Shown here one piece after another: positions 1 through 38,209 of a DNA stretch of 38,209 nt. The position numbers were made by a program, and so were the translations under genes. The notes under the pieces were generated by a model. The model was not told the DNA's origin and ran no database searches. It saw only the letters and a list, made by a program, of their open reading frames with translations. The first letter of the stretch is position 1. Every line of letters begins with the position of its first letter. The DNA is taken from contig CBDUUJ010000001.1 of assembly GCA_965370205.1 (NCBI GenBank), positions 1 through 38,209 on the forward strand, given 5' to 3'. This DNA comes from an uncultured bacterium (GTDB lineage: Bacteria > JAJVIF01 > JAPKYR01).

Positions 1-2847
1 AATCTCGAGGAAGCGGAAAAAGTCACTGAGGAAACCGGATTTCCCGTGATCATCCGTCCGGCATACACACTCGGCGGCATCGGCGCATCCGTGGCATACA
101 ACATAGAGGAATTTCATTCGCTCGTTCAACTGGGACTTGCCGCGTCGCCGGTCGGAATGGTGCTCGTCGAAGAATCGCTTGTCGGCTGGAAAGAATTCGA
201 GCTTGAGGTAATGCGCGACCATGTCGACAACGTGGTCATAGTCTGCTCGATTGAGAATTTTGACCCGCTCGGAATTCACACGGGCGACTCGATCACGGTC
301 GCGCCCGCCCAGACCCTGACCGACAGGGAATACCAGCTCATGCGCGACGCGGCGATCGGGGTCATCCGCGCGGTCGGAGTCGATACCGGCGGCTCGAACA
401 TCCAGTTCGGCATCCATCCTGAAACCGGACGCATGGTTATCATCGAGATGAACCCGAGAGTGTCGCGATCATCCGCGCTCGCGTCAAAAGCGACAGGATT
501 CCCAATTGCAAAAATCGCGGCGCAGCTTGCGGTCGGAATGACCCTGGGTGAAATTCCGAACGACATCACAGGCGAGACAATCTCGGCATTCGAGCCGACA
601 CTCGATTACGTTGTTGTAAAAATCCCAAGATGGGCGTTTGAAAAATTCCCCACAGCCGACAGGAAACTCGGCTCGCAGATGAAATCGGTCGGGGAGACGA
701 TGGCGATCGGCCGCAGTTTTACGGAAGCTCTCCAGAAAGCTCTGCGTGGACTTGAGATCGGGCGTTACGGTCTCGGCGCGGACGGAATGGACGCTATCCT
801 GATCGACAACATCGAGGCGCACCTTCGCGGCGAATGGAAAGAGCTTGTCCTCAGGCGTTTAAAACAGCCCGATCCATTCAACATTTTCTTCCTGCGATAC
901 GCGCTCGCGCTGGATATTCCAATTGAGACAATCGCGAAGACAACACACATCGATCCGTGGTTTCTCGATCAAATAAAACAGCTTCTGAATGTGGAAAAAG
1001 ACCTTGTCAGCTTCGCGGGCAATTCAGTCGATCCCCTTGTGAAAGACCATGCCGGGGAAATGATTCTCGAAGCGAAACGGCACGGGTTTTCCGACAGGCA
1101 GATCGCGCATCTCTGGCACAAAAATCCTGTGCAGATCAGGCGTTTCAGGGAAGAAAATAACATCGATCAGTGCTACCGGACAGTCGACACATGCGCGGCG
1201 GAATTCCACGCGGTAACTCCATATTATTACTCCACATTCGGGGAGGAAAACGAGGCTGAACGTCTCGGCGACAACACGGTCGTGATTCTCGGAAGCGGAC
1301 CCAACCGAATCGGGCAGGGAATCGAATTCGATTACTGCTGCGTGCAGGTCGCTTTCGCCCTCAGGGACGCGGGTTACAAGGTGGTAATGGTCAACAGCAA
1401 TCCGGAGACCGTATCGACCGATTACGATATCGCCGACCGCCTGTATTTCGAATCGCTCACTCTGGAGGATGTTATCGGAATCTGCCGACTGGAGAAGCCA
1501 CTTGGGGTGGTGCTGCAATTCGGTGGCGGAACCCCTCTGAAACTGGCATCGAAACTTGAGGTTGCCGGCATCCCGATCCTTGGAACCGGATGGGAGGCAA
1601 TCGATCTGACCGAGGATCGCGGACGGTTCGCGGTTCTGCTCGACCGTCACGGGATCAACCGCCCTGATTTCGGGACCGCGTCCACGGTCGATGAGGCGAC
1701 GGCTATTGCGAGCAGGATCGGATATCCGGTTCTGGTGCGACCGTCGTATGTGCTCGGCGGACGCGCGATGGAGATCGTCTACGATGAAGAGCGGTTGACC
1801 AGTTTCTTCTTCGAGGCGGCGCAGGCATCGGATGGCGAGCCTGTATTGATCGACCGGTTCCTTGAGGACGCTTTCGAGTTCGATGTCGACGCGGTTTCGG
1901 ATGGCGAGCAGTGTCTCATCTGCGGAATCATGCAGCATATCGAGGAGGCGGGAATTCATTCCGGCGATTCCGCGTGTGTCCTTCCGCCCTACATGCTCTC
2001 GGATGAGGTCCGGGCGGAGATGATCAGAATTACCAAACTCCTCGCGCTGGAACTGGGCATAGTGGGGCTTCTGAATCTTCAGTTCGCACTTTTCGAGGGC
2101 AAGCTGTATGTGCTCGAACTTAATCCGCGCGCGAGCCGCACGGTTCCGTTCGTCTCGAAAGCAACCGGCATTTCATGGGCACGGGCGGCGGCGAGAACGC
2201 TTGTCGGCGAAAAACTTGCCGACATGAATCTTCCCGACGACCCGATTCCGTCGCATGTTTCGGTCAAGGAAGTAAAATTCCCGTTTGCGCGTTTCGACAG
2301 GATCAGCTATTTCCTCGGACCGGAGATGCGGTCGACCGGCGAGGTCATGGGTATCGCGCACGGTTTCGGGGAGGCGTTCGCGAAATCGCAGGCGGCTGTC
2401 AATTCACCGCTTCCGCTTGAGGGAGGGGTTTTTATCAGCGTGAATGATCGTGATAAGGAAAAGGTGCTGCCGATCGCGCGCGAGCTTCATTTTCTTGGCT
2501 ATCAGATTTTCGCCACAGCCGGAACCTACAAAAGCCTCACGACCGCCGGGATACCGACAACGCAGATCAACAAGGTCAGCGAGGGACGTCCGAACGCGCT
2601 CGACCAGATGAAAAATGGTCTCATTCACCTGATAATCAACACACCGCTGGGAAGGGAATCATATTACGATGAGCTTGCGGTCGGCGAGGAGGCGTACCGT
2701 CGCGGTATTCCACACATCACCACATTATCCGGAGCATGGGCTGCGGTGAAGGCAATCGAAACCGCGCGTCACGGCTTACCGAAAGTCCGCCCGCTACAGG
2801 AATATCACATGTGCAATCAACCCATTGTGCCGTCAGCTTCAAGCTAA
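1..2847 (+). CDS. carB: Carbamoyl-phosphate synthase large subunit, 5'-truncated by window edge
   Basis: Frame 1 is open from base 1 (no stop in 1-45), so the listed ATG at 46 is internal. Two ATP-grasp halves carry CarB-type signatures ([10 protein letters not shown]...[23 protein letters not shown] and [16 protein letters not shown]...[19 protein letters not shown]). A C-terminal MGS-like domain follows ([10 protein letters not shown]...LIINTP). Roughly 125 N-terminal residues are missing relative to a typical ~1070-aa CarB. Confidence 0.93.
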
Positions 2848-2887
2848 TGGTAAAAAGACGCCCGATCGCTGGAAGCGACCGGCACAA

Positions 2888-5800
2888 TTAATACAAGTCA
2901 AATATATACAATCCCATAGTTTGGGAAGCTTCGTATAAATAGCCGTCAAACGCCAGGAGATCGCGTGGGTGGTGATAAAGAATATCACCATAAATATGAC
3001 CCAGGTTGGCAGGACTGTTCGGGGGCCAGACCCAGAACGATACCGGATCTGTTGTGTAACCTGCTGCATACCCGAACTGCCCTTCCACGGTGAGGAAGCC
3101 ATAGCCGCCCATGTCCGGTGGCGGGAGCAGTTCAGAGCCCAAATTAGCAGGCGCTGCCGGGTCAGTTAGATCGGCGATTTCAATTGAATCATATGTCAGG
3201 GCATACAGGTAATTACCGTGGATCTCCGATTCCATATAGCCCGGACTGCCGGGGGTGGAATAAGACCCGACATAAGCGGGATTGAGCGGATTGGTAATTG
3301 AATATATCTCTATGGCATCTCCCGAGCAAACATACATGTAATCCCCGTTGAAAGTGAAATCATAGACGCCATAAGTAAACGACATTGTCATTTCATAATG
3401 GGGTGAATATGGGTTGGAAATGTCGTAAATTTTAACCGGATGGCCTACCTGACTTATATAAACATAGATCGCGTTTTCATAAATGCCAAGCGCGTAGACA
3501 AAGTCAGCCTCAGTCTTAAAATACATAGGTGAGATATTAAGCGGATCCGAAGCGTCATGCAGTGCCCAGATTTTACCTGAATCTGTCGCCAGGACATCGC
3601 CATACAACTGCAGTTCGGAACCAGGATATGCAGGGAAATACTCAGCAGCAACATACGTGCTGGATGGGTCGGAAATGTCAAGTGTCTTGATCCCATCGAA
3701 ACCCGCTGTAATCAGCCAGTCATCCTTTTCAACAAATGAATATGCACTGTTTACCACCTTAAGACGAGAGAGAGATGAAGGTATTTGCGGGATACCGCAG
3801 TCGAAAATCTGGAAACCGGCTCTATAGGGAATGATATATGCAAGGTCATCCCGAACCGCTAGATCCCTCCCCTGGGAAATCATCGGTGTTGAGCTGATAT
3901 AAACCGGGTCGGCCGGGTTCGTAACTTCGCATATCGTCAGCCCGGATTCATCATTACCAATATACGCGTAAGGCCACTCAAGATCGATATACCATGCACT
4001 ATCAGGCACATCAACGGAACCGAATTCGAGAACACTGTTGGTCGCTGAATACAATATCTTCAGAAATCCTTCCCCTGTACTTATTACAGATGCTGCATAT
4101 ATGTAGTTACCTTCGATGGCAATATCCCTCGCCCAGCCGGCTGGGTAGGTATAAGAACCTTTCTGAGTGACCGAAGAGGGATTTTCCACGTCATACACGA
4201 TAATGTCATGCCATGTGCATTCTACAATCCTGGTATCCGGCCCCTCCGGATCGATTAACCCAAGACGCTGCGGACCATACGGAACATTGAATTCGCCGAC
4301 CTTGTCAGGATTCAGCGGGTCGGTCGCATAGTCATATATATATACTTCTGAGGTGGGATTCACACTGGTGCCCACATACAGATGGGTCGAGTTCATGGTT
4401 ATATCACCAAGATCCATCATGATGATCATAAGACCCTCATGGTTAACCGGAGAAGTAATATCAGTGAAATCAATCATGTTGATTTCTGTTTCATCGATAC
4501 CGAGTCCGTTTGTATAGTACAGATATGGATAATTGAAACAGAAAGCCTCGTTCATGTAAATTTTCTCGGTGTACACCTGCACCGGATTGGTTGGATCGCT
4601 TATGTCATACACCCAGAGGCCCATTCCAAAAAGAATCGCATAATCATCGTGCAGCCAGACTCTTTCCGGATTGACGTAAAGGTCCGACGGAGTGACATCC
4701 ACCGGGTTAGATGGAATTACATCTGTAAGCTCTCCCGTAAATTCAAGCAGATAGGGAGATGTCTGTGTATCATTCGATGTCAGCACGCGGATAAAATACT
4801 GCCCCGGCGTGAGAGCGAGATTTTGAAGTCCGATAGACGCTTCACCACCAGAAACATTCACTTCTTCAATCAGAGCATAGGAATCATCGTACAACCCGAG
4901 TTTCGTGGGTTCGGCATCGCACCAGAGACTGATACCACCTGATATGTCATAACCCGGATCGATTTCGAAAAAATAAAAATCACGGTAATCATCGGGAAGA
5001 CATACCTGATCGATAACCTGGTCACCAAATACAATCTCTACCGCCTCAAGCCAGTCATTGTTGGCATCCGCTGAACATTCGGGATCGGGGATATCGAGTA
5101 CGAGAACATTATATGCCGACAGAGAATCATCCGGAGCAGGCATCGCAGTCTGCTGGTATGTCGAGCCATCCGATGATCCCACCCGGCAGACAATGAGCGT
5201 TTCTCCCGCTTCCGACGGAACCGCTGTACCTGTCAAATCGACCGTGTAAACCGCTTTTTCGGCTGTCTGTTTATGCAGAATTCCGTCAGCGCCGCTCGGC
5301 ATCAGGTCCGGAGCCACGACCCGTACCGCGTCGATTTCCGGGACAATATTTCCCGCAGCCTGTCCCTGCCAGTCGAAAATACCGGCCTCAAGCCTTAAAA
5401 CCCCGCCGCCGATTCCCGACTCGCTGTCGTAATAGAGTGTATTTGCAGTCGTCTTCAAACCAATCCGGTACGCTTCCGGCTGATTCGCGTTCATTGGAAA
5501 ATCATCCGGAACCGCATCTGGAGGATTCGGTGACGGCGGATTCCACGCGCAGTCAATTGCGTATCCATACACGATCTGCGGACCGGGGTCCATCGGGAAT
5601 CTGATTTCATATCGACGGGTGTTGCTGCTTCCGGCAGTGAAAACCGCTCTCCCCTGGTCGCTGTCGAGCGGTTCATAGCATACAGCACCCAAACTGCTCG
5701 TCGCATAGAGAATATCCGCGAACAGCTTGTATGGATTCACTGTCGCTGTTAATGAACTTCCCGGCGCGGACGCTAGAATTCCATCTTCATATCCGAGCAT

Positions 5801-6313
5801 TCCGGGTGACGTAAACTCCGTCGGATTCCACCAACGCGTGTATCCATCGGCATTTTCAAGACGGGTCTCATCAGCGCCCGCATAAACAAGCGACCCGACC
5901 GCGTACGTGCCCGGTGTGACTAAAATTCCCTTCACATCGAATCCCGCCAACTGCGGTGATGTTCCGAACGGATGAGCAAGCGTGATATCGAAAACGAATA
6001 ATCCGTTCGCGGGATCATGTTCGGATGGCACCCCGGCTGCGGAAACTCCCATCGTAGAGTTCAGAATCCCCGTCAGATTGAAATGCCATTCCGCCGACCG
6101 TAATGGATGCACTTCAATCCCGTAACTCTCGGAATCCACCTCAATAAGATAATACCCGAGACATTGATGGGTCCGTTCGGATGAACCATCACGCGACATC
6201 AGGATGCCTGGGTCGGAAAGCGGATCGGGATCGGTCGGACCGCCCTGGCATCCGGCTAACGCAATACCTGCGAGGAGAAATATGCAAATGGCGGAAGATA
6301 AGAATGTACGCAT
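2888..6313 (-). CDS. Array paralogue 1 of 7: predicted surface lipoprotein (conserved N-module + PPC-like module + ~14 LVIVD-type propeller repeats), 1141 aa
   Basis: ORF 2888-6364 trimmed to the ATG at 6313. GGAGG lies 10 nt upstream and the product then begins MRTFLSSAICIFLLAGIALAG|C (lipobox LAGC), followed by a Pro/Asp-rich tether. PPC-like signature: ANNDW..A..I.....DDYRDFYFFEI...LGLYDD...GQYFIRV...YLLEF. Repeated blades follow (LWVYDISDPTNP, VYIYDYATDPLNP, IKTLDISDPSS, VKIYDISNPYSP, IEIYSITNPLNP, IEIADLTDPAAP ...) up to the C-terminal LYIFDLY. Confidence 0.9.
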   Translation of the reverse strand: MRTFLSSAICIFLLAGIALAGCQGGPTDPDPLSDPGILMSRDGSSERTHQCLGYYLIEVDSESYGIEVHPLRSAEWHFNLTGILNSTMGVSAAGVPSEHDPANGLFVFDITLAHPFGTSPQLAGFDVKGILVTPGTYAVGSLVYAGADETRLENADGYTRWWNPTEFTSPGMLGYEDGILASAPGSSLTATVNPYKLFADILYATSSLGAVCYEPLDSDQGRAVFTAGSSNTRRYEIRFPMDPGPQIVYGYAIDCAWNPPSPNPPDAVPDDFPMNANQPEAYRIGLKTTANTLYYDSESGIGGGVLRLEAGIFDWQGQAAGNIVPEIDAVRVVAPDLMPSGADGILHKQTAEKAVYTVDLTGTAVPSEAGETLIVCRVGSSDGSTYQQTAMPAPDDSLSAYNVLVLDIPDPECSADANNDWLEAVEIVFGDQVIDQVCLPDDYRDFYFFEIDPGYDISGGISLWCDAEPTKLGLYDDSYALIEEVNVSGGEASIGLQNLALTPGQYFIRVLTSNDTQTSPYLLEFTGELTDVIPSNPVDVTPSDLYVNPERVWLHDDYAILFGMGLWVYDISDPTNPVQVYTEKIYMNEAFCFNYPYLYYTNGLGIDETEINMIDFTDITSPVNHEGLMIIMMDLGDITMNSTHLYVGTSVNPTSEVYIYDYATDPLNPDKVGEFNVPYGPQRLGLIDPEGPDTRIVECTWHDIIVYDVENPSSVTQKGSYTYPAGWARDIAIEGNYIYAASVISTGEGFLKILYSATNSVLEFGSVDVPDSAWYIDLEWPYAYIGNDESGLTICEVTNPADPVYISSTPMISQGRDLAVRDDLAYIIPYRAGFQIFDCGIPQIPSSLSRLKVVNSAYSFVEKDDWLITAGFDGIKTLDISDPSSTYVAAEYFPAYPGSELQLYGDVLATDSGKIWALHDASDPLNISPMYFKTEADFVYALGIYENAIYVYISQVGHPVKIYDISNPYSPHYEMTMSFTYGVYDFTFNGDYMYVCSGDAIEIYSITNPLNPAYVGSYSTPGSPGYMESEIHGNYLYALTYDSIEIADLTDPAAPANLGSELLPPPDMGGYGFLTVEGQFGYAAGYTTDPVSFWVWPPNSPANLGHIYGDILYHHPRDLLAFDGYLYEASQTMGLYIFDLY
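5075..6172 (-). repeat. Conserved ~1.1-kb 5' module of the paralogue family, copy 1 of 7 (dispersed direct repeat)
   Basis: Encodes HQCLGYY...LDIPDPEC. It aligns essentially codon for codon with 9599-10693, 13082-14176, 16577-17671, 20079-21173, 23577-24668 and 27022-28116. The lower boundary is the invariant Cys codon, located by hand in every copy. Confidence 0.9.
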
Positions 6314-6344
6314 GACAAACACACCTCCGGATCTGGTTAATGTA

Positions 6345-6353
6345 ATTATAACA
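6345..6353 (-). promoter_or_regulatory. Extended -10 promoter element (TGtTATAAT) for paralogue 1
   Basis: The minus strand reads ACTGTTATAATTACATTAACCAGATCCGGAGGTGTGTTTGTCATG. It has a perfect TGnTATAAT 31 nt before the ATG and sits downstream of a terminator at 6405-6430. No good -35 is present (GTCAAT). The cassette is homologous to those upstream of paralogues 7, 5 and 3. Confidence 0.45.
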
Positions 6354-6404
6354 GTAAAACGCAAATTATTGACAGCGTCTGAGTTGAGATGGAGAAAGAA
6401 ACTG

Positions 6405-6430
6405 AAAAACCCCGACCATATAAGCCGGGG
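6405..6430 (-). terminator. Rho-independent terminator after the tandem-PPC gene
   Basis: The minus strand reads CCCCGGC-TTATATG-GTCGGGG followed by TTTTT. This is a 7-bp GC-rich stem with one G-U pair, 36 nt downstream of the stop at 6466. Confidence 0.65.
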
Positions 6431-6465
6431 CGTTGTTTTACTACATCGTCGTTACTTACCGCTTA

Positions 6466-7209
6466 TCATGGCTCAATTTCAATCGTATACTCGCCTTCGC
6501 CTTCATAATAATAAACGTAAACATGGCACAAACCGGGCACACGACAGGTGATGCTCTCTTTGGAGCCCCAGTCGTACGCGCCTTCAATCAGTTCCTCGTC
6601 ACTGTAGATCTCGAAATCTATCTCGAAATCTTCGTCATCGAAATAGATGGTGAACGTCGGATTTGTACCTTCCTGGCCATCGAGCACAAACCAATCCTCG
6701 TCACCCACGCAGATATAACCGTTAATCTCCAGACCATCGATCAGGTCGGCAAGGTCGATTTCGTCGTTCGGCTCGATCTCATCTTCACCGGCGCATTCGT
6801 CGGATCCCGGGATGATCTCGATTTCATAATCGCCTTCACCATCCCACCACCAGACATGGACATAGCATACGCTGGGAACCTGACATGTGATCTCTTCTTC
6901 CGTTCCCCAGTCCAGGGCCTCGCCTACCTGTTCATCATCGCTGTAAACTGCGAAATCGACTTCCACTTCCTCGTCATCGAAGTAGATGATGAAAGTCGGG
7001 TGGAAACCCTCCTGTCCCGCAAGGACAAACCAGTCATCGCCGTCTTCCTCATCCATATGTCCCCGGATAACGAATTCATCGATGCTGTCAGCGAGGCTCC
7101 TGCTGTCATTGGACTCGACTTCATCGCGTCCCTCTCCCGCAATCGCGGGAATCACGGTTAGAAGAACAAGCGCCAGAATAATGGATAGTGCTGAAAATAA
7201 TTTGTTCAT
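6466..7209 (-). CDS. Secreted, highly acidic protein composed of two tandem PPC (pre-peptidase C-terminal type) domains, 247 aa
   Basis: GGAGGA lies 9 nt upstream of the ATG. The signal peptide is MNKLFSALSIILALVLLTVIPAIAG. Two ~105-aa halves are clearly homologous: E-x-N-D...LAD.ID...I.G......DEDWFVL.GQEG..PTF.IYFDDE....DF.(I/V)YSD......A.DWG..E.ITC.VP..C.V.V......GEY.IEI. The N-D...D-x-D-W-F...Y...G-x-Y-x-I-x-I pattern is the PPC-domain hallmark. Confidence 0.85.
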   Translation of the reverse strand: MNKLFSALSIILALVLLTVIPAIAGEGRDEVESNDSRSLADSIDEFVIRGHMDEEDGDDWFVLAGQEGFHPTFIIYFDDEEVEVDFAVYSDDEQVGEALDWGTEEEITCQVPSVCYVHVWWWDGEGDYEIEIIPGSDECAGEDEIEPNDEIDLADLIDGLEINGYICVGDEDWFVLDGQEGTNPTFTIYFDDEDFEIDFEIYSDEELIEGAYDWGSKESITCRVPGLCHVYVYYYEGEGEYTIEIEP

Positions 7210-7248
7210 GGATTTTGCATCCTCCAGTTAGTTTATTGTATTTAATGG

Positions 7249-7254
7249 AATATA
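7249..7254 (-). promoter_or_regulatory. Possible -10 element (TATATT) for the tandem-PPC gene
   Basis: The minus strand reads GTGGATTATATTCCATTAAATACAATAAACTAACTGGAGGATGCAAAATCCATG. It resembles the paralogue promoter cassette (TGTTATAATTACATTAAC) with small indels. No convincing -35 is present. Confidence 0.25.
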
Positions 7255-7390
7255 ATCCACGTTTTAGTACGTTCTTTTGACCTTTAATCAAATTTTAATC
7301 GGTCATAACGGGAACAATATTTCCAGATAACTCATCTCCCGTATGTTCCAGCATCTCCCGGATGCCCGTGCTGCAAGTTGAGTAAACCGG

Positions 7391-10300
7391 TTAATAAAGC
7401 TGGAATATATGAATCCCCTTATAATATGGAACCATTTCGTAAAGATAGCTGTTATCGATTACCATGCTGCTGATTGTATATTCCCCGGGATGAACCTGAC
7501 CGAGCGCTGACGGGCTGTCCGACGGCCATACATTGCAGAAATACGGCGGCATCGGTTTCGAGCCGTGAATATACGCGAACTGCCCGACCATGGTGATACC
7601 GTCAAGCGGATCAAACGCGCCGACATCGATTGTGCTCTCGAAAGCAGGGATTGACGGGTCGCTCAGGTTCGCGATCTCAAGATCCGTATCCGTAATCAGG
7701 TAGATATAATCGCCCTGCACCGATGAATCCTCAAGGTCTGAAGCCATTGGATACGCGCCGATATAGGACGGATTCAGTGGATCGGCGACCGAATATATTT
7801 CCAGGCCGGGATCTGTATCGAGATACATACAAGCCCAATAGAAGGAAAAACCACGCGCAATGTCAGGCGCAACGAACATATCCGTGGTTGTTACAAAGGG
7901 CAGAGAACCGATGTCATATGTAACCACTTTTTTTGAGTCCAGCGCGACATACAGCGCATCATTATGCATGGCAATGGCCATTATGTCCTCGGGTAATGGA
8001 ACGGCTATTATAAGCGACAGATCGGTCGGATCGCTCGCATCGAAAAGCATCCATTGTTTCATGGACGCAACTGCCAGGATGTCATTCTGCAGGTCCAGAT
8101 AGCAGGGCGGGACCGACAGGAAAAACTCTCCAACAACATGTGCGTTTGATGGATCGGAGATATCCACAGTCTTGATTGCAGAATATCCAAACGCCATATC
8201 AGCAACAATAAGATAATCGCCGGAAACTACCGCTGACCAGGGATTATTGACCACCTTTAGACGGGCAATGGGATCGGGTAAAGAGGGATTCTGTATGTCG
8301 AACACCTGAAGCCCCGCGTTATATGGAGCAATACAAAGAATATGCTCATTAATCGATAGATGCCCCCCCAGGGAAATAAGCGGTACCGAACATTTGTGAA
8401 TCGGGGTTGAAGGAATGGAGACATCGCAGACGGTAAGCCCTGCGGAAGTATCACCGATAAACACATACGGCCAGTCAAGAGCGGTAAAGCCGCCTTCACC
8501 GGGTATATCCACCGATCCGAATTCAAAAAAACCGGGCATTGACGGATCGAGGTGCATTACATATAACCATCCATCATTGCCGCTCTTGGCATAAGCAAGA
8601 TAAATCAGATTCCCCCGGGTCGACATGCCGCGCGGTGAGCCTGCTGGAAACGGATAGGGAACTACGTCTGTGACTGCCGACGGGTCATCAACCGAATACG
8701 CATGAATCATGGCGCCATCCGCATCGCCTACTACCAGATACTTTCCAAAGCCGTCTATCTCTGTCAGCGCCATATAATATGTGTAATAGGTGATTGGGAT
8801 GCTGCCGACCTCGACAGGATCAAGCGGATCGGTTATGTAGTCATATATTTTGATTTCATAGGCGGGAGCGGAACCTGTATGGAGATACAGGTGTGTGGAA
8901 TCAAGGCATATTCCTTTTATTCCGTCAGGATACGTGATTAATCCCTCGTGCTGTACCGGGGCAAGCGGGTCAGTGAAATCAACCAGGCCTAACTGCCGTT
9001 CATCAATTCCCGAGATCGTTGAATAGTAACAATATGGATAGTGGAAATTTCCTACCTCTGCCAGGTAGTAATCCTCATTGGCAACCTGAATGGGATTCGC
9101 GGGATCGGTCAGATCATACACCCAGCACTCATAGCCGCAGAGGAAAGCATACTGATCATGAAGCCAGACATATCGCGGATTGACATAGAGCGTCTCCGGT
9201 GTCACATCGACCGGGTCAATGGGTACCACATCCACAAGCTCCCCGTCCAGTTCAAGAAGATACGGCACCACGTTATCGCAACATGGACTTCCCACTCTTA
9301 TGTAATATTGTCCGGGCATCAGCGCCAGTTCATCAAATGATAAAACCGCGACCCCATCCGCCACATAAACATCGGCTATGTGGGATTCCGACCCGTCATA
9401 CAGTCTCAGAGTCGGTTGCGTTGGCCACGGAGGATCGGCATTGGCGTTCAGCCTGATCTCGCCAGTCGCTTCATACCCGACGGGAATGTAAAACGAATAA
9501 AAATCATACCCATCATCCGGATTGCACACCTGATCGATTGCCTCACCGCCGAAATCGATCGGAACCGCCTCGCCGAAATCGTTATTGGCATCTGCCGCAC
9601 AATCCGGATCGGGGATATCGAGCGCAAGAACCTGGTATGCCGACAGGGAATCGGTTGGGGCAGGAGCTCCAGTCTGCTGGTATGTCGAACCATCCGATGA
9701 CGCAACCCGGCAGATAACGAGCGTTTCCCCAGCTTCCGATGGTTCCGCCACTCCGGTCAGGTCAGCCATGTAGACCGCTTTCTCCGCAGTCTTGTACTGT
9801 AAAATCCCATCCACTCCACTCGGCATAAGGTCCGGAGCGATAATCCGTACCGCGTCGATTTCCGGCGGTATATTTCCAGCCGCCTGACCCTGCCAGTCGA
9901 AAACACCGATCTCAAGCCTCAGAACCCCACCGCCGACTCCAAATTCATCATCATAATAGAGAGTGTTCGCAACCGTTTTAATCCCTATCCGATAGGCTTC
10001 AGGCTGATTAGCGTTCATCGGGAAATCATCGGGGACTTCCCCTGGCGGATTCGGGCTTGGCGGATTCCACGCGCAGTCAATTGCATATCCGTAAACAACC
10101 AGCGGACCCGGGTCCATCGGGAACCTGATCTCATACCGACGGGTATTGCTGCTTCCGGCAGTGAAAACCGCTCTCCCCTGATCGCTGTCCAATGGTTCAT
10201 AGCAGACCGACCCAAGATTGCTCGTTGGATATAGAATATCCGCGAACAGCTTGTATGGATTTATTGTCGCCGTCAGAGCACTGGCAGGAGCGGACGCGAG

Positions 10301-10831
10301 AATTCCATCCTCGTATCCAAGCATCCCCGGTGACGTGAACTCGGTCGGATTCCACCAGCGCGTGTATCCATCCGCATTTTCGAGACGGGTTTCATCCGCA
10401 CCCGCGTAAACGAGCGACCCGACCGCGTACGTTCCCGGCGTGATTAAAATTCCCTTCACGTCGAATCCCGCAAGCTGCGGCGATGTATCGAACGGATGCG
10501 CAAGAGTAATATCAAAAACAAACAATCCGTTCGCTGGATCATGCTCGGATGGCACCCCGGCCGCCGAGACTCCCATCGTAGAGTTAAGAACCCCGGTCAG
10601 ATTAAAATGCCATTCAGTTGATCGCAAAGGAATAATCTCAACCGAATAGCTCTCAGTATCAATCTCAACCATGTGGAACCCAAGACATTGATGCGAGGAA
10701 GAACTCGCTGATTCACCGAGCACTGGATTTTCCGTTGATGGCGCCGGGCTGGTGGGATTGTCACTACATCCCACAAGGATAAATAGAATCAAAATAAACA
10801 ACCAGGCGAATACAAGGCTTGATCGGAACAT
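7391..10831 (-). CDS. Array paralogue 2 of 7: predicted surface lipoprotein, same architecture, 1146 aa
   Basis: ORF 7391-10864 trimmed to the ATG at 10831 (GGGAGGG 8 nt upstream). The product begins MFRSSLVFAWLFILILFILVG|C (lipobox LVGC). It has the conserved N-module (SHQCLGF...LDIPDPDC), a PPC-like module (ANNDFGEA..I......DDGYDFYSFYI...LRLYDG...GQYYIRV...YLLEL), LVIVD-type blades and C-terminal IHIFQLY. Confidence 0.9.
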   Translation of the reverse strand: MFRSSLVFAWLFILILFILVGCSDNPTSPAPSTENPVLGESASSSSHQCLGFHMVEIDTESYSVEIIPLRSTEWHFNLTGVLNSTMGVSAAGVPSEHDPANGLFVFDITLAHPFDTSPQLAGFDVKGILITPGTYAVGSLVYAGADETRLENADGYTRWWNPTEFTSPGMLGYEDGILASAPASALTATINPYKLFADILYPTSNLGSVCYEPLDSDQGRAVFTAGSSNTRRYEIRFPMDPGPLVVYGYAIDCAWNPPSPNPPGEVPDDFPMNANQPEAYRIGIKTVANTLYYDDEFGVGGGVLRLEIGVFDWQGQAAGNIPPEIDAVRIIAPDLMPSGVDGILQYKTAEKAVYMADLTGVAEPSEAGETLVICRVASSDGSTYQQTGAPAPTDSLSAYQVLALDIPDPDCAADANNDFGEAVPIDFGGEAIDQVCNPDDGYDFYSFYIPVGYEATGEIRLNANADPPWPTQPTLRLYDGSESHIADVYVADGVAVLSFDELALMPGQYYIRVGSPCCDNVVPYLLELDGELVDVVPIDPVDVTPETLYVNPRYVWLHDQYAFLCGYECWVYDLTDPANPIQVANEDYYLAEVGNFHYPYCYYSTISGIDERQLGLVDFTDPLAPVQHEGLITYPDGIKGICLDSTHLYLHTGSAPAYEIKIYDYITDPLDPVEVGSIPITYYTYYMALTEIDGFGKYLVVGDADGAMIHAYSVDDPSAVTDVVPYPFPAGSPRGMSTRGNLIYLAYAKSGNDGWLYVMHLDPSMPGFFEFGSVDIPGEGGFTALDWPYVFIGDTSAGLTVCDVSIPSTPIHKCSVPLISLGGHLSINEHILCIAPYNAGLQVFDIQNPSLPDPIARLKVVNNPWSAVVSGDYLIVADMAFGYSAIKTVDISDPSNAHVVGEFFLSVPPCYLDLQNDILAVASMKQWMLFDASDPTDLSLIIAVPLPEDIMAIAMHNDALYVALDSKKVVTYDIGSLPFVTTTDMFVAPDIARGFSFYWACMYLDTDPGLEIYSVADPLNPSYIGAYPMASDLEDSSVQGDYIYLITDTDLEIANLSDPSIPAFESTIDVGAFDPLDGITMVGQFAYIHGSKPMPPYFCNVWPSDSPSALGQVHPGEYTISSMVIDNSYLYEMVPYYKGIHIFQLY
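9599..10693 (-). repeat. Conserved 5' module, copy 2 of 7
   Basis: Same alignment as copy 1. The boundary Cys codon (TGT) is at 9599-9601. Confidence 0.9.
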
Positions 10832-10882
10832 GTCGGAACCCTCCCATGTTGGAATACAATACAAAGTACAACAATTACGAAA

Positions 10883-13800
10883 TCAGTACAGATCGAATAT
10901 TCGTACTCCCTTGTAATAAAGCGTCTCATACAGGTAGCCATTATCAACAGCTAATTGAATCACTTCCCATGCATCTTCAACAGGATATATATCCCCGAAC
11001 ACGGACGGGCTGTCAGGCGGCCAGAGATTAACCGCGGTCACGGGCTGCCAGTGATCGATATCCGCATATGCATACTGCCCTTCAATCGCCAGAACATCCG
11101 CGGGCGGGTTGTACGGCAATACCACATCGGCTGTGTACACAGGCAGACCGCCCGCTGAAATATCCGTAACCTCCAGCGTGTCCGTCGTGAGGATATATAA
11201 AGTATTACCCTGAATTACCAGGTCTATCGGATCATAACCCGGCGTGTAAGAACCGACATATGCCGGACTGTTCGGACTGGAAATATCAACATAATGAACA
11301 TCCGTTGTCGAATTCCCGTACATCCAGTCGCCCCTGAAAACGGGATTCCCGAGCTTGTCGGGAAGGCTTACCGGAGTTTTTGCCACTACAACAGGCCAGG
11401 AGGTAGTATCGTAAATATCTATAGTGCCATCAAGGAGGGAAATATATATCGCCTCATCGGTTACGCCGAGTCCAATAATACTTGTCGAATACGATTCCAG
11501 GGTAACCAGGTCTGGATTTTCAGGATCAGCCACATTGAAAATCCATACCGTATCACTGTCAGTTCCGGCGACAACGATGATTTCGCCTCGTCCGGCAATT
11601 GGAAACAGGACATCGTCGAGCAGGTATTCACCCTCGACATATGCATGTCCCGGGTCGGCAACATTCAATACTTTCAGGGCAGTATATGACAGGTATCCTT
11701 CGGTGAAATACGCATGGTCCCCAAGAATCGTCACACCGAACGGCTGGTTCAGAACCATAGGCCTGAATATTTCATTGGGAATTTCAGGATCGGTAAGGTC
11801 GTACCACACATAACCTGCGCCCTCGGGGATATTTATTAAAACATCGCCGTCAGCGCAGACATAGTGAGAATCCGACACCGTGGGAAGATATCCTTTCCAT
11901 GACGGCAATGACGGATTGGAGATATCCATTACATGGAGACCGAGCGACCCTCCGCCGATATACGCGTAATCGCCTGCCGTATCCACATACCTTGCGCGGG
12001 ATGAAGTGTAGGTGCTGCTCTCATTGACCAGGCCCGGTCCGGATGAATAGCTTTTAATGTTGAGCCAGCCGTTATCGAATGTATCAATTGTGGTTGTGTA
12101 GAAATAATCATCACCGATTGAAAGATCCTGGTGAGTAGAATCAATCAGTAGTGAAGCGGCCACGGTGGAAACGCTCATGGGGTCTTCGACATCGAAAAGT
12201 CCCATGTATGTATTGGTCAGCATTACAAGAACCGTCTCAGGACCCTCCGGATCGAGCAATCCAAGCCTGATTACATTCTCATCGACGACGAATTCATTCA
12301 CATATTGCGGATTGTACGGGTCTGTGGCGATATCATAAATATAAATTATGCCACCACCGACGCCATCGTTGGCCGCCAAGAACAGGTATTCGGAATTCAA
12401 CGTGATGTAATGCGTTTCGTATGGAATTTCGAGAACATCTTCATAATGCACCGGATTCGCCGGATCGGTGTAATCGATGACATCAATGCCTGCCGGAATG
12501 GCGCCAATGCTCTCGCAGTAATACAGGTAGGGATAATTAAACGCAGGCCAGGTGGTTGTGAAATCTTTGGTCCTGGATAAAAGCTGCGGATTTTCAGGAT
12601 AGCTGACGTCATAGACCCAGAATCCCGTATATCCGCCTAAGTACAGGTTGTTGCCGCGTTTTTCCAGCCATATCGGATCGAGTATAAGTCCGTCCGGAGT
12701 CACATCAACCGGGCTGGTTGGTTTGATATCAACATTCTCCCCTTCAATTTCAAGGAAATAGGTCACAGCTTGGTCGAAACTCGAAGTAAACACATTTATG
12801 TAATACTTCCCAACGTACAGGTCCAGATCGGTAAGATTGACTGTCGCAAGCCCGTCAACACAGGACGCGCCATCAAGAACCAACCCGTTCACATCATGGA
12901 CTATGACACCGCACGAATCGGCATCGCAGAAGAACCGTAATTCTCCCTCTGCCTTCCAACCCGACCAGATATCGAGGAAATACCAGTCCTCGTCATCGGT
13001 TCCGCCACACAGATAACCGCTCACATCATCATTGACCCAGATTTCCTCAGCGTCAAGATGAGAATTATTCGAATCGGCTTCGCATTCAGGATCGATAACG
13101 TCAACAGTTAATATTTTAAACGCACTGAGGTCCGCATCCGGGGCCGGACCAAATCCCTGATCGTATGTCGATCCATCGCTCGACCCAACTCTCATGATTA
13201 CAGGAAATTCCCCTGCGACCAAAGGTTCCGCGATTCCCGTCAGGTCGGCTTCGTACATAGCCTTTGTCGCACTATTATGGATTAAATCAGCGGTAACTCC
13301 TCCAGTCCAGAGATCGGGTGAGAAAAATCTCACAATGTCCACTTCATCAGCAGTATTCCCGGCGTACATCCCCTGCCAGTCGCGGATATCTGCCCAGAAG
13401 CGAAGAACACCTCCGGATTTCCCCGACTCACTGTCATGGAAAAGCGTATTGGCGACAGGTTCAAAGCTCACAAAAAACGCTTCCGGCTGATTCGCTTCCA
13501 TTGGAAAATCATCCGGAATTTCACCCGGCGGATTCGGGACAGGCACCGCCCATGACGCATCGATTGCGTAACCGTATACAACGAGCGGACCGGGGTCCAT
13601 CGGAAATCGGATGTAGTAACGTCGTACGTTTTCGCTCCCCGCTGTGAACACCCCCCGACCCTGATCGTCATCCAGAGGCGTTAACGAAAGCCATGATGTT
13701 CCTTGAGTTAAATTCAAGCAATCCGCGAATTGCTTGTAAGGATTAATCGTCGCCGTAAGGGATGACATCGGACCCAGGGCAAGATTACCCTGGGTGTATC

Positions 13801-14314
13801 CGAACATTCCCGGCGACGTGAACTCGGTCGGATTCCACCAGCGGGTGTACCCATCGGCGTTTTCGAGTCTCGTCTCATCCATGCCTGCAAAAATAAGCGA
13901 TCCGACCGCGTATGTCCCGGGAACCATCAGTATTCCCTTCACGTCGAAACCCGCAAGCTGCGGTTTTGTCTCGAACGGATGAGTGAGTGTGATATCGAAA
14001 ACAAATAGTCCGTTCGCGGGATCGGCTTCGCTCGGAACACCGACTGCCGACACTCCCATCGTCGTGTTGAGAATCCCGGTCAGGTTGAAATGCCATTCCG
14101 CTGTTCTCACGGGAATCGGATCGACTTTCAGCGTGTCTGTGTCGATCATCAGCATGTAATAACCGAGACATTGATGCGAGGAAGATTGTATCGGCTTGCC
14201 GCACACAGGACCTTCCGGTGATGCTGCGGGAACGGTGGGGTTGCCCTGGCATCCCAACGAGAAGACCGCAATAAAGACAGCCACATGTACATATTGTGAA
14301 AGAGTCCGAAACAT
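10883..14314 (-). CDS. Array paralogue 3 of 7: predicted surface lipoprotein, same architecture, 1143 aa
   Basis: ORF 10883-14344 trimmed to the ATG at 14314 (GGAGG 7 nt upstream). The product begins MFRTLSQYVHVAVFIAVFSLG|C (SLGC). This is the most divergent N-module of the set (for example AIDASWAVP instead of AIDCAWNPP) but it is collinear. PPC-like module: SNNSHLDA..I......DDEDWYFLDI...GKYYINV...YFLEI. C-terminal VRIFDLY. Confidence 0.9.
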   Translation of the reverse strand: MFRTLSQYVHVAVFIAVFSLGCQGNPTVPAASPEGPVCGKPIQSSSHQCLGYYMLMIDTDTLKVDPIPVRTAEWHFNLTGILNTTMGVSAVGVPSEADPANGLFVFDITLTHPFETKPQLAGFDVKGILMVPGTYAVGSLIFAGMDETRLENADGYTRWWNPTEFTSPGMFGYTQGNLALGPMSSLTATINPYKQFADCLNLTQGTSWLSLTPLDDDQGRGVFTAGSENVRRYYIRFPMDPGPLVVYGYAIDASWAVPVPNPPGEIPDDFPMEANQPEAFFVSFEPVANTLFHDSESGKSGGVLRFWADIRDWQGMYAGNTADEVDIVRFFSPDLWTGGVTADLIHNSATKAMYEADLTGIAEPLVAGEFPVIMRVGSSDGSTYDQGFGPAPDADLSAFKILTVDVIDPECEADSNNSHLDAEEIWVNDDVSGYLCGGTDDEDWYFLDIWSGWKAEGELRFFCDADSCGVIVHDVNGLVLDGASCVDGLATVNLTDLDLYVGKYYINVFTSSFDQAVTYFLEIEGENVDIKPTSPVDVTPDGLILDPIWLEKRGNNLYLGGYTGFWVYDVSYPENPQLLSRTKDFTTTWPAFNYPYLYYCESIGAIPAGIDVIDYTDPANPVHYEDVLEIPYETHYITLNSEYLFLAANDGVGGGIIYIYDIATDPYNPQYVNEFVVDENVIRLGLLDPEGPETVLVMLTNTYMGLFDVEDPMSVSTVAASLLIDSTHQDLSIGDDYFYTTTIDTFDNGWLNIKSYSSGPGLVNESSTYTSSRARYVDTAGDYAYIGGGSLGLHVMDISNPSLPSWKGYLPTVSDSHYVCADGDVLINIPEGAGYVWYDLTDPEIPNEIFRPMVLNQPFGVTILGDHAYFTEGYLSYTALKVLNVADPGHAYVEGEYLLDDVLFPIAGRGEIIVVAGTDSDTVWIFNVADPENPDLVTLESYSTSIIGLGVTDEAIYISLLDGTIDIYDTTSWPVVVAKTPVSLPDKLGNPVFRGDWMYGNSTTDVHYVDISSPNSPAYVGSYTPGYDPIDLVIQGNTLYILTTDTLEVTDISAGGLPVYTADVVLPYNPPADVLAIEGQYAYADIDHWQPVTAVNLWPPDSPSVFGDIYPVEDAWEVIQLAVDNGYLYETLYYKGVRIFDLY
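13082..14176 (-). repeat. Conserved 5' module, copy 3 of 7 (most diverged copy)
   Basis: Same alignment as copy 1. The boundary Cys codon (TGC) is at 13082-13084. Confidence 0.85.
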
Positions 14315-14344
14315 GATAAAACCTCCAGGTCGAAAATTTCTCAA

Positions 14345-14353
14345 ATTATTCCA
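14345..14353 (-). promoter_or_regulatory. Degenerate extended -10 cassette (TGgAATAAT) upstream of paralogue 3
   Basis: The minus strand reads TGGAATAATTTGAGAAATTTTCGACCTGGAGGTTTTATCATG. The -10-like hexamer lies exactly 30 nt from the ATG, the same spacing as in paralogues 5 and 7. The hexamer is 5/6 and there is no good -35. Confidence 0.25.
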
Positions 14354-14386
14354 TTCAGAGCAGCTTGCCCCTTTTGTCCACCCGGA

Positions 14387-17300
14387 TTAATACAGATCGA
14401 AGATATGAAGACCCCGATCGTGGGACACCTCGTAGAGATAGCCTTCGTGTACCAATAAATCGTTCACCATATAAGGTGGATAATCATATACCGTGCCGAA
14501 GAGAGAGGGACTGTCCGGCGGCCAGGCTGAGATTATTTGGGGAACCACCTCACCCGCGAGGTAGGCGTAATACCCCGTTACCGCAAGTTCGTACACCGGT
14601 TCAGGTCCGGTAATCGTCACTGAGCCCAGGAACGACGGAGCGGTTGGACTGCTCAGGTCCGCTATTTCAAGTGAGTTGTGCGTCACCATGTAAAGCATAT
14701 CCCAGCAGATTGACGATTCGTACACGCCTAATAAGGAATAAGTGTTTGTGTGAAAGGGATTATAGGGATCACTAAGTTCGTAAATCTCTATCCCTCCTAC
14801 CGTTGAAATGTACATGTAACCGGCATGGAAAGAGAAATCCGTTCCTGCCGATGTAGGGAAAAACAATGTTTCAAAAACCGGCGAGGATGGGTTGGTGATG
14901 TTGTAGACCGCCACACTGTCGGGGAATTCCATGGAAATATACAGGGCGTTGCCCCAAATCGCTATGGCTCTGATCGTATTTATTTCCGAGTCGGAATGCT
15001 CCAGTGTCAGGTTGAGCGGATCGCTCGCATCCAGCAGGTACCAGTCATAGGTTCCGGCGACCGCGAGCCTGTCATTGTCCAGCCACATATAGGATAGCCG
15101 CGGTGTCGCAACCCATTCAGCCACAATTTCAGCATTCGGGGGATCGGAGATGTCAATCGTCTTCACAGAGAAGCGTGAGATCGACGAGTCCACAACCAGA
15201 AGGTAGTCGCCGGTAACCTGAGCCTCGCAGGGTGAGTTCATCACGTCAAGGCAGTGCTCCAATTCAGGCTCGAGGACATTGGACACATCAAACATACACA
15301 TGCCCAATTGATCTGGAATAACACAAAGCGTATCTCCGCTTATATCGAGATCATGACCGTCTTGGACATCAGGACATGTGACAACATGGCTCGGTGCATT
15401 TGGAGTTGAAACATCGCAGATCGTGAACCCGCTCTCCCCTGTGCCGATATAGACATATGGCGACTGGTGAGCTATGGAGAATGCACAAGCGGGGCCGGCG
15501 GGGATATCCAGCGATCCAACTTCGACAACACTGGGTACGCTTGTCTGTTCAAGCACGTACAGCCATCCATCGGCTCCCCAATTATTATGGGCGATGAATA
15601 TAAAATCATCCCAGGTTGTGATATCGTTCGGGTGGCCGTTTGTGAAACTGTAAGTGCCTGCCGGGTCGACCCATAGCGGGTCCTCCACATCGAACGAGCG
15701 AATGTCCTGATCGATTATTGCAACCAAATGGGTGTCGGGTCCCTCCGAATCCATGAGCGTCAACCTCTTTGGGTAGTAGGGTACATTGAAATAACCAACC
15801 TCAATTGGGTTTTGCGGATCGGAGCCATACATAAAAATCCTAACCATAGAGGTCGGATTGACGCTGGTGCCGACATACAAGTGGGTTGAGTTCATGCAAA
15901 GGCTGCCGAGTTCGCATGAGAAGTGAAGCACATCATCATGCAGAACCGGCGACGCGGGATCGGTGAAATCAATGAGATTGATCTGGGACTCATCTGGGCT
16001 GATATAAACTATGTAGTAGCAGTACGGGTAATGGAAACAGCCCCTTTTCCCATGCCAGATTTCCTCGTGGGAAAGCTGAACGGGGTTCGCAGGATTGCTG
16101 ATATTGTGTACCCAGTAGCCATTGGCGCCCAGAAGGTAGGCATTGTCACCATGAAGCCATACCTGTTCCGGTTCGCAGTAAAGCGTTGAAGGGGTTACAT
16201 CAACAGGATTCGATGGGGTGATATCAACAAGTTCCGCCCTTAGTTCGAGAAGGTAAGGACGCACCCCTTCAGGAAGATTAGACGACACTCTCAGATAATA
16301 CAGTCCATGCATCAGATTGAGTCCACCGAGCTCAATAGCCTCAAGACCTTCAAATGGACATTCACTGGCAATCTGGCTCTCCGTCCCATCGAAGAGCGTC
16401 AGGCAGGTCGGACCCGCATCACTGTAGATCTGGATTTCTCCCATTACCCCGTAGCCTTCCGGAACGGTGAAGGAAAAGTAATCCGCGTTATCATTTGGGA
16501 GACAGACCTGATCAGCTATCGATTCCCCAAAATCGATTTCAACGGCCTCCCCAAAACCATTATTCGCGTCGCCCGCACATTCGGGATCGGGAATATCGAG
16601 AGTGATAACATGAAACGCGGAAATCTGCGTGTCCGGAGCGGGAGCACCAGCCTGCTGGTATGTCGATCCGTCCGATGACGCAACCCGGCAGATAACCATG
16701 GTCTCCCCAGCCTCGGACGGAACCGCTGTGCCTGTCAAATCGACCGTGTAAATCGCTTTTTCGGGTGTCTGTTCATGCAGAATCCCGTCGACGCCGCTCG
16801 GCATAAGGTCCGGAGCTACGATCCGTACCGCATCGATTTCCGGGACAATATTTCCCACGGCCTGACCCTGCCAGTCATGCACATTCATCTGCAATCTCAG
16901 CACTCCGCCGCCGATACCCGATTCGCTGTCGTAGTAAAGCGTATTCGCGGTCGTCTTCAACGCAATCCGATATGCCTCCGGCTGGTTCGCGTTCATCGGA
17001 AAATCATCCGGAACCTCCCCCGGTGGATTCGGACTCGGCGGATTCCACGCGCAGTCAATCGCATATCCGTAAACGATCTGCGGACCGGGGTCCATCGGGA
17101 ATCTGATCTCATACCGACGGGTATTGCTGCTTCCCGCAGTGAAAACCGCTCTCCCCTGATCGCTGTCCAGTGGTTCATAACAGACCGATCCAAGATTGCT
17201 CGTCGGATATAGAATATCCGCGAACAGCTTGTACGGATTTATGGTCGCTGTAAGTTCGCTTCCCGGAGCGGATGCGAGAATTCCATCCTCATATCCGAGC

Positions 17301-17818
17301 ATTCCAGGCGAACTGAACTCGGTCGGGTTCCACCAGCGCGAGTAACCATCGGCGTTTTCGAGACGGGTTTCATCCGCACCAGCATAAACAAGCGATCCGA
17401 CCGCGTATGTTCCCGGTGTGACAAGAATTCCCTTCACGTCGAACCCGGTAAACTGCGGCGATGTTCCGAACGGATGCGCAAGCGTGATATCGAAAACGAA
17501 TAAGCCGTTCGCGGGATCATGCTCGGATGGCACCCCGGCCGCCGAGACTCCCATGGTCGTGTTCATTATCCCTGCCAGATTGAAATGCCATTCCGCCGAC
17601 CGTAATGGATGCACTTCAATCCCGTAACTCTTGGAATCCACCTCAATAAGATAATACCCGAGGCATTGATGGGAACATGCGGCAGTCTGTGATGATGCAG
17701 ATAATCCCGGATCATCCCCCGGACCGGGAAGGATCGGACTTCGCTGACACCCGGTCAGGATTATGAACAGGATAAAAATCATAAACGCGTACGCAAATGG
17801 TGAAAAGAATCGGTGCAT
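14387..17818 (-). CDS. Array paralogue 4 of 7: predicted surface lipoprotein, same architecture, 1143 aa
   Basis: The ATG at 17818 has AAGGAG 9 nt upstream. The product begins MHRFFSPFAYAFMIFILFIILTG|C (LTGC). It has the conserved N-module (SHQCLGYY...LDIPDPEC), a PPC-like module, LVIVD-type blades and C-terminal LHIFDLY. Confidence 0.9.
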   Translation of the reverse strand: MHRFFSPFAYAFMIFILFIILTGCQRSPILPGPGDDPGLSASSQTAACSHQCLGYYLIEVDSKSYGIEVHPLRSAEWHFNLAGIMNTTMGVSAAGVPSEHDPANGLFVFDITLAHPFGTSPQFTGFDVKGILVTPGTYAVGSLVYAGADETRLENADGYSRWWNPTEFSSPGMLGYEDGILASAPGSELTATINPYKLFADILYPTSNLGSVCYEPLDSDQGRAVFTAGSSNTRRYEIRFPMDPGPQIVYGYAIDCAWNPPSPNPPGEVPDDFPMNANQPEAYRIALKTTANTLYYDSESGIGGGVLRLQMNVHDWQGQAVGNIVPEIDAVRIVAPDLMPSGVDGILHEQTPEKAIYTVDLTGTAVPSEAGETMVICRVASSDGSTYQQAGAPAPDTQISAFHVITLDIPDPECAGDANNGFGEAVEIDFGESIADQVCLPNDNADYFSFTVPEGYGVMGEIQIYSDAGPTCLTLFDGTESQIASECPFEGLEAIELGGLNLMHGLYYLRVSSNLPEGVRPYLLELRAELVDITPSNPVDVTPSTLYCEPEQVWLHGDNAYLLGANGYWVHNISNPANPVQLSHEEIWHGKRGCFHYPYCYYIVYISPDESQINLIDFTDPASPVLHDDVLHFSCELGSLCMNSTHLYVGTSVNPTSMVRIFMYGSDPQNPIEVGYFNVPYYPKRLTLMDSEGPDTHLVAIIDQDIRSFDVEDPLWVDPAGTYSFTNGHPNDITTWDDFIFIAHNNWGADGWLYVLEQTSVPSVVEVGSLDIPAGPACAFSIAHQSPYVYIGTGESGFTICDVSTPNAPSHVVTCPDVQDGHDLDISGDTLCVIPDQLGMCMFDVSNVLEPELEHCLDVMNSPCEAQVTGDYLLVVDSSISRFSVKTIDISDPPNAEIVAEWVATPRLSYMWLDNDRLAVAGTYDWYLLDASDPLNLTLEHSDSEINTIRAIAIWGNALYISMEFPDSVAVYNITNPSSPVFETLFFPTSAGTDFSFHAGYMYISTVGGIEIYELSDPYNPFHTNTYSLLGVYESSICWDMLYMVTHNSLEIADLSSPTAPSFLGSVTITGPEPVYELAVTGYYAYLAGEVVPQIISAWPPDSPSLFGTVYDYPPYMVNDLLVHEGYLYEVSHDRGLHIFDLY
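16577..17671 (-). repeat. Conserved 5' module, copy 4 of 7
   Basis: Same alignment as copy 1. The boundary Cys codon is at 16577-16579. Confidence 0.9.
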
Positions 17819-17891
17819 GGGATGACACTCCTTGATTCGGGATAAAGACCCTTATGTTCAGACATGCCTCTTTAGCTGGCAATGGTCGAAA

Positions 17892-20800
17892 TCAGTACAA
17901 ATCAAAAATCCGAATGCCGGCAAACTCAGACGCATTATATAGAAAGCCCTCATGAGTAAGCAGGAACGTCCCGCCGTAGTCGTCTGTGGTAACCGGTCCA
18001 AACGGCGATGGGCTGTCGGGAGGCCAGACCCGGCAAGTGTATATCCCATCGTTCATAGTTACCGCATATACGAACTGACCGCCGACGATAATGGAATTGA
18101 TATACGTGACCGGCAGTGTAGTTGAGCCGGCAAAAACGGGGGAGCCTGGAATACTGATATCCACTATTTCAACGTCCGTTTCTGTGGCCATGTGCAGGTA
18201 ATCTCCCCTGATATCCATTCCATGAACATAGGTGATCAGGTAATTACCCTCAAAGACCGGGTTAAACGGATCTGTTAGCGAATACACCAGTATTTCAAGA
18301 TTATTATTAAGGTACATGTAGTTTTCTTTAAAAGATATATCGCAAACATTATTCGTCAGGCTGATAGCATTTTCGTAAGTTGGGGCCGCCGGGACGCTTA
18401 TATCAAAAATCTGAATCTCCGGACCTCCCACCGGTTCCAGGGCAACATAAAATGCATCCCCCCGAACAGCCATGGACCAGATATGATTTGAGACTGGTAC
18501 GGATATGTGATGTGTGATATTTAGTGGATCCGTAGCGTCGTAAAGCCCCCAGAGCATATTGAATCTTGCGATAAGGTTATTCCCGTCCAGGACCAGGTAA
18601 GTGGGTTGCTCAGTGAGGAAGTGTTCTGCGACAACGCTTGCATTTGGCGGATCAGAGATATCAACTGTTTTAAAACCTTTATGGTACATCCCGGATTCAG
18701 TGACAATGAGATAGCCATCCTTGACAACCATGGAGCCGGGCCTGTTCACTACCTGCAGTCGTGAGAGGGTGTTCGGGGCAGCGGGATCGGATACATCCAC
18801 AGCCTGAAGGCCTGCGCCCATTGGAATGATGTAAACCACATCGTTATCCTCGGCCAGATGTGTGCCGACAGATACAAGCGGGATAGAGCTTTCATGAACC
18901 GGTAAGGCAGGATCGGCCACGTTCACAGTGGTCAGGCCGGCATCTCCATCACCCATGTATACATACGGCCATGCGATTGTAATATTGCTTGCAAAACCCG
19001 GTGTATCCAGAGTGCTTTCCTCTACGATATCCGGGACAAGCGTCTGCCTTAATACGTACAGCCATCCCTCACCCCCGCCGGAAACATCATGTGCGACATA
19101 TATGTAGTCATCCCAGGTCGCGATATCCCGTGGCGGTCCTAAGGGAAATGTGTACGTGCCGGTCTGTGTTACGGAAGACGGAACTTCGACATCGTAAGTG
19201 AGTATATCATCCCATGTGCCGATGACAAGATGCGTGCCGGACCCTTCGGGATCAAGCAGATCAAGGAGCCTTGCCTCATACGGAACATTGAAACTGTCAA
19301 CTACGGCAGGATTAAGGGGGTCTGAAGCATAATCATAAATAATGGCTTCGGATGTGGGATTGACTTTTGTAGTGACATACAAATGAGTTGAATTGATGCA
19401 TATTCCGGAAATCTGAGTTGGGTAGTGAAGAACATCCTCATGCAGGACCGGTGCATACGGATCGCTGAAATCAATCAGGTCGATCCGATCCTCCCAGTTA
19501 CCTGCATATTTAACCATGTAGCAGTAAGGGTATTTGAAACACGCTTTTGTATTCATGCGGATATCAAGGTCGTGTGACAATTGAACCGGGTTACCCGGAT
19601 CGCTGACATCGTATACCCATGTACCCTTGCCGACCAGAAAAGCCATATTATTGTGGATCCAGACTTTATTTGGATTGACATAAAGGTCGGAAGGTGTCAC
19701 ATCCAGAGGGTTTAATGGGGTTACATCAATAAGCTCCGCGTCGAGTTCGAGAAAATACGGTCGCACACCAGGTGAAACATCCGGGTAGACCTGCAGGTAA
19801 TACAATCCGGGCATCAGGTCAAGTTTATCGAAAGAAAGCTCCGCGATATTGCCGGATGTACTCGCGCCTGTAATGATATCCTCCGATTCATCATACAACT
19901 TCATTGAAGCCGGACCAGCGTCACTGTAAAGATAAATTGTGCCGACGGCTTCATAATCCGGATCAATGTTAAAGAAATAAAAGTCCTTCATATCATCCGG
20001 TATACACACCTCGTCGGCAACGAAATCCCCGATATTCAGTTCAACTGCCTGTGAATAATCATTGTTATCATCCGCAGCACAATCAGGATCGAAAATATCG
20101 AGAGTGATAACATGGAACGCGGAAATCTGCGTGTCCGGAGCGGGAGCACCAGCCTGCTGGTATGTCGATCCGTCCGATGACGCCACCCGGCAGATAACGA
20201 GCGTTCCTCCAGCCTCCGATGGAATTGCCGTGCCCGTAAGATCGACTGTGTAAACAGCTTTTTCGGGTGTCTGTTCATGCAGAACCCCGTCAATACCGCT
20301 CGGCATAAGGTCCGGAGCCACGATCCGTACCGCGTCGATTTCCGGTACGATATTTCCCGCAGCCTGTCCCTGCCAGTCGAAAACGCCGATCTCAAGCCTT
20401 AAAACTCCACCGCCGATTCCCGACTCGCTGTCGTAATAGAGAGTATTTGCTGTCGTCTTCAAACCAATCCGGTACGCTTCCGGCTGATTTGCGTTCATAG
20501 GAAAATCATCCGGAACCTCCCCCGGCGGATTCGGGCTTGGTGGATTCCACGCGCAATCTATCGCATATCCATACACAATCTGCGGACCCGGGTCCATCGG
20601 GAATCTGATCTCGTATCGACGGGTGTTGCTGCTTCCCGCTGTAAAAACGCCACGACCCTGATCGCTGTCGAGCGGCTCATAGCACACCGAACCAAGACTG
20701 CTTGTCGGGTAGAGGATGTCCGCGAAATATTTATATGGATTCACTGTCGCAGTGAGTAAACTACCCGGCGCAGACGCGAGAATTCCATTCTCATATCCAA

Positions 20801-21317
20801 GCATTCCCGGTGATGTGAATTCGGTCGGGTTCCACCAGCGCGAGTAACCGTCGGCGTTTTCGAGCCTCGTCTCATCCGCACCAGCATAAACAAGCGATCC
20901 GACCGCGTATGTTCCCGGCGTGACAAGAATTCCCTTCACGTCGAATCCCGCAAGCTGCGGCGATGTATCGAACGGATGCGCAAGCGTGATATCGAAAACA
21001 AACAATCCGTTCGCTGGATCATGCTCCGATGGTACCCCGGCTGCCGACACTCCCATGGTCGTGTTTAATATCCCAGTCAGGTTGAAATGCCACTCGCCGG
21101 TTCTGAGCGGGAGCACGTCAATTTCGTAAGTCCTGCTGTCAACAGCCAGCATGTAGTAGCCCAGGCATTGATGCGACTGCCCGGCATCACCGGAAAACAT
21201 CGTGGATGGTCCGGACTCGATGCCGGCATCGGGAAGAGCCGGTCCGCTCCGGCATCCGATCAGGAACAACAGCGCAATGAAAATCATAAACGCTGACGAA
21301 TAAAAATATCTCTGCAT
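17892..21317 (-). CDS. Array paralogue 5 of 7: predicted surface lipoprotein, same architecture, 1141 aa
   Basis: The ATG at 21317 has GGAGG 7 nt upstream. The product begins MQRYFYSSAFMIFIALLFLIG|C (LIGC). It has the conserved N-module, a PPC-like module (DNNDYSQA......DDMKDFYFFNI...MKLYDE...GLYYLQV...YFLEL), blades and C-terminal IRIFDLY. Confidence 0.9.
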   Translation of the reverse strand: MQRYFYSSAFMIFIALLFLIGCRSGPALPDAGIESGPSTMFSGDAGQSHQCLGYYMLAVDSRTYEIDVLPLRTGEWHFNLTGILNTTMGVSAAGVPSEHDPANGLFVFDITLAHPFDTSPQLAGFDVKGILVTPGTYAVGSLVYAGADETRLENADGYSRWWNPTEFTSPGMLGYENGILASAPGSLLTATVNPYKYFADILYPTSSLGSVCYEPLDSDQGRGVFTAGSSNTRRYEIRFPMDPGPQIVYGYAIDCAWNPPSPNPPGEVPDDFPMNANQPEAYRIGLKTTANTLYYDSESGIGGGVLRLEIGVFDWQGQAAGNIVPEIDAVRIVAPDLMPSGIDGVLHEQTPEKAVYTVDLTGTAIPSEAGGTLVICRVASSDGSTYQQAGAPAPDTQISAFHVITLDIFDPDCAADDNNDYSQAVELNIGDFVADEVCIPDDMKDFYFFNIDPDYEAVGTIYLYSDAGPASMKLYDESEDIITGASTSGNIAELSFDKLDLMPGLYYLQVYPDVSPGVRPYFLELDAELIDVTPLNPLDVTPSDLYVNPNKVWIHNNMAFLVGKGTWVYDVSDPGNPVQLSHDLDIRMNTKACFKYPYCYMVKYAGNWEDRIDLIDFSDPYAPVLHEDVLHYPTQISGICINSTHLYVTTKVNPTSEAIIYDYASDPLNPAVVDSFNVPYEARLLDLLDPEGSGTHLVIGTWDDILTYDVEVPSSVTQTGTYTFPLGPPRDIATWDDYIYVAHDVSGGGEGWLYVLRQTLVPDIVEESTLDTPGFASNITIAWPYVYMGDGDAGLTTVNVADPALPVHESSIPLVSVGTHLAEDNDVVYIIPMGAGLQAVDVSDPAAPNTLSRLQVVNRPGSMVVKDGYLIVTESGMYHKGFKTVDISDPPNASVVAEHFLTEQPTYLVLDGNNLIARFNMLWGLYDATDPLNITHHISVPVSNHIWSMAVRGDAFYVALEPVGGPEIQIFDISVPAAPTYENAISLTNNVCDISFKENYMYLNNNLEILVYSLTDPFNPVFEGNYLITYVHGMDIRGDYLHMATETDVEIVDISIPGSPVFAGSTTLPVTYINSIIVGGQFVYAVTMNDGIYTCRVWPPDSPSPFGPVTTDDYGGTFLLTHEGFLYNASEFAGIRIFDLY
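20079..21173 (-). repeat. Conserved 5' module, copy 5 of 7
   Basis: Same alignment as copy 1. The boundary Cys codon is at 20079-20081. Confidence 0.9.
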
Positions 21318-21347
21318 GAGAAAACCTCCACAATTTAATGTGAATTA

Positions 21348-21375
21348 ATTATACCATCTAACCGGAATTTGTCAG
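21348..21375 (-). promoter_or_regulatory. Sigma-70-type promoter for paralogue 5 (CTGACA - 16 nt - TGgTATAAT)
   Basis: The minus strand reads CTGACAAATTCCGGTTAGATGGTATAATTAATTCACATTAAATTGTGGAGGTTTTCTCATG. The -35 is 5/6 and overlaps the TGA stop of paralogue 6. The spacer is 16 nt, the extended -10 is perfect, and the -10 lies 30 nt from the ATG. Confidence 0.5.
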
Positions 21376-24300
21376 TAAAGCTCGTGAATCCGCATGCCGT
21401 CATACTGGGTCATGCCGTAAATAAAACCATCATCCACAATTAATTCCGTGCTCAAACCAAAGAAGGAAAGGAAATTCTGGTCATACAGTACGCCATGAAC
21501 TGTCGGATTGTTCGGAGGCCATACCCAGCACGCGTAGGCTCCCGAGGTTGCGCCCTGCACATACGCGAACTGCCCCGCAACATCGATTTCAGTCAGTTCA
21601 AGCAACGGATCGATCTGCAAATCACCTGAATATACAGGCGATGACGGATCGCTTATCTGCGCGATCTCATATGTAGTTGGTGTGACCATGTTAAGATAAT
21701 TCCTCTGCACTGCCAGTTCCATCAACTCGGCGCTTGTGCTGTAATGCGTCTCGAACACAGGCGCAAGTGGACTGCTTATATCCCAGACATCAACACCGTT
21801 CGCCGTCGCGAGATACATGTAACCGTCGCCGATCTCGATATCGTTCACCTCTGCTGAAACCACCGGCGAACCCTCCAGGCTCGGCGAATACGGGGACGAA
21901 ATATCATAGACAAGAAGATTCTGTGAAGAAATTGTGATGTACAGAACATTATTTCCAATAATCTCCGCAGCGGTAGGATTAAAATTAAGACTGAATGTGT
22001 CATACCAACTGATGGATTCCGGATCAGTTACGTTCAACAGGTAGCACTGATACGATGAGCACACCGCCAGCTTGTTCCCTCCCACCGCCATGACTCTGGG
22101 ATAGTCGGTCAGATTGTATATATCAACAACCTCGGCATTCGGCGGATCGGAAATATCAACACTCTTCACCGCATAGTGATATCCCGCACGCTCACCCACA
22201 AACAGGTGATCATCCTGCATTACAGCCATACGCGGTGCATTCACAACCGGAATCGTCGCGAGAAGGACCGGATTATCCGGAGGGTCCACATCGAACGCCT
22301 GCATACCCGCACCCTCGGGGATCGCGCAGACCATGTCGCCATACACTCCGAGATGTACACAGTTTGAGACAAGAGGAGTCGTGGACTCTATCTCGATATT
22401 CGCGGGATCGTCAACATTGCAGATCGTAAGCCCATCCATGCCGTCTGCGATAAAAACATTCGGCGACCAACTGTATATGCTCTCCGCTTCACCGGGCAGG
22501 TTTATCCATCCAACCTCCGCGAGATCATTCGGAATCACTGTATTATGCTCAAGTACATGCAGAGATCCCTGGTCGGTTGCGGTATTGAAATGTGTGTAGT
22601 AAATCGTATAAAAATCAATGTACATGTCGGTTATAATCCCCGAACCGGGAATGAAATTACCGTCGGCGGTAATATTTTCAAGGTCGTCAATATCGAAGAC
22701 GCGGATGTCATTTTCGTAGGTGATCAGTTTTTTATTCGGACCGTGGGGATTCATAAGTTTCAGCATCTCAGAATTGTCCGTGTTGGGGATGGTCGTGATC
22801 ATGACTGGGTGAGTCGGGTCGGTAATTGAATAGATGTTGATCGGCGTGGTGATAAAATTTGGTTTTCCAACAAAAAGGTGTGTGCCGTTCGTGCAGATTC
22901 CATGAAGCGCCACAGGCGCATCAATCACATTATCGTAGTGCACCGGATTCTCCGGATCGCTGAAATCGATATAGTTAACCTTTCCGTAAACCGAACCGGT
23001 ATTTTCGATATAGAAAAATTTCGGATTGTAATAGCACGCATCGGGACCAATATTCCAATCCTCATGGAAGATAAAATCGAAATCATTCGAAAAATTCTTT
23101 TTATAAACCCAGCAGCCGTCAGGACCCGTGAGAATCCAGTATGAGTGCGCGTTCCAGACCTTCTCAGGATTGCAGTACAACCAGTCCGGGGTCACTTCGG
23201 TCGACGGCACATCCGGCATGACATCCACAAGCCCGGCATCCAGCTCAAGAAAATACGGAACAACCTGATCGACGCATGTCGTACTTACTTTTATATAGTT
23301 ACTCGTTGGCATAAACGTGTAGTTGTCCAGATTAAAAATCCCGGTACCACCACAAGTGGAGCCTTCAGTTATTAATTTATGGAACTCGTCATACAATCCC
23401 AGCTTGCACGATTCAACATCGCAGTAAAGCCTGATCTCGCCGATGGGCTGCTCGCCGGGATCGAAATTGAAGGTGTAAAAATCGGCAACGTCATCGGGAA
23501 CGCAAACCTGGCTGGTTATCGATTCCCCAATGGAGATCGGTTCCGCTTCCGCAAAATCGTTATTGCCATCCGGAGCGCAGACCACATCGGGTACTTCAAG
23601 CTCAAGAACCTGATAGGCGGATAATGGAGCATCCGGAGCGGGCATTGCGGTCTGCTGGTATGTCGATCCATCCGATGACCCCACCCGGCAGATTATCAGT
23701 GTGTCACCCGGCTCGGATGGTATCGCCGTACCGGTCAGATCGATTGAATAGACCACCTTTTCCGTTGTATGACTCTGGAGAATCGCGTCAACGCCGCCTG
23801 TCATTAAATCGGGTGCATATATCCTCACCGCATTTATTTCCGGAGGAATATTTCCAACGGCCTGACCCTGCCAGTCAAAGACGGCGATCTCAAGCCTTAA
23901 AACACCCCCGCCGACTCCCGCGTTACTGTCGTAATAAAGCGAGTCCGCGGTGGTATACAATGCAACCCGGTACGCCTCCGGCTGGTTCGCATTAATCGGA
24001 AAATCATCGGGAACTTCAGCGGGTGGATTCGGAACTGGCGGATTCCATGAGCAGTCGATTGCGTATCCATACTTAACGACCGGACCCGGCATCGGGAACC
24101 TGATCTCGTACCGTCGGGTGTTACTCTCCCCCGCCGTAAAAACCCCTCTGCCCTGATCGCTGTCAAGCGGTTCGTAGCATACTGCACCGAGACTGCTTAT
24201 TGGGTAGAGGATATCCGCGAAATATTTGTATGGATTTACAGTCGCCGCAAGCAATCCTCCCGGCGCGGACGCGAGAATTCCTTCCGTGTAACCGAGCATC

Positions 24301-24812
24301 CCGGGTGATGTAAACTCCGTCGGATTCCACCAGCGCGTGTAACCATCCGCGTTTTCAAGCCGCACATCATCCACATCGGCAAAAACGTTCGCTCCGAGCA
24401 CGAGAGAACCCGGAGTTATTAAAACACCCTTGACATCGAATCCCGCAAGCTGCGGCGATGTATCGAATGGATGCGCAAGCGTGATATCGAAAACGAACAA
24501 TCCGTTCGCGGGATCATGTTCCGACGGAACCCCTGCGGCTGAAACTCCCATCGTGCCGTTGAGAACCCCCGTCAGGTTGAAATGCCATTCTGATGATCGA
24601 AGCGGAAGCATCTCAAGCTCAAGGTTTTCCATGTCAACAGTCAGCATGTAGTATCCAAGGCAATTGTGGGTTGATGCCTGGGCTGCCGACTGATGAACAA
24701 TGACATCCTCGGGGTCAACTGCTGCAGGGCTTGTCGGGTTGCTCTGACAGCCAACTGCAATAAAGGACAGGAAAAGACCTGCAAATAACAGCGATTGGAT
24801 TATCCTATTCAT
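21372..24812 (-). CDS. Array paralogue 6 of 7: predicted surface lipoprotein, same architecture, 1146 aa
   Basis: ORF 21372-24884 trimmed to the ATG at 24812 (GGAGG 8 nt upstream). The product begins MNRIIQSLLFAGLFLSFIAVG|C (AVGC). The longer ORF would overlap the stop of paralogue 7 and add a non-signal-like leader. The N-module has THNC instead of HQC, and the C-terminus is MRIHELY. Confidence 0.9.
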   Translation of the reverse strand: MNRIIQSLLFAGLFLSFIAVGCQSNPTSPAAVDPEDVIVHQSAAQASTHNCLGYYMLTVDMENLELEMLPLRSSEWHFNLTGVLNGTMGVSAAGVPSEHDPANGLFVFDITLAHPFDTSPQLAGFDVKGVLITPGSLVLGANVFADVDDVRLENADGYTRWWNPTEFTSPGMLGYTEGILASAPGGLLAATVNPYKYFADILYPISSLGAVCYEPLDSDQGRGVFTAGESNTRRYEIRFPMPGPVVKYGYAIDCSWNPPVPNPPAEVPDDFPINANQPEAYRVALYTTADSLYYDSNAGVGGGVLRLEIAVFDWQGQAVGNIPPEINAVRIYAPDLMTGGVDAILQSHTTEKVVYSIDLTGTAIPSEPGDTLIICRVGSSDGSTYQQTAMPAPDAPLSAYQVLELEVPDVVCAPDGNNDFAEAEPISIGESITSQVCVPDDVADFYTFNFDPGEQPIGEIRLYCDVESCKLGLYDEFHKLITEGSTCGGTGIFNLDNYTFMPTSNYIKVSTTCVDQVVPYFLELDAGLVDVMPDVPSTEVTPDWLYCNPEKVWNAHSYWILTGPDGCWVYKKNFSNDFDFIFHEDWNIGPDACYYNPKFFYIENTGSVYGKVNYIDFSDPENPVHYDNVIDAPVALHGICTNGTHLFVGKPNFITTPINIYSITDPTHPVMITTIPNTDNSEMLKLMNPHGPNKKLITYENDIRVFDIDDLENITADGNFIPGSGIITDMYIDFYTIYYTHFNTATDQGSLHVLEHNTVIPNDLAEVGWINLPGEAESIYSWSPNVFIADGMDGLTICNVDDPANIEIESTTPLVSNCVHLGVYGDMVCAIPEGAGMQAFDVDPPDNPVLLATIPVVNAPRMAVMQDDHLFVGERAGYHYAVKSVDISDPPNAEVVDIYNLTDYPRVMAVGGNKLAVCSSYQCYLLNVTDPESISWYDTFSLNFNPTAAEIIGNNVLYITISSQNLLVYDISSPYSPSLEGSPVVSAEVNDIEIGDGYMYLATANGVDVWDISSPLAPVFETHYSTSAELMELAVQRNYLNMVTPTTYEIAQISDPSSPVYSGDLQIDPLLELTEIDVAGQFAYVQGATSGAYACWVWPPNNPTVHGVLYDQNFLSFFGLSTELIVDDGFIYGMTQYDGMRIHELY
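23577..24668 (-). repeat. Conserved 5' module, copy 6 of 7
   Basis: Same alignment as copy 1, one codon shorter (FPMPGP versus FPMDPGP). The boundary Cys codon is at 23577-23579. Confidence 0.88.
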
Positions 24813-24843
24813 GAGGTTATCCTCCGGTTTTCGATCTGATAAA

Positions 24844-27800
24844 TCAGTACAAGTCCCAGATACGAACAATAAAATCAGGATCAAGCTCGTAATAATAGCC
24901 GTCGTGAATCAGTACCTGGTTAGGCTTCACTGCGTATTCCGATCCGTAAAGAGGCCCGATAACGGTCGGGTCATCCAGGGGCCAGACGCGCATGACGGCA
25001 GGTGGGGTTGTCCAATAAGGCTGCAGAATGGCGAACTGGTTCTCAACCGCGATATATTGGCCGTGGGGAGCATCCGGATGCGGCTCGGATGCCACGAACG
25101 TGGGTGTCTGCGGATTTGAAATATCAGCAATCTCCAGCGTGTCCTCAGTCGCCATGTAAAGGTAATCACCGTCAATCGTCATATTCGTAACTGAAGCCAA
25201 TGCGGTATATGTGTCAATATAATTTGGATCGAGAGGGTTATTGATTGAATAGACAAGGATATCTCCTCCGGACCTTGCGTACATGATGTTATCCTTGAAG
25301 AGAAATTGTTTTGCCAGTTCTGTTACAGCAATTGATTTAACATATGACGGGAGTGACCAGTTCGATATATCCCACACGCCAAAAGTCCAATCTAAGTGCC
25401 CGATATAAAGCGCGGTATCTGTCAGGCCAATGCTTAAAACCCACTTCGCGGTGTCATATACATCCATTCCCACAAGCAGGGACGGGTCGGAGGAATCTAC
25501 CGTCATAAAATATTGCCCGTTAACAGCGGCTATCAATTTGTCGCCATTGACTTCAATGCGGCTTGGCCAATAGCCGAGGATCAACTCATCGGCGATAAAT
25601 GCATTTGCAGGGTCCGAGATATCCACACTCTTAATTGCGTAATAAGGATCAGCGGATTCAGTCGCGAACATGTAGTCACCGTCGATAGCGAGTTCCGATG
25701 GGTCCCCCAGGCCGATTGTGCGTCCGAAATCGTTGAGTCCGGGAAAACCGATCATTCTCAAACCGGCTTCGCCAAGGGCATACCAGGCATACTGACCCTC
25801 AATGTCCATGTCGAGCATTTTGGCATCGTCGAGTGTGTAATTCGCGACATGGACCGGGTCGTTCGGATTACTGATATCCATCTTCATGATATGCAGATCG
25901 TTTGCCACGAACCCGAAATCCCCCTCGACATCAACAAGATTGGGCGAGTAGACGAGAGAATCACTGTCTTTGGAGACCAAACCGTTTGCATCTATGTATG
26001 TCGAAACGAAGTAATTGTTGGCACCCGAATCGTACATTACATGAAAACAGTAATTATCGATTGTTGTGATGTCTCGTATTGAAGTGCCGGACAGATATGA
26101 AATAATCCCAGGGGCAGGAATGGCTGATTTATCGGTCACATTATAAAAATTTACCATTAAATAGTTCTCTGAGACGACAAGCCAGTAATCGGGGCCGTAT
26201 GCATTATATAGCAGCTCCATTTCCTGCGGTGGCTTGTAGTGCGGGATAGTTGCCACTAATACCGGGGCGGTGGGATCGGTGGCAATATCATATATATCGA
26301 TATTCGAGGTTTCCAGACCGAGGTAGAGGTAATCGGGTTCCGCCTGGAGACAATTTACAGCCCCACCTGCCAGCATAATATCCTTATGTAGAACAGGATT
26401 GGAGGGGTCGGTCATGTCGATCATACTGATATTTAGAGTACTAAACGAATCCACCAAATAAATATAGGGATGAACAAGGGCTGGTTTCTGGCCGATATTT
26501 ATTTCCACATGGCTCAGGAGTGGAGGATCGAACTTGTCTGCGCCATAGTCATACACCCAGAGTCCATTCTTCCCTGATGCAAATGCCAACTGACCGTACG
26601 CTGTTACCCAGGTTGGATTAAAGCAGAGACCGTCAGGGGTGACATTCACGGGGTCCAACGGGGTTACATCCTCCAGCTCGATATTTGGCTCAATCATATA
26701 AATAAACGCATGACCTGATGTTTGAGTCAGCACGCGAAGATAAAAGTGTCCCAGCATGATACCCAGCGCCCCGAAATCAATCGATGCGACGCCGCCACTT
26801 ACCGCGACCTCCGAGATCAGGGCTTCGGAATCATCGTAAAGACCGAAATCCGTCGGCTCGGCATCGCAGTAAAGGGTCATTTCACCCGCAACCAGATTAC
26901 CCCACGGGATATCGAACTCGAAGAAATCCTTGTAATCATCCGGCGCGCACATCTGATCAATCGTCGGTTCATTGAGATCAAGATCAAACGCCTCGTTGAA
27001 CTGATTGTTTGTATCCGCAGTACATTCTGGATCGGGGATATCGAGAGCGATCACATTATAGGCCGACAGGGAATCATCAGGAGCAGGCATCGCAGTTTGC
27101 TTGTATGTCGATCCGTCCGATGACGCCACCCGGCAGACAACGAGCGTTCCTCCCGCCTCGGTTGGAACGGCTACGCCGGTCAGATCGACCGTGTAAACCG
27201 CTTTTTCGGGCGTCTGTTCATGCAGAATTCCATCGACGCCGCTCGACATCAGGTCAGGAGCAACGAACCGTACAGTGCTTAATTCCGGGGGTATATTTCC
27301 AGCAGCCTGACCCTGCCAGTCGAAAATGCCGGCCTCAAGCCTCAGAACACCTCCGCCGATTCCCGACTCACTGTCGTAGTAGAGAGTGTTCGCAGTTGTT
27401 TTTATCCCTATGCGGTACGCCTCTGGCTGATTTGCGTTCATCGGAAAATCATCCGGAACTTCAGTGGGAGGATTTGGCGAAGGCGGATTCCAGGAACAAT
27501 CTATTGCATATCCATACACGATCTGCGGACCTGGATCCATCGGAAATCGAATCTCGTATCGACGGGTGTTATTGCTTCCCGCTGTGAAAACGCCTCGTCC
27601 CTGATCGCTGTCGAGCGGTTCATAACAGACAGCTCCGAGACTGCTTATTGGGTAGAGGATGTCCGCGAAATATTTGTATGGATTCACAGTCGCAGTCAGC
27701 GAACTTCCCGGCGCGGACGCGAGAATCCCATCCTCATATCCGAGCATTCCGGGTGATGTAAATTCGGTCGGATTCCACCACCTTGTATATCCATCGGCGT

Positions 27801-28260
27801 TTTCAAGACGGGTCTCATCAGCGCCCGAAAAAATAAGCGATCCGACCGCATACGTTCCCGGCGTGACAAGAATTCCCTTTACATCGAATCCGGCAAGCTG
27901 CGGCGATGTTTCGAACGGATGCGAGAGGGTGATATCGAAAACGAATAGTCCGTTCGCAGGATCATGTTCCGACGGAACCCCTGCTGCGGAAACTCCCATC
28001 GTCGTGTTCAGTATCCCGGTCAGATTAAAATGCCATTCTGATGACCTGAGAGGAGTCGCATCAACTTCCATCGCGTCGGTATTGATAATCAGCGTGTAGT
28101 ATCCAAAACACTGATGCGATTGCCCGGCATCACCGGATGTCACAGCGGAAGAGTTAGAATCTGCGCTTGAATCGGGAACGGTTGGAGCATCCTGACATCC
28201 CGGAAGAACCAGCAGGATTATCAAAACCACGAATGCTGATAAATAAATTGCTCGGGGCAT
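24844..28260 (-). CDS. Array paralogue 7 of 7 (promoter-proximal): predicted surface lipoprotein, same architecture, 1138 aa
   Basis: The ATG at 28260 has AAGGAG 8 nt upstream. The product begins MPRAIYLSAFVVLIILLVLPG|C (LPGC). It has the conserved N-module (SHQCFGYY...LDIPDPEC), a PPC-like module (TNNQFNEA......DDYKDFFEFDI...FGLYDD...GHFYLRV), blades and C-terminal VRIWDLY. Confidence 0.9.
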   Translation of the reverse strand: MPRAIYLSAFVVLIILLVLPGCQDAPTVPDSSADSNSSAVTSGDAGQSHQCFGYYTLIINTDAMEVDATPLRSSEWHFNLTGILNTTMGVSAAGVPSEHDPANGLFVFDITLSHPFETSPQLAGFDVKGILVTPGTYAVGSLIFSGADETRLENADGYTRWWNPTEFTSPGMLGYEDGILASAPGSSLTATVNPYKYFADILYPISSLGAVCYEPLDSDQGRGVFTAGSNNTRRYEIRFPMDPGPQIVYGYAIDCSWNPPSPNPPTEVPDDFPMNANQPEAYRIGIKTTANTLYYDSESGIGGGVLRLEAGIFDWQGQAAGNIPPELSTVRFVAPDLMSSGVDGILHEQTPEKAVYTVDLTGVAVPTEAGGTLVVCRVASSDGSTYKQTAMPAPDDSLSAYNVIALDIPDPECTADTNNQFNEAFDLDLNEPTIDQMCAPDDYKDFFEFDIPWGNLVAGEMTLYCDAEPTDFGLYDDSEALISEVAVSGGVASIDFGALGIMLGHFYLRVLTQTSGHAFIYMIEPNIELEDVTPLDPVNVTPDGLCFNPTWVTAYGQLAFASGKNGLWVYDYGADKFDPPLLSHVEINIGQKPALVHPYIYLVDSFSTLNISMIDMTDPSNPVLHKDIMLAGGAVNCLQAEPDYLYLGLETSNIDIYDIATDPTAPVLVATIPHYKPPQEMELLYNAYGPDYWLVVSENYLMVNFYNVTDKSAIPAPGIISYLSGTSIRDITTIDNYCFHVMYDSGANNYFVSTYIDANGLVSKDSDSLVYSPNLVDVEGDFGFVANDLHIMKMDISNPNDPVHVANYTLDDAKMLDMDIEGQYAWYALGEAGLRMIGFPGLNDFGRTIGLGDPSELAIDGDYMFATESADPYYAIKSVDISDPANAFIADELILGYWPSRIEVNGDKLIAAVNGQYFMTVDSSDPSLLVGMDVYDTAKWVLSIGLTDTALYIGHLDWTFGVWDISNWSLPSYVKSIAVTELAKQFLFKDNIMYARSGGDILVYSINNPLDPNYIDTYTALASVTNMTIDGDYLYMATEDTLEIADISNPQTPTFVASEPHPDAPHGQYIAVENQFAILQPYWTTPPAVMRVWPLDDPTVIGPLYGSEYAVKPNQVLIHDGYYYELDPDFIVRIWDLY
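27022..28116 (-). repeat. Conserved 5' module, copy 7 of 7
   Basis: Same alignment as copy 1. The boundary Cys codon is at 27022-27024. Confidence 0.9.
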
Positions 28261-28290
28261 AAGGAACTCTCCTTAATCCAGGTTAAATTA

Positions 28291-28320
28291 ATTATACCAC
28301 TGTATTTTCCAAAAAAAAAA
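28291..28320 (-). promoter_or_regulatory. Extended -10 promoter (TGgTATAAT) for paralogue 7, with a T10 tract occupying the -35 position
   Basis: The minus strand reads TTTTTTTTTTGGAAAATACAGTGGTATAATTAATTTAACCTGGATTAAGGAGAGTTCCTTATG. The extended -10 is perfect and lies 30 nt from the ATG. Counting a 17-nt spacer places the -35 hexamer inside the T10 run (28311-28320). Confidence 0.45.
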
Positions 28321-28343
28321 GGAGGGGCGATCTCCGGTCGCCC
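28321..28343. other. GC-rich hairpin abutting the homopolymer (orphan terminator-like structure on the minus strand)
   Basis: GGGCGA-TCTCCGG-TCGCCC is a 6-bp perfect stem at 28325-28343. An alternative, mutually exclusive stem pairs GGAG (28321-28324) with CTCC (28332-28335). Read on the minus strand, the hairpin is followed by CTCC and T10. No minus-strand gene lies upstream for it to terminate. Confidence 0.3.
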
Positions 28344-28347
28344 GGCT

Positions 28348-28367
28348 TGATGACGTCCCCGTCATCA
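28348..28367. promoter_or_regulatory. Perfect 8-bp inverted repeat TGATGACG-N4-CGTCATCA (operator-like) in the divergent intergenic region
   Basis: Read directly from the sequence: TGATGACG tccc CGTCATCA. It overlaps the -35 zone of the putative plus-strand promoter and lies ~50 nt upstream of the -10 of the array promoter. Confidence 0.35.
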
Positions 28368-28380
28368 TCTGCGCTATAAT
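28350..28380 (+). promoter_or_regulatory. Putative promoter of the heparinase-like gene (ATGACG - 19 nt - TATAAT), implying a leaderless mRNA
   Basis: A perfect TATAAT sits at 28375-28380, only 6 nt before the ATG at 28387, and there is no Shine-Dalgarno in between (ATACCC). The -35 is weak and the spacing is long. Confidence 0.35.
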
Positions 28381-28386
28381 ATACCC

Positions 28387-30477
28387 ATGCCGGACGATAT
28401 TGACATCCTTCGCTACCGATGGCTACGTGTTCTGCTCGGCGCGATTATCGTTGTCGCCGTGGTAAGCTGCCTTATCGCTCTCCTCATACGATGGACCACG
28501 ACATGGTCTCCCCCCGGCGTCGTGACAATACCTCCATCCCCGATCGTCGATGTCTCACTGGAAAATCACCCGCGTCTCATCGCGACAAATCCGGCTATCG
28601 AAAATCTGGCTTCAGCCCCCGATTCTCCCGAGTACAAACGGATCATGGCGAAAGCCGACCAATTCTACGATGAATACCTCATCGACCCGCTCCAGGGCGA
28701 CACCATCTATCCCGGATATTTCGCGCTCGCATGGAGAATTTCAGCCGAGGACCGTTACCTCGACGCCGCCCGCGATATGGTTTTCAATCACTGCAGCTTC
28801 CCCCGGTGGCAAAGGAAACCGGAGAGCGCGAATTTTTATAAAATTGAACTCGCCTATGCCCTCGGCCTTGCATACGACCTTCTCTACGATCAATTCACAG
28901 AGAAAGAAAGAGCGGGAATTGAGGAAAACCTGTCCGAAGTCCTCGACGGGCTTCTGTGGCATCTGCAGGGAAAACCCGCGCCGCCGTTCTGGCATGACGC
29001 GCCACACTCGAATTATTACGTCGCGCAGCATTCAGCCGCCGGACTGCTCGCGTTGTGTCTTGGCGACGCGTATCCCCGATGGAATGAGGCTCTCGCATAT
29101 TCATACAGCGGATTGCAACCGTCAATCGATCTTCTTGAAAAGGACGGCGGATGGATAGAGGGGCTTACCTATCTCGATTTCTGCTGGGGACAGCACGCTC
29201 TCCTCTTTCTGAATTCGCTCAGAGTCAACAACGGTCCGAACCGCCTTGAGGAGGATTGGTACGAGACAAGCGTACGATTCGCGCTCGCTGGAATTCTGCC
29301 GTCCGGGATCGAGCAGATAAATTTCGGCGACAATATCAAGGACCCGATCGCGTCATGGGGATACGTCTTCCGGGCAAAAGCTTTTTTCGATTCACCGTTT
29401 CTGGGTGACCATATCGATCGATACCTCCCGAATCCCGATTACCCGCTCGTACCCCTCGACGCGCTCCTGATCCAGGCAATTCTCCAGTTCGACCCATCGC
29501 TTCCGCTCACCAGTTTCGATGAACCCGAACCGTGTCTCTATTTCCCGGGAATCGAATGGGCGATCCTCCGCGAAAACTGGACCGATCCGAAATGCTTTTT
29601 CTTCGCGACAAAGGCGGGTTACGGCGGCTGGGATCACAATCACGTCGATCAGGGCACGTTCATCCTGGCTTTTGATGGCGAAACATTCATCACTGACCCC
29701 GGCAGAGGCAATTTCAACGAACGGAAAAATCCCTCTGTTAATAATTACATCGCCGGTCCGCTCGGACACAGCGTTTTCATCCCGGGAACAGATAACAACG
29801 CGTGTTTCTGGGATGACTTCACGATGTATTCAGAAAACGCGCAGTATCGTCAGACCGACGCGAAGATCGAAAACTGGCTTGACAATATCGTCAATACTCA
29901 GTTCACGCTAAATCTTGACGGCGCGTATCCCTCCGAGGACGTTGGCAGATGGCATCGGCACATATGCTGGATAAAACCGTATCTGTTCAGAGAGGATGGA
30001 GCGTTATTTATTCTCGATGAAACGGACACTCCCGGTCACATACAATTCATAACACCCCGGACGAATATCGTCGACCGTGAAGGGCCTGAGTACACATTTG
30101 TCGACTCAATCGCTGAGCAGGGACGTGCGGAACTCCTCGTTGAAACCGTTCCCTATGATGGAGTTGCTCTTGAGGGGAAAAACAGCAATCTCGGATTCCT
30201 TGGGTACCAGCCGGATAGCGATGTGTTATACGGAATTGAGGAATTATCCGATTCACTCACTGATTTATCAGTACTGAAGATAGATAATAAATCCGGTGAT
30301 GGCTTCAAATGGGTTCTTACAATACTAATGCCCTGGGATGATATCGATCCGGTCGAGGTTAAAATCGATGAATTACCCGATGGATTTGTCATTGCTTTAA
30401 GGAATTCAATATTTACAATCAGTCAGGACAATGACGGGAACTGGCTGATTAACCCGGGATATCAGCCCATAGAATAA
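28387..30477 (+). CDS. Membrane-anchored heparinase II/III-like (polysaccharide-lyase superfamily) protein, 696 aa
   Basis: An N-terminal signal-anchor helix (RYRWLRVLLGAIIVVAVVSCLIALLIRW) is followed by an alpha-rich region beginning NHPRLIATNPAIENL. The C-terminal motif GGWDHNHVDQGTFILAFDGETFITDPGRGNF matches the H-x-H-x-D...G...D-x-G pattern typical of heparinase II/III-like domains. The family call rests on motif recognition only. Confidence 0.6.
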   Translation: MPDDIDILRYRWLRVLLGAIIVVAVVSCLIALLIRWTTTWSPPGVVTIPPSPIVDVSLENHPRLIATNPAIENLASAPDSPEYKRIMAKADQFYDEYLIDPLQGDTIYPGYFALAWRISAEDRYLDAARDMVFNHCSFPRWQRKPESANFYKIELAYALGLAYDLLYDQFTEKERAGIEENLSEVLDGLLWHLQGKPAPPFWHDAPHSNYYVAQHSAAGLLALCLGDAYPRWNEALAYSYSGLQPSIDLLEKDGGWIEGLTYLDFCWGQHALLFLNSLRVNNGPNRLEEDWYETSVRFALAGILPSGIEQINFGDNIKDPIASWGYVFRAKAFFDSPFLGDHIDRYLPNPDYPLVPLDALLIQAILQFDPSLPLTSFDEPEPCLYFPGIEWAILRENWTDPKCFFFATKAGYGGWDHNHVDQGTFILAFDGETFITDPGRGNFNERKNPSVNNYIAGPLGHSVFIPGTDNNACFWDDFTMYSENAQYRQTDAKIENWLDNIVNTQFTLNLDGAYPSEDVGRWHRHICWIKPYLFREDGALFILDETDTPGHIQFITPRTNIVDREGPEYTFVDSIAEQGRAELLVETVPYDGVALEGKNSNLGFLGYQPDSDVLYGIEELSDSLTDLSVLKIDNKSGDGFKWVLTILMPWDDIDPVEVKIDELPDGFVIALRNSIFTISQDNDGNWLINPGYQPIE

Positions 30478-30510
30478 AAAATATCCCCCCGGATGGCTCC
30501 AGGGGGTTTG
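30476..30510. terminator. Bidirectional rho-independent terminator
   Basis: CCCCCCGGA-TGGC-TCCAGGGGG is 8 bp with one C/A mismatch. It is flanked by AAAAAATAT on the left and TTTG..ATATTTTT on the right. It therefore gives a hairpin plus U-tract on either strand, immediately after the stop of the heparinase-like gene. Confidence 0.55.
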
Positions 30511-30607
30511 TCAATATTTTTCCCTCCCCTTGCTCCTCGGACATCTTCCCGCAGGTTCTCCCATATCTCCTCATCCTGCACCGAGATATCAATTTACATG
30601 ATTTTTC

Positions 30608-30832
30608 TCAGCCTGATCCATCCGTCGGACCGACCAGACCCATCGCCCACTCAAGTTCTTCTGAATGCGCGCAATCCTTTTCCTTTTCTGCCTGTTCGGG
30701 TTTTTTCTCGACGTGACCGTCTCCTCCCACCGGTTTGTTCATTAACTTGTGAAGCCTGTAGCGCAACTCATACATACGCTCCGACCGCCCGTTCTCCATT
30801 TCGTTCCGCCAGTGCGCCGGTATAAACATCAC
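30608..30832 (-). CDS. Hypothetical small protein (74 aa), doubtful
   Basis: A GTG/ATG start is preceded by GGAGGAGG (7 nt spacer). The product is charged with no recognisable motif (MFIPAHWRNEMENGRSERMYELRYRLHKLMNK...). It is the only ORF in a 0.7-kb gap with a plausible SD, and the bidirectional terminator lies ~100 nt downstream. Confidence 0.3.
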   Translation of the reverse strand: MMFIPAHWRNEMENGRSERMYELRYRLHKLMNKPVGGDGHVEKKPEQAEKEKDCAHSEELEWAMGLVGPTDGSG

Positions 30833-31133
30833 TCATCATCCTCCTCCATTACTGGAATACGGCATTGCCACCCTTGCGGACACAATCACCGCTCAAATTG
30901 GAGCCACACTGTTCATCGCAATGGAAACCTCAGCCTCGGCACCGACAAAAAACCGCAACAACCTGAATAGAGTCGCCAAATCTAAATCTGTTACCACATC
31001 AAATTAAAGAGTTAATCCCCGCTTCCTCTTCCTGATATTGATCAATCTGAAAATAGCACTTTTTTGATGAATTTTCCAGCATTAATCAAATTTTATCAAA
31101 TTATTTTTATATGCGCTTATTTAAAAACATAAT

Positions 31134-31159
31134 AAAAAAAGCCGCCCCGACAGGGTGGC
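31134..31159 (-). terminator. Rho-independent terminator after rpsI
   Basis: The minus strand reads GCCACCC-TGTCG-GGGCGGC followed by TTTTTTT. This is a GC-rich stem with one A/C mismatch, 40 nt downstream of the rpsI stop. Confidence 0.55.
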
Positions 31160-31198
31160 TCATTTTCATGATATTTTAAAGCAATTCGTTTTTGATAT

Positions 31199-31594
31199 TT
31201 ATCTCTTGCTGAACTGGAACTTCTTGCGGGCTTTCTTCTGGCCGTACTTCTTGCGCTCCTTGACCTTTGCGTTCCTGGTCAGACAGCCCGACTCCTTCAA
31301 CTGCTGGCGGAATGTAGCGTCGAACTCCACAAGTGCTCTCGATATCCCCAGCTTGAGCGCGTCGGCATGACCCGCGACACCCCCGCCGTGAATCATCGCG
31401 ATAACATTGAAATCATCCTGTCGTCCGATGACTTCGAACGGCAGCAGGATATCGTCCATATGCTTCTTGCGCGGGAAATAATTCTTCGCCTCCACGCCAT
31501 TCACAAGGATCTTGCCTTCGCCTCTTGCGATTCGGACACGGGCAATCGCGCATTTGCGCTTTCCGGTTCCCCATACGTAGGTTACATCTGCCAT
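31199..31594 (-). CDS. rpsI: 30S ribosomal protein S9
   Basis: The product shows GTGKRKCAIARVRI...GGGVAGHADALKLGISRAL...LTRNAKVKERKKYGQKKARKKFQFSKR, a canonical S9 with the conserved C-terminal KR. The start overlaps the rplM stop by 1 nt (TAATG). Confidence 0.97.
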   Translation of the reverse strand: MADVTYVWGTGKRKCAIARVRIARGEGKILVNGVEAKNYFPRKKHMDDILLPFEVIGRQDDFNVIAMIHGGGVAGHADALKLGISRALVEFDATFRQQLKESGCLTRNAKVKERKKYGQKKARKKFQFSKR

Positions 31595-32067
31595 TATTTC
31601 TTCTCTCCTCGCACCTTGCTCTCAAGGATGTAAGCCGGAAACTCCTCGGGTTGCTGCGCGGCGAACTTATGCGTCGGACCCTTGTCTGAGTAGACCTTGA
31701 GTTTCTTCAAAATAGCCCTGCCGAGACGGTTTTTCGGGAGCATGTTCTTGACCGCCAGCTCTATAACCCGTCTCGGGTCGCGTTTCATCATTTCCTCGAA
31801 GGTGCGGCTTCGTATCGATCCAGGATACCCGGAGTGACGCCAGTACAGCTTGTCGGTCCCTTTCTTTCCGGTGACCCTGACCTTTGACGCGTTGATGACG
31901 ATCACGAAATCGCCGTTATCGACATGCGGCGCGAAATCGGCCTTGTGCTTGCCCAATAGCACCATCGCGATCGCGCTCGCGGCGCGACCCAGCACAAGCC
32001 CGTCAATGTCCAGTATGTACCACCGGCGCTCGACAGTCGTTTTATTCGGTGTATAAGTCTTAACCAT
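31594..32067 (-). CDS. rplM: 50S ribosomal protein L13
   Basis: The product MVKTYTPNKTTVERRWYILDIDGLVLGRAAS...VIVINASKVRVTGKK...YWRHSGYPGSIRS is a canonical L13. Confidence 0.97.
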   Translation of the reverse strand: MVKTYTPNKTTVERRWYILDIDGLVLGRAASAIAMVLLGKHKADFAPHVDNGDFVIVINASKVRVTGKKGTDKLYWRHSGYPGSIRSRTFEEMMKRDPRRVIELAVKNMLPKNRLGRAILKKLKVYSDKGPTHKFAAQQPEEFPAYILESKVRGEKK

Positions 32068-32135
32068 TATCTTCCATCACCACGAGCGGGAACATCATCC
32101 GGCTCGCATTTTTAAAATATATTTCCCTTTCTTTC

Positions 32136-32984
32136 TCATGAACCAACCGTATCTCCCGCCGCCTCAAGCATCTCCTTGTCCGAGTAAAGAACCCTCTCCA
32201 GAAAAAGTCCCTTCGGCGACGCGTTATATCTGATGCTCCCTTTCTCCGGATTCGCAAGCGCTTTTCCAGCCGCGCCTTCGTTCTCCCGTCCCTGGGCGAT
32301 AGCGATCAGCAATCCCGTCATCCGTCTAATCATCTGGTAGAGGAACCCCGATCCAGTAAACCTGATCTCGATCAGCGGTTCGTCTTCGATCACCTTGACC
32401 CGACGGATTGTCTTCACCGGATTCTCGCCCTCTTCAAGCCTCGGTGAGAAACTCCGAAAGTCATGCTCGCCCTCTAATTCCGCCGCCGCATTCCTGACGG
32501 CATCGAGATCGAACGGCTTGTGCTCCTCGATGAACAGGACATAATGCCTGGACATCGGCGGAAGCTCCTTCGCTCTCAGAATCCGATAGAGATAGCCTTT
32601 TCCAACCGAGGAATACCTCGCGTGGAAACCGAAATCCACCTCCCGGACCTCTGTCGCGCGGACATCGCCGGGAAGAAGCCCGTTTAACGCCCGGTAAATC
32701 TCATCGGTCGATCTCGGAGCGCTCGTCCGGAACGATATCACCTGTCCGGTCGCGTGAACTCCCGCGTCTGTTCGGCTCGCTACCTTCACCCTTACAGGAT
32801 GGGCCAGTACCCTGGTCAGAACCCGGTTTACAACAGAAACAACCGTGCGATCATTTTTCTGCAACTGACTTCCCGCGAACCCGCTGCCATCGTAGGCCAG
32901 CGTGATCCGGAAAGCCCGGAGCAATGGTCGGTTCATGATTTCAAGGTTCACATTCCCGCCCGTATCAGATAACCCGCCGTTCAT
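32136..32984 (-). CDS. truA: tRNA pseudouridine(38-40) synthase TruA
   Basis: The product shows FRITLAYDGSGFAGSQLQ...VASRTDAGVHATGQVISF (catalytic Asp motif RTDAGVHA). The ATG at 32984 has GAGGAG 9 nt upstream, within the rplQ 3' end. An alternative internal start at 32936 (MNRPLL) cannot be excluded. Confidence 0.9.
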   Translation of the reverse strand: MNGGLSDTGGNVNLEIMNRPLLRAFRITLAYDGSGFAGSQLQKNDRTVVSVVNRVLTRVLAHPVRVKVASRTDAGVHATGQVISFRTSAPRSTDEIYRALNGLLPGDVRATEVREVDFGFHARYSSVGKGYLYRILRAKELPPMSRHYVLFIEEHKPFDLDAVRNAAAELEGEHDFRSFSPRLEEGENPVKTIRRVKVIEDEPLIEIRFTGSGFLYQMIRRMTGLLIAIAQGRENEGAAGKALANPEKGSIRYNASPKGLFLERVLYSDKEMLEAAGDTVGS

Positions 32985-32990
32985 GGAGGG

Positions 32991-33350
32991 TTACTCCTCA
33001 AGGTTAAAAGTAATTACCGCAAGCTCAGCGCCGTCGCCGCGACGTTTGCCGGCGTTGAACACGCTGACCTCGCCGCCGCCTTCACTCATCAGCTTCGGCA
33101 CAATTTCGTGCGTAAGTTTTTTGATCAGGTTCCGATCGCTGATAACTTTACGAAGCTGCCTGAGGCTGGCTACATCGCCCTTGCGCGCCCATGTGACAAG
33201 TTTCTGCATATACCGGGCGAGCGCTTTAGCCTTCGCGCGCGACGTCATTATTTCACCGTGCTCGATCAGGCTTTTCGCCAGGTTTTTCAGAAGCGCCAGA
33301 CGCTGATCCGTCGGACGGCCTATTTTCTTATGTCCGTGTAAATGTCTCAT
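32991..33350 (-). CDS. rplQ: 50S ribosomal protein L17
   Basis: The product MRHLHGHKKIGRPTDQRLALLKNLAKSLIEHGEIMTSRAKAKALARYMQKLVTWA is a canonical L17. Confidence 0.96.
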   Translation of the reverse strand: MRHLHGHKKIGRPTDQRLALLKNLAKSLIEHGEIMTSRAKAKALARYMQKLVTWARKGDVASLRQLRKVISDRNLIKKLTHEIVPKLMSEGGGEVSVFNAGKRRGDGAELAVITFNLEE

Positions 33351-33384
33351 CGTTTAACACGGCACCGCTTCTTCGGCGGGCCAA

Positions 33385-34476
33385 TTATTTTTTTTCCTGT
33401 TGTCTGGAACTTCGACGCCTTCGCGTTGATCCCGTTGGAAGTTCAAGACCCATCGGTTCCAGCTTTTCCCTTATCTCTCTCAATGATTTCTCGCCAAAGT
33501 TCCTGATTTTCAGAAGATCGCTCTCCGGGGTCTGGATCAGCTCTCCAATCGTGGTGACCCCCATCTTGTGAAGGCAGTTCGCCGGACGGATGGGAAGATC
33601 CAGGATATCGACCGACTGCGCAAGAACTCCCTCGGCCTGCGCGGGCGTTTCCAGTGCGAATTCATAGCTCTCCGCATCCTCGGGAAATCGCGCAAACAGG
33701 TTATAATAATTAGTCAGGATATTCGCAGCTTCCTTGAGAGCATCCCTGGGAGTTATTGACCCGTTGGTCTTTACTTCAACGATCAGCTTATCCAGCTCGG
33801 TGTCCTGACCGACACGGGTATTCGTGACCCGGTAATTGCATGCAAGCACCGGAGAGTATTTGCTGTCCATCAGGATTACCCCGAGTGGCGGTCTGGAAAT
33901 ATCGCTCCATTTCGGGTTCAACTGGGACACCTGGTGTCTTTCGCTCGGGATATAACCGACTCCCCTGGCGACCCCGATCTCAATCCTGAGGGAGGCTTTA
34001 TCATCGTTAAGAGTGGCGATGATCTGCTCCGGATCAAGGATCTCGACATCGGGGTTAGGCTTGATATCCTTCGCCTTCACATCTCCCACACCCTGAGCCT
34101 CAAGCGTGAGAATGGCATAGTTGTCCGATCCTTTGAGATGGACGGCCAGAGCCTTGAGGTTCATGAGAAGCTCGATACCATCCTCCTGCACTCCGGGTAT
34201 CGACGAGTATTCATGCAGCGTCTGTTCAAATTTAATATAGCTCACAGCACTGCCTGTGATCGACGAGATAAGCACCCGCCGGATCGCATTGCCAAGCGTC
34301 GTCCCATAACCCCGTGCCAGAGGCGTGATAGTAAACTCTGCAATGTTCAGTTCGCCCTCTTTTTCCTCAGTGGTGATTATTGGGCGTACCTGGTTGAGCC
34401 GCTCGATGAGTTCCAGATCTCGCTCGAACCCAACGACTTCATCTGACTCTTTATCAACTACAGTAATGTTAGCCAT
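33385..34476 (-). CDS. rpoA: DNA-directed RNA polymerase subunit alpha
   Basis: The product shows PLARGYGTTLGNAIRRVLISSITGSAVSYIKF...HEYSSIPGVQEDGIELLMNLK, with a C-terminal domain containing IRPANCLHKMGVTTIGELI...LLKIRNFGEKSLREIREKL. The start is set at the ATG at 34476 (MANITVV, GGAGGG upstream). The longer ORF start at 34524 would overlap rpsD by 23 nt. The N-terminus is ~25 aa longer than in model bacteria. Confidence 0.93.
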   Translation of the reverse strand: MANITVVDKESDEVVGFERDLELIERLNQVRPIITTEEKEGELNIAEFTITPLARGYGTTLGNAIRRVLISSITGSAVSYIKFEQTLHEYSSIPGVQEDGIELLMNLKALAVHLKGSDNYAILTLEAQGVGDVKAKDIKPNPDVEILDPEQIIATLNDDKASLRIEIGVARGVGYIPSERHQVSQLNPKWSDISRPPLGVILMDSKYSPVLACNYRVTNTRVGQDTELDKLIVEVKTNGSITPRDALKEAANILTNYYNLFARFPEDAESYEFALETPAQAEGVLAQSVDILDLPIRPANCLHKMGVTTIGELIQTPESDLLKIRNFGEKSLREIREKLEPMGLELPTGSTRRRRSSRQQEKK

Positions 34477-34501
34477 AAAGGATCTGTCCCTCCAGTACCC
34501 G

Positions 34502-35137
34502 TTATCGGGAGTAGAACTCGACAATCAAATTTACTTGTATCTGATGATCAAACTGACCTTTTTCGGGAGCATGACTGAATGTTCCCCTGAGCTTATTGAA
34601 ATCCATCTCGATCCATGGATATGTGCAGTCTTCTGGCTTGAGGTTGACAACCTCCTGGAACGGAGCCGCCTTGCGTTTCTGAGGCTTGACCTCGATCAAA
34701 TCGCCGTCCCTGAGCATGAAGCTTGAGATATTTACCGGACGTCCATTGACCATAAAATGCCCGTGACATACAAGCTGTCTGGCCTGGGAACGGCTCGCGG
34801 CAAATCCCATACGGTAGATCACATTGTCCAGGCGGCGTTCCAGAAACTCAATCAACTGGTCGCCGGTGACGCCTTTTTTCTGCGATGCTTTCTTGTAATA
34901 GTTCTTGAATTGCCGCTCACTTAAGCCATAAATACGCTTTGCTTTCTGCTTTTCCCGAAGCTGGCCGTTGTAATCGGAGCTGGTGCGCCTGCGTCCGAAA
35001 CGCTGTCCTCCGGGAGGATGCGGATTGCGTCCTTCCTCCATGGAGCACTTCGGGCTGAAGCACCTGCTTCCCTTCAGGAAGAGCTTAGTTTTCTCACGTC
35101 GGCAAAGGCGACAAACCGGTCCTGTGTAACGAGACAA
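34502..35137 (-). CDS. rpsD: 30S ribosomal protein S4 (Cys4 zinc-ribbon form), TTG start
   Basis: The product (M)SRYTGPVCRLCRREKTKLFLKGSRCFSPKC...LERRLDNVIYRMGFAASRSQARQLVCHGHFMVNG is a canonical S4. The start codon read from the sequence is TTG, with GAGGA 7 nt upstream. Confidence 0.96.
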   Translation of the reverse strand: MSRYTGPVCRLCRREKTKLFLKGSRCFSPKCSMEEGRNPHPPGGQRFGRRRTSSDYNGQLREKQKAKRIYGLSERQFKNYYKKASQKKGVTGDQLIEFLERRLDNVIYRMGFAASRSQARQLVCHGHFMVNGRPVNISSFMLRDGDLIEVKPQKRKAAPFQEVVNLKPEDCTYPWIEMDFNKLRGTFSHAPEKGQFDHQIQVNLIVEFYSR

Positions 35138-35160
35138 TATCCTTCCTCACTTCTGTTGAT

Positions 35161-35556
35161 TCAAACTCGACGCCTCTTTCGAGGTCGGCACCCGTTATGC
35201 GGAACGGGTGAAACATCCTTTACAATCCCAAGTTCAAGACCACTCGACATCAGCGCCCGGATCGCGGCTTCACGTCCGCTTCCCGGACCCTTTGTGTAGA
35301 CATCGATGCGGCGCATGCCCATATCCTGGGCAGTCCTCGCGCAATCCCTCGCCGCCTGCGTCGCAGCGAACGGGGTCGATTTCCGCGAACCCTTGAATCC
35401 CTTAGCGCCACCCGATGACCAGACAAGCGTCTTGCCTTCGAGATCAGATATCGTAATTATCGTGTTGTTAAAAGTGGACTTGATGTGCGCGACTCCATGA
35501 GGCACCTGCCTCTTCGCGCGACGTTTTCCACCTTTTGGCGATCTTCGTTTACCCAT
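35161..35556 (-). CDS. rpsK: 30S ribosomal protein S11
   Basis: The product shows [30 protein letters not shown]...[11 protein letters not shown]...[13 protein letters not shown]...[18 protein letters not shown], a canonical S11. Confidence 0.97.
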
Positions 35557-35570
35557 GTTTCAATTCCTGT

Positions 35571-35957
35571 TTATCCCTTCGGTCCCGGCACCTTGCGCTT
35601 GCCGGCCACTGTCCTCTTGGCTCCCTTTCGCATCCTTGCGTTTGTGCGGGTTCTCTGACCCCGCACGGGAAGTCCGCGACGATGTCTCAGACCCTGCCAG
35701 CAGCCAATTTCCATCTTCCGCTTGATATTCTCAACCGTCTGACGTCGGAGATCTCCTTCCACCATGTAATTCTGGTCTATCTCCTCGCGGATTTTCACCG
35801 CTTCTTCCTCGGTAAGGTCCTGCGACCGCTTGCCCGGATCGACTCCGGCTACAGTAAGTATTTTATGCGAACTTGTAAGCCCGATCCCGTATATGTACGT
35901 AAGCGCGATCTCGACCCGTTTGCGGTTAGGTATGTCTATTCCTGCGATACGAGGCAC
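35571..35957 (-). CDS. rpsM: 30S ribosomal protein S13 (GTG start)
   Basis: The S13 N-terminus (M)[25 protein letters not shown] begins at the GTG at 35957, with AAGGAG 9 nt upstream. The longer listed ORF (to 36008) would run through rpmJ and adds a non-homologous Arg/Gly leader. Confidence 0.95.
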
Positions 35958-35973
35958 TTGGCTTCGCTCCTTC

Positions 35974-36087
35974 TTACCCCTGCCTCTGCTTATGGCGGGG
36001 GTTCTCACAGATAACCATCACGCGACCGTGTCGCTTAATGATCTTGCACTTGATGCATATTTTCTTAACGCTCGCGCGTACTTTCAT
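35974..36087 (-). CDS. rpmJ: 50S ribosomal protein L36 (37 aa; below the ORF-track length cut-off)
   Basis: Hand translation of the minus strand gives [37 protein letters not shown] then stop. This is a textbook L36 with the C-x2-C-x12-C-x4-H zinc motif. AAAGGA lies upstream of the ATG. Confidence 0.95.
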
Positions 36088-36108
36088 CGCTATCAGATCC
36101 TTTTCAGC

Positions 36109-36336
36109 CTATCTCATACGCCACACAATTCGGCCTCTCTTGAGATCGTACGGGCTTAACTCCACCTTCACACGATCCCCCAGCGCTATTCGGATAAAAC
36201 TCATTCGTATCTTTCCCGATATGTGCGCCAGAACGTCATGTTCTTCTTTGGCAAGCTTGACCCGAACCTTGAACATCCCGTTCGGCAGGGCCTCGATAAC
36301 TTCGCCCTCAACTTCTATGGCGTCTTCTTTAGGCAT
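36109..36336 (-). CDS. infA: Translation initiation factor IF-1
   Basis: The product [26 protein letters not shown]......[39 protein letters not shown] is a canonical IF-1 S1 fold. Confidence 0.96.
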
Positions 36337-36356
36337 ATTCTCTCTATCTTACGCGT

Positions 36357-37016
36357 TCAGGCTTCCAGTGCCGCAAGAACGCGCTGCTTTCCAGCCTCTA
36401 CTCCACCGGTGCCGTCAACTATCACCAGGAGATCCTTTTCCTTATAGTAATCGGCGATCGGCGCTGTTGACTCATGATAAACCCTGAACCTGTTGCGTAC
36501 CGATTCCTCGTTGTCATCCGCACGCTGGATCAGTTCGCCGCCGCACTTGTCGCATACTCCCTCCACCTTCGGCTTCAATGTCAAAATGTTGTAGACCGCC
36601 TTGCAGGATGAACATATCCTGCGGGTGGTCAGCCTCTGAAGGAGTATATCTTCAGGAACCTCAAGAAATACCACTCTCTCGACAACTTCTCCGCCGTTCG
36701 AACCCATCCCGCTCAACGCTCTCGCCTGCTCAAGCGATCGCGGGAACCCGTCCAGCAGCCAACCGCCCTTAACGTCATCTTTCGTCAGCCGGTCCGCTAT
36801 CAGCCTGATGATTAACTCATTGGGAACCAGCTCGCCCTTCTCGACATACGCTTCAGCCTCAAGCCCGAGAGGAGTCTCATCCCTGATGTTATCGCGGATG
36901 ATGCTGCCGGTATCCACATGGGGAATTCCCAGCGTCCCGGCGATCAGCGCAGCCTGCGTACCCTTGCCGGCTCCGGGAGGTCCAAACAGAAGCAGTCTTT
37001 TCACGTAATCCGTCAT
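36357..37016 (-). CDS. adk: Adenylate kinase (zinc-lid form)
   Basis: The product has the P-loop LLLFGPPGAGKGTQA, then TGSIIRDNI...GELVPNELI...LLDGFPRSLEQA, and a lid with CSSC...CDKC. Confidence 0.95.
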   Translation of the reverse strand: MTDYVKRLLLFGPPGAGKGTQAALIAGTLGIPHVDTGSIIRDNIRDETPLGLEAEAYVEKGELVPNELIIRLIADRLTKDDVKGGWLLDGFPRSLEQARALSGMGSNGGEVVERVVFLEVPEDILLQRLTTRRICSSCKAVYNILTLKPKVEGVCDKCGGELIQRADDNEESVRNRFRVYHESTAPIADYYKEKDLLVIVDGTGGVEAGKQRVLAALEA

Positions 37017-37064
37017 TTTTCTCTATTCAACCCGTTAACCGGGCATTTCTTGCGCAAACGATCA

Positions 37065-37093
37065 ATTATACTACGATAAACTCAATCCGCAAC
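37065..37093 (-). promoter_or_regulatory. Possible internal promoter upstream of adk (GTTGCG - 17 nt - TATAAT)
   Basis: The minus strand of the 91-nt secY-adk spacer reads GGGGGTTGCGGATTGAGTTTATCGTAGTATAATTGATCG. The -10 is perfect and the -35 is weak. Confidence 0.25.
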
Positions 37094-37107
37094 CCCCATC
37101 AGCACAA

Positions 37108-38209
37108 TTATCCAAGCGAACTTTCATATTTCAGCATCGTCAGCCGCGCATCAAGCTCTCTCACCGTGTCCAGCGCGACACCCACCATGATCAGAATACT
37201 CGTCCCTCCGATCAGATTGAGCGTTGACAGATTACTGAACCAGTAGAAATACAGAACGCTTGGAATAACAGCCACCGACGCCAGGTATAGTGCTCCAAGG
37301 AAAGTGGTTCGTTCCAGAATCCTGCTGATAAACGCCTCGGTCCTCGGACCCGGTCGAACTCCCTGGATATATCCGCCGTTCTTTTTCAGATTCTCAGCGA
37401 TATCTTTCGGGTTGAAAGTGACGGCGGTATAGAAATATGTGAACACTATCGTTAACAGCGCATAGGCTAAAAAGTAAAGCCAGCTGTTCGGGAACCAGCT
37501 TCCGAAGACGGCGAATCCGCGCGATAATGCGTTCGTCGAGTTGATACTGCAGAAGTTGCCGATCGTGCTGGGCATGATCAGGACGGATATCGCGAAGATG
37601 ATCGGGATAACTCCCGCCATGTTGACCTTCAACGGCAGGTAATGCGTGTGACTCTCGTAAAATCTTCTGCCGACCTGCCTTCTGGCATAGTGGATGGGTA
37701 TCCGCCGCTCGGCAAGATGCATGTAGGTGATGCACCAGATCATACCCACTGAGAGCAGGCAGAACAGGAAAACTGTTTTGATTACTTCACCGCTGCCATT
37801 GACCGCGGCTGTAGACAGGTCCTGCGTGAAGGTCATCGGGATGCTCGAGATAATACCCGCGAAAATGATAAGGCTGACCCCGTTGCCGACCCCATGCTCG
37901 GTGATAAGCTCGCCGATCCACATGAGCAGGAACGTTCCGGCGGTCATTGTGGCGACTATCAGCACAACATTGAAATAATAGGCAAAACCCTGAAGGTCTC
38001 CCGCGATGATTCCATAATTTCTGAACAGTGTCAGAAGCCCGATGGCCTGGAAAGCGGCAAGAAAAACCGTGGAGTAGCGTACGTACTGCTGGATGGCTCT
38101 CCGACCAGCCTCCCCTTCTTTCTGAAGTTCCTCAAGCTGGGGGATGATCACGACGAGCAGGTTGAAGATAATGCTCGCGTTAATATAGGGCATAACACCC
38201 AGAGCGAAT
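37108..38209 (-). CDS. secY: Preprotein translocase subunit SecY, N-terminus off-window
   Basis: The ORF stays open to the window edge. The product is a multi-pass membrane protein with SecY motifs (LFQAIGL-type TM region, [23 protein letters not shown]..., [31 protein letters not shown]). Confidence 0.93.

What the first reader, a model, noticed from the sequence alone, without database searches (positions are those of the whole stretch)
2888..28260. Seven intact tandem paralogues of a ~1,140-aa lipoprotein occupy two thirds of the window
Seven same-strand ORFs of 1138-1146 aa (after start trimming) lie head to tail with 31-73 nt spacers. One 1.08-kb interruption (6314-7390), between copies 2 and 1, carries a small PPC gene. 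Each copy has its own GGAGG/AGGAG Shine-Dalgarno 7-10 nt before the ATG. Each has a lipobox signal peptide (LAGC, LVGC, SLGC, LTGC, LIGC, AVGC, LPGC) followed by a Pro/Ser/Asp-rich tether. Each has the same tripartite body: a conserved ~365-aa N-module, a PPC-like module, and ~14 LVIVD-type repeats. None has a frameshift or internal stop, so all seven appear to be maintained by selection. I cannot place the N-module in any named family. A 25-kb single-family array next to the ribosomal protein cluster is a large genomic investment. My inference is that it is a diversified cell-surface recognition or adhesion repertoire (substrate, partner-cell or phage-related). That reading is hypothesis only.
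Basis: partly seen in the sequence, partly recalled or inferred. Interest (0 to 1): 0.85.

Follow-up and report, generated by a model that had tools for sequence, protein, structure and literature searches.

The report
Tandem array of modular lipoprotein paralogues
Seven intact neighbouring genes in an uncultured bacterium encode large lipid-anchored proteins that share one conserved, previously undescribed front part and carry seven very different beta-propeller rear parts, and this family has dozens of copies per genome in that lineage.

Summary
Seven minus-strand genes of 1138-1146 aa lie head to tail. Each has a Shine-Dalgarno site, a lipobox and no internal stop. They are not an assembly artefact: the most similar 300-nt stretches are at most 87% identical.

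Each protein has four parts:
- a lipoprotein signal and tether;
- a 365-aa all-beta N-module;
- a PPC/collagenase-CBD-like domain;
- about 14 LVIVD blades.

The N-module folds with high confidence (pLDDT 93.8). It matches no Pfam or NCBIfam family, no PDB sequence and no known fold.

It defines a large undescribed superfamily, with 2575 clusters at 50% identity. Nearly all members are lipoproteins. Elsewhere the N-module is fused to BNR, Kelch, PQQ, beta-helix or metalloprotease modules, or stands alone. One related MAG holds at least 40 copies, and arrays of six or more exist there.

The new result is that the modules have different histories:
- Each propeller half is closest to a gene in another genome, and its synonymous sites are saturated.
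- The N-modules of five copies form a within-array clade and still share synonymous-site identity.

This indicates old gene conversion confined to the N-module, on top of strong purifying selection.

The best reading is a constant-base, variable-head repertoire of envelope lipoproteins with distinct, long-retained specificities. Ligands and cellular location are untested. No phage or defence link was found.

The parts
24844..28260 (-). copy c7, 1138 aa, lipobox LPGC; N-module 27025-28119
   Evidence: Pfam LVIVD 43.3 bits
21372..24812 (-). copy c6, 1146 aa, lipobox AVGC; N-module 23571-24668; identical to P0029
17892..21317 (-). copy c5, 1141 aa, lipobox LIGC; N-module 20082-21176
14387..17818 (-). 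copy c4, 1143 aa, lipobox LTGC. Modules: signal and tether 17678-17818, N-module 16583-17677, PPC/CBD-like 16214-16582, LVIVD blades 14390-16213
10883..14314 (-). copy c3, 1143 aa, lipobox SLGC; N-module 13085-14179. It is the most divergent copy, and its N-module was not homogenised with the others
7391..10831 (-). copy c2, 1146 aa, lipobox LVGC; N-module 9602-10696
2888..6313 (-). copy c1, 1141 aa, lipobox LAGC; N-module 5078-6172
6466..7209 (-). 247-aa acidic secreted protein with two ~105-aa repeats. It lies inside the array, probably co-transcribed with c3-c2. PPC identity is not confirmed
   Evidence: no homologue in 73 related loci
28291..28299 (-). extended -10 box TGGTATAAT, 30 nt before the ATG of c7
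21348..21375 (-). promoter-like site CTGACA-16-TATAAT with TG (11 of 12 matches), 30 nt before the ATG of c5
14345..14353 (-). near-consensus extended -10 box TGGAATAAT, 30 nt before the ATG of c3
6345..6353 (-). extended -10 box TGTTATAAT, 31 nt before the ATG of c1
6409..6431 (-). terminator-like hairpin with T-run, after the 247-aa gene
2862..2882 (-). terminator-like hairpin with T-run, after c1 (end of the array)
28387..30477 (+). divergent neighbour: membrane-anchored heparinase II/III-like protein, 696 aa. It is adjacent to family genes in three other MAGs as well
   Evidence: Pfam Hepar_II_III_C 27.1 bits, DUF4962; synteny in L002, L032, L045

Best explanation
**What it is.** The array is a local cluster of a very large, lineage-specific family of envelope lipoproteins. 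The family is built on a 'constant base, variable head' plan.

**Domain order in each gene product**
- A Sec/lipobox precursor. Lipidation at the Cys is inferred.
- A short Pro-rich tether with a conserved C-x-x-N-P-x-x-P motif.
- A 365-aa two-subdomain all-beta N-module with an invariant set of polar and aromatic residues.
- A PPC/collagenase-CBD-like beta-sandwich.
- About 14 LVIVD blades. These are probably two seven-bladed propellers (inferred).

**Division of labour.** The N-module is the shared functional core of the superfamily. In other members it carries quite different heads, or none. I infer that it provides a common activity: a conserved ligand or metal site, or docking to a common envelope partner. 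The propeller heads would provide different binding specificities.

**History (shown).**
- The heads are ancient paralogues, each with a closer relative in another genome.
- The N-modules of c1, c2, c4, c5 and c7 were homogenised with one another by old segmental gene conversion.
- All N-modules are under strong purifying selection.

**Expression (inferred).** The array is probably transcribed from several internal extended -10 promoters, as units c7-c6, c5-c4, c3-c2-(247 aa) and c1.

**Net reading.** It is a stable repertoire of differentiated envelope binding proteins, most plausibly for capture of polymers or particles, or for adhesion. It is not a switching or antigenic-variation system.
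For: **Anatomy.** Seven intact genes with SD sites and lipoboxes. LVIVD above the Pfam cut-off, with 10-13 repeats detected per copy. The middle module is homologous to ColG/ColH collagen-binding domains at E = 4.8e-6.

**N-module.**
- The AlphaFold model has pLDDT 93.8 and pTM 0.89, is all-beta, and has two subdomains.
- D110, G111, W116, F179, W211, F226 and E234 are invariant across 131 sequences. H31, N33, H68, D80, N108, R176, R187 and N231 are at least 90% conserved, including in stand-alone forms.

**Superfamily.**
- 2575 clusters at E <= 1e-3 among 1.84 billion representatives, about 80 of them with the same ~1145-aa architecture.
- Nearly all members carry a lipobox.
- The N-module is fused to BNR, Kelch+PKD, PQQ, beta-helix or PPC+reprolysin modules, or stands alone at ~385 aa.

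**Expansion.** At least 40 N-module genes in MAG JAUWTM01, with tandem arrays of 3 to at least 6 genes.

**Selection.** The N-module has dN/dS about 0.1 and dS of 0.6-2.5. The C-terminal half has pS of about 0.77, which is saturated.

**Discordant history of the modules.**
- N-module best hits are inside the window for 7 of 7 copies (66-90% identity, against 64-70% outside).
- C-half best hits are outside the window for 7 of 7 copies (41-52% identity, against 30-44% inside).
- In NJ trees, c1, c2, c4, c5 and c7 form a clade in 85 of 100 bootstraps for the N-module and 0 of 100 for the C-half.
- Fourfold-site identity is 0.41-0.72 inside alignment columns ~60-420 and about 0.3 outside. Chance is 0.26.
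- Across nine genomes, the nearest neighbour is in the same genome for 26 of 57 N-modules and 9 of 57 C-halves (Fisher p = 0.001).

**Promoters.** All three exact TGnTATAAT sites in the 38-kb window lie 30-31 nt upstream of c1, c5 and c7.
Against: - Location (surface, periplasmic face or inner membrane) and lipidation are not shown.
- It is not known whether the organism has an outer membrane.
- No ligand is known for LVIVD propellers or for the N-module.
- No conserved partner gene, such as a transporter or secretion component, recurs near family genes in 73 related loci. That check was by clustering neighbours against each other, not by domain annotation.
- The invariant His/Asp/Glu/Arg/Asn set fits an enzyme active site as well as a binding or docking site.
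- The tree evidence is NJ only. Sampling of paralogues from the other genomes is incomplete.
- The promoter assignment is by consensus only.
- No structure was predicted for the propeller half.
Confidence: 0.6

Rival explanations
1. The N-module is an enzyme, for example a beta-sandwich polysaccharide lyase or hydrolase, or a peptidase. On this reading the proteins are anchored degradative enzymes, and the PPC/CBD-like domain and propellers serve as substrate-binding modules.
For: - Invariant or near-invariant His, Asp, Glu, Arg, Asn and Tyr residues persist down to about 25% identity. They are also kept in stand-alone ~385-aa forms, so the module has an autonomous function.
- PPC/CBD domains are typical appendages of secreted proteases and collagenases.
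- A heparinase II/III-like gene is a conserved divergent neighbour in four genomes.
Against: - There is no sequence or fold similarity to any known enzyme. Foldseek TM is at most 0.23, and only Ig-like pieces match.
- In other members the module is fused to domains that are themselves catalytic types: sialidase-like BNR, beta-helix and reprolysin. This fits an anchoring or adaptor role better.
- The heparinase-like neighbour is found at only this one syntenic locus among 73 loci.
Confidence: 0.25
2. The array arose by recent whole-gene tandem duplication. The heads then diverged very fast under positive selection, as in phage-receptor, antigenic or decoy variation. On this view the N-module simply looks younger because it is constrained.
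For: - The heads are only 26-44% identical, while the N-modules are 61-90% identical.
- The tandem, same-strand layout would fit local duplication.
Against: - Synonymous fourfold sites are at chance level in the heads but not in the N-module, with sharp boundaries. Constraint on the protein cannot preserve synonymous sites.
- Every head has a closer relative in another MAG than within the array.
- There are no inverted repeats, silent cassettes or near-identical tracts.
- There are no phage, plasmid, IMG/VR or defence-system relatives.
Confidence: 0.05
3. The proteins are periplasm-facing or cell-wall-associated structural lipoproteins, i.e. envelope scaffold or coat components, and not ligand-binding surface receptors.
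For: - Beta-propeller lipoproteins such as BamB act inside the envelope. Some family members carry PQQ/BamB-type propellers.
- LVIVD repeats were first described in cell-surface-layer proteins of Methanosarcina (PMC2447325).
- No transporter partner was found.
Against: - Dozens of differentiated paralogues per genome with many head types, including protease and sialidase-like heads, are hard to reconcile with a purely structural role.
- Conserved paired cysteines in the PPC-like module indicate an extracytoplasmic location. They do not distinguish the two faces of the envelope.
Confidence: 0.1
4. The copy number is inflated by misassembly of a repeat.
For: The window is a short-read-type MAG contig. 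Reads could not be inspected.
Against: - Copies are at most about 87% identical over any 300 nt and about 46% identical in the C-terminal half.
- All seven have unique spacers, signal peptides and heads.
- Independent assemblies of related MAGs carry arrays of 3 to at least 6 genes.
Confidence: 0.01

Closest known systems
LVIVD-repeat cell-surface proteins (Pfam PF08309; Adindla et al. 2004, PMC2447325)
   Same: The C-terminal ~590 aa consist of 42-46-aa LVIVD repeats that pass Pfam's cut-off. These are predicted four-stranded blades of a beta-propeller. [quoted passage not shown]
   Different: The known family is defined by the repeat alone and has no assigned function. Here the repeats are only one of several alternative heads on a separate conserved N-module. 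NCBIfam gives no match at all for the two copies tested.
PPC / collagen-binding domain of clostridial collagenases ColG and ColH (PF04151; PDB 5iku, 1nqd, 4hpk)
   Same: A profile of the middle module matches these CBDs over about 97 residues at E = 4.8e-6. The E/D-x-N-N...D-x-D-[YF]-[YF]...G-x-Y-Y-[IL]-x-V pattern is shared.
   Different: No copy reaches Pfam's gathering score. The module carries two nearly invariant cysteines. It sits inside a lipoprotein, not at the C-terminus of a secreted protease. Collagen or Ca2+ binding was not tested.
Paralogous lipoprotein or surface-protein families with a conserved N-terminal part and variable C-terminal part (e.g. mycobacterial PE/PPE, Mycoplasma Vlp/Vsa, Borrelia paralogous lipoprotein families); comparison from general knowledge
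   Same: It is a multigene family, often in tandem. A constant N-terminal module is kept similar within a genome, with gene conversion implicated, while the C-terminal parts are variable.
   Different: There is no sequence or fold relationship. The heads here are large folded propellers with orthologue-like relatives in other genomes. There are no repeats prone to slippage, no invertible elements and no silent cassettes, so nothing indicates phase or antigenic variation.
Bacteroidota surface glycan-binding lipoproteins (SusE/F-like SGBPs) of polysaccharide utilisation loci; comparison from general knowledge
   Same: They are lipid-anchored and built from tandem beta-sandwich domains plus binding modules. 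They are present in many differentiated copies per genome. Here a polysaccharide-lyase-like gene is next to the array.
   Different: No SusC/SusD-type transporter pair is in the window, and no recurrent transporter neighbour appears in related loci. There is no sequence similarity, and the lineage is unrelated.

Membership tests
Bacterial lipoprotein precursors (Lgt/LspA substrates) | N-terminal basic n-region, hydrophobic h-region and lipobox [LVI][ASTVIP][GAS]C within about the first 35 residues | tested here: met
   All seven copies have M-x-R/K..., a 12-16-residue hydrophobic stretch, and L-A-G-C, L-V-G-C, S-L-G-C, L-T-G-C, L-I-G-C, A-V-G-C or L-P-G-C. Most of the 255 family proteins screened with a simple lipobox pattern also match it.
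Bacterial lipoprotein precursors (Lgt/LspA substrates) | Actual diacylglycerol modification and signal peptidase II cleavage | not testable with these tools
   Needs mass spectrometry or globomycin sensitivity.
LVIVD repeat family (PF08309) | Score above the Pfam gathering cut-off (20.2 bits) | tested here: met
   23.1, 43.3 and 39.1 bits in c4, c7 and c3.
LVIVD repeat family (PF08309) | Tandem ~42-aa repeats forming a propeller | tested here: inconclusive
   An iterated HMM finds 10-13 repeats per copy at 43-46-aa spacing over aa ~550-1140, which implies about 14. The propeller fold itself was not modelled here. The literature models LVIVD on a WD40-type propeller (PMC8078820).
PPC / pre-peptidase C-terminal domain (PF04151) | Score above the Pfam gathering cut-off (25.9 bits) | tested here: not met
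   The best scores are 17.3 bits (c2) and 15.0 bits (c4). The other five copies give no hit.
PPC / pre-peptidase C-terminal domain (PF04151) | Profile-level homology to solved PPC/CBD domains | tested here: met
   A 27-sequence profile of the middle module matches collagenase CBDs: 5iku at E = 4.8e-6, and 4hpk, 1nqj and 1nqd at about 5e-4.
PPC domain, claimed for the small 247-aa gene | Significant match to the PPC profile or to the array's middle module | tested here: not met
   No Pfam PPC hit at E <= 5. The best PDB sequence hit is 1nqd at E = 0.6. hhalign against the middle-module profile gives probability 1.4%.
Any named family for the N-module | Match in Pfam-A, NCBIfam, PDB sequences or PDB/BFVD folds | tested here: not met
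   - No N-terminal hit in 3 window copies at E <= 1, nor in 10 diverse homologues.
- NCBIfam: none.
- Profile against PDB: none at E <= 10.
- Foldseek TM at most 0.23 with rmsd above 12 A for whole-module alignments.
Phase- or antigen-variable surface lipoprotein systems | Invertible promoters, silent cassettes, slippage tracts or near-identical recombining copies | tested here: not met
   - No inverted repeats of 30 nt or more in 2800-28400.
- Copies are at most 87% identical.
- Every copy has its own SD site and start codon.
- The heads have closer relatives in other genomes.
Anti-phage defence systems / phage proteins | Match to PADLOC or PHROG families, or presence on phage or viral contigs | tested here: not met
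   - PADLOC: none.
- PHROGs: one unknown-function family matches LVIVD blades only.
- No N-module relatives in phage records, plasmids or IMG/VR.
Sus-like polysaccharide utilisation loci | Adjacent SusC/SusD-type (TonB-dependent transporter plus lipoprotein) gene pair | tested here: not met
   - The window neighbours are carB, a heparinase-like gene and ribosomal genes.
- No recurrent neighbour family other than LVIVD fragments and an aconitase-like gene appears in 146 neighbour ORFs.
- The neighbours were not domain-annotated.

The most novel reading that the evidence does not exclude
The N-module is a new protein fold that acts as the universal docking or sorting unit of a lineage-specific surface-display system. 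Dozens of lipoproteins per cell, with propeller, beta-helix, sialidase-like or protease heads, would plug through the same module into one shared envelope partner. Gene conversion would keep the module matched to that partner within each genome. In function this would be a counterpart of cohesin-dockerin or PE/PPE-ESX logic, in a deep uncultured bacterial lineage.
Probability: 0.25. Interest if true: 0.75.

Novelty: new variant of a known kind. Interest (0 to 1): 0.55.

Why it matters
The N-module appears to be an uncatalogued domain.
- It has about 2,600 clusters at 50% identity.
- Its predicted structure is confident.
- It has no Pfam or NCBIfam entry and no analogue in the PDB.

It organises what may be the largest gene family of a deep-branching uncultured lineage found in cold-seep, lake-sediment and soil MAGs. 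Relatives are labelled only 'bacterium' or 'Planctomycetota bacterium'. RpoA is at most 46% identical to that of any named organism among the 120 best hits listed.

Because the family is so large, defining the N-module would annotate a sizeable share of the predicted envelope proteins of these organisms.

The array is also a clean natural example of module-restricted concerted evolution: a homogenised constant part beside ancient, independently evolving heads. That is useful for studying how multigene surface repertoires are maintained.

The functional claim is hypothesis only. The ligands and the cellular location of the proteins are unknown.

Tried and rejected
1. **First N-module structure prediction.** With a 25-sequence alignment the model was poor (pLDDT 56). 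It was redone with 131 sequences.
2. **First word-indexed homologue search.** It returned only 27 hits and suggested a very rare family. The exhaustive profile search corrected this to 2575 clusters.
3. **Exact-product look-ups of the window's own genes.** None was found on record, so the source sample and organism name were not recovered.
4. **PPC identity of the 247-aa protein.** Pfam, PDB sequence search, BLASTP and hhalign were all non-significant.
5. **Structured RNAs and tRNAs in the window.** None was found.
6. **Remnant family gene in the 720-nt gap after rpsI.** None was found.
7. **Conserved neighbour genes.** Only the heparinase-like gene recurs, and only at the syntenic locus.
8. 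**Phage, plasmid, viral and defence links.** None was found.
9. **C-terminal G-[LVI]-R-I-[FYW]-[DE]-L-Y as an outer-membrane beta-signal.** Rejected. The hydrophobic positions are out of register. The motif is simply the LVIVD strand of the last blade.
10. **Taxonomy.** RpoA homologues gave no named close relative. A literature search on the MAG identifiers gave only catalogue papers.


Full report
**1. Observation**

The window holds seven long minus-strand ORFs. After trimming to the ATG that follows a Shine-Dalgarno site they are:
- 2888-6313 (c1)
- 7391-10831 (c2)
- 10883-14314 (c3)
- 14387-17818 (c4)
- 17892-21317 (c5)
- 21372-24812 (c6)
- 24844-28260 (c7)

They encode 1138-1146 aa, each with only its terminal stop. 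The spacers are 31-73 nt. The 1077-nt interruption between c2 and c1 holds a 247-aa gene at 6466-7209. GGAGG or AGGAG lies 7-10 nt before each ATG, and each product starts with a lipoprotein signal ending in LAGC, LVGC, SLGC, LTGC, LIGC, AVGC or LPGC. The genes occupy 63% of the window. The description is therefore accurate.

An assembly artefact is very unlikely:
- The most similar 300-nt stretches of different copies are at most about 87% identical.
- The C-terminal halves are about 46% identical at the DNA level.
- Independent MAG assemblies of relatives carry arrays of 3 to at least 6 such genes.

**2. Anatomy**

The seven-way alignment and the per-module statistics show four parts:
- Signal and tether (aa 1-47): 29% mean identity.
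- N-module (aa ~48-412): 77% mean identity.
- Middle module (aa ~413-535): 40% mean identity.
- C-terminal half: 33% mean identity.

*C-terminal half.* Pfam recognises only LVIVD repeats, above its cut-off in the three copies tested. An iterated repeat HMM finds 10-13 repeats per copy between aa ~550 and 1140, and the spacing implies about 14 blades. The conserved C-terminus G-[LVI]-R-I-[FYW]-[DE]-L-Y is the characteristic LVIVD strand of the last blade.

*Middle module.* It is PPC-like only at profile level. A 27-sequence profile matches the collagen-binding domains of clostridial collagenases at E = 4.8e-6. Pfam PPC stays sub-threshold.

*The 247-aa gene.* It encodes a secreted, very acidic two-repeat protein. 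Its PPC identity could not be confirmed, and it has no homologue in 73 related loci.

**3. The N-module**

It has no match in Pfam, in NCBIfam or among PDB sequences.

With a 131-sequence alignment, AlphaFold2 gives a confident model (pLDDT 93.8, pTM 0.89). It is all-beta. The first subdomain (res. 1-235) has long loops, and the second (res. 236-365) is Ig-like. Foldseek against the PDB and BFVD finds only partial Ig-sandwich similarities, with TM at most 0.23.

Conservation across the 131 sequences, down to about 25% identity:
- Invariant: D110, G111, W116, F179, W211, F226, E234.
- At least 90% conserved: R26, H31, N33, H68, D80, N108, R176, R187, N231 and several Tyr/Trp/Pro residues.
- Nearly all of these lie in subdomain 1.

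**4. The family**

The first, word-indexed search found only 27 relatives. An exhaustive profile search of 1.84 billion cluster representatives found 2575 at E <= 1e-3 and 1383 at E <= 1e-30. About 80 of these have the same ~1145-aa architecture and the same C-terminal motif. Nearly all members have a lipobox. In the LVIVD class the lipobox is followed by a conserved C-x-x-N-P-x-x-P motif.

Elsewhere the same N-module is fused to other C-terminal modules:
- BNR/sialidase-like propellers
- Kelch propellers with PKD domains
- PQQ/BamB-type propellers
- right-handed beta-helices
- PPC plus a reprolysin-like metalloprotease
- no head at all (stand-alone ~385-aa lipoproteins)

In species-representative genomes, 427 tblastn-confirmed matches were found. 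The best 80 fall in 11 MAGs from cold seeps, lake sediment and soil, deposited as 'Planctomycetota bacterium' or 'bacterium'. One MAG, JAUWTM01, has at least 40 N-module genes in the fetched loci alone, of which at least 16 are of the LVIVD type.

The window's RpoA has relatives at 70-81% identity and at 51-60%. Identity then drops to 46% or less for the named organisms among the 120 best hits listed. The host is therefore a deep, uncultured lineage.

No relatives were found in phage records, plasmids or IMG/VR, and there is no PADLOC hit.

**5. Evolution of the array: the main new result**

*Synonymous divergence.* The paralogues are old. Synonymous sites in the middle and C-terminal parts are saturated (pS 0.75-0.77). 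In the N-module dS is 0.6-2.5 and dN/dS is about 0.1.

*Best hits.* The two halves tell different histories:
- Every C-half has its best match in another MAG, at 41-52% identity against 30-44% within the array.
- Every N-module has its best match within the array, at 76-90% against 67-70% outside. For c3 the figures are 66% and 64%.

*Trees.* In NJ trees of 57 family members, the N-modules of c1, c2, c4, c5 and c7 form a clade in 85 of 100 bootstraps. Their C-halves never do (0 of 100), and each pairs with a gene from a different MAG. c3 pairs with the same foreign gene in both trees.

*Fourfold-degenerate sites.* Within the five-copy group, identity at these sites is 0.41-0.72 between alignment columns ~60 and ~420. 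It falls to about 0.3 on both sides, where chance is 0.26. Protein-level constraint cannot preserve synonymous sites. The N-modules of these five copies therefore share a more recent ancestor than their heads. That is old segmental gene conversion, or recombination, confined to the N-module.

*Other genomes.* The same tendency appears across nine genomes. The nearest neighbour is in the same genome for 26 of 57 N-modules and for 9 of 57 C-halves (p = 0.001).

**6. Expression signals**

All three exact TGnTATAAT sites in the whole window, on either strand, lie 30-31 nt upstream of the start codons of c1, c5 and c7. About 1 site is expected by chance anywhere in the window. c3 has TGGAATAAT at the same spacing, and c5 also has a -35 box, giving 11 of 12 matches. 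c2, c4 and c6 lack such sites. Terminator-like hairpins follow the 247-aa gene and c1. This suggests four transcription units: c7-c6, c5-c4, c3-c2-(247 aa) and c1. That is inference from consensus only.

**7. Context**

The left flank is carB. The right flank is a membrane-anchored heparinase II/III-like gene on the opposite strand, followed by the rpsI-to-secY ribosomal cluster.

The heparinase-like gene is divergently adjacent to family genes in three other MAGs (L002, L032, L045). One of these loci (L045) shows two LVIVD-type copies. The locus is therefore syntenic, and its copy number appears to vary.

In a relative with 79% RpoA identity, rpsI is followed by a different N-module gene. No other neighbour family recurs.

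**8. Interpretation**

*Shown:*
- Seven intact, selected, ancient paralogues of a modular lipoprotein.
- A new, confidently folded N-module that defines a very large family with interchangeable heads.
- Concerted evolution restricted to the N-module.

*Inferred:*
- The proteins are lipid-anchored in the envelope.
- The N-module supplies a common function, either a ligand or metal site or docking to a shared partner.
- The propeller heads supply distinct binding specificities.

Long-term retention of each head lineage across genomes argues for differentiated functions, such as capture of different polymers or surfaces. It argues against antigenic or phage-driven variation.

The main rival is that the N-module is catalytic.

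**9. Novelty**

The general logic, a multigene surface-lipoprotein family with a constant N-terminal part and variable C-terminal part, is known from other bacteria. LVIVD and PPC domains are also known. The following appear undescribed in the libraries and papers searched:
- the N-module itself;
- the breadth of its fusions;
- its scale in this lineage;
- the module-restricted conversion.

Noticed in passing
window 6345-6353, 14345-14353, 21348-21356, 28291-28299 (minus strand): Extended -10 boxes (TGnTATAAT; TGGAATAAT for c3) sit exactly 30-31 nt before the ATG of every second gene (c1, c3, c5, c7). These include all three exact TGnTATAAT sites in the 38-kb window. The pattern suggests pairwise transcription units inside the array.
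   Followed up: partly
window 6466-7209 (minus strand): A 247-aa, very acidic secreted protein. It has a signal-peptidase-I-type signal, not a lipobox, and two ~105-aa repeats that each begin E-x-x-(S/P)-N-D. It has no homologue in any of 73 related loci and no significant family match.
   Followed up: partly
window 28387-30477 (plus strand); L002 3800-6088, L032 3408-5447, L045 6527-8539: A membrane-anchored heparinase II/III-like protein (Hepar_II_III_C, DUF4962). It is divergently adjacent to LVIVD-type family genes in the window and in three other MAGs. The syntenic locus in L045 shows two family copies; the window has seven.
   Followed up: partly
window 28311-28368 (minus strand): The divergent intergenic region between the heparinase-like gene and c7 holds two elements. 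One is a palindrome, TGATGACG-N3-CGTCATCA. The other is a terminator-like hairpin (28343-28325) with a T10 run just upstream of the c7 promoter. The function of both is unknown.
   Followed up: no
window 30478-31198: A 720-nt stretch between the convergent ends of the heparinase-like gene and rpsI. It has no convincing ORF, no tRNA, no Rfam match and no remnant of a family gene. One strand is pyrimidine-rich.
   Followed up: partly
L074 13417-16344 and 19666-21083: In a relative with 79% RpoA identity, the ribosomal cluster (rpsI end) is followed directly by a 975-aa N-module gene with a non-LVIVD head. Another N-module gene lies 6 kb further on. Family genes therefore recur near this cluster, but with different members.
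   Followed up: partly
L010/L027 (contig JAUWTM010000056, 23.6 kb): Six consecutive same-strand family ORFs. Two are shortened (855 and 880 aa) and may be broken copies, and the last is cut by the contig end. Arrays as long as the window's therefore exist elsewhere, and some contain possible pseudogenes.
   Followed up: no
The word-indexed protein search returned 27 relatives and missed the window's own proteins, which are in the collection. The exhaustive profile search returned 2575 clusters. Rarity estimates from the first tool alone would have been misleading.
   Followed up: yes

Follow-up and report, generated by a model that had tools for sequence, protein, structure and literature searches.

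Evidence for domain-limited concerted evolution of an N-terminal module in a tandem array of predicted bacterial surface lipoproteins

Several protein families combine a conserved N-terminal part, a short motif and a variable C-terminal part, among them the mycobacterial PE/PPE proteins and the polymorphic toxins, in which the variable part follows VENN (CdiA-CT) or PxxxxDPxGL (Rhs). The array family described here likewise joins a constant N module, a motif and variable bodies, and its bodies are quite different family-wide; unlike those of polymorphic-toxin cassettes, the bodies of the array are mutually homologous (25-46% identity) and come without immunity-like small genes. A parallel is found in Helicobacter pylori, in which one segment of the outer-membrane protein genes babA/babB and homA/homB is more alike within than between genomes and the remainder is orthologous, a segmental homogenisation attributed to gene conversion inside the genome that depends on RecA (PMC3960876, citing Pride and Blaser 2002). 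The definition and test applied below, that the paralogues of one genome resemble one another more than they resemble their orthologues in other genomes, are those of Wang and Chen 2018 (PMC6053082), who likewise describe recurrence in several lineages. The locus lies on a metagenome-derived single contig of 38,209 nt, the whole of which is called the window, and every genome compared with it is also a metagenome assembly.

Layout and predicted architecture of the array

The array consists of seven co-directional minus-strand ORFs, W1-W7, each of ~1140-1170 aa (Table 1). The inter-copy spacers measure 19-74 nt, with a single 1-kb gap between W2 and W1. This gap holds a gene for a 247-aa protein, the translation of which exhibits a signal peptide followed by two PPC-like repeats bearing D-x-D-W-F and Y-x-I-E-I motifs; the gene contains an internal DNA duplication (6487-6700 versus 6826-7039, 68% identity), and a search of the protein against Pfam and NCBIfam returned no match. 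The array is flanked by carB, a heparinase-like gene and ribosomal/rpoA/secY genes. The heparinase-like orf696 is syntenic with arrays of the family in three other genomes, its homologues (59-63% identity) adjoining family members in CAYGZQ_L002, DAOVJF_L035 and CBDURU_L034. Two of the listed starts need comment. The W1 ORF is drawn from the earliest possible start codon, and its true start is probably an internal Met ahead of the signal peptide; the listed TTG start of W6 runs into the 3′ end of W7, and the true start is likely the ATG of MNRIIQ, near 24812. W6 also carries H-N-C in place of H-Q-C, and its junction motif reads E-V-P-D-V-V-C.

Table 1. Coordinates of the array and neighbouring features in the window. 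N modules run from the H-(Q/N)-C motif, which starts at the higher coordinate, to the junction Cys.
Feature	Coordinates	Strand	N module	Junction Cys codon	Description
W1, paralogue 1	2888..6364	-	5075..6169	5075-5077	Predicted lipoprotein signal, N module, PPC-like domain, LVIVD propeller
W1 high-identity block	5057-6106	-			aa 87-436; change-point analysis
Small secreted protein	6466..7209	-			247 aa, two PPC-like repeats; in W2-W1 1-kb gap
W2, paralogue 2	7391..10864	-	9599-10693	9599-9601	
W3, paralogue 3	10883..14344	-	13082-14176	13082-13084	
W4, paralogue 4	14387..17818	-	16577-17671	16577-16579	
W5, paralogue 5	17892..21317	-	20079-21173	20079-20081	
W5 PPC-like domain	19716-20081	-			~aa 413-534
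W5 propeller	17895-19715	-			~aa 535 to end
W6, paralogue 6	21372..24884	-	23577-24668	from 23577	
W7, paralogue 7	24844..28260	-	27022-28116	27022-27024	
orf696	28387..30477	+			Heparinase II/III-like, divergently transcribed neighbour; PF07940, E = 3.7e-6

The family is predicted to consist of cell-surface lipoproteins with a lipobox signal, a flexible linker, the N module, a PPC/collagen-binding-like domain and an LVIVD beta-propeller. In all seven copies, L/A/S-x-G-C follows a hydrophobic stretch, as read off the alignment; the putative lipobox of W7, L-P-G-C, has an unusual Pro. Four copies (W1, W2, W3 and W7) were scanned with the LVIVD model (PF08309), and all of them exceeded its 20.2-bit Pfam threshold, with scores of 39-46.5 bits (46.5 for W1), which links their propellers to the described LVIVD-repeat cell-surface proteins (Adindla et al. 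2004, PMC2447325). An AlphaFold2 model of W5 aa 60-560 has a pLDDT of 89.5, and a model of the W5 N module alone has a pLDDT of 92.1. Foldseek matched the PPC part to collagenase collagen-binding/PPC domains (5sv5, 2o8o, 1nqd and 4hpk) with E of 2e-6 to 5e-6, target-normalised TM-scores of 0.66-0.80 and rmsd of 2.4-3.5 Å; the post-junction domain superposes on the collagen-binding domains of the clostridial collagenases ColG and ColH and on a PPC domain of Bacillus anthracis. At the sequence level, the PPC part gave a match of only E = 0.045, and a Pfam scan gave none. The N module is a ~365-aa, all-beta unit that, unlike the LVIVD and collagenase proteins, matches no model in Pfam or NCBIfam, and its best match in the PDB reached a query-normalised TM-score of only 0.25, none being convincing. 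This unannotated module is always N-terminal, forms ~1,400 clusters at 50% identity and is found elsewhere fused to unrelated bodies, among them BNR propellers, an M12-like zincin and Y_Y_Y domains.

The identity step and the histories on its two sides

A sequence-only reading of the window had described an abrupt switch from near-identical to divergent sequence at an invariant Cys, with a constant 5′ module followed by a variable 3′ body. The switch is present in all seven copies, with amino-acid identity falling from ~84% to ~36% within ~20 codons of the invariant Cys, and the seven junction codons lie exactly where that reading had placed them. The junction Cys is invariant in 117/117 family members. 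The block from H-Q-C to the Cys is near-gapless, as had been claimed, with one of its 365 columns gapped, against 61 gapped columns in the remaining alignment. Amino-acid identity, computed for windows of 30 columns, stands at 0.67-0.92 across W1 aa 81-410, drops to 0.57 at 411-440 and is 0.21-0.45 thereafter. A maximum-likelihood two-change-point fit to six copies places the block at W1 aa 87-436, with an identity of 0.84 inside and 0.35/0.36 in the flanks. Within this block, W3 is an outlier (64-67% identical to the other copies), and W6 is 73-77% identical to the others. The bodies of the array are 25-46% identical.

Parts of the earlier description hold in a narrower form. 'Near-identical' is apt for the protein and not for the DNA, for which identity in the block is put at 0.68-0.85 and at 70-88%; no pair of copies shares an identical run of more than 68 nt, the length reached by W4-W5. 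The peptides thought to be common to all seven copies are not: GVSAAGVPSEHDPANGLFVFDITL and RRYEIRFPM occur in six of the seven (not W3), and PDDFPMNANQPEAY occurs in five. The step is real, but it occupies a zone and not the Cys codon itself, with pairwise nucleotide change points at -24 to +15 codons (median -9). Likewise, the module is a conserved block but is not the 5′ end of the gene. Because the signal peptide and linker 5′ of it are also divergent (0.33-0.39 amino-acid and 0.48 nucleotide identity), the block is internal, and its 5′ edge usually falls ~26 codons past the H of H-Q-C, at EWHFNLTG.

The N modules and the bodies have incongruent histories, accompanied by a step at synonymous sites, by mosaicism and by a distribution of identical runs restricted to the module. 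In neighbour-joining trees on corrected p-distances, with bootstraps, the N tree and the body tree are strongly incongruent. The N modules of W1, W2, W4, W5, W6 and W7 form a window-specific clade in 100/100 bootstraps, whereas the same grouping of bodies appears in 0/100. Excepting W3, N modules within the window are 0.73-0.90 identical, versus <=0.71 to anything outside it; the bodies, by contrast, have their closest relatives in other genomes or metagenomes (41-54% identity versus 25-46% within the array). The body of W1 groups with P0011, P0013, P0014, P0015 and CAYLVL_L003_+1392 (100% bootstrap), with only 31% for W1 and CBDUXL_L025_+8812 as a strict pair; that of W2 groups with P0066 (99%), that of W5 with P0004, P0005 and P0007 (89%), and that of W6 with CBDURU_L034_+9787, P0030, P0041, P0043 and P0092 (100%). 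The W7 body is 25-30% identical to its neighbours versus 44-50% to P0076, P0056 and CBDURU_L032_+9772, with which it groups at 100%. For the W4 body, the tree contains no supported partner; some body groupings are weak because body divergence is deep. Along the gene, W1 is closer to its window paralogues than to its body orthologue until ~aa 440, after which the relation is reversed, and W7 behaves alike.

W3 escaped homogenisation. Its body pairs with the orthologue CBDUXL_L025_+5332 (100%), and its N module, 64% identical to that of the same gene, pairs with it in 66% of bootstraps, or 83% with P0086 and P0097 included. In CBDUXL_L025, W3-like and W1-like genes are adjacent and in the same order, which, together with the synteny of orf696, speaks for orthology of the loci. 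W6 shows an intermediate degree of homogenisation, its N module lying inside the 100% six-copy clade. As for a donor lineage, the six copies group with CAYGZQ_L002 in only 39% of bootstraps.

Omega was estimated for four clean pairs of DAOVJF and CBDURU orthologues and is 0.13-0.23 in the N module and 0.26-0.42 in the body; family-wide, purifying selection acts on the N module with roughly two to three times the strength that it has on the body. Over all pairs in the family, mean identity is 0.56 for the N module versus 0.28 for the body, and between-genome pairs with a body identity of 0.25-0.45 have an N-module identity of 0.55-0.60 (sd ~0.05), a baseline due to the stronger purifying selection on the N module. 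The six window copies, at 0.79-0.87, lie 4-5 sd above this between-genome expectation. In the control orthologues, dS for N module/body is 0.24/0.24, 0.40/0.53, 0.30/0.25 and 0.18/0.21; it is thus equal on both sides, which shows that no special constraint acts on the synonymous sites of the N module. Among the six copies, four-fold third-position identity in same-amino-acid columns is 0.49-0.65 in the N module and 0.19-0.46 in the propeller (chance ~0.28), with the step at the same junction as the amino-acid step; the value for W3 against the other copies is 0.36-0.46. By the NG86 method, dS among copies amounts to 0.6-1.3 for the N module, whereas the body has reached saturation.

The module itself is mosaic. 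In the PHI test, which had been suggested as a check, 0/500 permutations of the N module reached the observed value, whereas the propeller gave p = 0.14 and 0.016 at two window sizes; a GENECONV-like run test identified several pairs with significant shared tracts (p <= 0.001). Both are our own implementations, with permutations that ignore rate variation among sites. Tract end points, 5′ and 3′, vary from pair to pair. Aligned stretches of 20 nt or more without a mismatch number 81 within the module, and both the 2.3-kb body and the signal region lack them altogether.

The same pattern recurs in other assemblies. A trio in JAUWTM_L014 has dS of 0.6-0.8 in the N module versus 1.2-3.9 in the body. 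Conversely, JAUWTM_L012 and CBDURU_L028 have bodies that are 70% identical (dS 1.06) and N modules that are only 59% identical, with saturated dS. In DASWIV, an N clade that unites four copies from three contigs has 94% support, whereas the bodies give this clade in only 1% of bootstraps. Arrays are homogenised sporadically, and the identity of N modules inside an array ranges from 0.51 to 0.82.

Explanations for the step

We consider it highly probable that the step reflects a family-wide constraint on the N module combined with gene conversion of six N modules. Under this reading, the seven genes would be old paralogues with bodies that predate the split from the other genomes, and the N modules of W1, W2, W4, W5, W6 and W7 would have been homogenised by non-reciprocal homologous recombination between tandem copies, so that their common ancestor would be far younger than that of the bodies. 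Tract ends that differ between pairs would gather at either edge of the module, since nucleotide identity high enough to seed recombination exists in its interior alone, and such identity-limited seeding would make the boundary self-reinforcing. At the sharp junction, the limit of a domain and a limit of recombination come together. The mechanism is probably RecA-type gene conversion, and the data point to several short-tract events and not one. Homogenisation explains only part of the step, ~0.25 identity on top of the family-wide baseline. The proposal in the sequence-only reading that recombination homogenised the 5′ module is accordingly borne out for six copies, on the basis of tree conflict, the four-fold step, control dS and mosaicism, but it does not extend to W3 or to the whole of the step.

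Given dS of 0.6-1.3 among N modules, the homogenisation is old. Because identical tracts are <=68 nt and dS is in this range, conversion is not demonstrably ongoing; an old burst and a slow steady state of conversion would fit equally well. The closest genome compared has only ~81% RpoA identity, so the events cannot be ordered relative to recent speciation. To judge from its sequence, the locus would qualify as domain-limited concerted evolution: N-module paralogues other than W3 are closest in-genome, bodies other than that of W4 group with orthologues elsewhere, the N module shows the lower synonymous divergence without special synonymous constraint, and tracts are mosaic.

Constraint could in principle act without recombination, all seven genes having one history with a slower N module. 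The family-wide difference in conservation and the lower orthologue omega of the N module both favour this, and the milder step of the same shape that exists family-wide does account for W3 and much of the baseline. Constraint alone is incapable, however, of generating a tree conflict with 100% support on both sides, would produce no four-fold-site step given the equal dS in control orthologues, and leaves unexplained the 4-5 sd excess of the six N modules for their body identity; we regard it as very improbable. The opposite proposal takes the N tree as the true gene tree, with a recent tandem duplication in this lineage after which diversifying selection would have quickly driven the PPC and propeller bodies apart. 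The copies do stand in tandem and share one direction, their bodies, at only 25-46% identity, are probable binding surfaces with loop-rich blades where diversifying selection is common, and such selection was the other explanation offered in the sequence-only reading. Bodies closer to those of other genomes than to each other (89-100% bootstrap) are nevertheless impossible for post-speciation duplicates, the W3-like to W1-like gene order is kept in CBDUXL_L025, and body synonymous sites are saturated whereas those of the N module are not. With an orthologue omega well below 1 and closer body relatives elsewhere, diversifying selection on the body is unsupported gene-wide and unneeded, and we give recent duplication very little credence.

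Unequal crossing-over or domain shuffling might instead have fused a duplicated N module to existing bodies. Direct repeats of 1.1 kb in tandem, ~80% identical, are substrates for unequal exchange, copy number and order vary by genome (CBDUXL_L025 is without W2 between its W3-like and W1-like genes), and the N module is fused to unrelated bodies elsewhere. The block is internal, however, and a simple crossover chimera would bring the donor 5′ end too; pair-specific tract ends and PHI mosaicism inside the module point to several patch-like events, and module replacement seems to us improbable. An assembly artefact, with reads of paralogues or strains mixed in the repeated N modules or falsely joined, is a natural concern for a metagenome-derived contig, in which repeats are the classic site of chimeric joins. 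Assembly collapse is not expected here because the N modules differ at 12-30% of nucleotides, with identical runs <=68 nt; all seven copies are intact ORFs with omega ~0.1 between them, and the N-versus-body pattern recurs in independent assemblies. We therefore view an artefact as scarcely credible.

Cassette-type diversification was considered separately. A polymorphic-toxin or CDI/Rhs cassette was rejected, as the seven bodies align over their full length with the same PPC and LVIVD architecture, and a Pfam domain scan of four of the copies matched no toxin families. Cognate immunity genes were rejected on the basis of the short spacers and the PPC-repeat secreted protein that occupies the 1-kb gap. 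Direct repeats are confined to the N modules and one short conserved body motif, which led us to reject a DGR target; no further large ORF for a DGR reverse transcriptase is present in the array, and the flanking genes are the carB, heparinase-like and ribosomal/rpoA/secY genes, in a scan that covered part of the small ORFs.

Significance and comparison with described systems

The evolutionary phenomenon is well known and implies no new mechanism; the array exemplifies domain-limited concerted evolution clearly but is not unusual. It provides a worked example of how an apparent 'hypervariable tail' in a tandem family can arise from homogenisation of the head and not from diversification of the tail, and it cautions annotators against reading such steps as antigenic variation or toxin cassettes before an N-versus-C tree has been built and synonymous sites have been tested. 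It also flags a large unannotated N-terminal domain family that dominates the predicted surface proteome of a deep-branching uncultivated bacterial lineage.

A shared stalk or docking function is a possible role for the N module, the uniformity of which is perhaps tolerated or favoured. It is conceivable, although we think it unlikely, that it is an undescribed docking/stalk domain of a lineage-specific surface-display system and that homogenisation represents selected co-evolution with a shared partner. If so, the N module, which in every case sits immediately behind the lipoprotein signal, would bear interchangeable heads (LVIVD and BNR propellers and zincin peptidases among them), all family members would fit one partner, for instance a machine for export, anchoring or assembly, and genome-specific homogenisation would not be a neutral by-product of repeat recombination.

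Among described systems, the H. pylori genes, which encode families unrelated to the array proteins, differ in where and when the exchange occurs. In H. pylori, the homogenised segment is the 3′ one, encoding a membrane barrel, at dispersed loci, whereas the array has an internal 5′ module homogenised among seven tandem genes; conversion there is ongoing and has been seen experimentally, whereas in the array it would be ancient and is deduced from sequence alone. The cases of Wang and Chen 2018 (PMC6053082) involve whole genes, mostly those of core pathways or complexes, whereas the array described here involves a single domain of lineage-specific predicted surface lipoproteins.

Architecture of the paralogues and position of the identity step

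An ORF scan of the window delimited W1–W7, seven tandem paralogues of a putative lipoprotein family numbered by coordinate, as co-directional minus-strand genes of 1138–1170 codons each. Every product opens with a hydrophobic signal closing with a lipobox-like L-x-G-C and a linker of ~30 residues rich in Pro, Ser and Gly. These are followed by an N module of ~365 residues, running from H-(Q/N)-C to an invariant Cys, a PPC-like domain of ~120 residues and a propeller of ~600 residues, the last scoring as LVIVD repeats (PF08309, 39–46 bits in the four copies scanned against a Pfam cut-off of 20.2). An AlphaFold2 model of W5 residues 60–560 (pLDDT 89.5, pTM 0.84) superposes through its C-terminal part on collagenase collagen-binding/PPC domains (target-normalised TM-score 0.66–0.80, E ~1e-6), which bears out the earlier label 'PPC-like'. 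W6 as listed, from a TTG, overlaps the 3′ end of W7 by 41 nt; an internal ATG, at which the signal peptide begins, is the more likely start. For W1, W2 and W3, too, the listed starts seem to lie too far upstream.

The sequence-only reading had described a constant 5′ module that gives way abruptly to a variable 3′ part at an invariant Cys codon. Its coordinates proved exact when checked against the sequence, and a windowed amino-acid identity profile confirmed the step: identity is 0.67–0.92 over W1 residues 81–410, 0.57 at 411–440 and 0.21–0.45 beyond. A maximum-likelihood fit with two change points places the high-identity block at W1 residues 87–436, with 0.84 identity inside and 0.35 and 0.36 outside. 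The block is indeed nearly gapless, with 1 gapped column between H-Q-C and the Cys and 61 in the rest of the alignment. The term 'near-identical' suits the proteins but not the DNA, which is 68–85% identical and whose longest identical run in any pair of copies is 68 nt. The peptides quoted for all seven copies are missing in part from W3, which lacks two of them and whose N module is 64–67% identical to the others; W6 is intermediate in identity. The switch is a zone, with pairwise change points from −24 to +15 codons around the Cys. The 5′ edge of the block usually lies 26 codons past H-Q-C, and the block is internal, because the signal and linker region has diverged as much as the body (the PPC-like domain plus propeller). 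All 117 family members have the junction Cys, and a second Cys 25 residues further on is likewise invariant (114 sequences aligned); the two may form a disulfide.

Positions of the features discussed (window coordinates, or loci from other uncultivated assemblies where named)
Feature	Position	Strand	Description
Junction Cys codons, W1–W7	5075, 9599, 13082, 16577, 20079, 23577, 27022	−	end of each N module
G+C example, N module	5001–6000		
G+C example, body	3001–5000		
Propeller motif	4431–4474		translated ...IDFTDP..PV.HE... (repeat family D14)
Gene in W2–W1 gap	6466–7209	−	247-aa secreted protein, two PPC-like repeats
DNA duplication within that gene	6487–6700 vs 6826–7039		68% identity
W6/W7 overlap	24844–24884		from the listed TTG start of W6
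Candidate W6 start	near 24812	−	ATG; MNRIIQSLLF...
Heparinase II/III-like gene	28387–30477	+	PF07940; divergent from W7
rpoA	33385–34524	−	
CAYGZQ_L046	+158		N module with another body
CAYGZQ_L050	+2894		N module with another body
CBDUXL_L061	+9700		N module with another body
JAUWTM_L067	+2608		N module with another body
JAUWTM_L012	−1885		pair with CBDURU_L028
CBDURU_L028	+464		pair with JAUWTM_L012

Separate histories of the N modules and the bodies

Two explanations had been offered for the step: homogenisation of the 5′ module by recombination, or diversifying selection on the 3′ body. We scored third-position identity at columns in which a pair of copies agrees in amino acid and uses four-fold degenerate codons. 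In the N module this identity was 0.49–0.65 among the six copies W1, W2, W4, W5, W6 and W7 and 0.36–0.46 in pairs with W3; in the propeller it was 0.19–0.46, with chance at ~0.28. The drop falls at the same junction as the amino-acid step. NG86 dS among the window copies was 0.6–1.3 for the N module and had reached saturation for the body. As a control, four clean orthologue pairs from two related genomes (DAOVJF and CBDURU) gave N module/body dS values of 0.24/0.24, 0.40/0.53, 0.30/0.25 and 0.18/0.21. Because these are equal on both sides of the junction, the N module is free of intrinsic synonymous constraint. The N modules of the window really do have a more recent common ancestor than the bodies.

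In the same control pairs, omega was 0.13–0.23 in the N module and 0.26–0.42 in the body. The N module is thus the more constrained part throughout the family. For the body the values indicate relaxed purifying selection, not positive selection over the whole gene; diversification of the 3′ body by selection consequently finds no gene-wide support. In a between-genome calibration, body identities of 0.25–0.45 predict N-module identities of 0.55–0.60 (s.d. ~0.05), against the 0.79–0.87 observed among the six copies. Therefore, about half of the step reflects a family-wide difference in constraint and about half reflects homogenisation. Along the array, G+C content alternates between 0.52–0.54 over the N modules and 0.46–0.50 over the bodies. 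GC-biased gene conversion was rejected as the cause, given that four-fold-site G+C is 0.57 in N modules and bodies alike; the alternation thus reflects amino-acid composition.

Homologues were sampled as 260 proteins from a protein database and 75 loci from about ten uncultivated genomes, many of which carry arrays of the same family. The window bodies find their best matches in other genomes (41–54% identity), and the N modules of those matches are 50–68% identical to the window copy. Each N module finds its best match in a window neighbour (73–90% for the six copies), and the bodies of those neighbours are 25–46% identical. Congruent phylogenies of the two parts would have spoken for a single history, but the trees conflict: in neighbour-joining bootstraps, all 100 N-module replicates unite the six copies in a clade, whereas none of the 100 body replicates does. 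In the body trees, W1, W6 and W7 (100% each), W2 (99%) and W5 (89%) each join proteins from other genomes or metagenomes. Identity along the sequence shows the same exchange of partners for W1 and W7, which are nearer to window paralogues before the junction and nearer to their body orthologues after it. W3 keeps the same foreign orthologue partners in both trees; it escaped homogenisation. The orthology of the loci is independently supported by CBDUXL_L025, where a W3-like gene directly neighbours a W1-like gene and their order is that of the window, and by a syntenic heparinase-like neighbour in three genomes. The evidence therefore supports homogenisation of the 5′ module by recombination in six of the seven copies, superimposed on stronger purifying selection.

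Two recombination tests of kinds proposed in the sequence-only reading gave a signal in the N module. In the PHI test, 0 of 500 permutations attained the observed value there; in the saturated propeller, p was 0.14 and 0.016 at two window sizes. A GENECONV-style run test found shared tracts of 20–68 nt that were significant in several pairs. The module contains 81 aligned identical runs of 20 nt or longer; the 2.3-kb body and the signal region contain none. Tract ends vary by pair at both module edges: SGDAGQSHQC, upstream of the module, is common to W5 and W7, and AGAPAPDTQISAFHVITLDI, shortly before the junction Cys, to W4 and W5. A chimera produced by a simple unequal crossover could also have made the N modules similar, but the 5′ signal region was not homogenised, which makes this less likely. 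We infer instead that the tandem copies exchanged sequence non-reciprocally (gene conversion) in several patch-like events. Such exchanges would be restricted to the sole stretch identical enough to seed homologous recombination and would, in turn, preserve the similarity of that stretch. Given the dS of the N modules and the lack of any long identical tract, homogenisation is either old or now very slow. In the neighbour-joining tree, the six-copy N clade adjoins a group of orthologues with W5-like bodies (CAYGZQ_L002 and CBDUXL_L011). This group was dropped as a candidate donor of the converted module, bootstrap support being 39% and 3%.

The N module in other genomes and with other bodies

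Homogenisation of the N module recurs elsewhere, but sporadically. Of the 53 members that have a genome label, 25 find the nearest neighbour of their N module in their own genome, and 6 that of their body. Three genes at JAUWTM_L014 have dS of 0.6–0.8 in the N module and 1.2–3.9 in the body, and four copies on three contigs of the genome DASWIV form a 94% clade in the N tree and no such clade in the body tree. The usual ratio is reversed between the orthologues JAUWTM_L012 and CBDURU_L028: their bodies are 70% identical (dS 1.06), and their N modules, saturated at synonymous sites, are 59% identical. One member of this pair has thus apparently had its N module replaced. Across the sampled arrays, within-array N-module identity ranges from 0.51 to 0.82, and the window holds the most homogenised array.

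A profile built from the seven N modules matched 1,492 clusters (50% identity level), with E ≤ 1e-10 for 1,357. In full-length matches (450–1900 residues), the module nearly always starts at about residue 45–60, directly past the signal. At the fetched loci it occurs in 131 ORFs, the LVIVD propeller body being present in 61 and absent from 70. The alternative bodies comprise BNR-type propellers, extra PPC repeats with an M12-like zincin (HExxH peptidase), Y_Y_Y-like domains and multi-domain proteins of 1700–1900 residues, and many of the non-LVIVD members retain a Cys-x-x-D-x-N PPC start right after the N module. This distribution suggests that the N module may serve as a common stalk or docking domain to which different heads can be fitted. 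Modelled alone, it is all-beta (pLDDT 92.1). It had no match in Pfam or NCBIfam, and a PDB sequence search matched the PPC part only. Foldseek returned only generic beta-sandwich matches (query-normalised TM-score ≤0.25), among them transglutaminase barrels, a sulfite oxidase C-domain and a xanthanase. H-Q-C was ruled out as a catalytic motif, its H column being H in 97 of 117 members and its C column C in 69 of 117.

Gene context and comparison with known systems

The array lies in an ordinary chromosomal context, flanked by carB on one side and on the other by the heparinase II/III-like gene, followed by rpsI, rplM, truA, rpoA, rpsD, adk and secY. Homologues of the heparinase-like gene (59–63% identity) adjoin family members in CAYGZQ_L002, DAOVJF_L035 and CBDURU_L034, a hint that the array may have a conserved functional connection with polysaccharide degradation. 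The gap of 1 kb that separates W2 from W1 was ruled out as a decayed family member: it has no significant family-profile match and encodes the protein with two PPC-like repeats instead, for which no Pfam or NCBIfam match and no homologue among the fetched loci was found. The short propeller motif, with equivalents in every copy, was the only DNA repeat family detected across all copies outside the N modules, and marks the most conserved blade segment. The closest RpoA among 5.8 billion proteins has 81% identity; some 30 clusters lie at 70–81%, and named organisms (Bacillota) at 42–46%. The source is a deep, uncultivated lineage. Related metagenome-assembled genomes bear the submitter label 'Planctomycetota bacterium' or plain 'bacterium'.

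Two other readings of a constant module with variable bodies were rejected: polymorphic-toxin cassettes, as the bodies are mutually homologous and immunity genes are absent, and targets of a diversity-generating retroelement (DGR), as no template/variable repeat pair was found in the window and no reverse transcriptase among the ORFs scanned. That duplicated prokaryotic genes can evolve in concert is known more generally (PMC6053082), and the array is a new instance of this known phenomenon in a large uncharacterised protein family. The closest known case is that of babA/babB and homA/homB of H. pylori, in which one segment is similar within a strain and the remainder between strains, and for which RecA-dependent gene conversion is held responsible (PMC3960876). 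The window array, by contrast, belongs to another protein family, has an internal 5′ tract and seven genes in tandem, and records events of a different age.

What the first reader, a model, noticed from the sequence alone, without database searches (positions are those of the whole stretch)
5075..6172. Conserved ~365-aa N-terminal module that I cannot assign to a named family, with an invariant H-x-C at its start
This is the best-conserved part of every copy, and it carries no motif I can tie to a known family. Residues conserved in all seven copies include H-(Q/N)-C directly after the tether, EWHFNLTG, TMGVSA.GVPSE.DPANGLFVFDITL.HPF, AGFDVKG, RLENADGY.RWWNPTEF.SPGM, NPYK, D.DQGR.VFTAG, RRY.IRFPM, YGYAID, PDDFP..ANQPEA, GGVLR, DWQG and SSDGSTY. 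Strong conservation next to a hypervariable propeller suggests this is the functional or anchoring core, for example an enzymatic module, an envelope-attachment module or an assembly module. The His/Cys pair could be catalytic or metal-binding. All of that is speculation.
Basis: partly seen in the sequence, partly recalled or inferred. Interest (0 to 1): 0.65.

Follow-up and report, generated by a model that had tools for sequence, protein, structure and literature searches.

The report
Unannotated conserved module of expanded lipoproteins
The conserved ~365-residue block is real: it is an unnamed two-domain module that starts a very large family of membrane-anchored lipoproteins in an uncultured bacterial lineage, probably a shared docking base for varied outer domains, and its His-x-Cys is not an active site.

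Summary
Observation confirmed. Seven tandem minus-strand genes each encode a lipoprotein signal, a ~25-aa tether, a 366-aa module, a PPC-like domain and an LVIVD propeller. The module is 77% identical between copies and the propeller 33%. Synonymous sites in the module are heavily diverged, so the conservation reflects protein-level selection.

No named family fits. Pfam, NCBIfam and PDB sequence and profile searches found nothing. Confident AlphaFold models (domain 1 pLDDT 92) have no credible Foldseek match in PDB or BFVD.

The family is large but unannotated, with 2,082 cluster representatives. The module is always single and N-terminal. It follows a lipobox and a length-constant tether. 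At least 45 copies occur in one MAG, often in tandem arrays. C-terminal domains vary: several propeller types, PKD, and HExxH metalloprotease-like domains.

H-x-C is specific to a subfamily (His 65%, Cys 30%) and lies in a low-confidence N-terminal stretch of the model. The family-wide invariant residues lie in domain 1.

Best reading, inferred and not shown: a non-catalytic docking or positioning base that holds varied domains at a fixed distance from the membrane. An enzymatic role is not excluded.

The parts
6248..6313 (-). Copy 1 lipoprotein signal peptide, from the probable true start M18 to the lipobox L-A-G-C (Cys39)
   Evidence: Sequence read directly. A lipobox-type ..[GAS]-C follows a hydrophobic stretch in 149 of 152 N-terminally complete family members. 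No signal-peptide predictor was run.
6173..6247 (-). Copy 1 tether, 25 aa rich in Pro/Ser/Gly/Asp, between the lipidated Cys and the module
   Evidence: Tether length across the family has median 25 aa and IQR 24-27. It carries the motif C-[SQ]-G-N-P-x-x-P. Identity between the seven copies is only 29%.
5471..6172 (-). Copy 1 module domain 1 (aa 65-298). A beta-sandwich with long ordered loops that holds most family-invariant residues, including (A/P)DGYTRWWNPTEF, HPF and GFDV(K/R)G.
   Evidence: AF2 pLDDT 91.9, pTM 0.86. Best Foldseek PDB hit has E 0.044, prob 0.11. 82% identity between copies, 138 of 234 columns invariant. 40 columns are >=90% conserved across 175 members.
5075..5470 (-). 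Copy 1 module domain 2 (aa 299-430). An all-beta, Ig-like sandwich ending in ...DPEC.
   Evidence: Strand pattern in the AF2 model. 69% identity between copies. Only 8 columns are >=90% conserved family-wide. Only weak 120-155-column beta-sandwich matches.
4730..5074 (-). Copy 1 PPC-like variable domain (aa 431-545). Outside the finding, listed for context.
   Evidence: Pfam PPC is sub-threshold in copy 2 (E 0.13). One relative hits PPC at 1.1e-10. 39% identity between copies.
2891..4729 (-). Copy 1 LVIVD-repeat beta-propeller region (aa 546-1158). Outside the finding, listed for context.
   Evidence: Pfam LVIVD E 2e-12. TIGR04312 choice-of-anchor B E 6e-9, below its cutoff. 33% identity between copies.
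9599..10696 (-). Module of copy 2 (ORF 7391-10864)
13082..14179 (-). Module of copy 3 (ORF 10883-14344), the most divergent copy
16577..17674 (-). Module of copy 4 (ORF 14387-17818). Carries EWHFNLAG and TGFDVKG.
20079..21176 (-). Module of copy 5 (ORF 17892-21317)
23577..24671 (-). Module of copy 6 (ORF 21372-24884; the true start is probably at 24812). Has H-N-C instead of H-Q-C.
27022..28119 (-). Module of copy 7 (ORF 24844-28260)

Best explanation
Shown:
- The block is a previously unannotated two-domain, all-beta module. Domain 1 is a beta-sandwich with long ordered loops and no detectable solved relative. Domain 2 is Ig-like.
- It forms the constant N-terminal part of a very large lipoprotein family in a deep-branching, uncultured bacterial lineage.
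- Every member has a lipoprotein signal, a ~25-aa Pro/Ser-rich tether of nearly fixed length, exactly one module, and then a variable C-terminal domain.
- In this window that C-terminal part is a PPC-like domain plus an LVIVD propeller. Elsewhere it is another propeller type, PKD, or an HExxH metalloprotease-like domain.

Inferred:
- The module is a non-catalytic docking or positioning base.
- Domain 1 would use its invariant polar and aromatic residues (R25, N32, D62, H67, D79, N107, D109, R113, W114, W115, N116, E119, K149, R175, R186, E233) to bind one common ligand, most plausibly a component of the cell's own envelope.
- Domain 2 would act as a spacer.
- The diversified C-terminal domains would thereby be displayed at a defined distance from the membrane.
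- The H-x-C at the module start is a subfamily feature of the first strand region, not an active site.
For: - No named family.
- Models are confident (pLDDT 82 for the whole module, 91.9 for domain 1). They have no credible structural neighbour (best TM 0.22-0.27).
- Family size and position: 2,082 representatives at E<=1e-3. In the 150 listed, the module is a single stretch that begins by about residue 106 (mostly 35-76; earlier in N-terminally truncated entries). Protein lengths are 335-1542 aa.
- Lipobox in essentially all members. Tether median 25 aa, IQR 24-27. Motif C-[SQ]-G-N-P-x-x-P.
- C-terminal domains differ, and some are probable enzymes in their own right: PQQ_2, LVIVD, BNR, PD40 and SBBP propellers, PKD, reprolysin-like. 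A coherent HEL[GAS]H subfamily exists.
- Dozens of paralogues per genome, scattered among housekeeping genes, often in tandem arrays. This is the pattern of shared anchoring modules.
- Strong purifying selection on the module while the propeller diverges. The paralogues are old.
- 40 of the 48 columns that are >=90% conserved lie in domain 1.
Against: - No ligand, partner or localisation is shown.
- No conserved neighbouring gene that could encode a partner was found.
- So many invariant charged residues (His, Asp, Glu, Lys, Arg) would also suit an enzyme active site.
- The proteins already have a lipid anchor, so a second anchor is not strictly needed.
- The envelope type of the host is unknown. 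The only hints are 'Planctomycetota' labels and RND pump genes nearby.
Confidence: 0.45

Rival explanations
1. Domain 1 is an enzyme, for example a glycan- or peptide-acting hydrolase or lyase built on a beta-sandwich. The variable C-terminal propellers would target it to different substrates.
For: Many strictly conserved polar residues, several of them within predicted strands (D62, D79, K149, R186) and others just after strands or in the long ordered loop (H67, R113, N116, E119). This arrangement is typical of cleft-type beta-sandwich enzymes and lectins (general knowledge). Conservation holds across the 175 members examined from a family of more than 2,000 clusters.
Against: No sequence or fold match to any enzyme family. 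A recurrent subfamily already carries its own HExxH protease-like domain, and others carry a BNR sialidase-like propeller, so two catalytic domains per protein would be needed. Forty-five or more paralogues of one enzyme per genome is unusual.
Confidence: 0.22
2. The module is a sorting or export recognition domain. A lineage-specific machinery would read it, together with the conserved C-[SQ]-G-N-P-x-x-P tether, to move lipoproteins to the cell surface.
For: Strict N-terminal position, fixed tether length and conserved post-Cys motif. Huge lineage-restricted expansion with arbitrary C-terminal cargo. This resembles how the T9SS CTD or lipoprotein export signals are distributed (general knowledge).
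Against: A 366-aa two-domain fold is very large for a sorting signal. No candidate machinery gene recurs next to family members. This reading overlaps with the docking hypothesis and cannot be separated from it here.
Confidence: 0.15
3. The conservation is maintained at the DNA level. Gene conversion or recombination between tandem copies would keep a shared 5' cassette for shuffling the variable 3' ends.
For: Tandem, same-strand copies. Synonymous difference is somewhat lower in the module than in the propeller (0.59 vs 0.77). A few identical tracts of 56-68 nt occur between copies 1/4, 2/5 and 4/5.
Against: Module pS of 0.42-0.73 is near saturation while pN is 0.15, which is the signature of purifying selection on the protein. 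Nucleotide identity is only 63-84%. The same residues are conserved in over 1,000 distant clusters from other genomes. Each copy has a closer relative in another genome than within its own array.
Confidence: 0.05
4. The His-x-Cys at the module start is a catalytic dyad or a metal site.
For: It is invariant in the seven window copies.
Against: Across the family His is 65% (Arg 25%) and Cys 30% (Leu 47%). No other column of the module alignment carries Cys consistently together with it. The residues sit in the low-confidence segment before strand 1 (residues 1-9 pLDDT <50; mean 61).
Confidence: 0.03

Closest known systems
Clostridioides difficile cell-wall protein (Cwp) family with CWB2 anchoring domains, and SLH-domain surface proteins of Bacillota (from general knowledge)
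   Same: Both are multigene families of dozens of paralogues per genome. A strongly conserved envelope-anchoring module is joined to very different functional domains such as proteases, adhesins and repeats.
   Different: No sequence or fold similarity: there is no Pfam hit. Here the module is a single two-domain unit, not three CWB2 or SLH repeats. It is combined with a lipid anchor and a fixed tether. Binding to an envelope polymer is not shown.
LVIVD-repeat cell-surface proteins (PF08309; Adindla et al. 2004, PMC2447325) and TIGR04312 choice-of-anchor B
   Same: The C-terminal half of the seven window proteins matches LVIVD (E 1e-4 to 2e-12). It weakly matches choice-of-anchor B. These are described as cell-surface repeats (abstract listed).
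   Different: This concerns only the variable propeller, not the module in the finding. Many family members carry no LVIVD region at all.
Paralogous lipoprotein families in tandem arrays with a conserved N-terminal part, for example in Mycoplasma, and Bacteroidota surface lipoproteins with N-terminal Ig-like domains such as SusE/F (from general knowledge)
   Same: A lipobox, a conserved N-terminal region, a variable remainder, tandem gene arrays and a presumed cell-surface location.
   Different: No homology was detected. The module here is much larger and far more strongly conserved (77% vs 33%). It has a distinct domain 1 without structural relatives.
Multi-beta-sandwich proteins returned by Foldseek: transglutaminase 2 (6kzb), DUF4785 lpg0956 (4kh9), cupin and Eph-receptor jelly rolls
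   Same: All-beta sandwich architecture.
   Different: TM-scores are 0.1-0.27, rmsd 15-19 A and identity 7-14%. Probability is <=0.11 for domain 1. This is not evidence of relationship.

Membership tests
Bacterial lipoproteins (Lgt/LspA substrates) | N-terminal signal peptide ending in a lipobox [LVI][ASTVI][GAS]-C | tested here: met
   All seven copies have LAGC, LVGC, SLGC, LTGC, LIGC, AVGC or LPGC after a hydrophobic stretch. A relaxed regex matched 140 of 152 N-terminally complete relatives, and the mismatches I inspected still end in ..[GA]-C after a hydrophobic stretch. A second pass placed such a Cys in 149 members. This is pattern-based; no SignalP-type predictor was available.
Any Pfam-A family (2025) or NCBIfam (release 20) covering the module | Profile-HMM match to residues 65-430 at or near the curated threshold | tested here: not met
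   No family was found for the module, even at E<=10. The 32 module sequences gave only isolated chance hits at E>0.04. None of 51 diverse full-length members has a hit over the module.
Any protein of known structure (PDB) | Sequence, profile or fold similarity | tested here: not met
   His 99 of 153 (Arg 39). Cys 49 of 164 (Leu 77).
LVIVD repeat / choice-of-anchor B | LVIVD repeat profile match within the module | tested here: not met
   LVIVD matches lie at aa ~780-1060, in the propeller and never in aa 65-430.
SLH / CWB2 / LysM-type envelope-anchoring modules | Sequence membership in those Pfam families | tested here: not met
   No Pfam hit. The resemblance is only in family logic: a conserved module with variable C-terminal domains and many paralogues.
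SLH / CWB2 / LysM-type envelope-anchoring modules | Binding to a cell-wall polymer | not testable with these tools
   Needs biochemistry, for example pull-down of the purified module with envelope fractions.
PPC (pre-peptidase C-terminal) domain, for the segment just after the module | PF04151 match above the gathering score | tested here: inconclusive
   Copy 2 scores E 0.13, 13.5 bits against a cutoff of 25.9. One relative reaches E 1.1e-10.

The most novel reading that the evidence does not exclude
Domain 1 is a new fold-level family. It defines a lineage-specific cell-surface display system: a lipid anchor, a ruler-like 25-aa tether and a new envelope-binding domain. Together these would position a repertoire of dozens of interchangeable binding and catalytic heads per cell. 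Functionally this would be a new counterpart of SLH, CWB2 or T9SS-CTD systems. Alternatively, domain 1 is a new enzyme class.
Probability: 0.3. Interest if true: 0.7.

Novelty: new variant of a known kind. Interest (0 to 1): 0.5.

Why it matters
The family has more than 2,000 sequence clusters, and single genomes of an uncultured lineage carry dozens of copies. Yet its constant module has no name, no solved relative and no annotation beyond 'hypothetical protein'.

Defining the module would:
- allow a Pfam-type family to be built, giving this large set of currently unnamed proteins a family label;
- flag a probable surface-display architecture that dominates the predicted surface proteome of these organisms;
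- offer a well-folded (pLDDT 92), experimentally tractable domain for finding what it binds.

It also corrects the tempting but wrong idea of a His/Cys active site.

Tried and rejected
- Pfam, NCBIfam and PDB sequence and profile searches of the module found nothing.
- Foldseek of the whole module against PDB and BFVD, and of domain 1 against PDB, gave only low-TM beta-sandwich noise.
- I looked for a Cys that co-varies with the H-x-C cysteine, as a possible disulfide partner. None was found within the module.
- Gene conversion as the cause of conservation is rejected on synonymous divergence and short identical tracts.
- I looked for a conserved non-family neighbour gene in 75 related loci. 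Only stand-alone LVIVD proteins, some synteny and a small HEAT-like protein next to one subfamily recur. There is no general partner.
- Taxonomic naming through RpoA homologues and cluster members returned only 'bacterium' labels. The nearest named relatives are ~43-46% identical.
- Exact look-up of a window protein in the assembly index found nothing on record.
- Literature searches for LVIVD plus lipoprotein, and for the motif strings, found nothing on this module.
It was repeated with 79 sequences.
Full report
**What is in the window.** Seven same-strand (minus) ORFs of 1138-1170 aa fill 2888-28260. On one side lies carB. On the other lie a heparinase II/III-like gene and a ribosomal-protein/rpoA/adk/secY cluster. 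This is therefore an ordinary bacterial chromosome.

Each ORF encodes, in order:
- a hydrophobic leader ending in a lipobox (LAGC, LVGC, SLGC, LTGC, LIGC, AVGC or LPGC);
- a 23-25-aa Pro/Ser/Gly/Asp-rich tether;
- the conserved block of the finding, 366 aa (365 in copy 6);
- a ~115-aa PPC-like segment;
- a ~610-aa LVIVD-repeat propeller region.

The finding's coordinates, 5075-6172, are exactly aa 65-430 of copy 1.

**Checking the observation.** Mean pairwise identity by region:

| Region | Identity |
|---|---|
| Module | 77% (61-90%), 187 of 366 columns invariant |
| Tether | 29% |
| PPC-like segment | 39% |
| Propeller | 33% |

Eleven of the thirteen listed motifs occur in all seven copies. 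EWHFNLTG and AGFDVKG fail only in copy 4, which has EWHFNLAG and TGFDVKG.

The contrast is not due to recent DNA homogenisation:
- Proportional synonymous difference in the module is 0.59 (0.42-0.73), against a non-synonymous difference of 0.15.
- The propeller has 0.77 and 0.47.
- Nucleotide identity between module copies is 63-84%, and the longest shared exact tracts are 20-68 nt.
- Each copy's propeller is closer (40-52%) to a gene in another genome than to its neighbours in the array (<=43%).

The array is therefore old, and the module is held by purifying selection on the protein.

**Is it a named family?** No.
- Pfam-A (2025) and NCBIfam (2026) give nothing over the module, even at E<=10 and across 32 module sequences and 51 diverse full-length members.
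- phmmer and a profile search of all PDB sequences give no hit at E<=10.
- AlphaFold2 with family alignments gives a confident model: pLDDT 82 and pTM 0.83 for the whole module, and pLDDT 91.9 and pTM 0.86 for residues 1-234.

The model has two parts. Domain 1 (module residues 1-234) is a beta-sandwich with long, well-ordered loops. Domain 2 (235-366) is an Ig-like sandwich.

Foldseek results:
- Whole module against PDB: best hit transglutaminase 2, E 8e-4 but TM 0.22 and rmsd 16 A.
- Domain 1 against PDB: best E 0.044, probability 0.11, TM <=0.27.
- Against BFVD: nothing.

No AFDB library or HHpred was available. 'No relative' therefore means none in Pfam, NCBIfam, PDB or BFVD.

**The family.** The word-indexed search found only 28 and then 54 proteins. 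Every one that carries a source name is called 'hypothetical protein', and none has a Pfam domain over the module.

The exhaustive HMMER search of 1.84 billion cluster representatives found 2,082 at E<=1e-3 and 1,282 at E<=1e-30. In all 150 listed, the module is a single stretch at the N-terminus. It begins by about residue 106, mostly at residues 35-76. The proteins are 335-1542 aa long.

In species-representative genomes at least 421 copies were confirmed. The best 74 loci come from only nine MAGs, labelled 'Planctomycetota bacterium' or just 'bacterium'. In the fetched DNA alone one MAG has about 45 module genes. Tandem arrays of 2-5 are common.

The window's RpoA has 70-81% relatives that are unnamed or labelled only 'bacterium'. 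The nearest named relatives are ~43-46% identical. This is a deep, uncultured lineage.

**Architecture rules across the family.**
1. *Lipoprotein signal.* A relaxed lipobox regex matched 140 of 152 N-terminally complete members. The mismatches I inspected still end in ..[GA]-C after a hydrophobic stretch. A second pass placed such a Cys in 149 members.
2. *Tether.* Its length is almost constant, with median 25 aa and IQR 24-27. It begins C-[SQ]-G-N-P-x-x-P.
3. *C-terminal part.* It is interchangeable: PQQ_2/BamB-like, LVIVD, BNR, PD40, SBBP and DUF5122 propellers, PKD and TIG domains, PPC, and reprolysin-like metalloprotease domains. There is a coherent 625-660-aa subfamily with HEL[GAS]H..G[ML], itself found in tandem arrays.
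4. *Neighbours.* No non-family gene accompanies the family consistently.

**The H-x-C.**
- Across 175 members His is 65% (Arg 25%) and Cys only 30% (Leu 47%).
- The generally conserved feature there is [HR]-x-x-[LW]-G-x-[YW], the start of strand 1.
- No other column of the module alignment carries Cys consistently together with it.
- The residues are in the least confident part of both models.

A catalytic or metal role across the family is therefore rejected.

The residues that are >=90% conserved family-wide are listed. Forty of these 48 columns lie in domain 1. They include R25, N32, D62, H67-P68, F78-D79, G82, N107, D109-G110, R113-W114-W115-N116, E119-F120, N146, K149, R175, R186 and E233. 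Within the window, domain 1 is 82% identical between copies and domain 2 is 69%.

**Interpretation.** What is shown is a new, strongly constrained N-terminal module. It is shared by a very large lineage-restricted lipoprotein family with swappable C-terminal domains.

What I infer is that the module is a docking or positioning base. Domain 1 would bind one common ligand, domain 2 would act as a spacer, and the fixed tether would set the distance from the membrane. The ligand is most plausibly a component of the cell's own envelope, given the Trp-Trp/Arg/Asn/Glu signature, which is typical of glycan sites.

The reasons are:
- the strict position and tether geometry;
- the presence of C-terminal domains that are probably catalytic themselves;
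- dozens of paralogues per genome, which mirrors SLH and CWB2 families.

I put this at about 0.45.

The main rival, at about 0.2, is that domain 1 is itself an enzyme, because so many charged residues are invariant. A sorting or export-recognition role (about 0.15) overlaps with docking. DNA-level homogenisation and a His/Cys site are essentially excluded.

The key test, whether the invariant residues form one exposed groove or a pocket, therefore remains to be done.

**Novelty and score.** The general kind is familiar: a modular surface lipoprotein family with a conserved base and variable heads. The module itself is unannotated and, as far as these libraries show, structurally unrelated to anything solved. 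I rate it a new variant of a known kind, with interest 0.5. It is a solid candidate for a new domain family and an attractive experimental target, but its function is not yet demonstrated.

Noticed in passing
window 6466-7209 (-): In the only large gap of the array, between copies 1 and 2, lies a 247-aa secreted, very acidic protein. By eye it consists of two PPC-like repeats (E.ND...A..I......G.....D.DWF.L). It has no Pfam hit at E<=1e-3.
   Followed up: partly
window 24812-24884 and 6313-6364: The mechanical ORF starts (TTG) of copies 6 and 1 are probably too far upstream. A public gene call (P0029) starts copy 6 at MNRIIQ (24812), which removes the apparent overlap with copy 7. Copy 1 probably starts at M18 (6313).
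   Followed up: partly
family-wide; window copy 1 6173-6247: The tether between the lipidated Cys and the module has nearly constant length (median 25 aa, IQR 24-27). It begins with a conserved C-[SQ]-G-N-P-x-x-P motif, although its sequence is otherwise variable.
   Followed up: yes
L076 6830-16468; proteins P0012, P0015, P0107, P0115, P0296-P0298: A subfamily of 625-660 aa joins the module to an HEL[GAS]H..G[ML] zinc-protease-like domain. It also occurs in tandem arrays (646/660/660/645 aa). Genes for ~200-aa proteins with faint HEAT_2 hits lie within and just after the array. A similar small protein, not scanned against Pfam, recurs in six other loci.
   Followed up: partly
window 28387-30477 (+); L002 3803-6361: A heparinase II/III-like protein with an N-terminal membrane segment lies divergently next to the array. 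It is syntenic with a family member in a related MAG.
   Followed up: no
L018 18086-20413 and nine other ORFs in related loci: Stand-alone LVIVD-repeat proteins without the module recur near family members: 10 ORFs in 9 loci.
   Followed up: no
window 2888-28260 compared with L003, L008, L020, L026, L043: Each of the seven propellers has a closer relative (40-52% identity) in another genome than within its own array. The paralogues therefore predate the divergence of these genomes.
   Followed up: yes
window 33385-34524 (-) rpoA: RpoA has 70-81% identical relatives that are unnamed or labelled only 'bacterium'. The next named relatives (Bacillota) are ~43-46% identical. MAGs carrying the family are labelled Planctomycetota, Firmicutes or bacterium, so the public taxonomy of this lineage is inconsistent.
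   Followed up: partly

What the first reader, a model, noticed from the sequence alone, without database searches (positions are those of the whole stretch)
6074..6171. Gene-conversion-like tract shared by paralogues 1 and 4
Bases 6074-6171 (paralogue 1) and 17576-17673 (paralogue 4) differ at only 2 of 98 positions (6130 c/t, 6161 a/g). The 33 nt immediately adjacent (6041-6073 versus 17543-17575) differ at about 10 positions. Other copies, for example paralogue 2 at the same place, are clearly different. The tract encodes HQCLGYYLIEVDS(E/K)SYGIEVHPLRSAEWHFNL, a peptide found only in these two non-adjacent copies. Patchy identity of this kind between copies 11.5 kb apart is the signature of ectopic recombination or gene conversion.
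Basis: seen in the sequence. Interest (0 to 1): 0.6.

Follow-up and report, generated by a model that had tools for sequence, protein, structure and literature searches.

The report
Gene-conversion patch between two lipoprotein paralogues
Two of seven tandem lipoprotein genes share a 98-base stretch that is almost identical, and this is the youngest of several DNA copy-and-paste events that keep the front third of these genes alike while the rest diverges; the mechanism is well known and the example is clear.

Summary
Window 6074-6171 (paralogue 1) and 17576-17673 (paralogue 4) differ at 2 of 98 bases, and the next 33 bases differ at 9. This is far beyond chance. A GENECONV-style permutation test gives global P=0.0006. 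A null that allows for site variability expects 20 differences (P=8e-9). Synonymous divergence in the tract is 0.05, against 0.70 for the same pair in the rest of the N-terminal module.

The tract is one of at least four significant mosaic tracts (1-4, 1-5, 2-4, 4-5). All lie in a ~1.1-kb N-terminal module, residues ~65-424. Six of the seven copies form an exclusive clade for this module (88% aa identity, at most 72% to any outside protein). Their C-terminal double beta-propellers are saturated at synonymous sites, and five of the six, plus the unhomogenised paralogue 3, group with proteins from other genomes. That pattern is module-restricted concerted evolution by ectopic gene conversion.

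The mechanism is already well known, so this is a new member of a known kind and of modest interest. The direction of transfer is unresolved, with a weak hint of P1 to P4.

The parts
6074..6171 (-). Converted tract in paralogue 1 (residues 65-97; first beta-hairpin of the N-terminal module)
   Evidence: It differs at 2 of 98 bases from 17576-17673. GENECONV-style global P=0.0006. dS for pair 1-4 is 0.049.
17576..17673 (-). Matching tract in paralogue 4
   Evidence: In the triplet test P4|P1,P5, a run of about 32 informative sites is P1-like, and both flanks are P5-like.
2888..6364 (-). Paralogue 1: 1158-codon ORF from its TTG (the probable ATG start with signal peptide and lipobox lies inside it), N-module, PPC-like beta-sandwich, tandem double beta-propeller
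   Evidence: ORF list. Lipobox LAGC. Pfam LVIVD 46.5 bits. AF2 model pLDDT 88.8 and Foldseek hits to double propellers.
14387..17818 (-). Paralogue 4 (1143 aa)
5093..6171 (-). Homogenised N-terminal module of paralogue 1 (alignment columns 223-1300, residues 65-424)
   Evidence: Sliding identity is 75-93% among copies 1, 2, 4, 5, 6 and 7, against 35-60% downstream. dS is 0.7-1.3, against saturation in the C-terminal part. The six copies form an exclusive clade with support 0.985.
5237..5513 (-). Second significant mosaic tract, paralogue 1 versus paralogue 5 (partner at 20241-20517)
   Evidence: It covers 166 polymorphic sites with 23 mismatches, global P=1e-4.
10061..10253 (-). Third significant tract, paralogue 2 versus paralogue 4 (partner at 17039-17231)
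   Evidence: It covers 104 polymorphic sites with 11 mismatches, global P=1e-4.
16592..16843 (-). Fourth significant tract, paralogue 4 versus paralogue 5 (partner at 20094-20345). Its core, 16592-16696, has 2 differences in 105 bases and abuts the constant/variable junction.
   Evidence: Global P=5e-4. The core has 2 differences in 105 bases and a 68-nt exact run.

Best explanation
The tract is the footprint of a recent, short-patch ectopic (interlocus) gene conversion between paralogues 1 and 4. These are two members of a seven-gene tandem array of roughly 1150-aa lipoproteins in the chromosome of an uncultured bacterium whose relatives are labelled Planctomycetota. It is the youngest event in a long-running process. 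The ~1.1-kb N-terminal module of six copies (1, 2, 4, 5, 6, 7) repeatedly exchanges patches by homologous recombination, so this module evolves in concert within the genome. The C-terminal PPC-like domain and the double LVIVD beta-propeller are too diverged to recombine and keep independent histories; five of the six copies have supported counterpart groups in other genomes. Shown here: the identity pattern, its significance, near-identity at synonymous sites, incongruent segment trees, and module-restricted clustering by genome. Inferred: the molecular route. I propose a RecA-type heteroduplex between misaligned copies followed by mismatch repair or replication. The patch would end on one side at the edge of homology (residue 65, where the unrelated linkers begin) and on the other side inside the module. 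Also inferred: the direction, with a weak preference for P1 as donor and P4 as recipient.
For: The pair differs at 2 of 98 bases, and flanks diverge sharply on both sides. GENECONV-style global P=0.0006; three further tracts (1-5, 2-4, 4-5) have P<=5e-4. The PHI statistic lies about 10 SD below its permutation mean, P<=0.001. A variability-aware null expects 20 differences and 2 are observed, P=7.6e-9. NG86 estimates: tract dS for 1-4 is 0.049, while all other pairs are saturated there. Module dS is 0.69-1.3 among the six copies. C-terminal pS is about 0.75, which is saturation, for all pairs. ML segment trees: (1,4) 97% in the tract, (4,5) 80% in columns 321-640, (2,4) 79% in columns 641-860, and (3,7) 98% in the C-terminal part. 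The best partner of each copy changes every 100-300 nt along the module. In the family tree of 110 proteins, N-modules of W1, 2, 4, 5, 6 and 7 form an exclusive clade (0.985) with 0.79-0.92 aa identity, against at most 0.72 to any outside protein. In the propeller tree six of the seven copies join outside proteins: W1+P0002/P0003 0.969, W3+P0068/P0095 0.997, W7+P0059/60/79 0.999, W6 clade 0.947, W2 clade 0.997, W5 0.838. Family-wide, a C-terminal identity of 0.3-0.45 predicts N-module identity of 0.58-0.62 (sd 0.06-0.08), but the array shows 0.79-0.88. Paralogue 3 lies physically inside the array with an N-module only 65% identical, and it takes no part. This fits a requirement for sequence identity. 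Direction: the leader and the distal module of P4 are P5-like, and the patch is P1-like.
Against: No genome closer than another genus exists in the collections; the best outside homologue is 55% aa identical. The event therefore cannot be polarised or dated against an orthologue. The 5' end of the tract abuts sequence with no 1-4 homology. A classical double-strand-break repair conversion needs homology on both sides, so that boundary needs a special explanation. A heteroduplex ending at the homology edge, or a second event, would serve. The genome is 86% complete in 611 contigs, so an unassembled third copy could be the real donor for both. W4's propeller has no supported counterpart outside the array (best internal and best external identity both 0.44). 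All statistics come from my own implementations, not from the published GENECONV or RDP programs.
Confidence: 0.8

Rival explanations
1. Both copies received the tract independently from a third donor, and there was no direct 1-4 exchange. The donor could be an unassembled paralogue of the same genome or DNA taken up from a related strain.
For: The genome is 86% complete in 611 contigs, carries about 144 family members, and many of them sit at contig ends. In the segment tree the tract branch (1,4) is long and distant from all five other copies.
Against: blastn of the tract against all 611 contigs finds only the two copies. No exact or near match exists in GTDB genomes or JGI metagenomes. This reading needs two events where one suffices.
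Confidence: 0.1
2. Assembly artefact. The short-read assembler crossed between the two paralogues inside the shared stretch, or it built one copy's tract from the other's reads.
For: The contig comes from a fragmented metagenome bin and repeats are risky there. The 56-nt exact run at 6074-6129 could be a graph junction if k was 55 or less. Reads could not be inspected.
Against: A wrong turn inside the shared stretch would only swap which leader joins which body; the tract would still be present in both real genes. On the 6172 side there is no homology, so both leader-tract junctions need their own supporting k-mers. The two copies of the tract are not identical (2 differences), so they were assembled separately. 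The next 33 nt carry 9 differences, which makes the flanking k-mers copy-specific. Three other independent mosaic tracts and the module-wide dS pattern cannot come from a single misjoin.
Confidence: 0.05
3. The tract is ancestral similarity preserved by selection, for example on an RNA or DNA element embedded in the 5' coding region of just these two genes. No DNA was transferred.
For: The RNA of the tract folds somewhat better than shuffles, z=-2.66 with 4 of 200 shuffles as good.
Against: The rest of the same two genes is far older: module dS is 0.70 and the C-terminal part is saturated. The element would have to exist in only 2 of 7 copies, and no other copy conserves the sequence (56-69% identity). 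No external homologue carries it. The fold z-score is weak for a 98-nt window picked after the fact.
Confidence: 0.04

Closest known systems
Interlocus gene conversion and concerted evolution in bacterial multigene families, for example tufA/tufB, rRNA operons, Helicobacter babA/babB and other hop genes, and Mycobacterium PE/PPE genes. These examples are from my own knowledge. PMC5483490 (BabA) and PMC13061034 (M. tuberculosis) appeared in searches; I did not read them.
   Same: Patches are copied between paralogues in one genome. Identity is patchy and extends to synonymous sites. Segment phylogenies are incongruent. Paralogues are more alike than orthologues in the exchanged region. All four were shown here.
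   Different: Here the exchange is confined to one structural module (residues 65-424) of a three-part protein. Six of the seven copies keep a supported counterpart group in other genomes for the remaining 730 residues. The host is an uncultured lineage with about 144 proteins carrying the module.
PE/PPE-type architecture: a conserved N-terminal module with variable C-terminal bodies (own knowledge)
   Same: A large family is defined by a constant N-terminal module joined to divergent C-termini. Recombination signals are concentrated where the copies are alike.
   Different: There is no sequence or fold relation. The N-module here is a ~360-aa beta-rich module behind a lipoprotein signal, and its model has no convincing PDB fold match (best TMq 0.22). 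No role in secretion is known for it.
Cassette-type antigenic variation systems: Borrelia vlsE/vls, Neisseria pilE/pilS, Anaplasma msp2 (own knowledge)
   Same: Short segments are copied non-reciprocally between tandem or nearby paralogous sequences that encode surface proteins.
   Different: Those systems have one expression site plus promoterless, truncated silent cassettes, and conversion diversifies the variable region. Here all seven copies are complete ORFs with their own start and lipoprotein signal, and conversion homogenises the constant region.
LVIVD-repeat beta-propeller surface proteins (Pfam PF08309)
   Same: The C-terminal halves hit PF08309 above its cutoff (46.5 versus 20.2 bits) and are modelled as tandem double propellers.
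   Different: This describes the protein family. It does not describe the phenomenon in the finding, and the tract lies outside the LVIVD region.

Membership tests
Interlocus (ectopic) gene conversion between paralogues | A tract with significantly fewer differences than the pair's background, judged on polymorphic sites with correction for all pairs | tested here: met
   The tract has 61 polymorphic sites with 2 mismatches. Global permutation P=0.0006. The variability-aware null gives P=7.6e-9.
Interlocus (ectopic) gene conversion between paralogues | Identity extends to synonymous sites, so it is not selection on the protein | tested here: met
   dS for 1-4 is 0.049 in the tract and 0.70 in the rest of the module. 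Other pairs are saturated in the tract.
Interlocus (ectopic) gene conversion between paralogues | Phylogenetic incongruence between the tract and its flanks | tested here: met
   (1,4) has 97% support in columns 223-320 only. (4,5), (2,4) and (1,5) group elsewhere. PHI P<=0.001. Triplet test P=0.0002.
Interlocus (ectopic) gene conversion between paralogues | Non-reciprocal transfer with an identifiable donor and recipient | tested here: inconclusive
   P4's flanks are P5-like on both sides of the patch, which hints at P1 to P4. No close orthologue exists to polarise the event.
Interlocus (ectopic) gene conversion between paralogues | The sequence is real in the organism: supported by reads and not an assembly chimera | not testable with these tools
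The proteins occur on only one contig in the collections. The only available argument is indirect: 2 differences inside the tract, copy-specific flanks, and a longest exact run of 56 nt.
Concerted evolution of a gene-family module | In the region, paralogues within a genome are more similar to each other than to their orthologues, while the rest of the gene follows orthology | tested here: met
   The N-modules of six copies form an exclusive clade (0.985) with 0.79-0.92 identity, against at most 0.72 to outside proteins. In the propeller tree five of those six copies (W1, W2, W5, W6, W7) and the unhomogenised W3 group with outside proteins at 0.84-1.0 support; W4 is unresolved. C-terminal synonymous sites are saturated.
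Cassette-type programmed antigenic variation (vls/pilS/msp2-like) | One expression locus plus truncated, promoterless silent cassettes, with conversion diversifying the variable region | tested here: not met
   All seven copies are full-length ORFs of 1138-1170 aa with start codons and lipoprotein signal peptides. The exchanged region is the constant module, not the variable one.
Bacterial lipoprotein with LVIVD beta-propeller (PF08309) | A signal peptide with a lipobox Cys, and LVIVD repeats above the Pfam gathering score | tested here: met
   Lipobox-like L-x-G-C is present in all seven copies, and the Cys is invariant in 110 homologues. PF08309 scores 46.5 and 23.1 bits against a cutoff of 20.2.

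The most novel reading that the evidence does not exclude
The constant N-terminal module may be kept alike because it works as a recombination handle. Exchanges inside it would re-pair promoters, leaders and signal peptides with different propeller bodies, and the edge tracts (1-4 at the 5' edge, 4-5 at the 3' edge) would be footprints of such swaps. The array would then be a population-level surface-variation system in an uncultured Planctomycetota-like lineage, and the homogenisation would not be passive. My evidence cannot distinguish selected from passive homogenisation.
Probability: 0.07. Interest if true: 0.6.

Novelty: new member of a known kind. Interest (0 to 1): 0.3.

Why it matters
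The finding gives a clean natural example of recombination limited by homology. One structural module of a multi-domain surface lipoprotein is homogenised within a genome. The ligand-facing propellers keep separate lineages, most with supported counterparts in other genera. There are three practical consequences. First, trees or orthology calls built on the N-terminal third of these proteins will be misleading, and only the C-terminal part tracks gene history. Second, short-read assemblies of this very large family (about 144 copies in 3.3 Mb) should be treated with care. Third, the sharp limit of exchange marks a functional module boundary at residues ~65-424. This module has no Pfam family and no solved structural relative, so it is a sensible target for structural and functional work. 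The mechanism itself is textbook.

Tried and rejected
- Exact tract in GTDB genome contigs (56-mer) and JGI metagenome contigs (50-mer): no hits.
- Peptide-level scan of the metagenome contigs: best match 73% identity, so no alternative alleles were found.
- Search for population variants or close orthologues: the best outside homologue is 54-55% aa identical and each window protein occurs on a single contig. Among 30 relatives there is no genome of the same genus. The event therefore cannot be dated or polarised.
- Selection on the peptide: rejected, because synonymous sites are also identical.
- Embedded RNA element: the fold z-score of -2.66 is weak and the sequence occurs in only 2 of 7 copies, so I rate this unlikely.
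- Recent tandem duplication with fast C-terminal divergence: rejected. C-terminal synonymous sites are saturated, and six of the seven copies have a supported group of outside proteins.
- Diversity-generating retroelement: not pursued. The two differences are a G/A and a T/C transition inside intact paralogues, with no adenine-specific pattern and no template repeat outside the genes.
- Whether homogenisation is universal in the family: it is not. Most adjacent copies in relatives have N-modules only 54-68% nt identical, although some arrays are elevated.
- Naming the N-module: Pfam, NCBIfam and PDB sequence searches gave nothing for that region. Foldseek of a confident domain model (pLDDT 89) gave only weak partial beta-sandwich matches, TMq at most 0.22.
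- Literature searches returned nothing on this family.

Full report
**Observation.** The window carries seven head-to-tail minus-strand ORFs of 1138-1170 codons:

| Paralogue | Window coordinates |
|---|---|
| P1 | 2888-6364 |
| P2 | 7391-10864 |
| P3 | 10883-14344 |
| P4 | 14387-17818 |
| P5 | 17892-21317 |
| P6 | 21372-24884 |
| P7 | 24844-28260 |

Bases 6074-6171 and 17576-17673 differ at exactly two positions. These are 6130 C/T, which in gene orientation is GAG/AAG (E/K), and 6161 A/G, which is the synonymous pair TGT/TGC. The adjacent 33 nt differ at 9 positions. On the other side, from 6172 and 17674 onward (the lipoprotein linker and signal peptide), the two genes are unalignable. The other five copies are 56-69% identical to P1 or P4 over these 98 nt.

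**Is it more than chance?** I built a codon alignment of the seven genes (3618 columns). Overall, P1 and P4 are only 62% identical in DNA. Identity is very uneven along the genes. Columns 223-1300 (P1 residues 65-424) are 75-93% identical among copies 1, 2, 4, 5, 6 and 7. The remaining 2.2 kb is 35-60% identical. Because of this heterogeneity I restricted the tests to the conserved module.

- GENECONV-style test. It uses only polymorphic sites (574), finds the maximal-scoring fragment per pair, and permutes columns 10,000 times. For 1-4 it finds columns 224-317, 61 polymorphic sites with 2 mismatches, global P=0.0006 corrected over all 21 pairs.
- Variability-aware null. The chance that P1 and P4 differ at a site is estimated from how variable that site is in the other five copies. 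This null expects 20.0 differences in the tract and 2 are observed, P=7.6e-9. A plain binomial gives 2.4e-6.
- Location. The tract sits in the part of the module that is most variable among the other copies, which is why it stands out.

**Selection or transfer?** Nei-Gojobori estimates settle this.

| Region | Result |
|---|---|
| Tract, pair 1-4 | dS = 0.049 |
| Tract, all other pairs | saturated (pS 0.55-0.96) |
| Rest of the module, pair 1-4 | dS = 0.70 |
| C-terminal two-thirds, all pairs | pS about 0.75 (saturation) |

The genes therefore show three ages. The bodies are ancient, the module is intermediate, and the 98-nt patch is very young. Selection on the peptide cannot erase synonymous differences. 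A weakly favourable RNA fold (z=-2.66) in only two of seven copies is not a credible alternative.

**The tract is part of a larger pattern.** The same test finds three more tracts with global P<=5e-4:

| Pair | First copy | Second copy |
|---|---|---|
| P1-P5 | 5237-5513 | 20241-20517 |
| P2-P4 | 10061-10253 | 17039-17231 |
| P4-P5 | 16598-16843 | 20100-20345 |

The P4-P5 tract has a core of 2 differences in 105 nt at 16592-16696, directly against the constant/variable junction. The nearest relative of each copy changes every 100-300 nt along the module. ML trees of successive segments disagree: (1,4) 97%, then (4,5) 80%, then (2,4) 79%. The PHI statistic lies about 10 SD below its permutation mean.

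**Concerted evolution limited to one module.** I collected 110 full-length family members and built separate trees.

- N-module tree. P1, 2, 4, 5, 6 and 7 form an exclusive clade (support 0.985). Their pairwise aa identity is 0.79-0.92, against at most 0.72 to any protein from another genome.
- Propeller tree. Six of the seven copies group with outside proteins. P1 goes with P0002/P0003 (0.969), P3 with P0068/P0095 (0.997), P7 with P0059/60/79 (0.999), P6 in a clade at 0.947-1.0, P2 in a clade at 0.997, and P5 at 0.838. P4's placement is unresolved; its best internal and best external propeller identities are both 0.44.
- Family-wide expectation. A C-terminal identity of 0.3-0.45 predicts an N-module identity of 0.58-0.62 (sd 0.06-0.08). 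The array is about 4 SD above that.

The paralogues therefore appear to predate the split of these genera, yet their N-modules cluster by genome. That is the definition of concerted evolution. P3 lies physically inside the array, its N-module is only about 65% identical, and it stays out of the exchange. This fits a threshold of sequence identity for recombination better than a dependence on distance. Homogenisation is not universal in the family. Most adjacent copies in relatives are 54-68% identical in N-module DNA, though some arrays are elevated.

**What the proteins are.** All seven copies have a signal peptide and a lipobox Cys, and that Cys is invariant in 110 homologues. The C-terminal halves hit Pfam LVIVD above its cutoff. 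An AlphaFold model (pLDDT 88.8) shows a tandem double beta-propeller that matches double-propeller structures. The N-module has no Pfam, NCBIfam or PDB sequence match. A confident domain-only model (pLDDT 89.2, pTM 0.86) has no convincing fold relative in the PDB (best TMq 0.22).

The tract encodes residues 65-97, which form the first beta-hairpin and the following strand. This is the least confidently modelled part of the module (pLDDT 33-67) and also the most variable part. It ends at the invariant H94 and N96 of the WHFNL motif.

The genome is a 3.27-Mb, 86%-complete bin in 611 contigs and has about 144 matches to this module. Relatives are MAGs labelled Planctomycetota. The array is chromosomal, lying between carB and a ribosomal-protein/rpoA/adk/secY cluster.

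**Mechanism (inferred).** The most economical reading runs as follows. Misaligned pairing occurs between two module copies 11.5 kb apart. A heteroduplex forms, and a patch is fixed by mismatch repair or replication. The 5' boundary coincides exactly with the edge of homology. Strand exchange cannot continue into the unrelated linkers, and this may explain why the two youngest tracts (1-4 and 4-5) each abut one edge of the module. A classical two-ended break repair would need homology on both sides, which is lacking at that edge, so this step is uncertain.

Direction is unresolved. The leader of P4 (59% to P5, 46% to P1) and its distal module are P5-like, and the patch is P1-like. This weakly favours P1 as donor, at perhaps 60%.

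**Rivals.**

- Third donor. An unassembled third donor cannot be excluded in an 86%-complete bin. No third copy exists in the assembly or in public collections.
- Assembly artefact. A misjoin cannot create the tract, because it could only swap which leader is attached to which body. The two tract copies differ at two sites. The flanks are copy-specific. The longest exact shared run is 56 nt.

**Verdict.** This is a well-documented kind of event, interlocus gene conversion within a tandem paralogue array. It is seen here in a previously undescribed family, and the concerted evolution is unusually cleanly restricted to one module. Classification: new member of a known kind. Interest: modest.

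Noticed in passing
window 10883-14344 (paralogue 3): Paralogue 3 lies in the middle of the array, but its N-module is not homogenised. It is about 65% aa identical to the others. Its nearest relative in both the N-module tree and the propeller tree is an outside protein, P0068.
   Followed up: partly
window 5060-6187 and the equivalent part of every copy: The ~360-aa N-terminal module has no Pfam, NCBIfam or PDB sequence match. A confident AF2 model (pLDDT 89, pTM 0.86) has no convincing PDB fold relative (best TMq 0.22). Invariant residues across 110 homologues include H94, N96, H131, D143, W178-W179-N180 and D331-W332-Q333.
   Followed up: partly
whole genome G000: A 3.27-Mb, 86%-complete bin has about 144 matches to the N-module, mostly joined to different C-terminal bodies. 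This is a very large family expansion.
   Followed up: no
L021:5504-6628 and L021:8951-10078 (relative, ERZ25074855 NODE_2950): Adjacent P3-like and P1-like genes have N-modules 67.6% nt identical overall. They share one 83-nt stretch with 2 or fewer mismatches, which may be a conversion patch in another genus.
   Followed up: no
window 24844-24884: The longest ORF of paralogue 6 starts at a TTG that overlaps the end of paralogue 7 by 41 nt. The real start is probably the downstream ATG (MNRIIQSLLF...), which would give a normal signal peptide.
   Followed up: no
window 16592-16696 / 20094-20198: The P4-P5 near-identical tract has 2 differences in 105 nt and a 68-nt exact run. It ends exactly at the constant/variable junction, mirroring the P1-P4 tract at the opposite edge of the module.
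   Followed up: yes
window 46-2847 and 31199-38193: The array is embedded in core chromosome. It lies between carB on one side and the rpsI-rplM-truA-rplQ-rpoA-rpsD-rpsK-rpsM...adk-secY cluster on the other. A heparinase II/III-like protein sits at 28387-30477.
   Followed up: no
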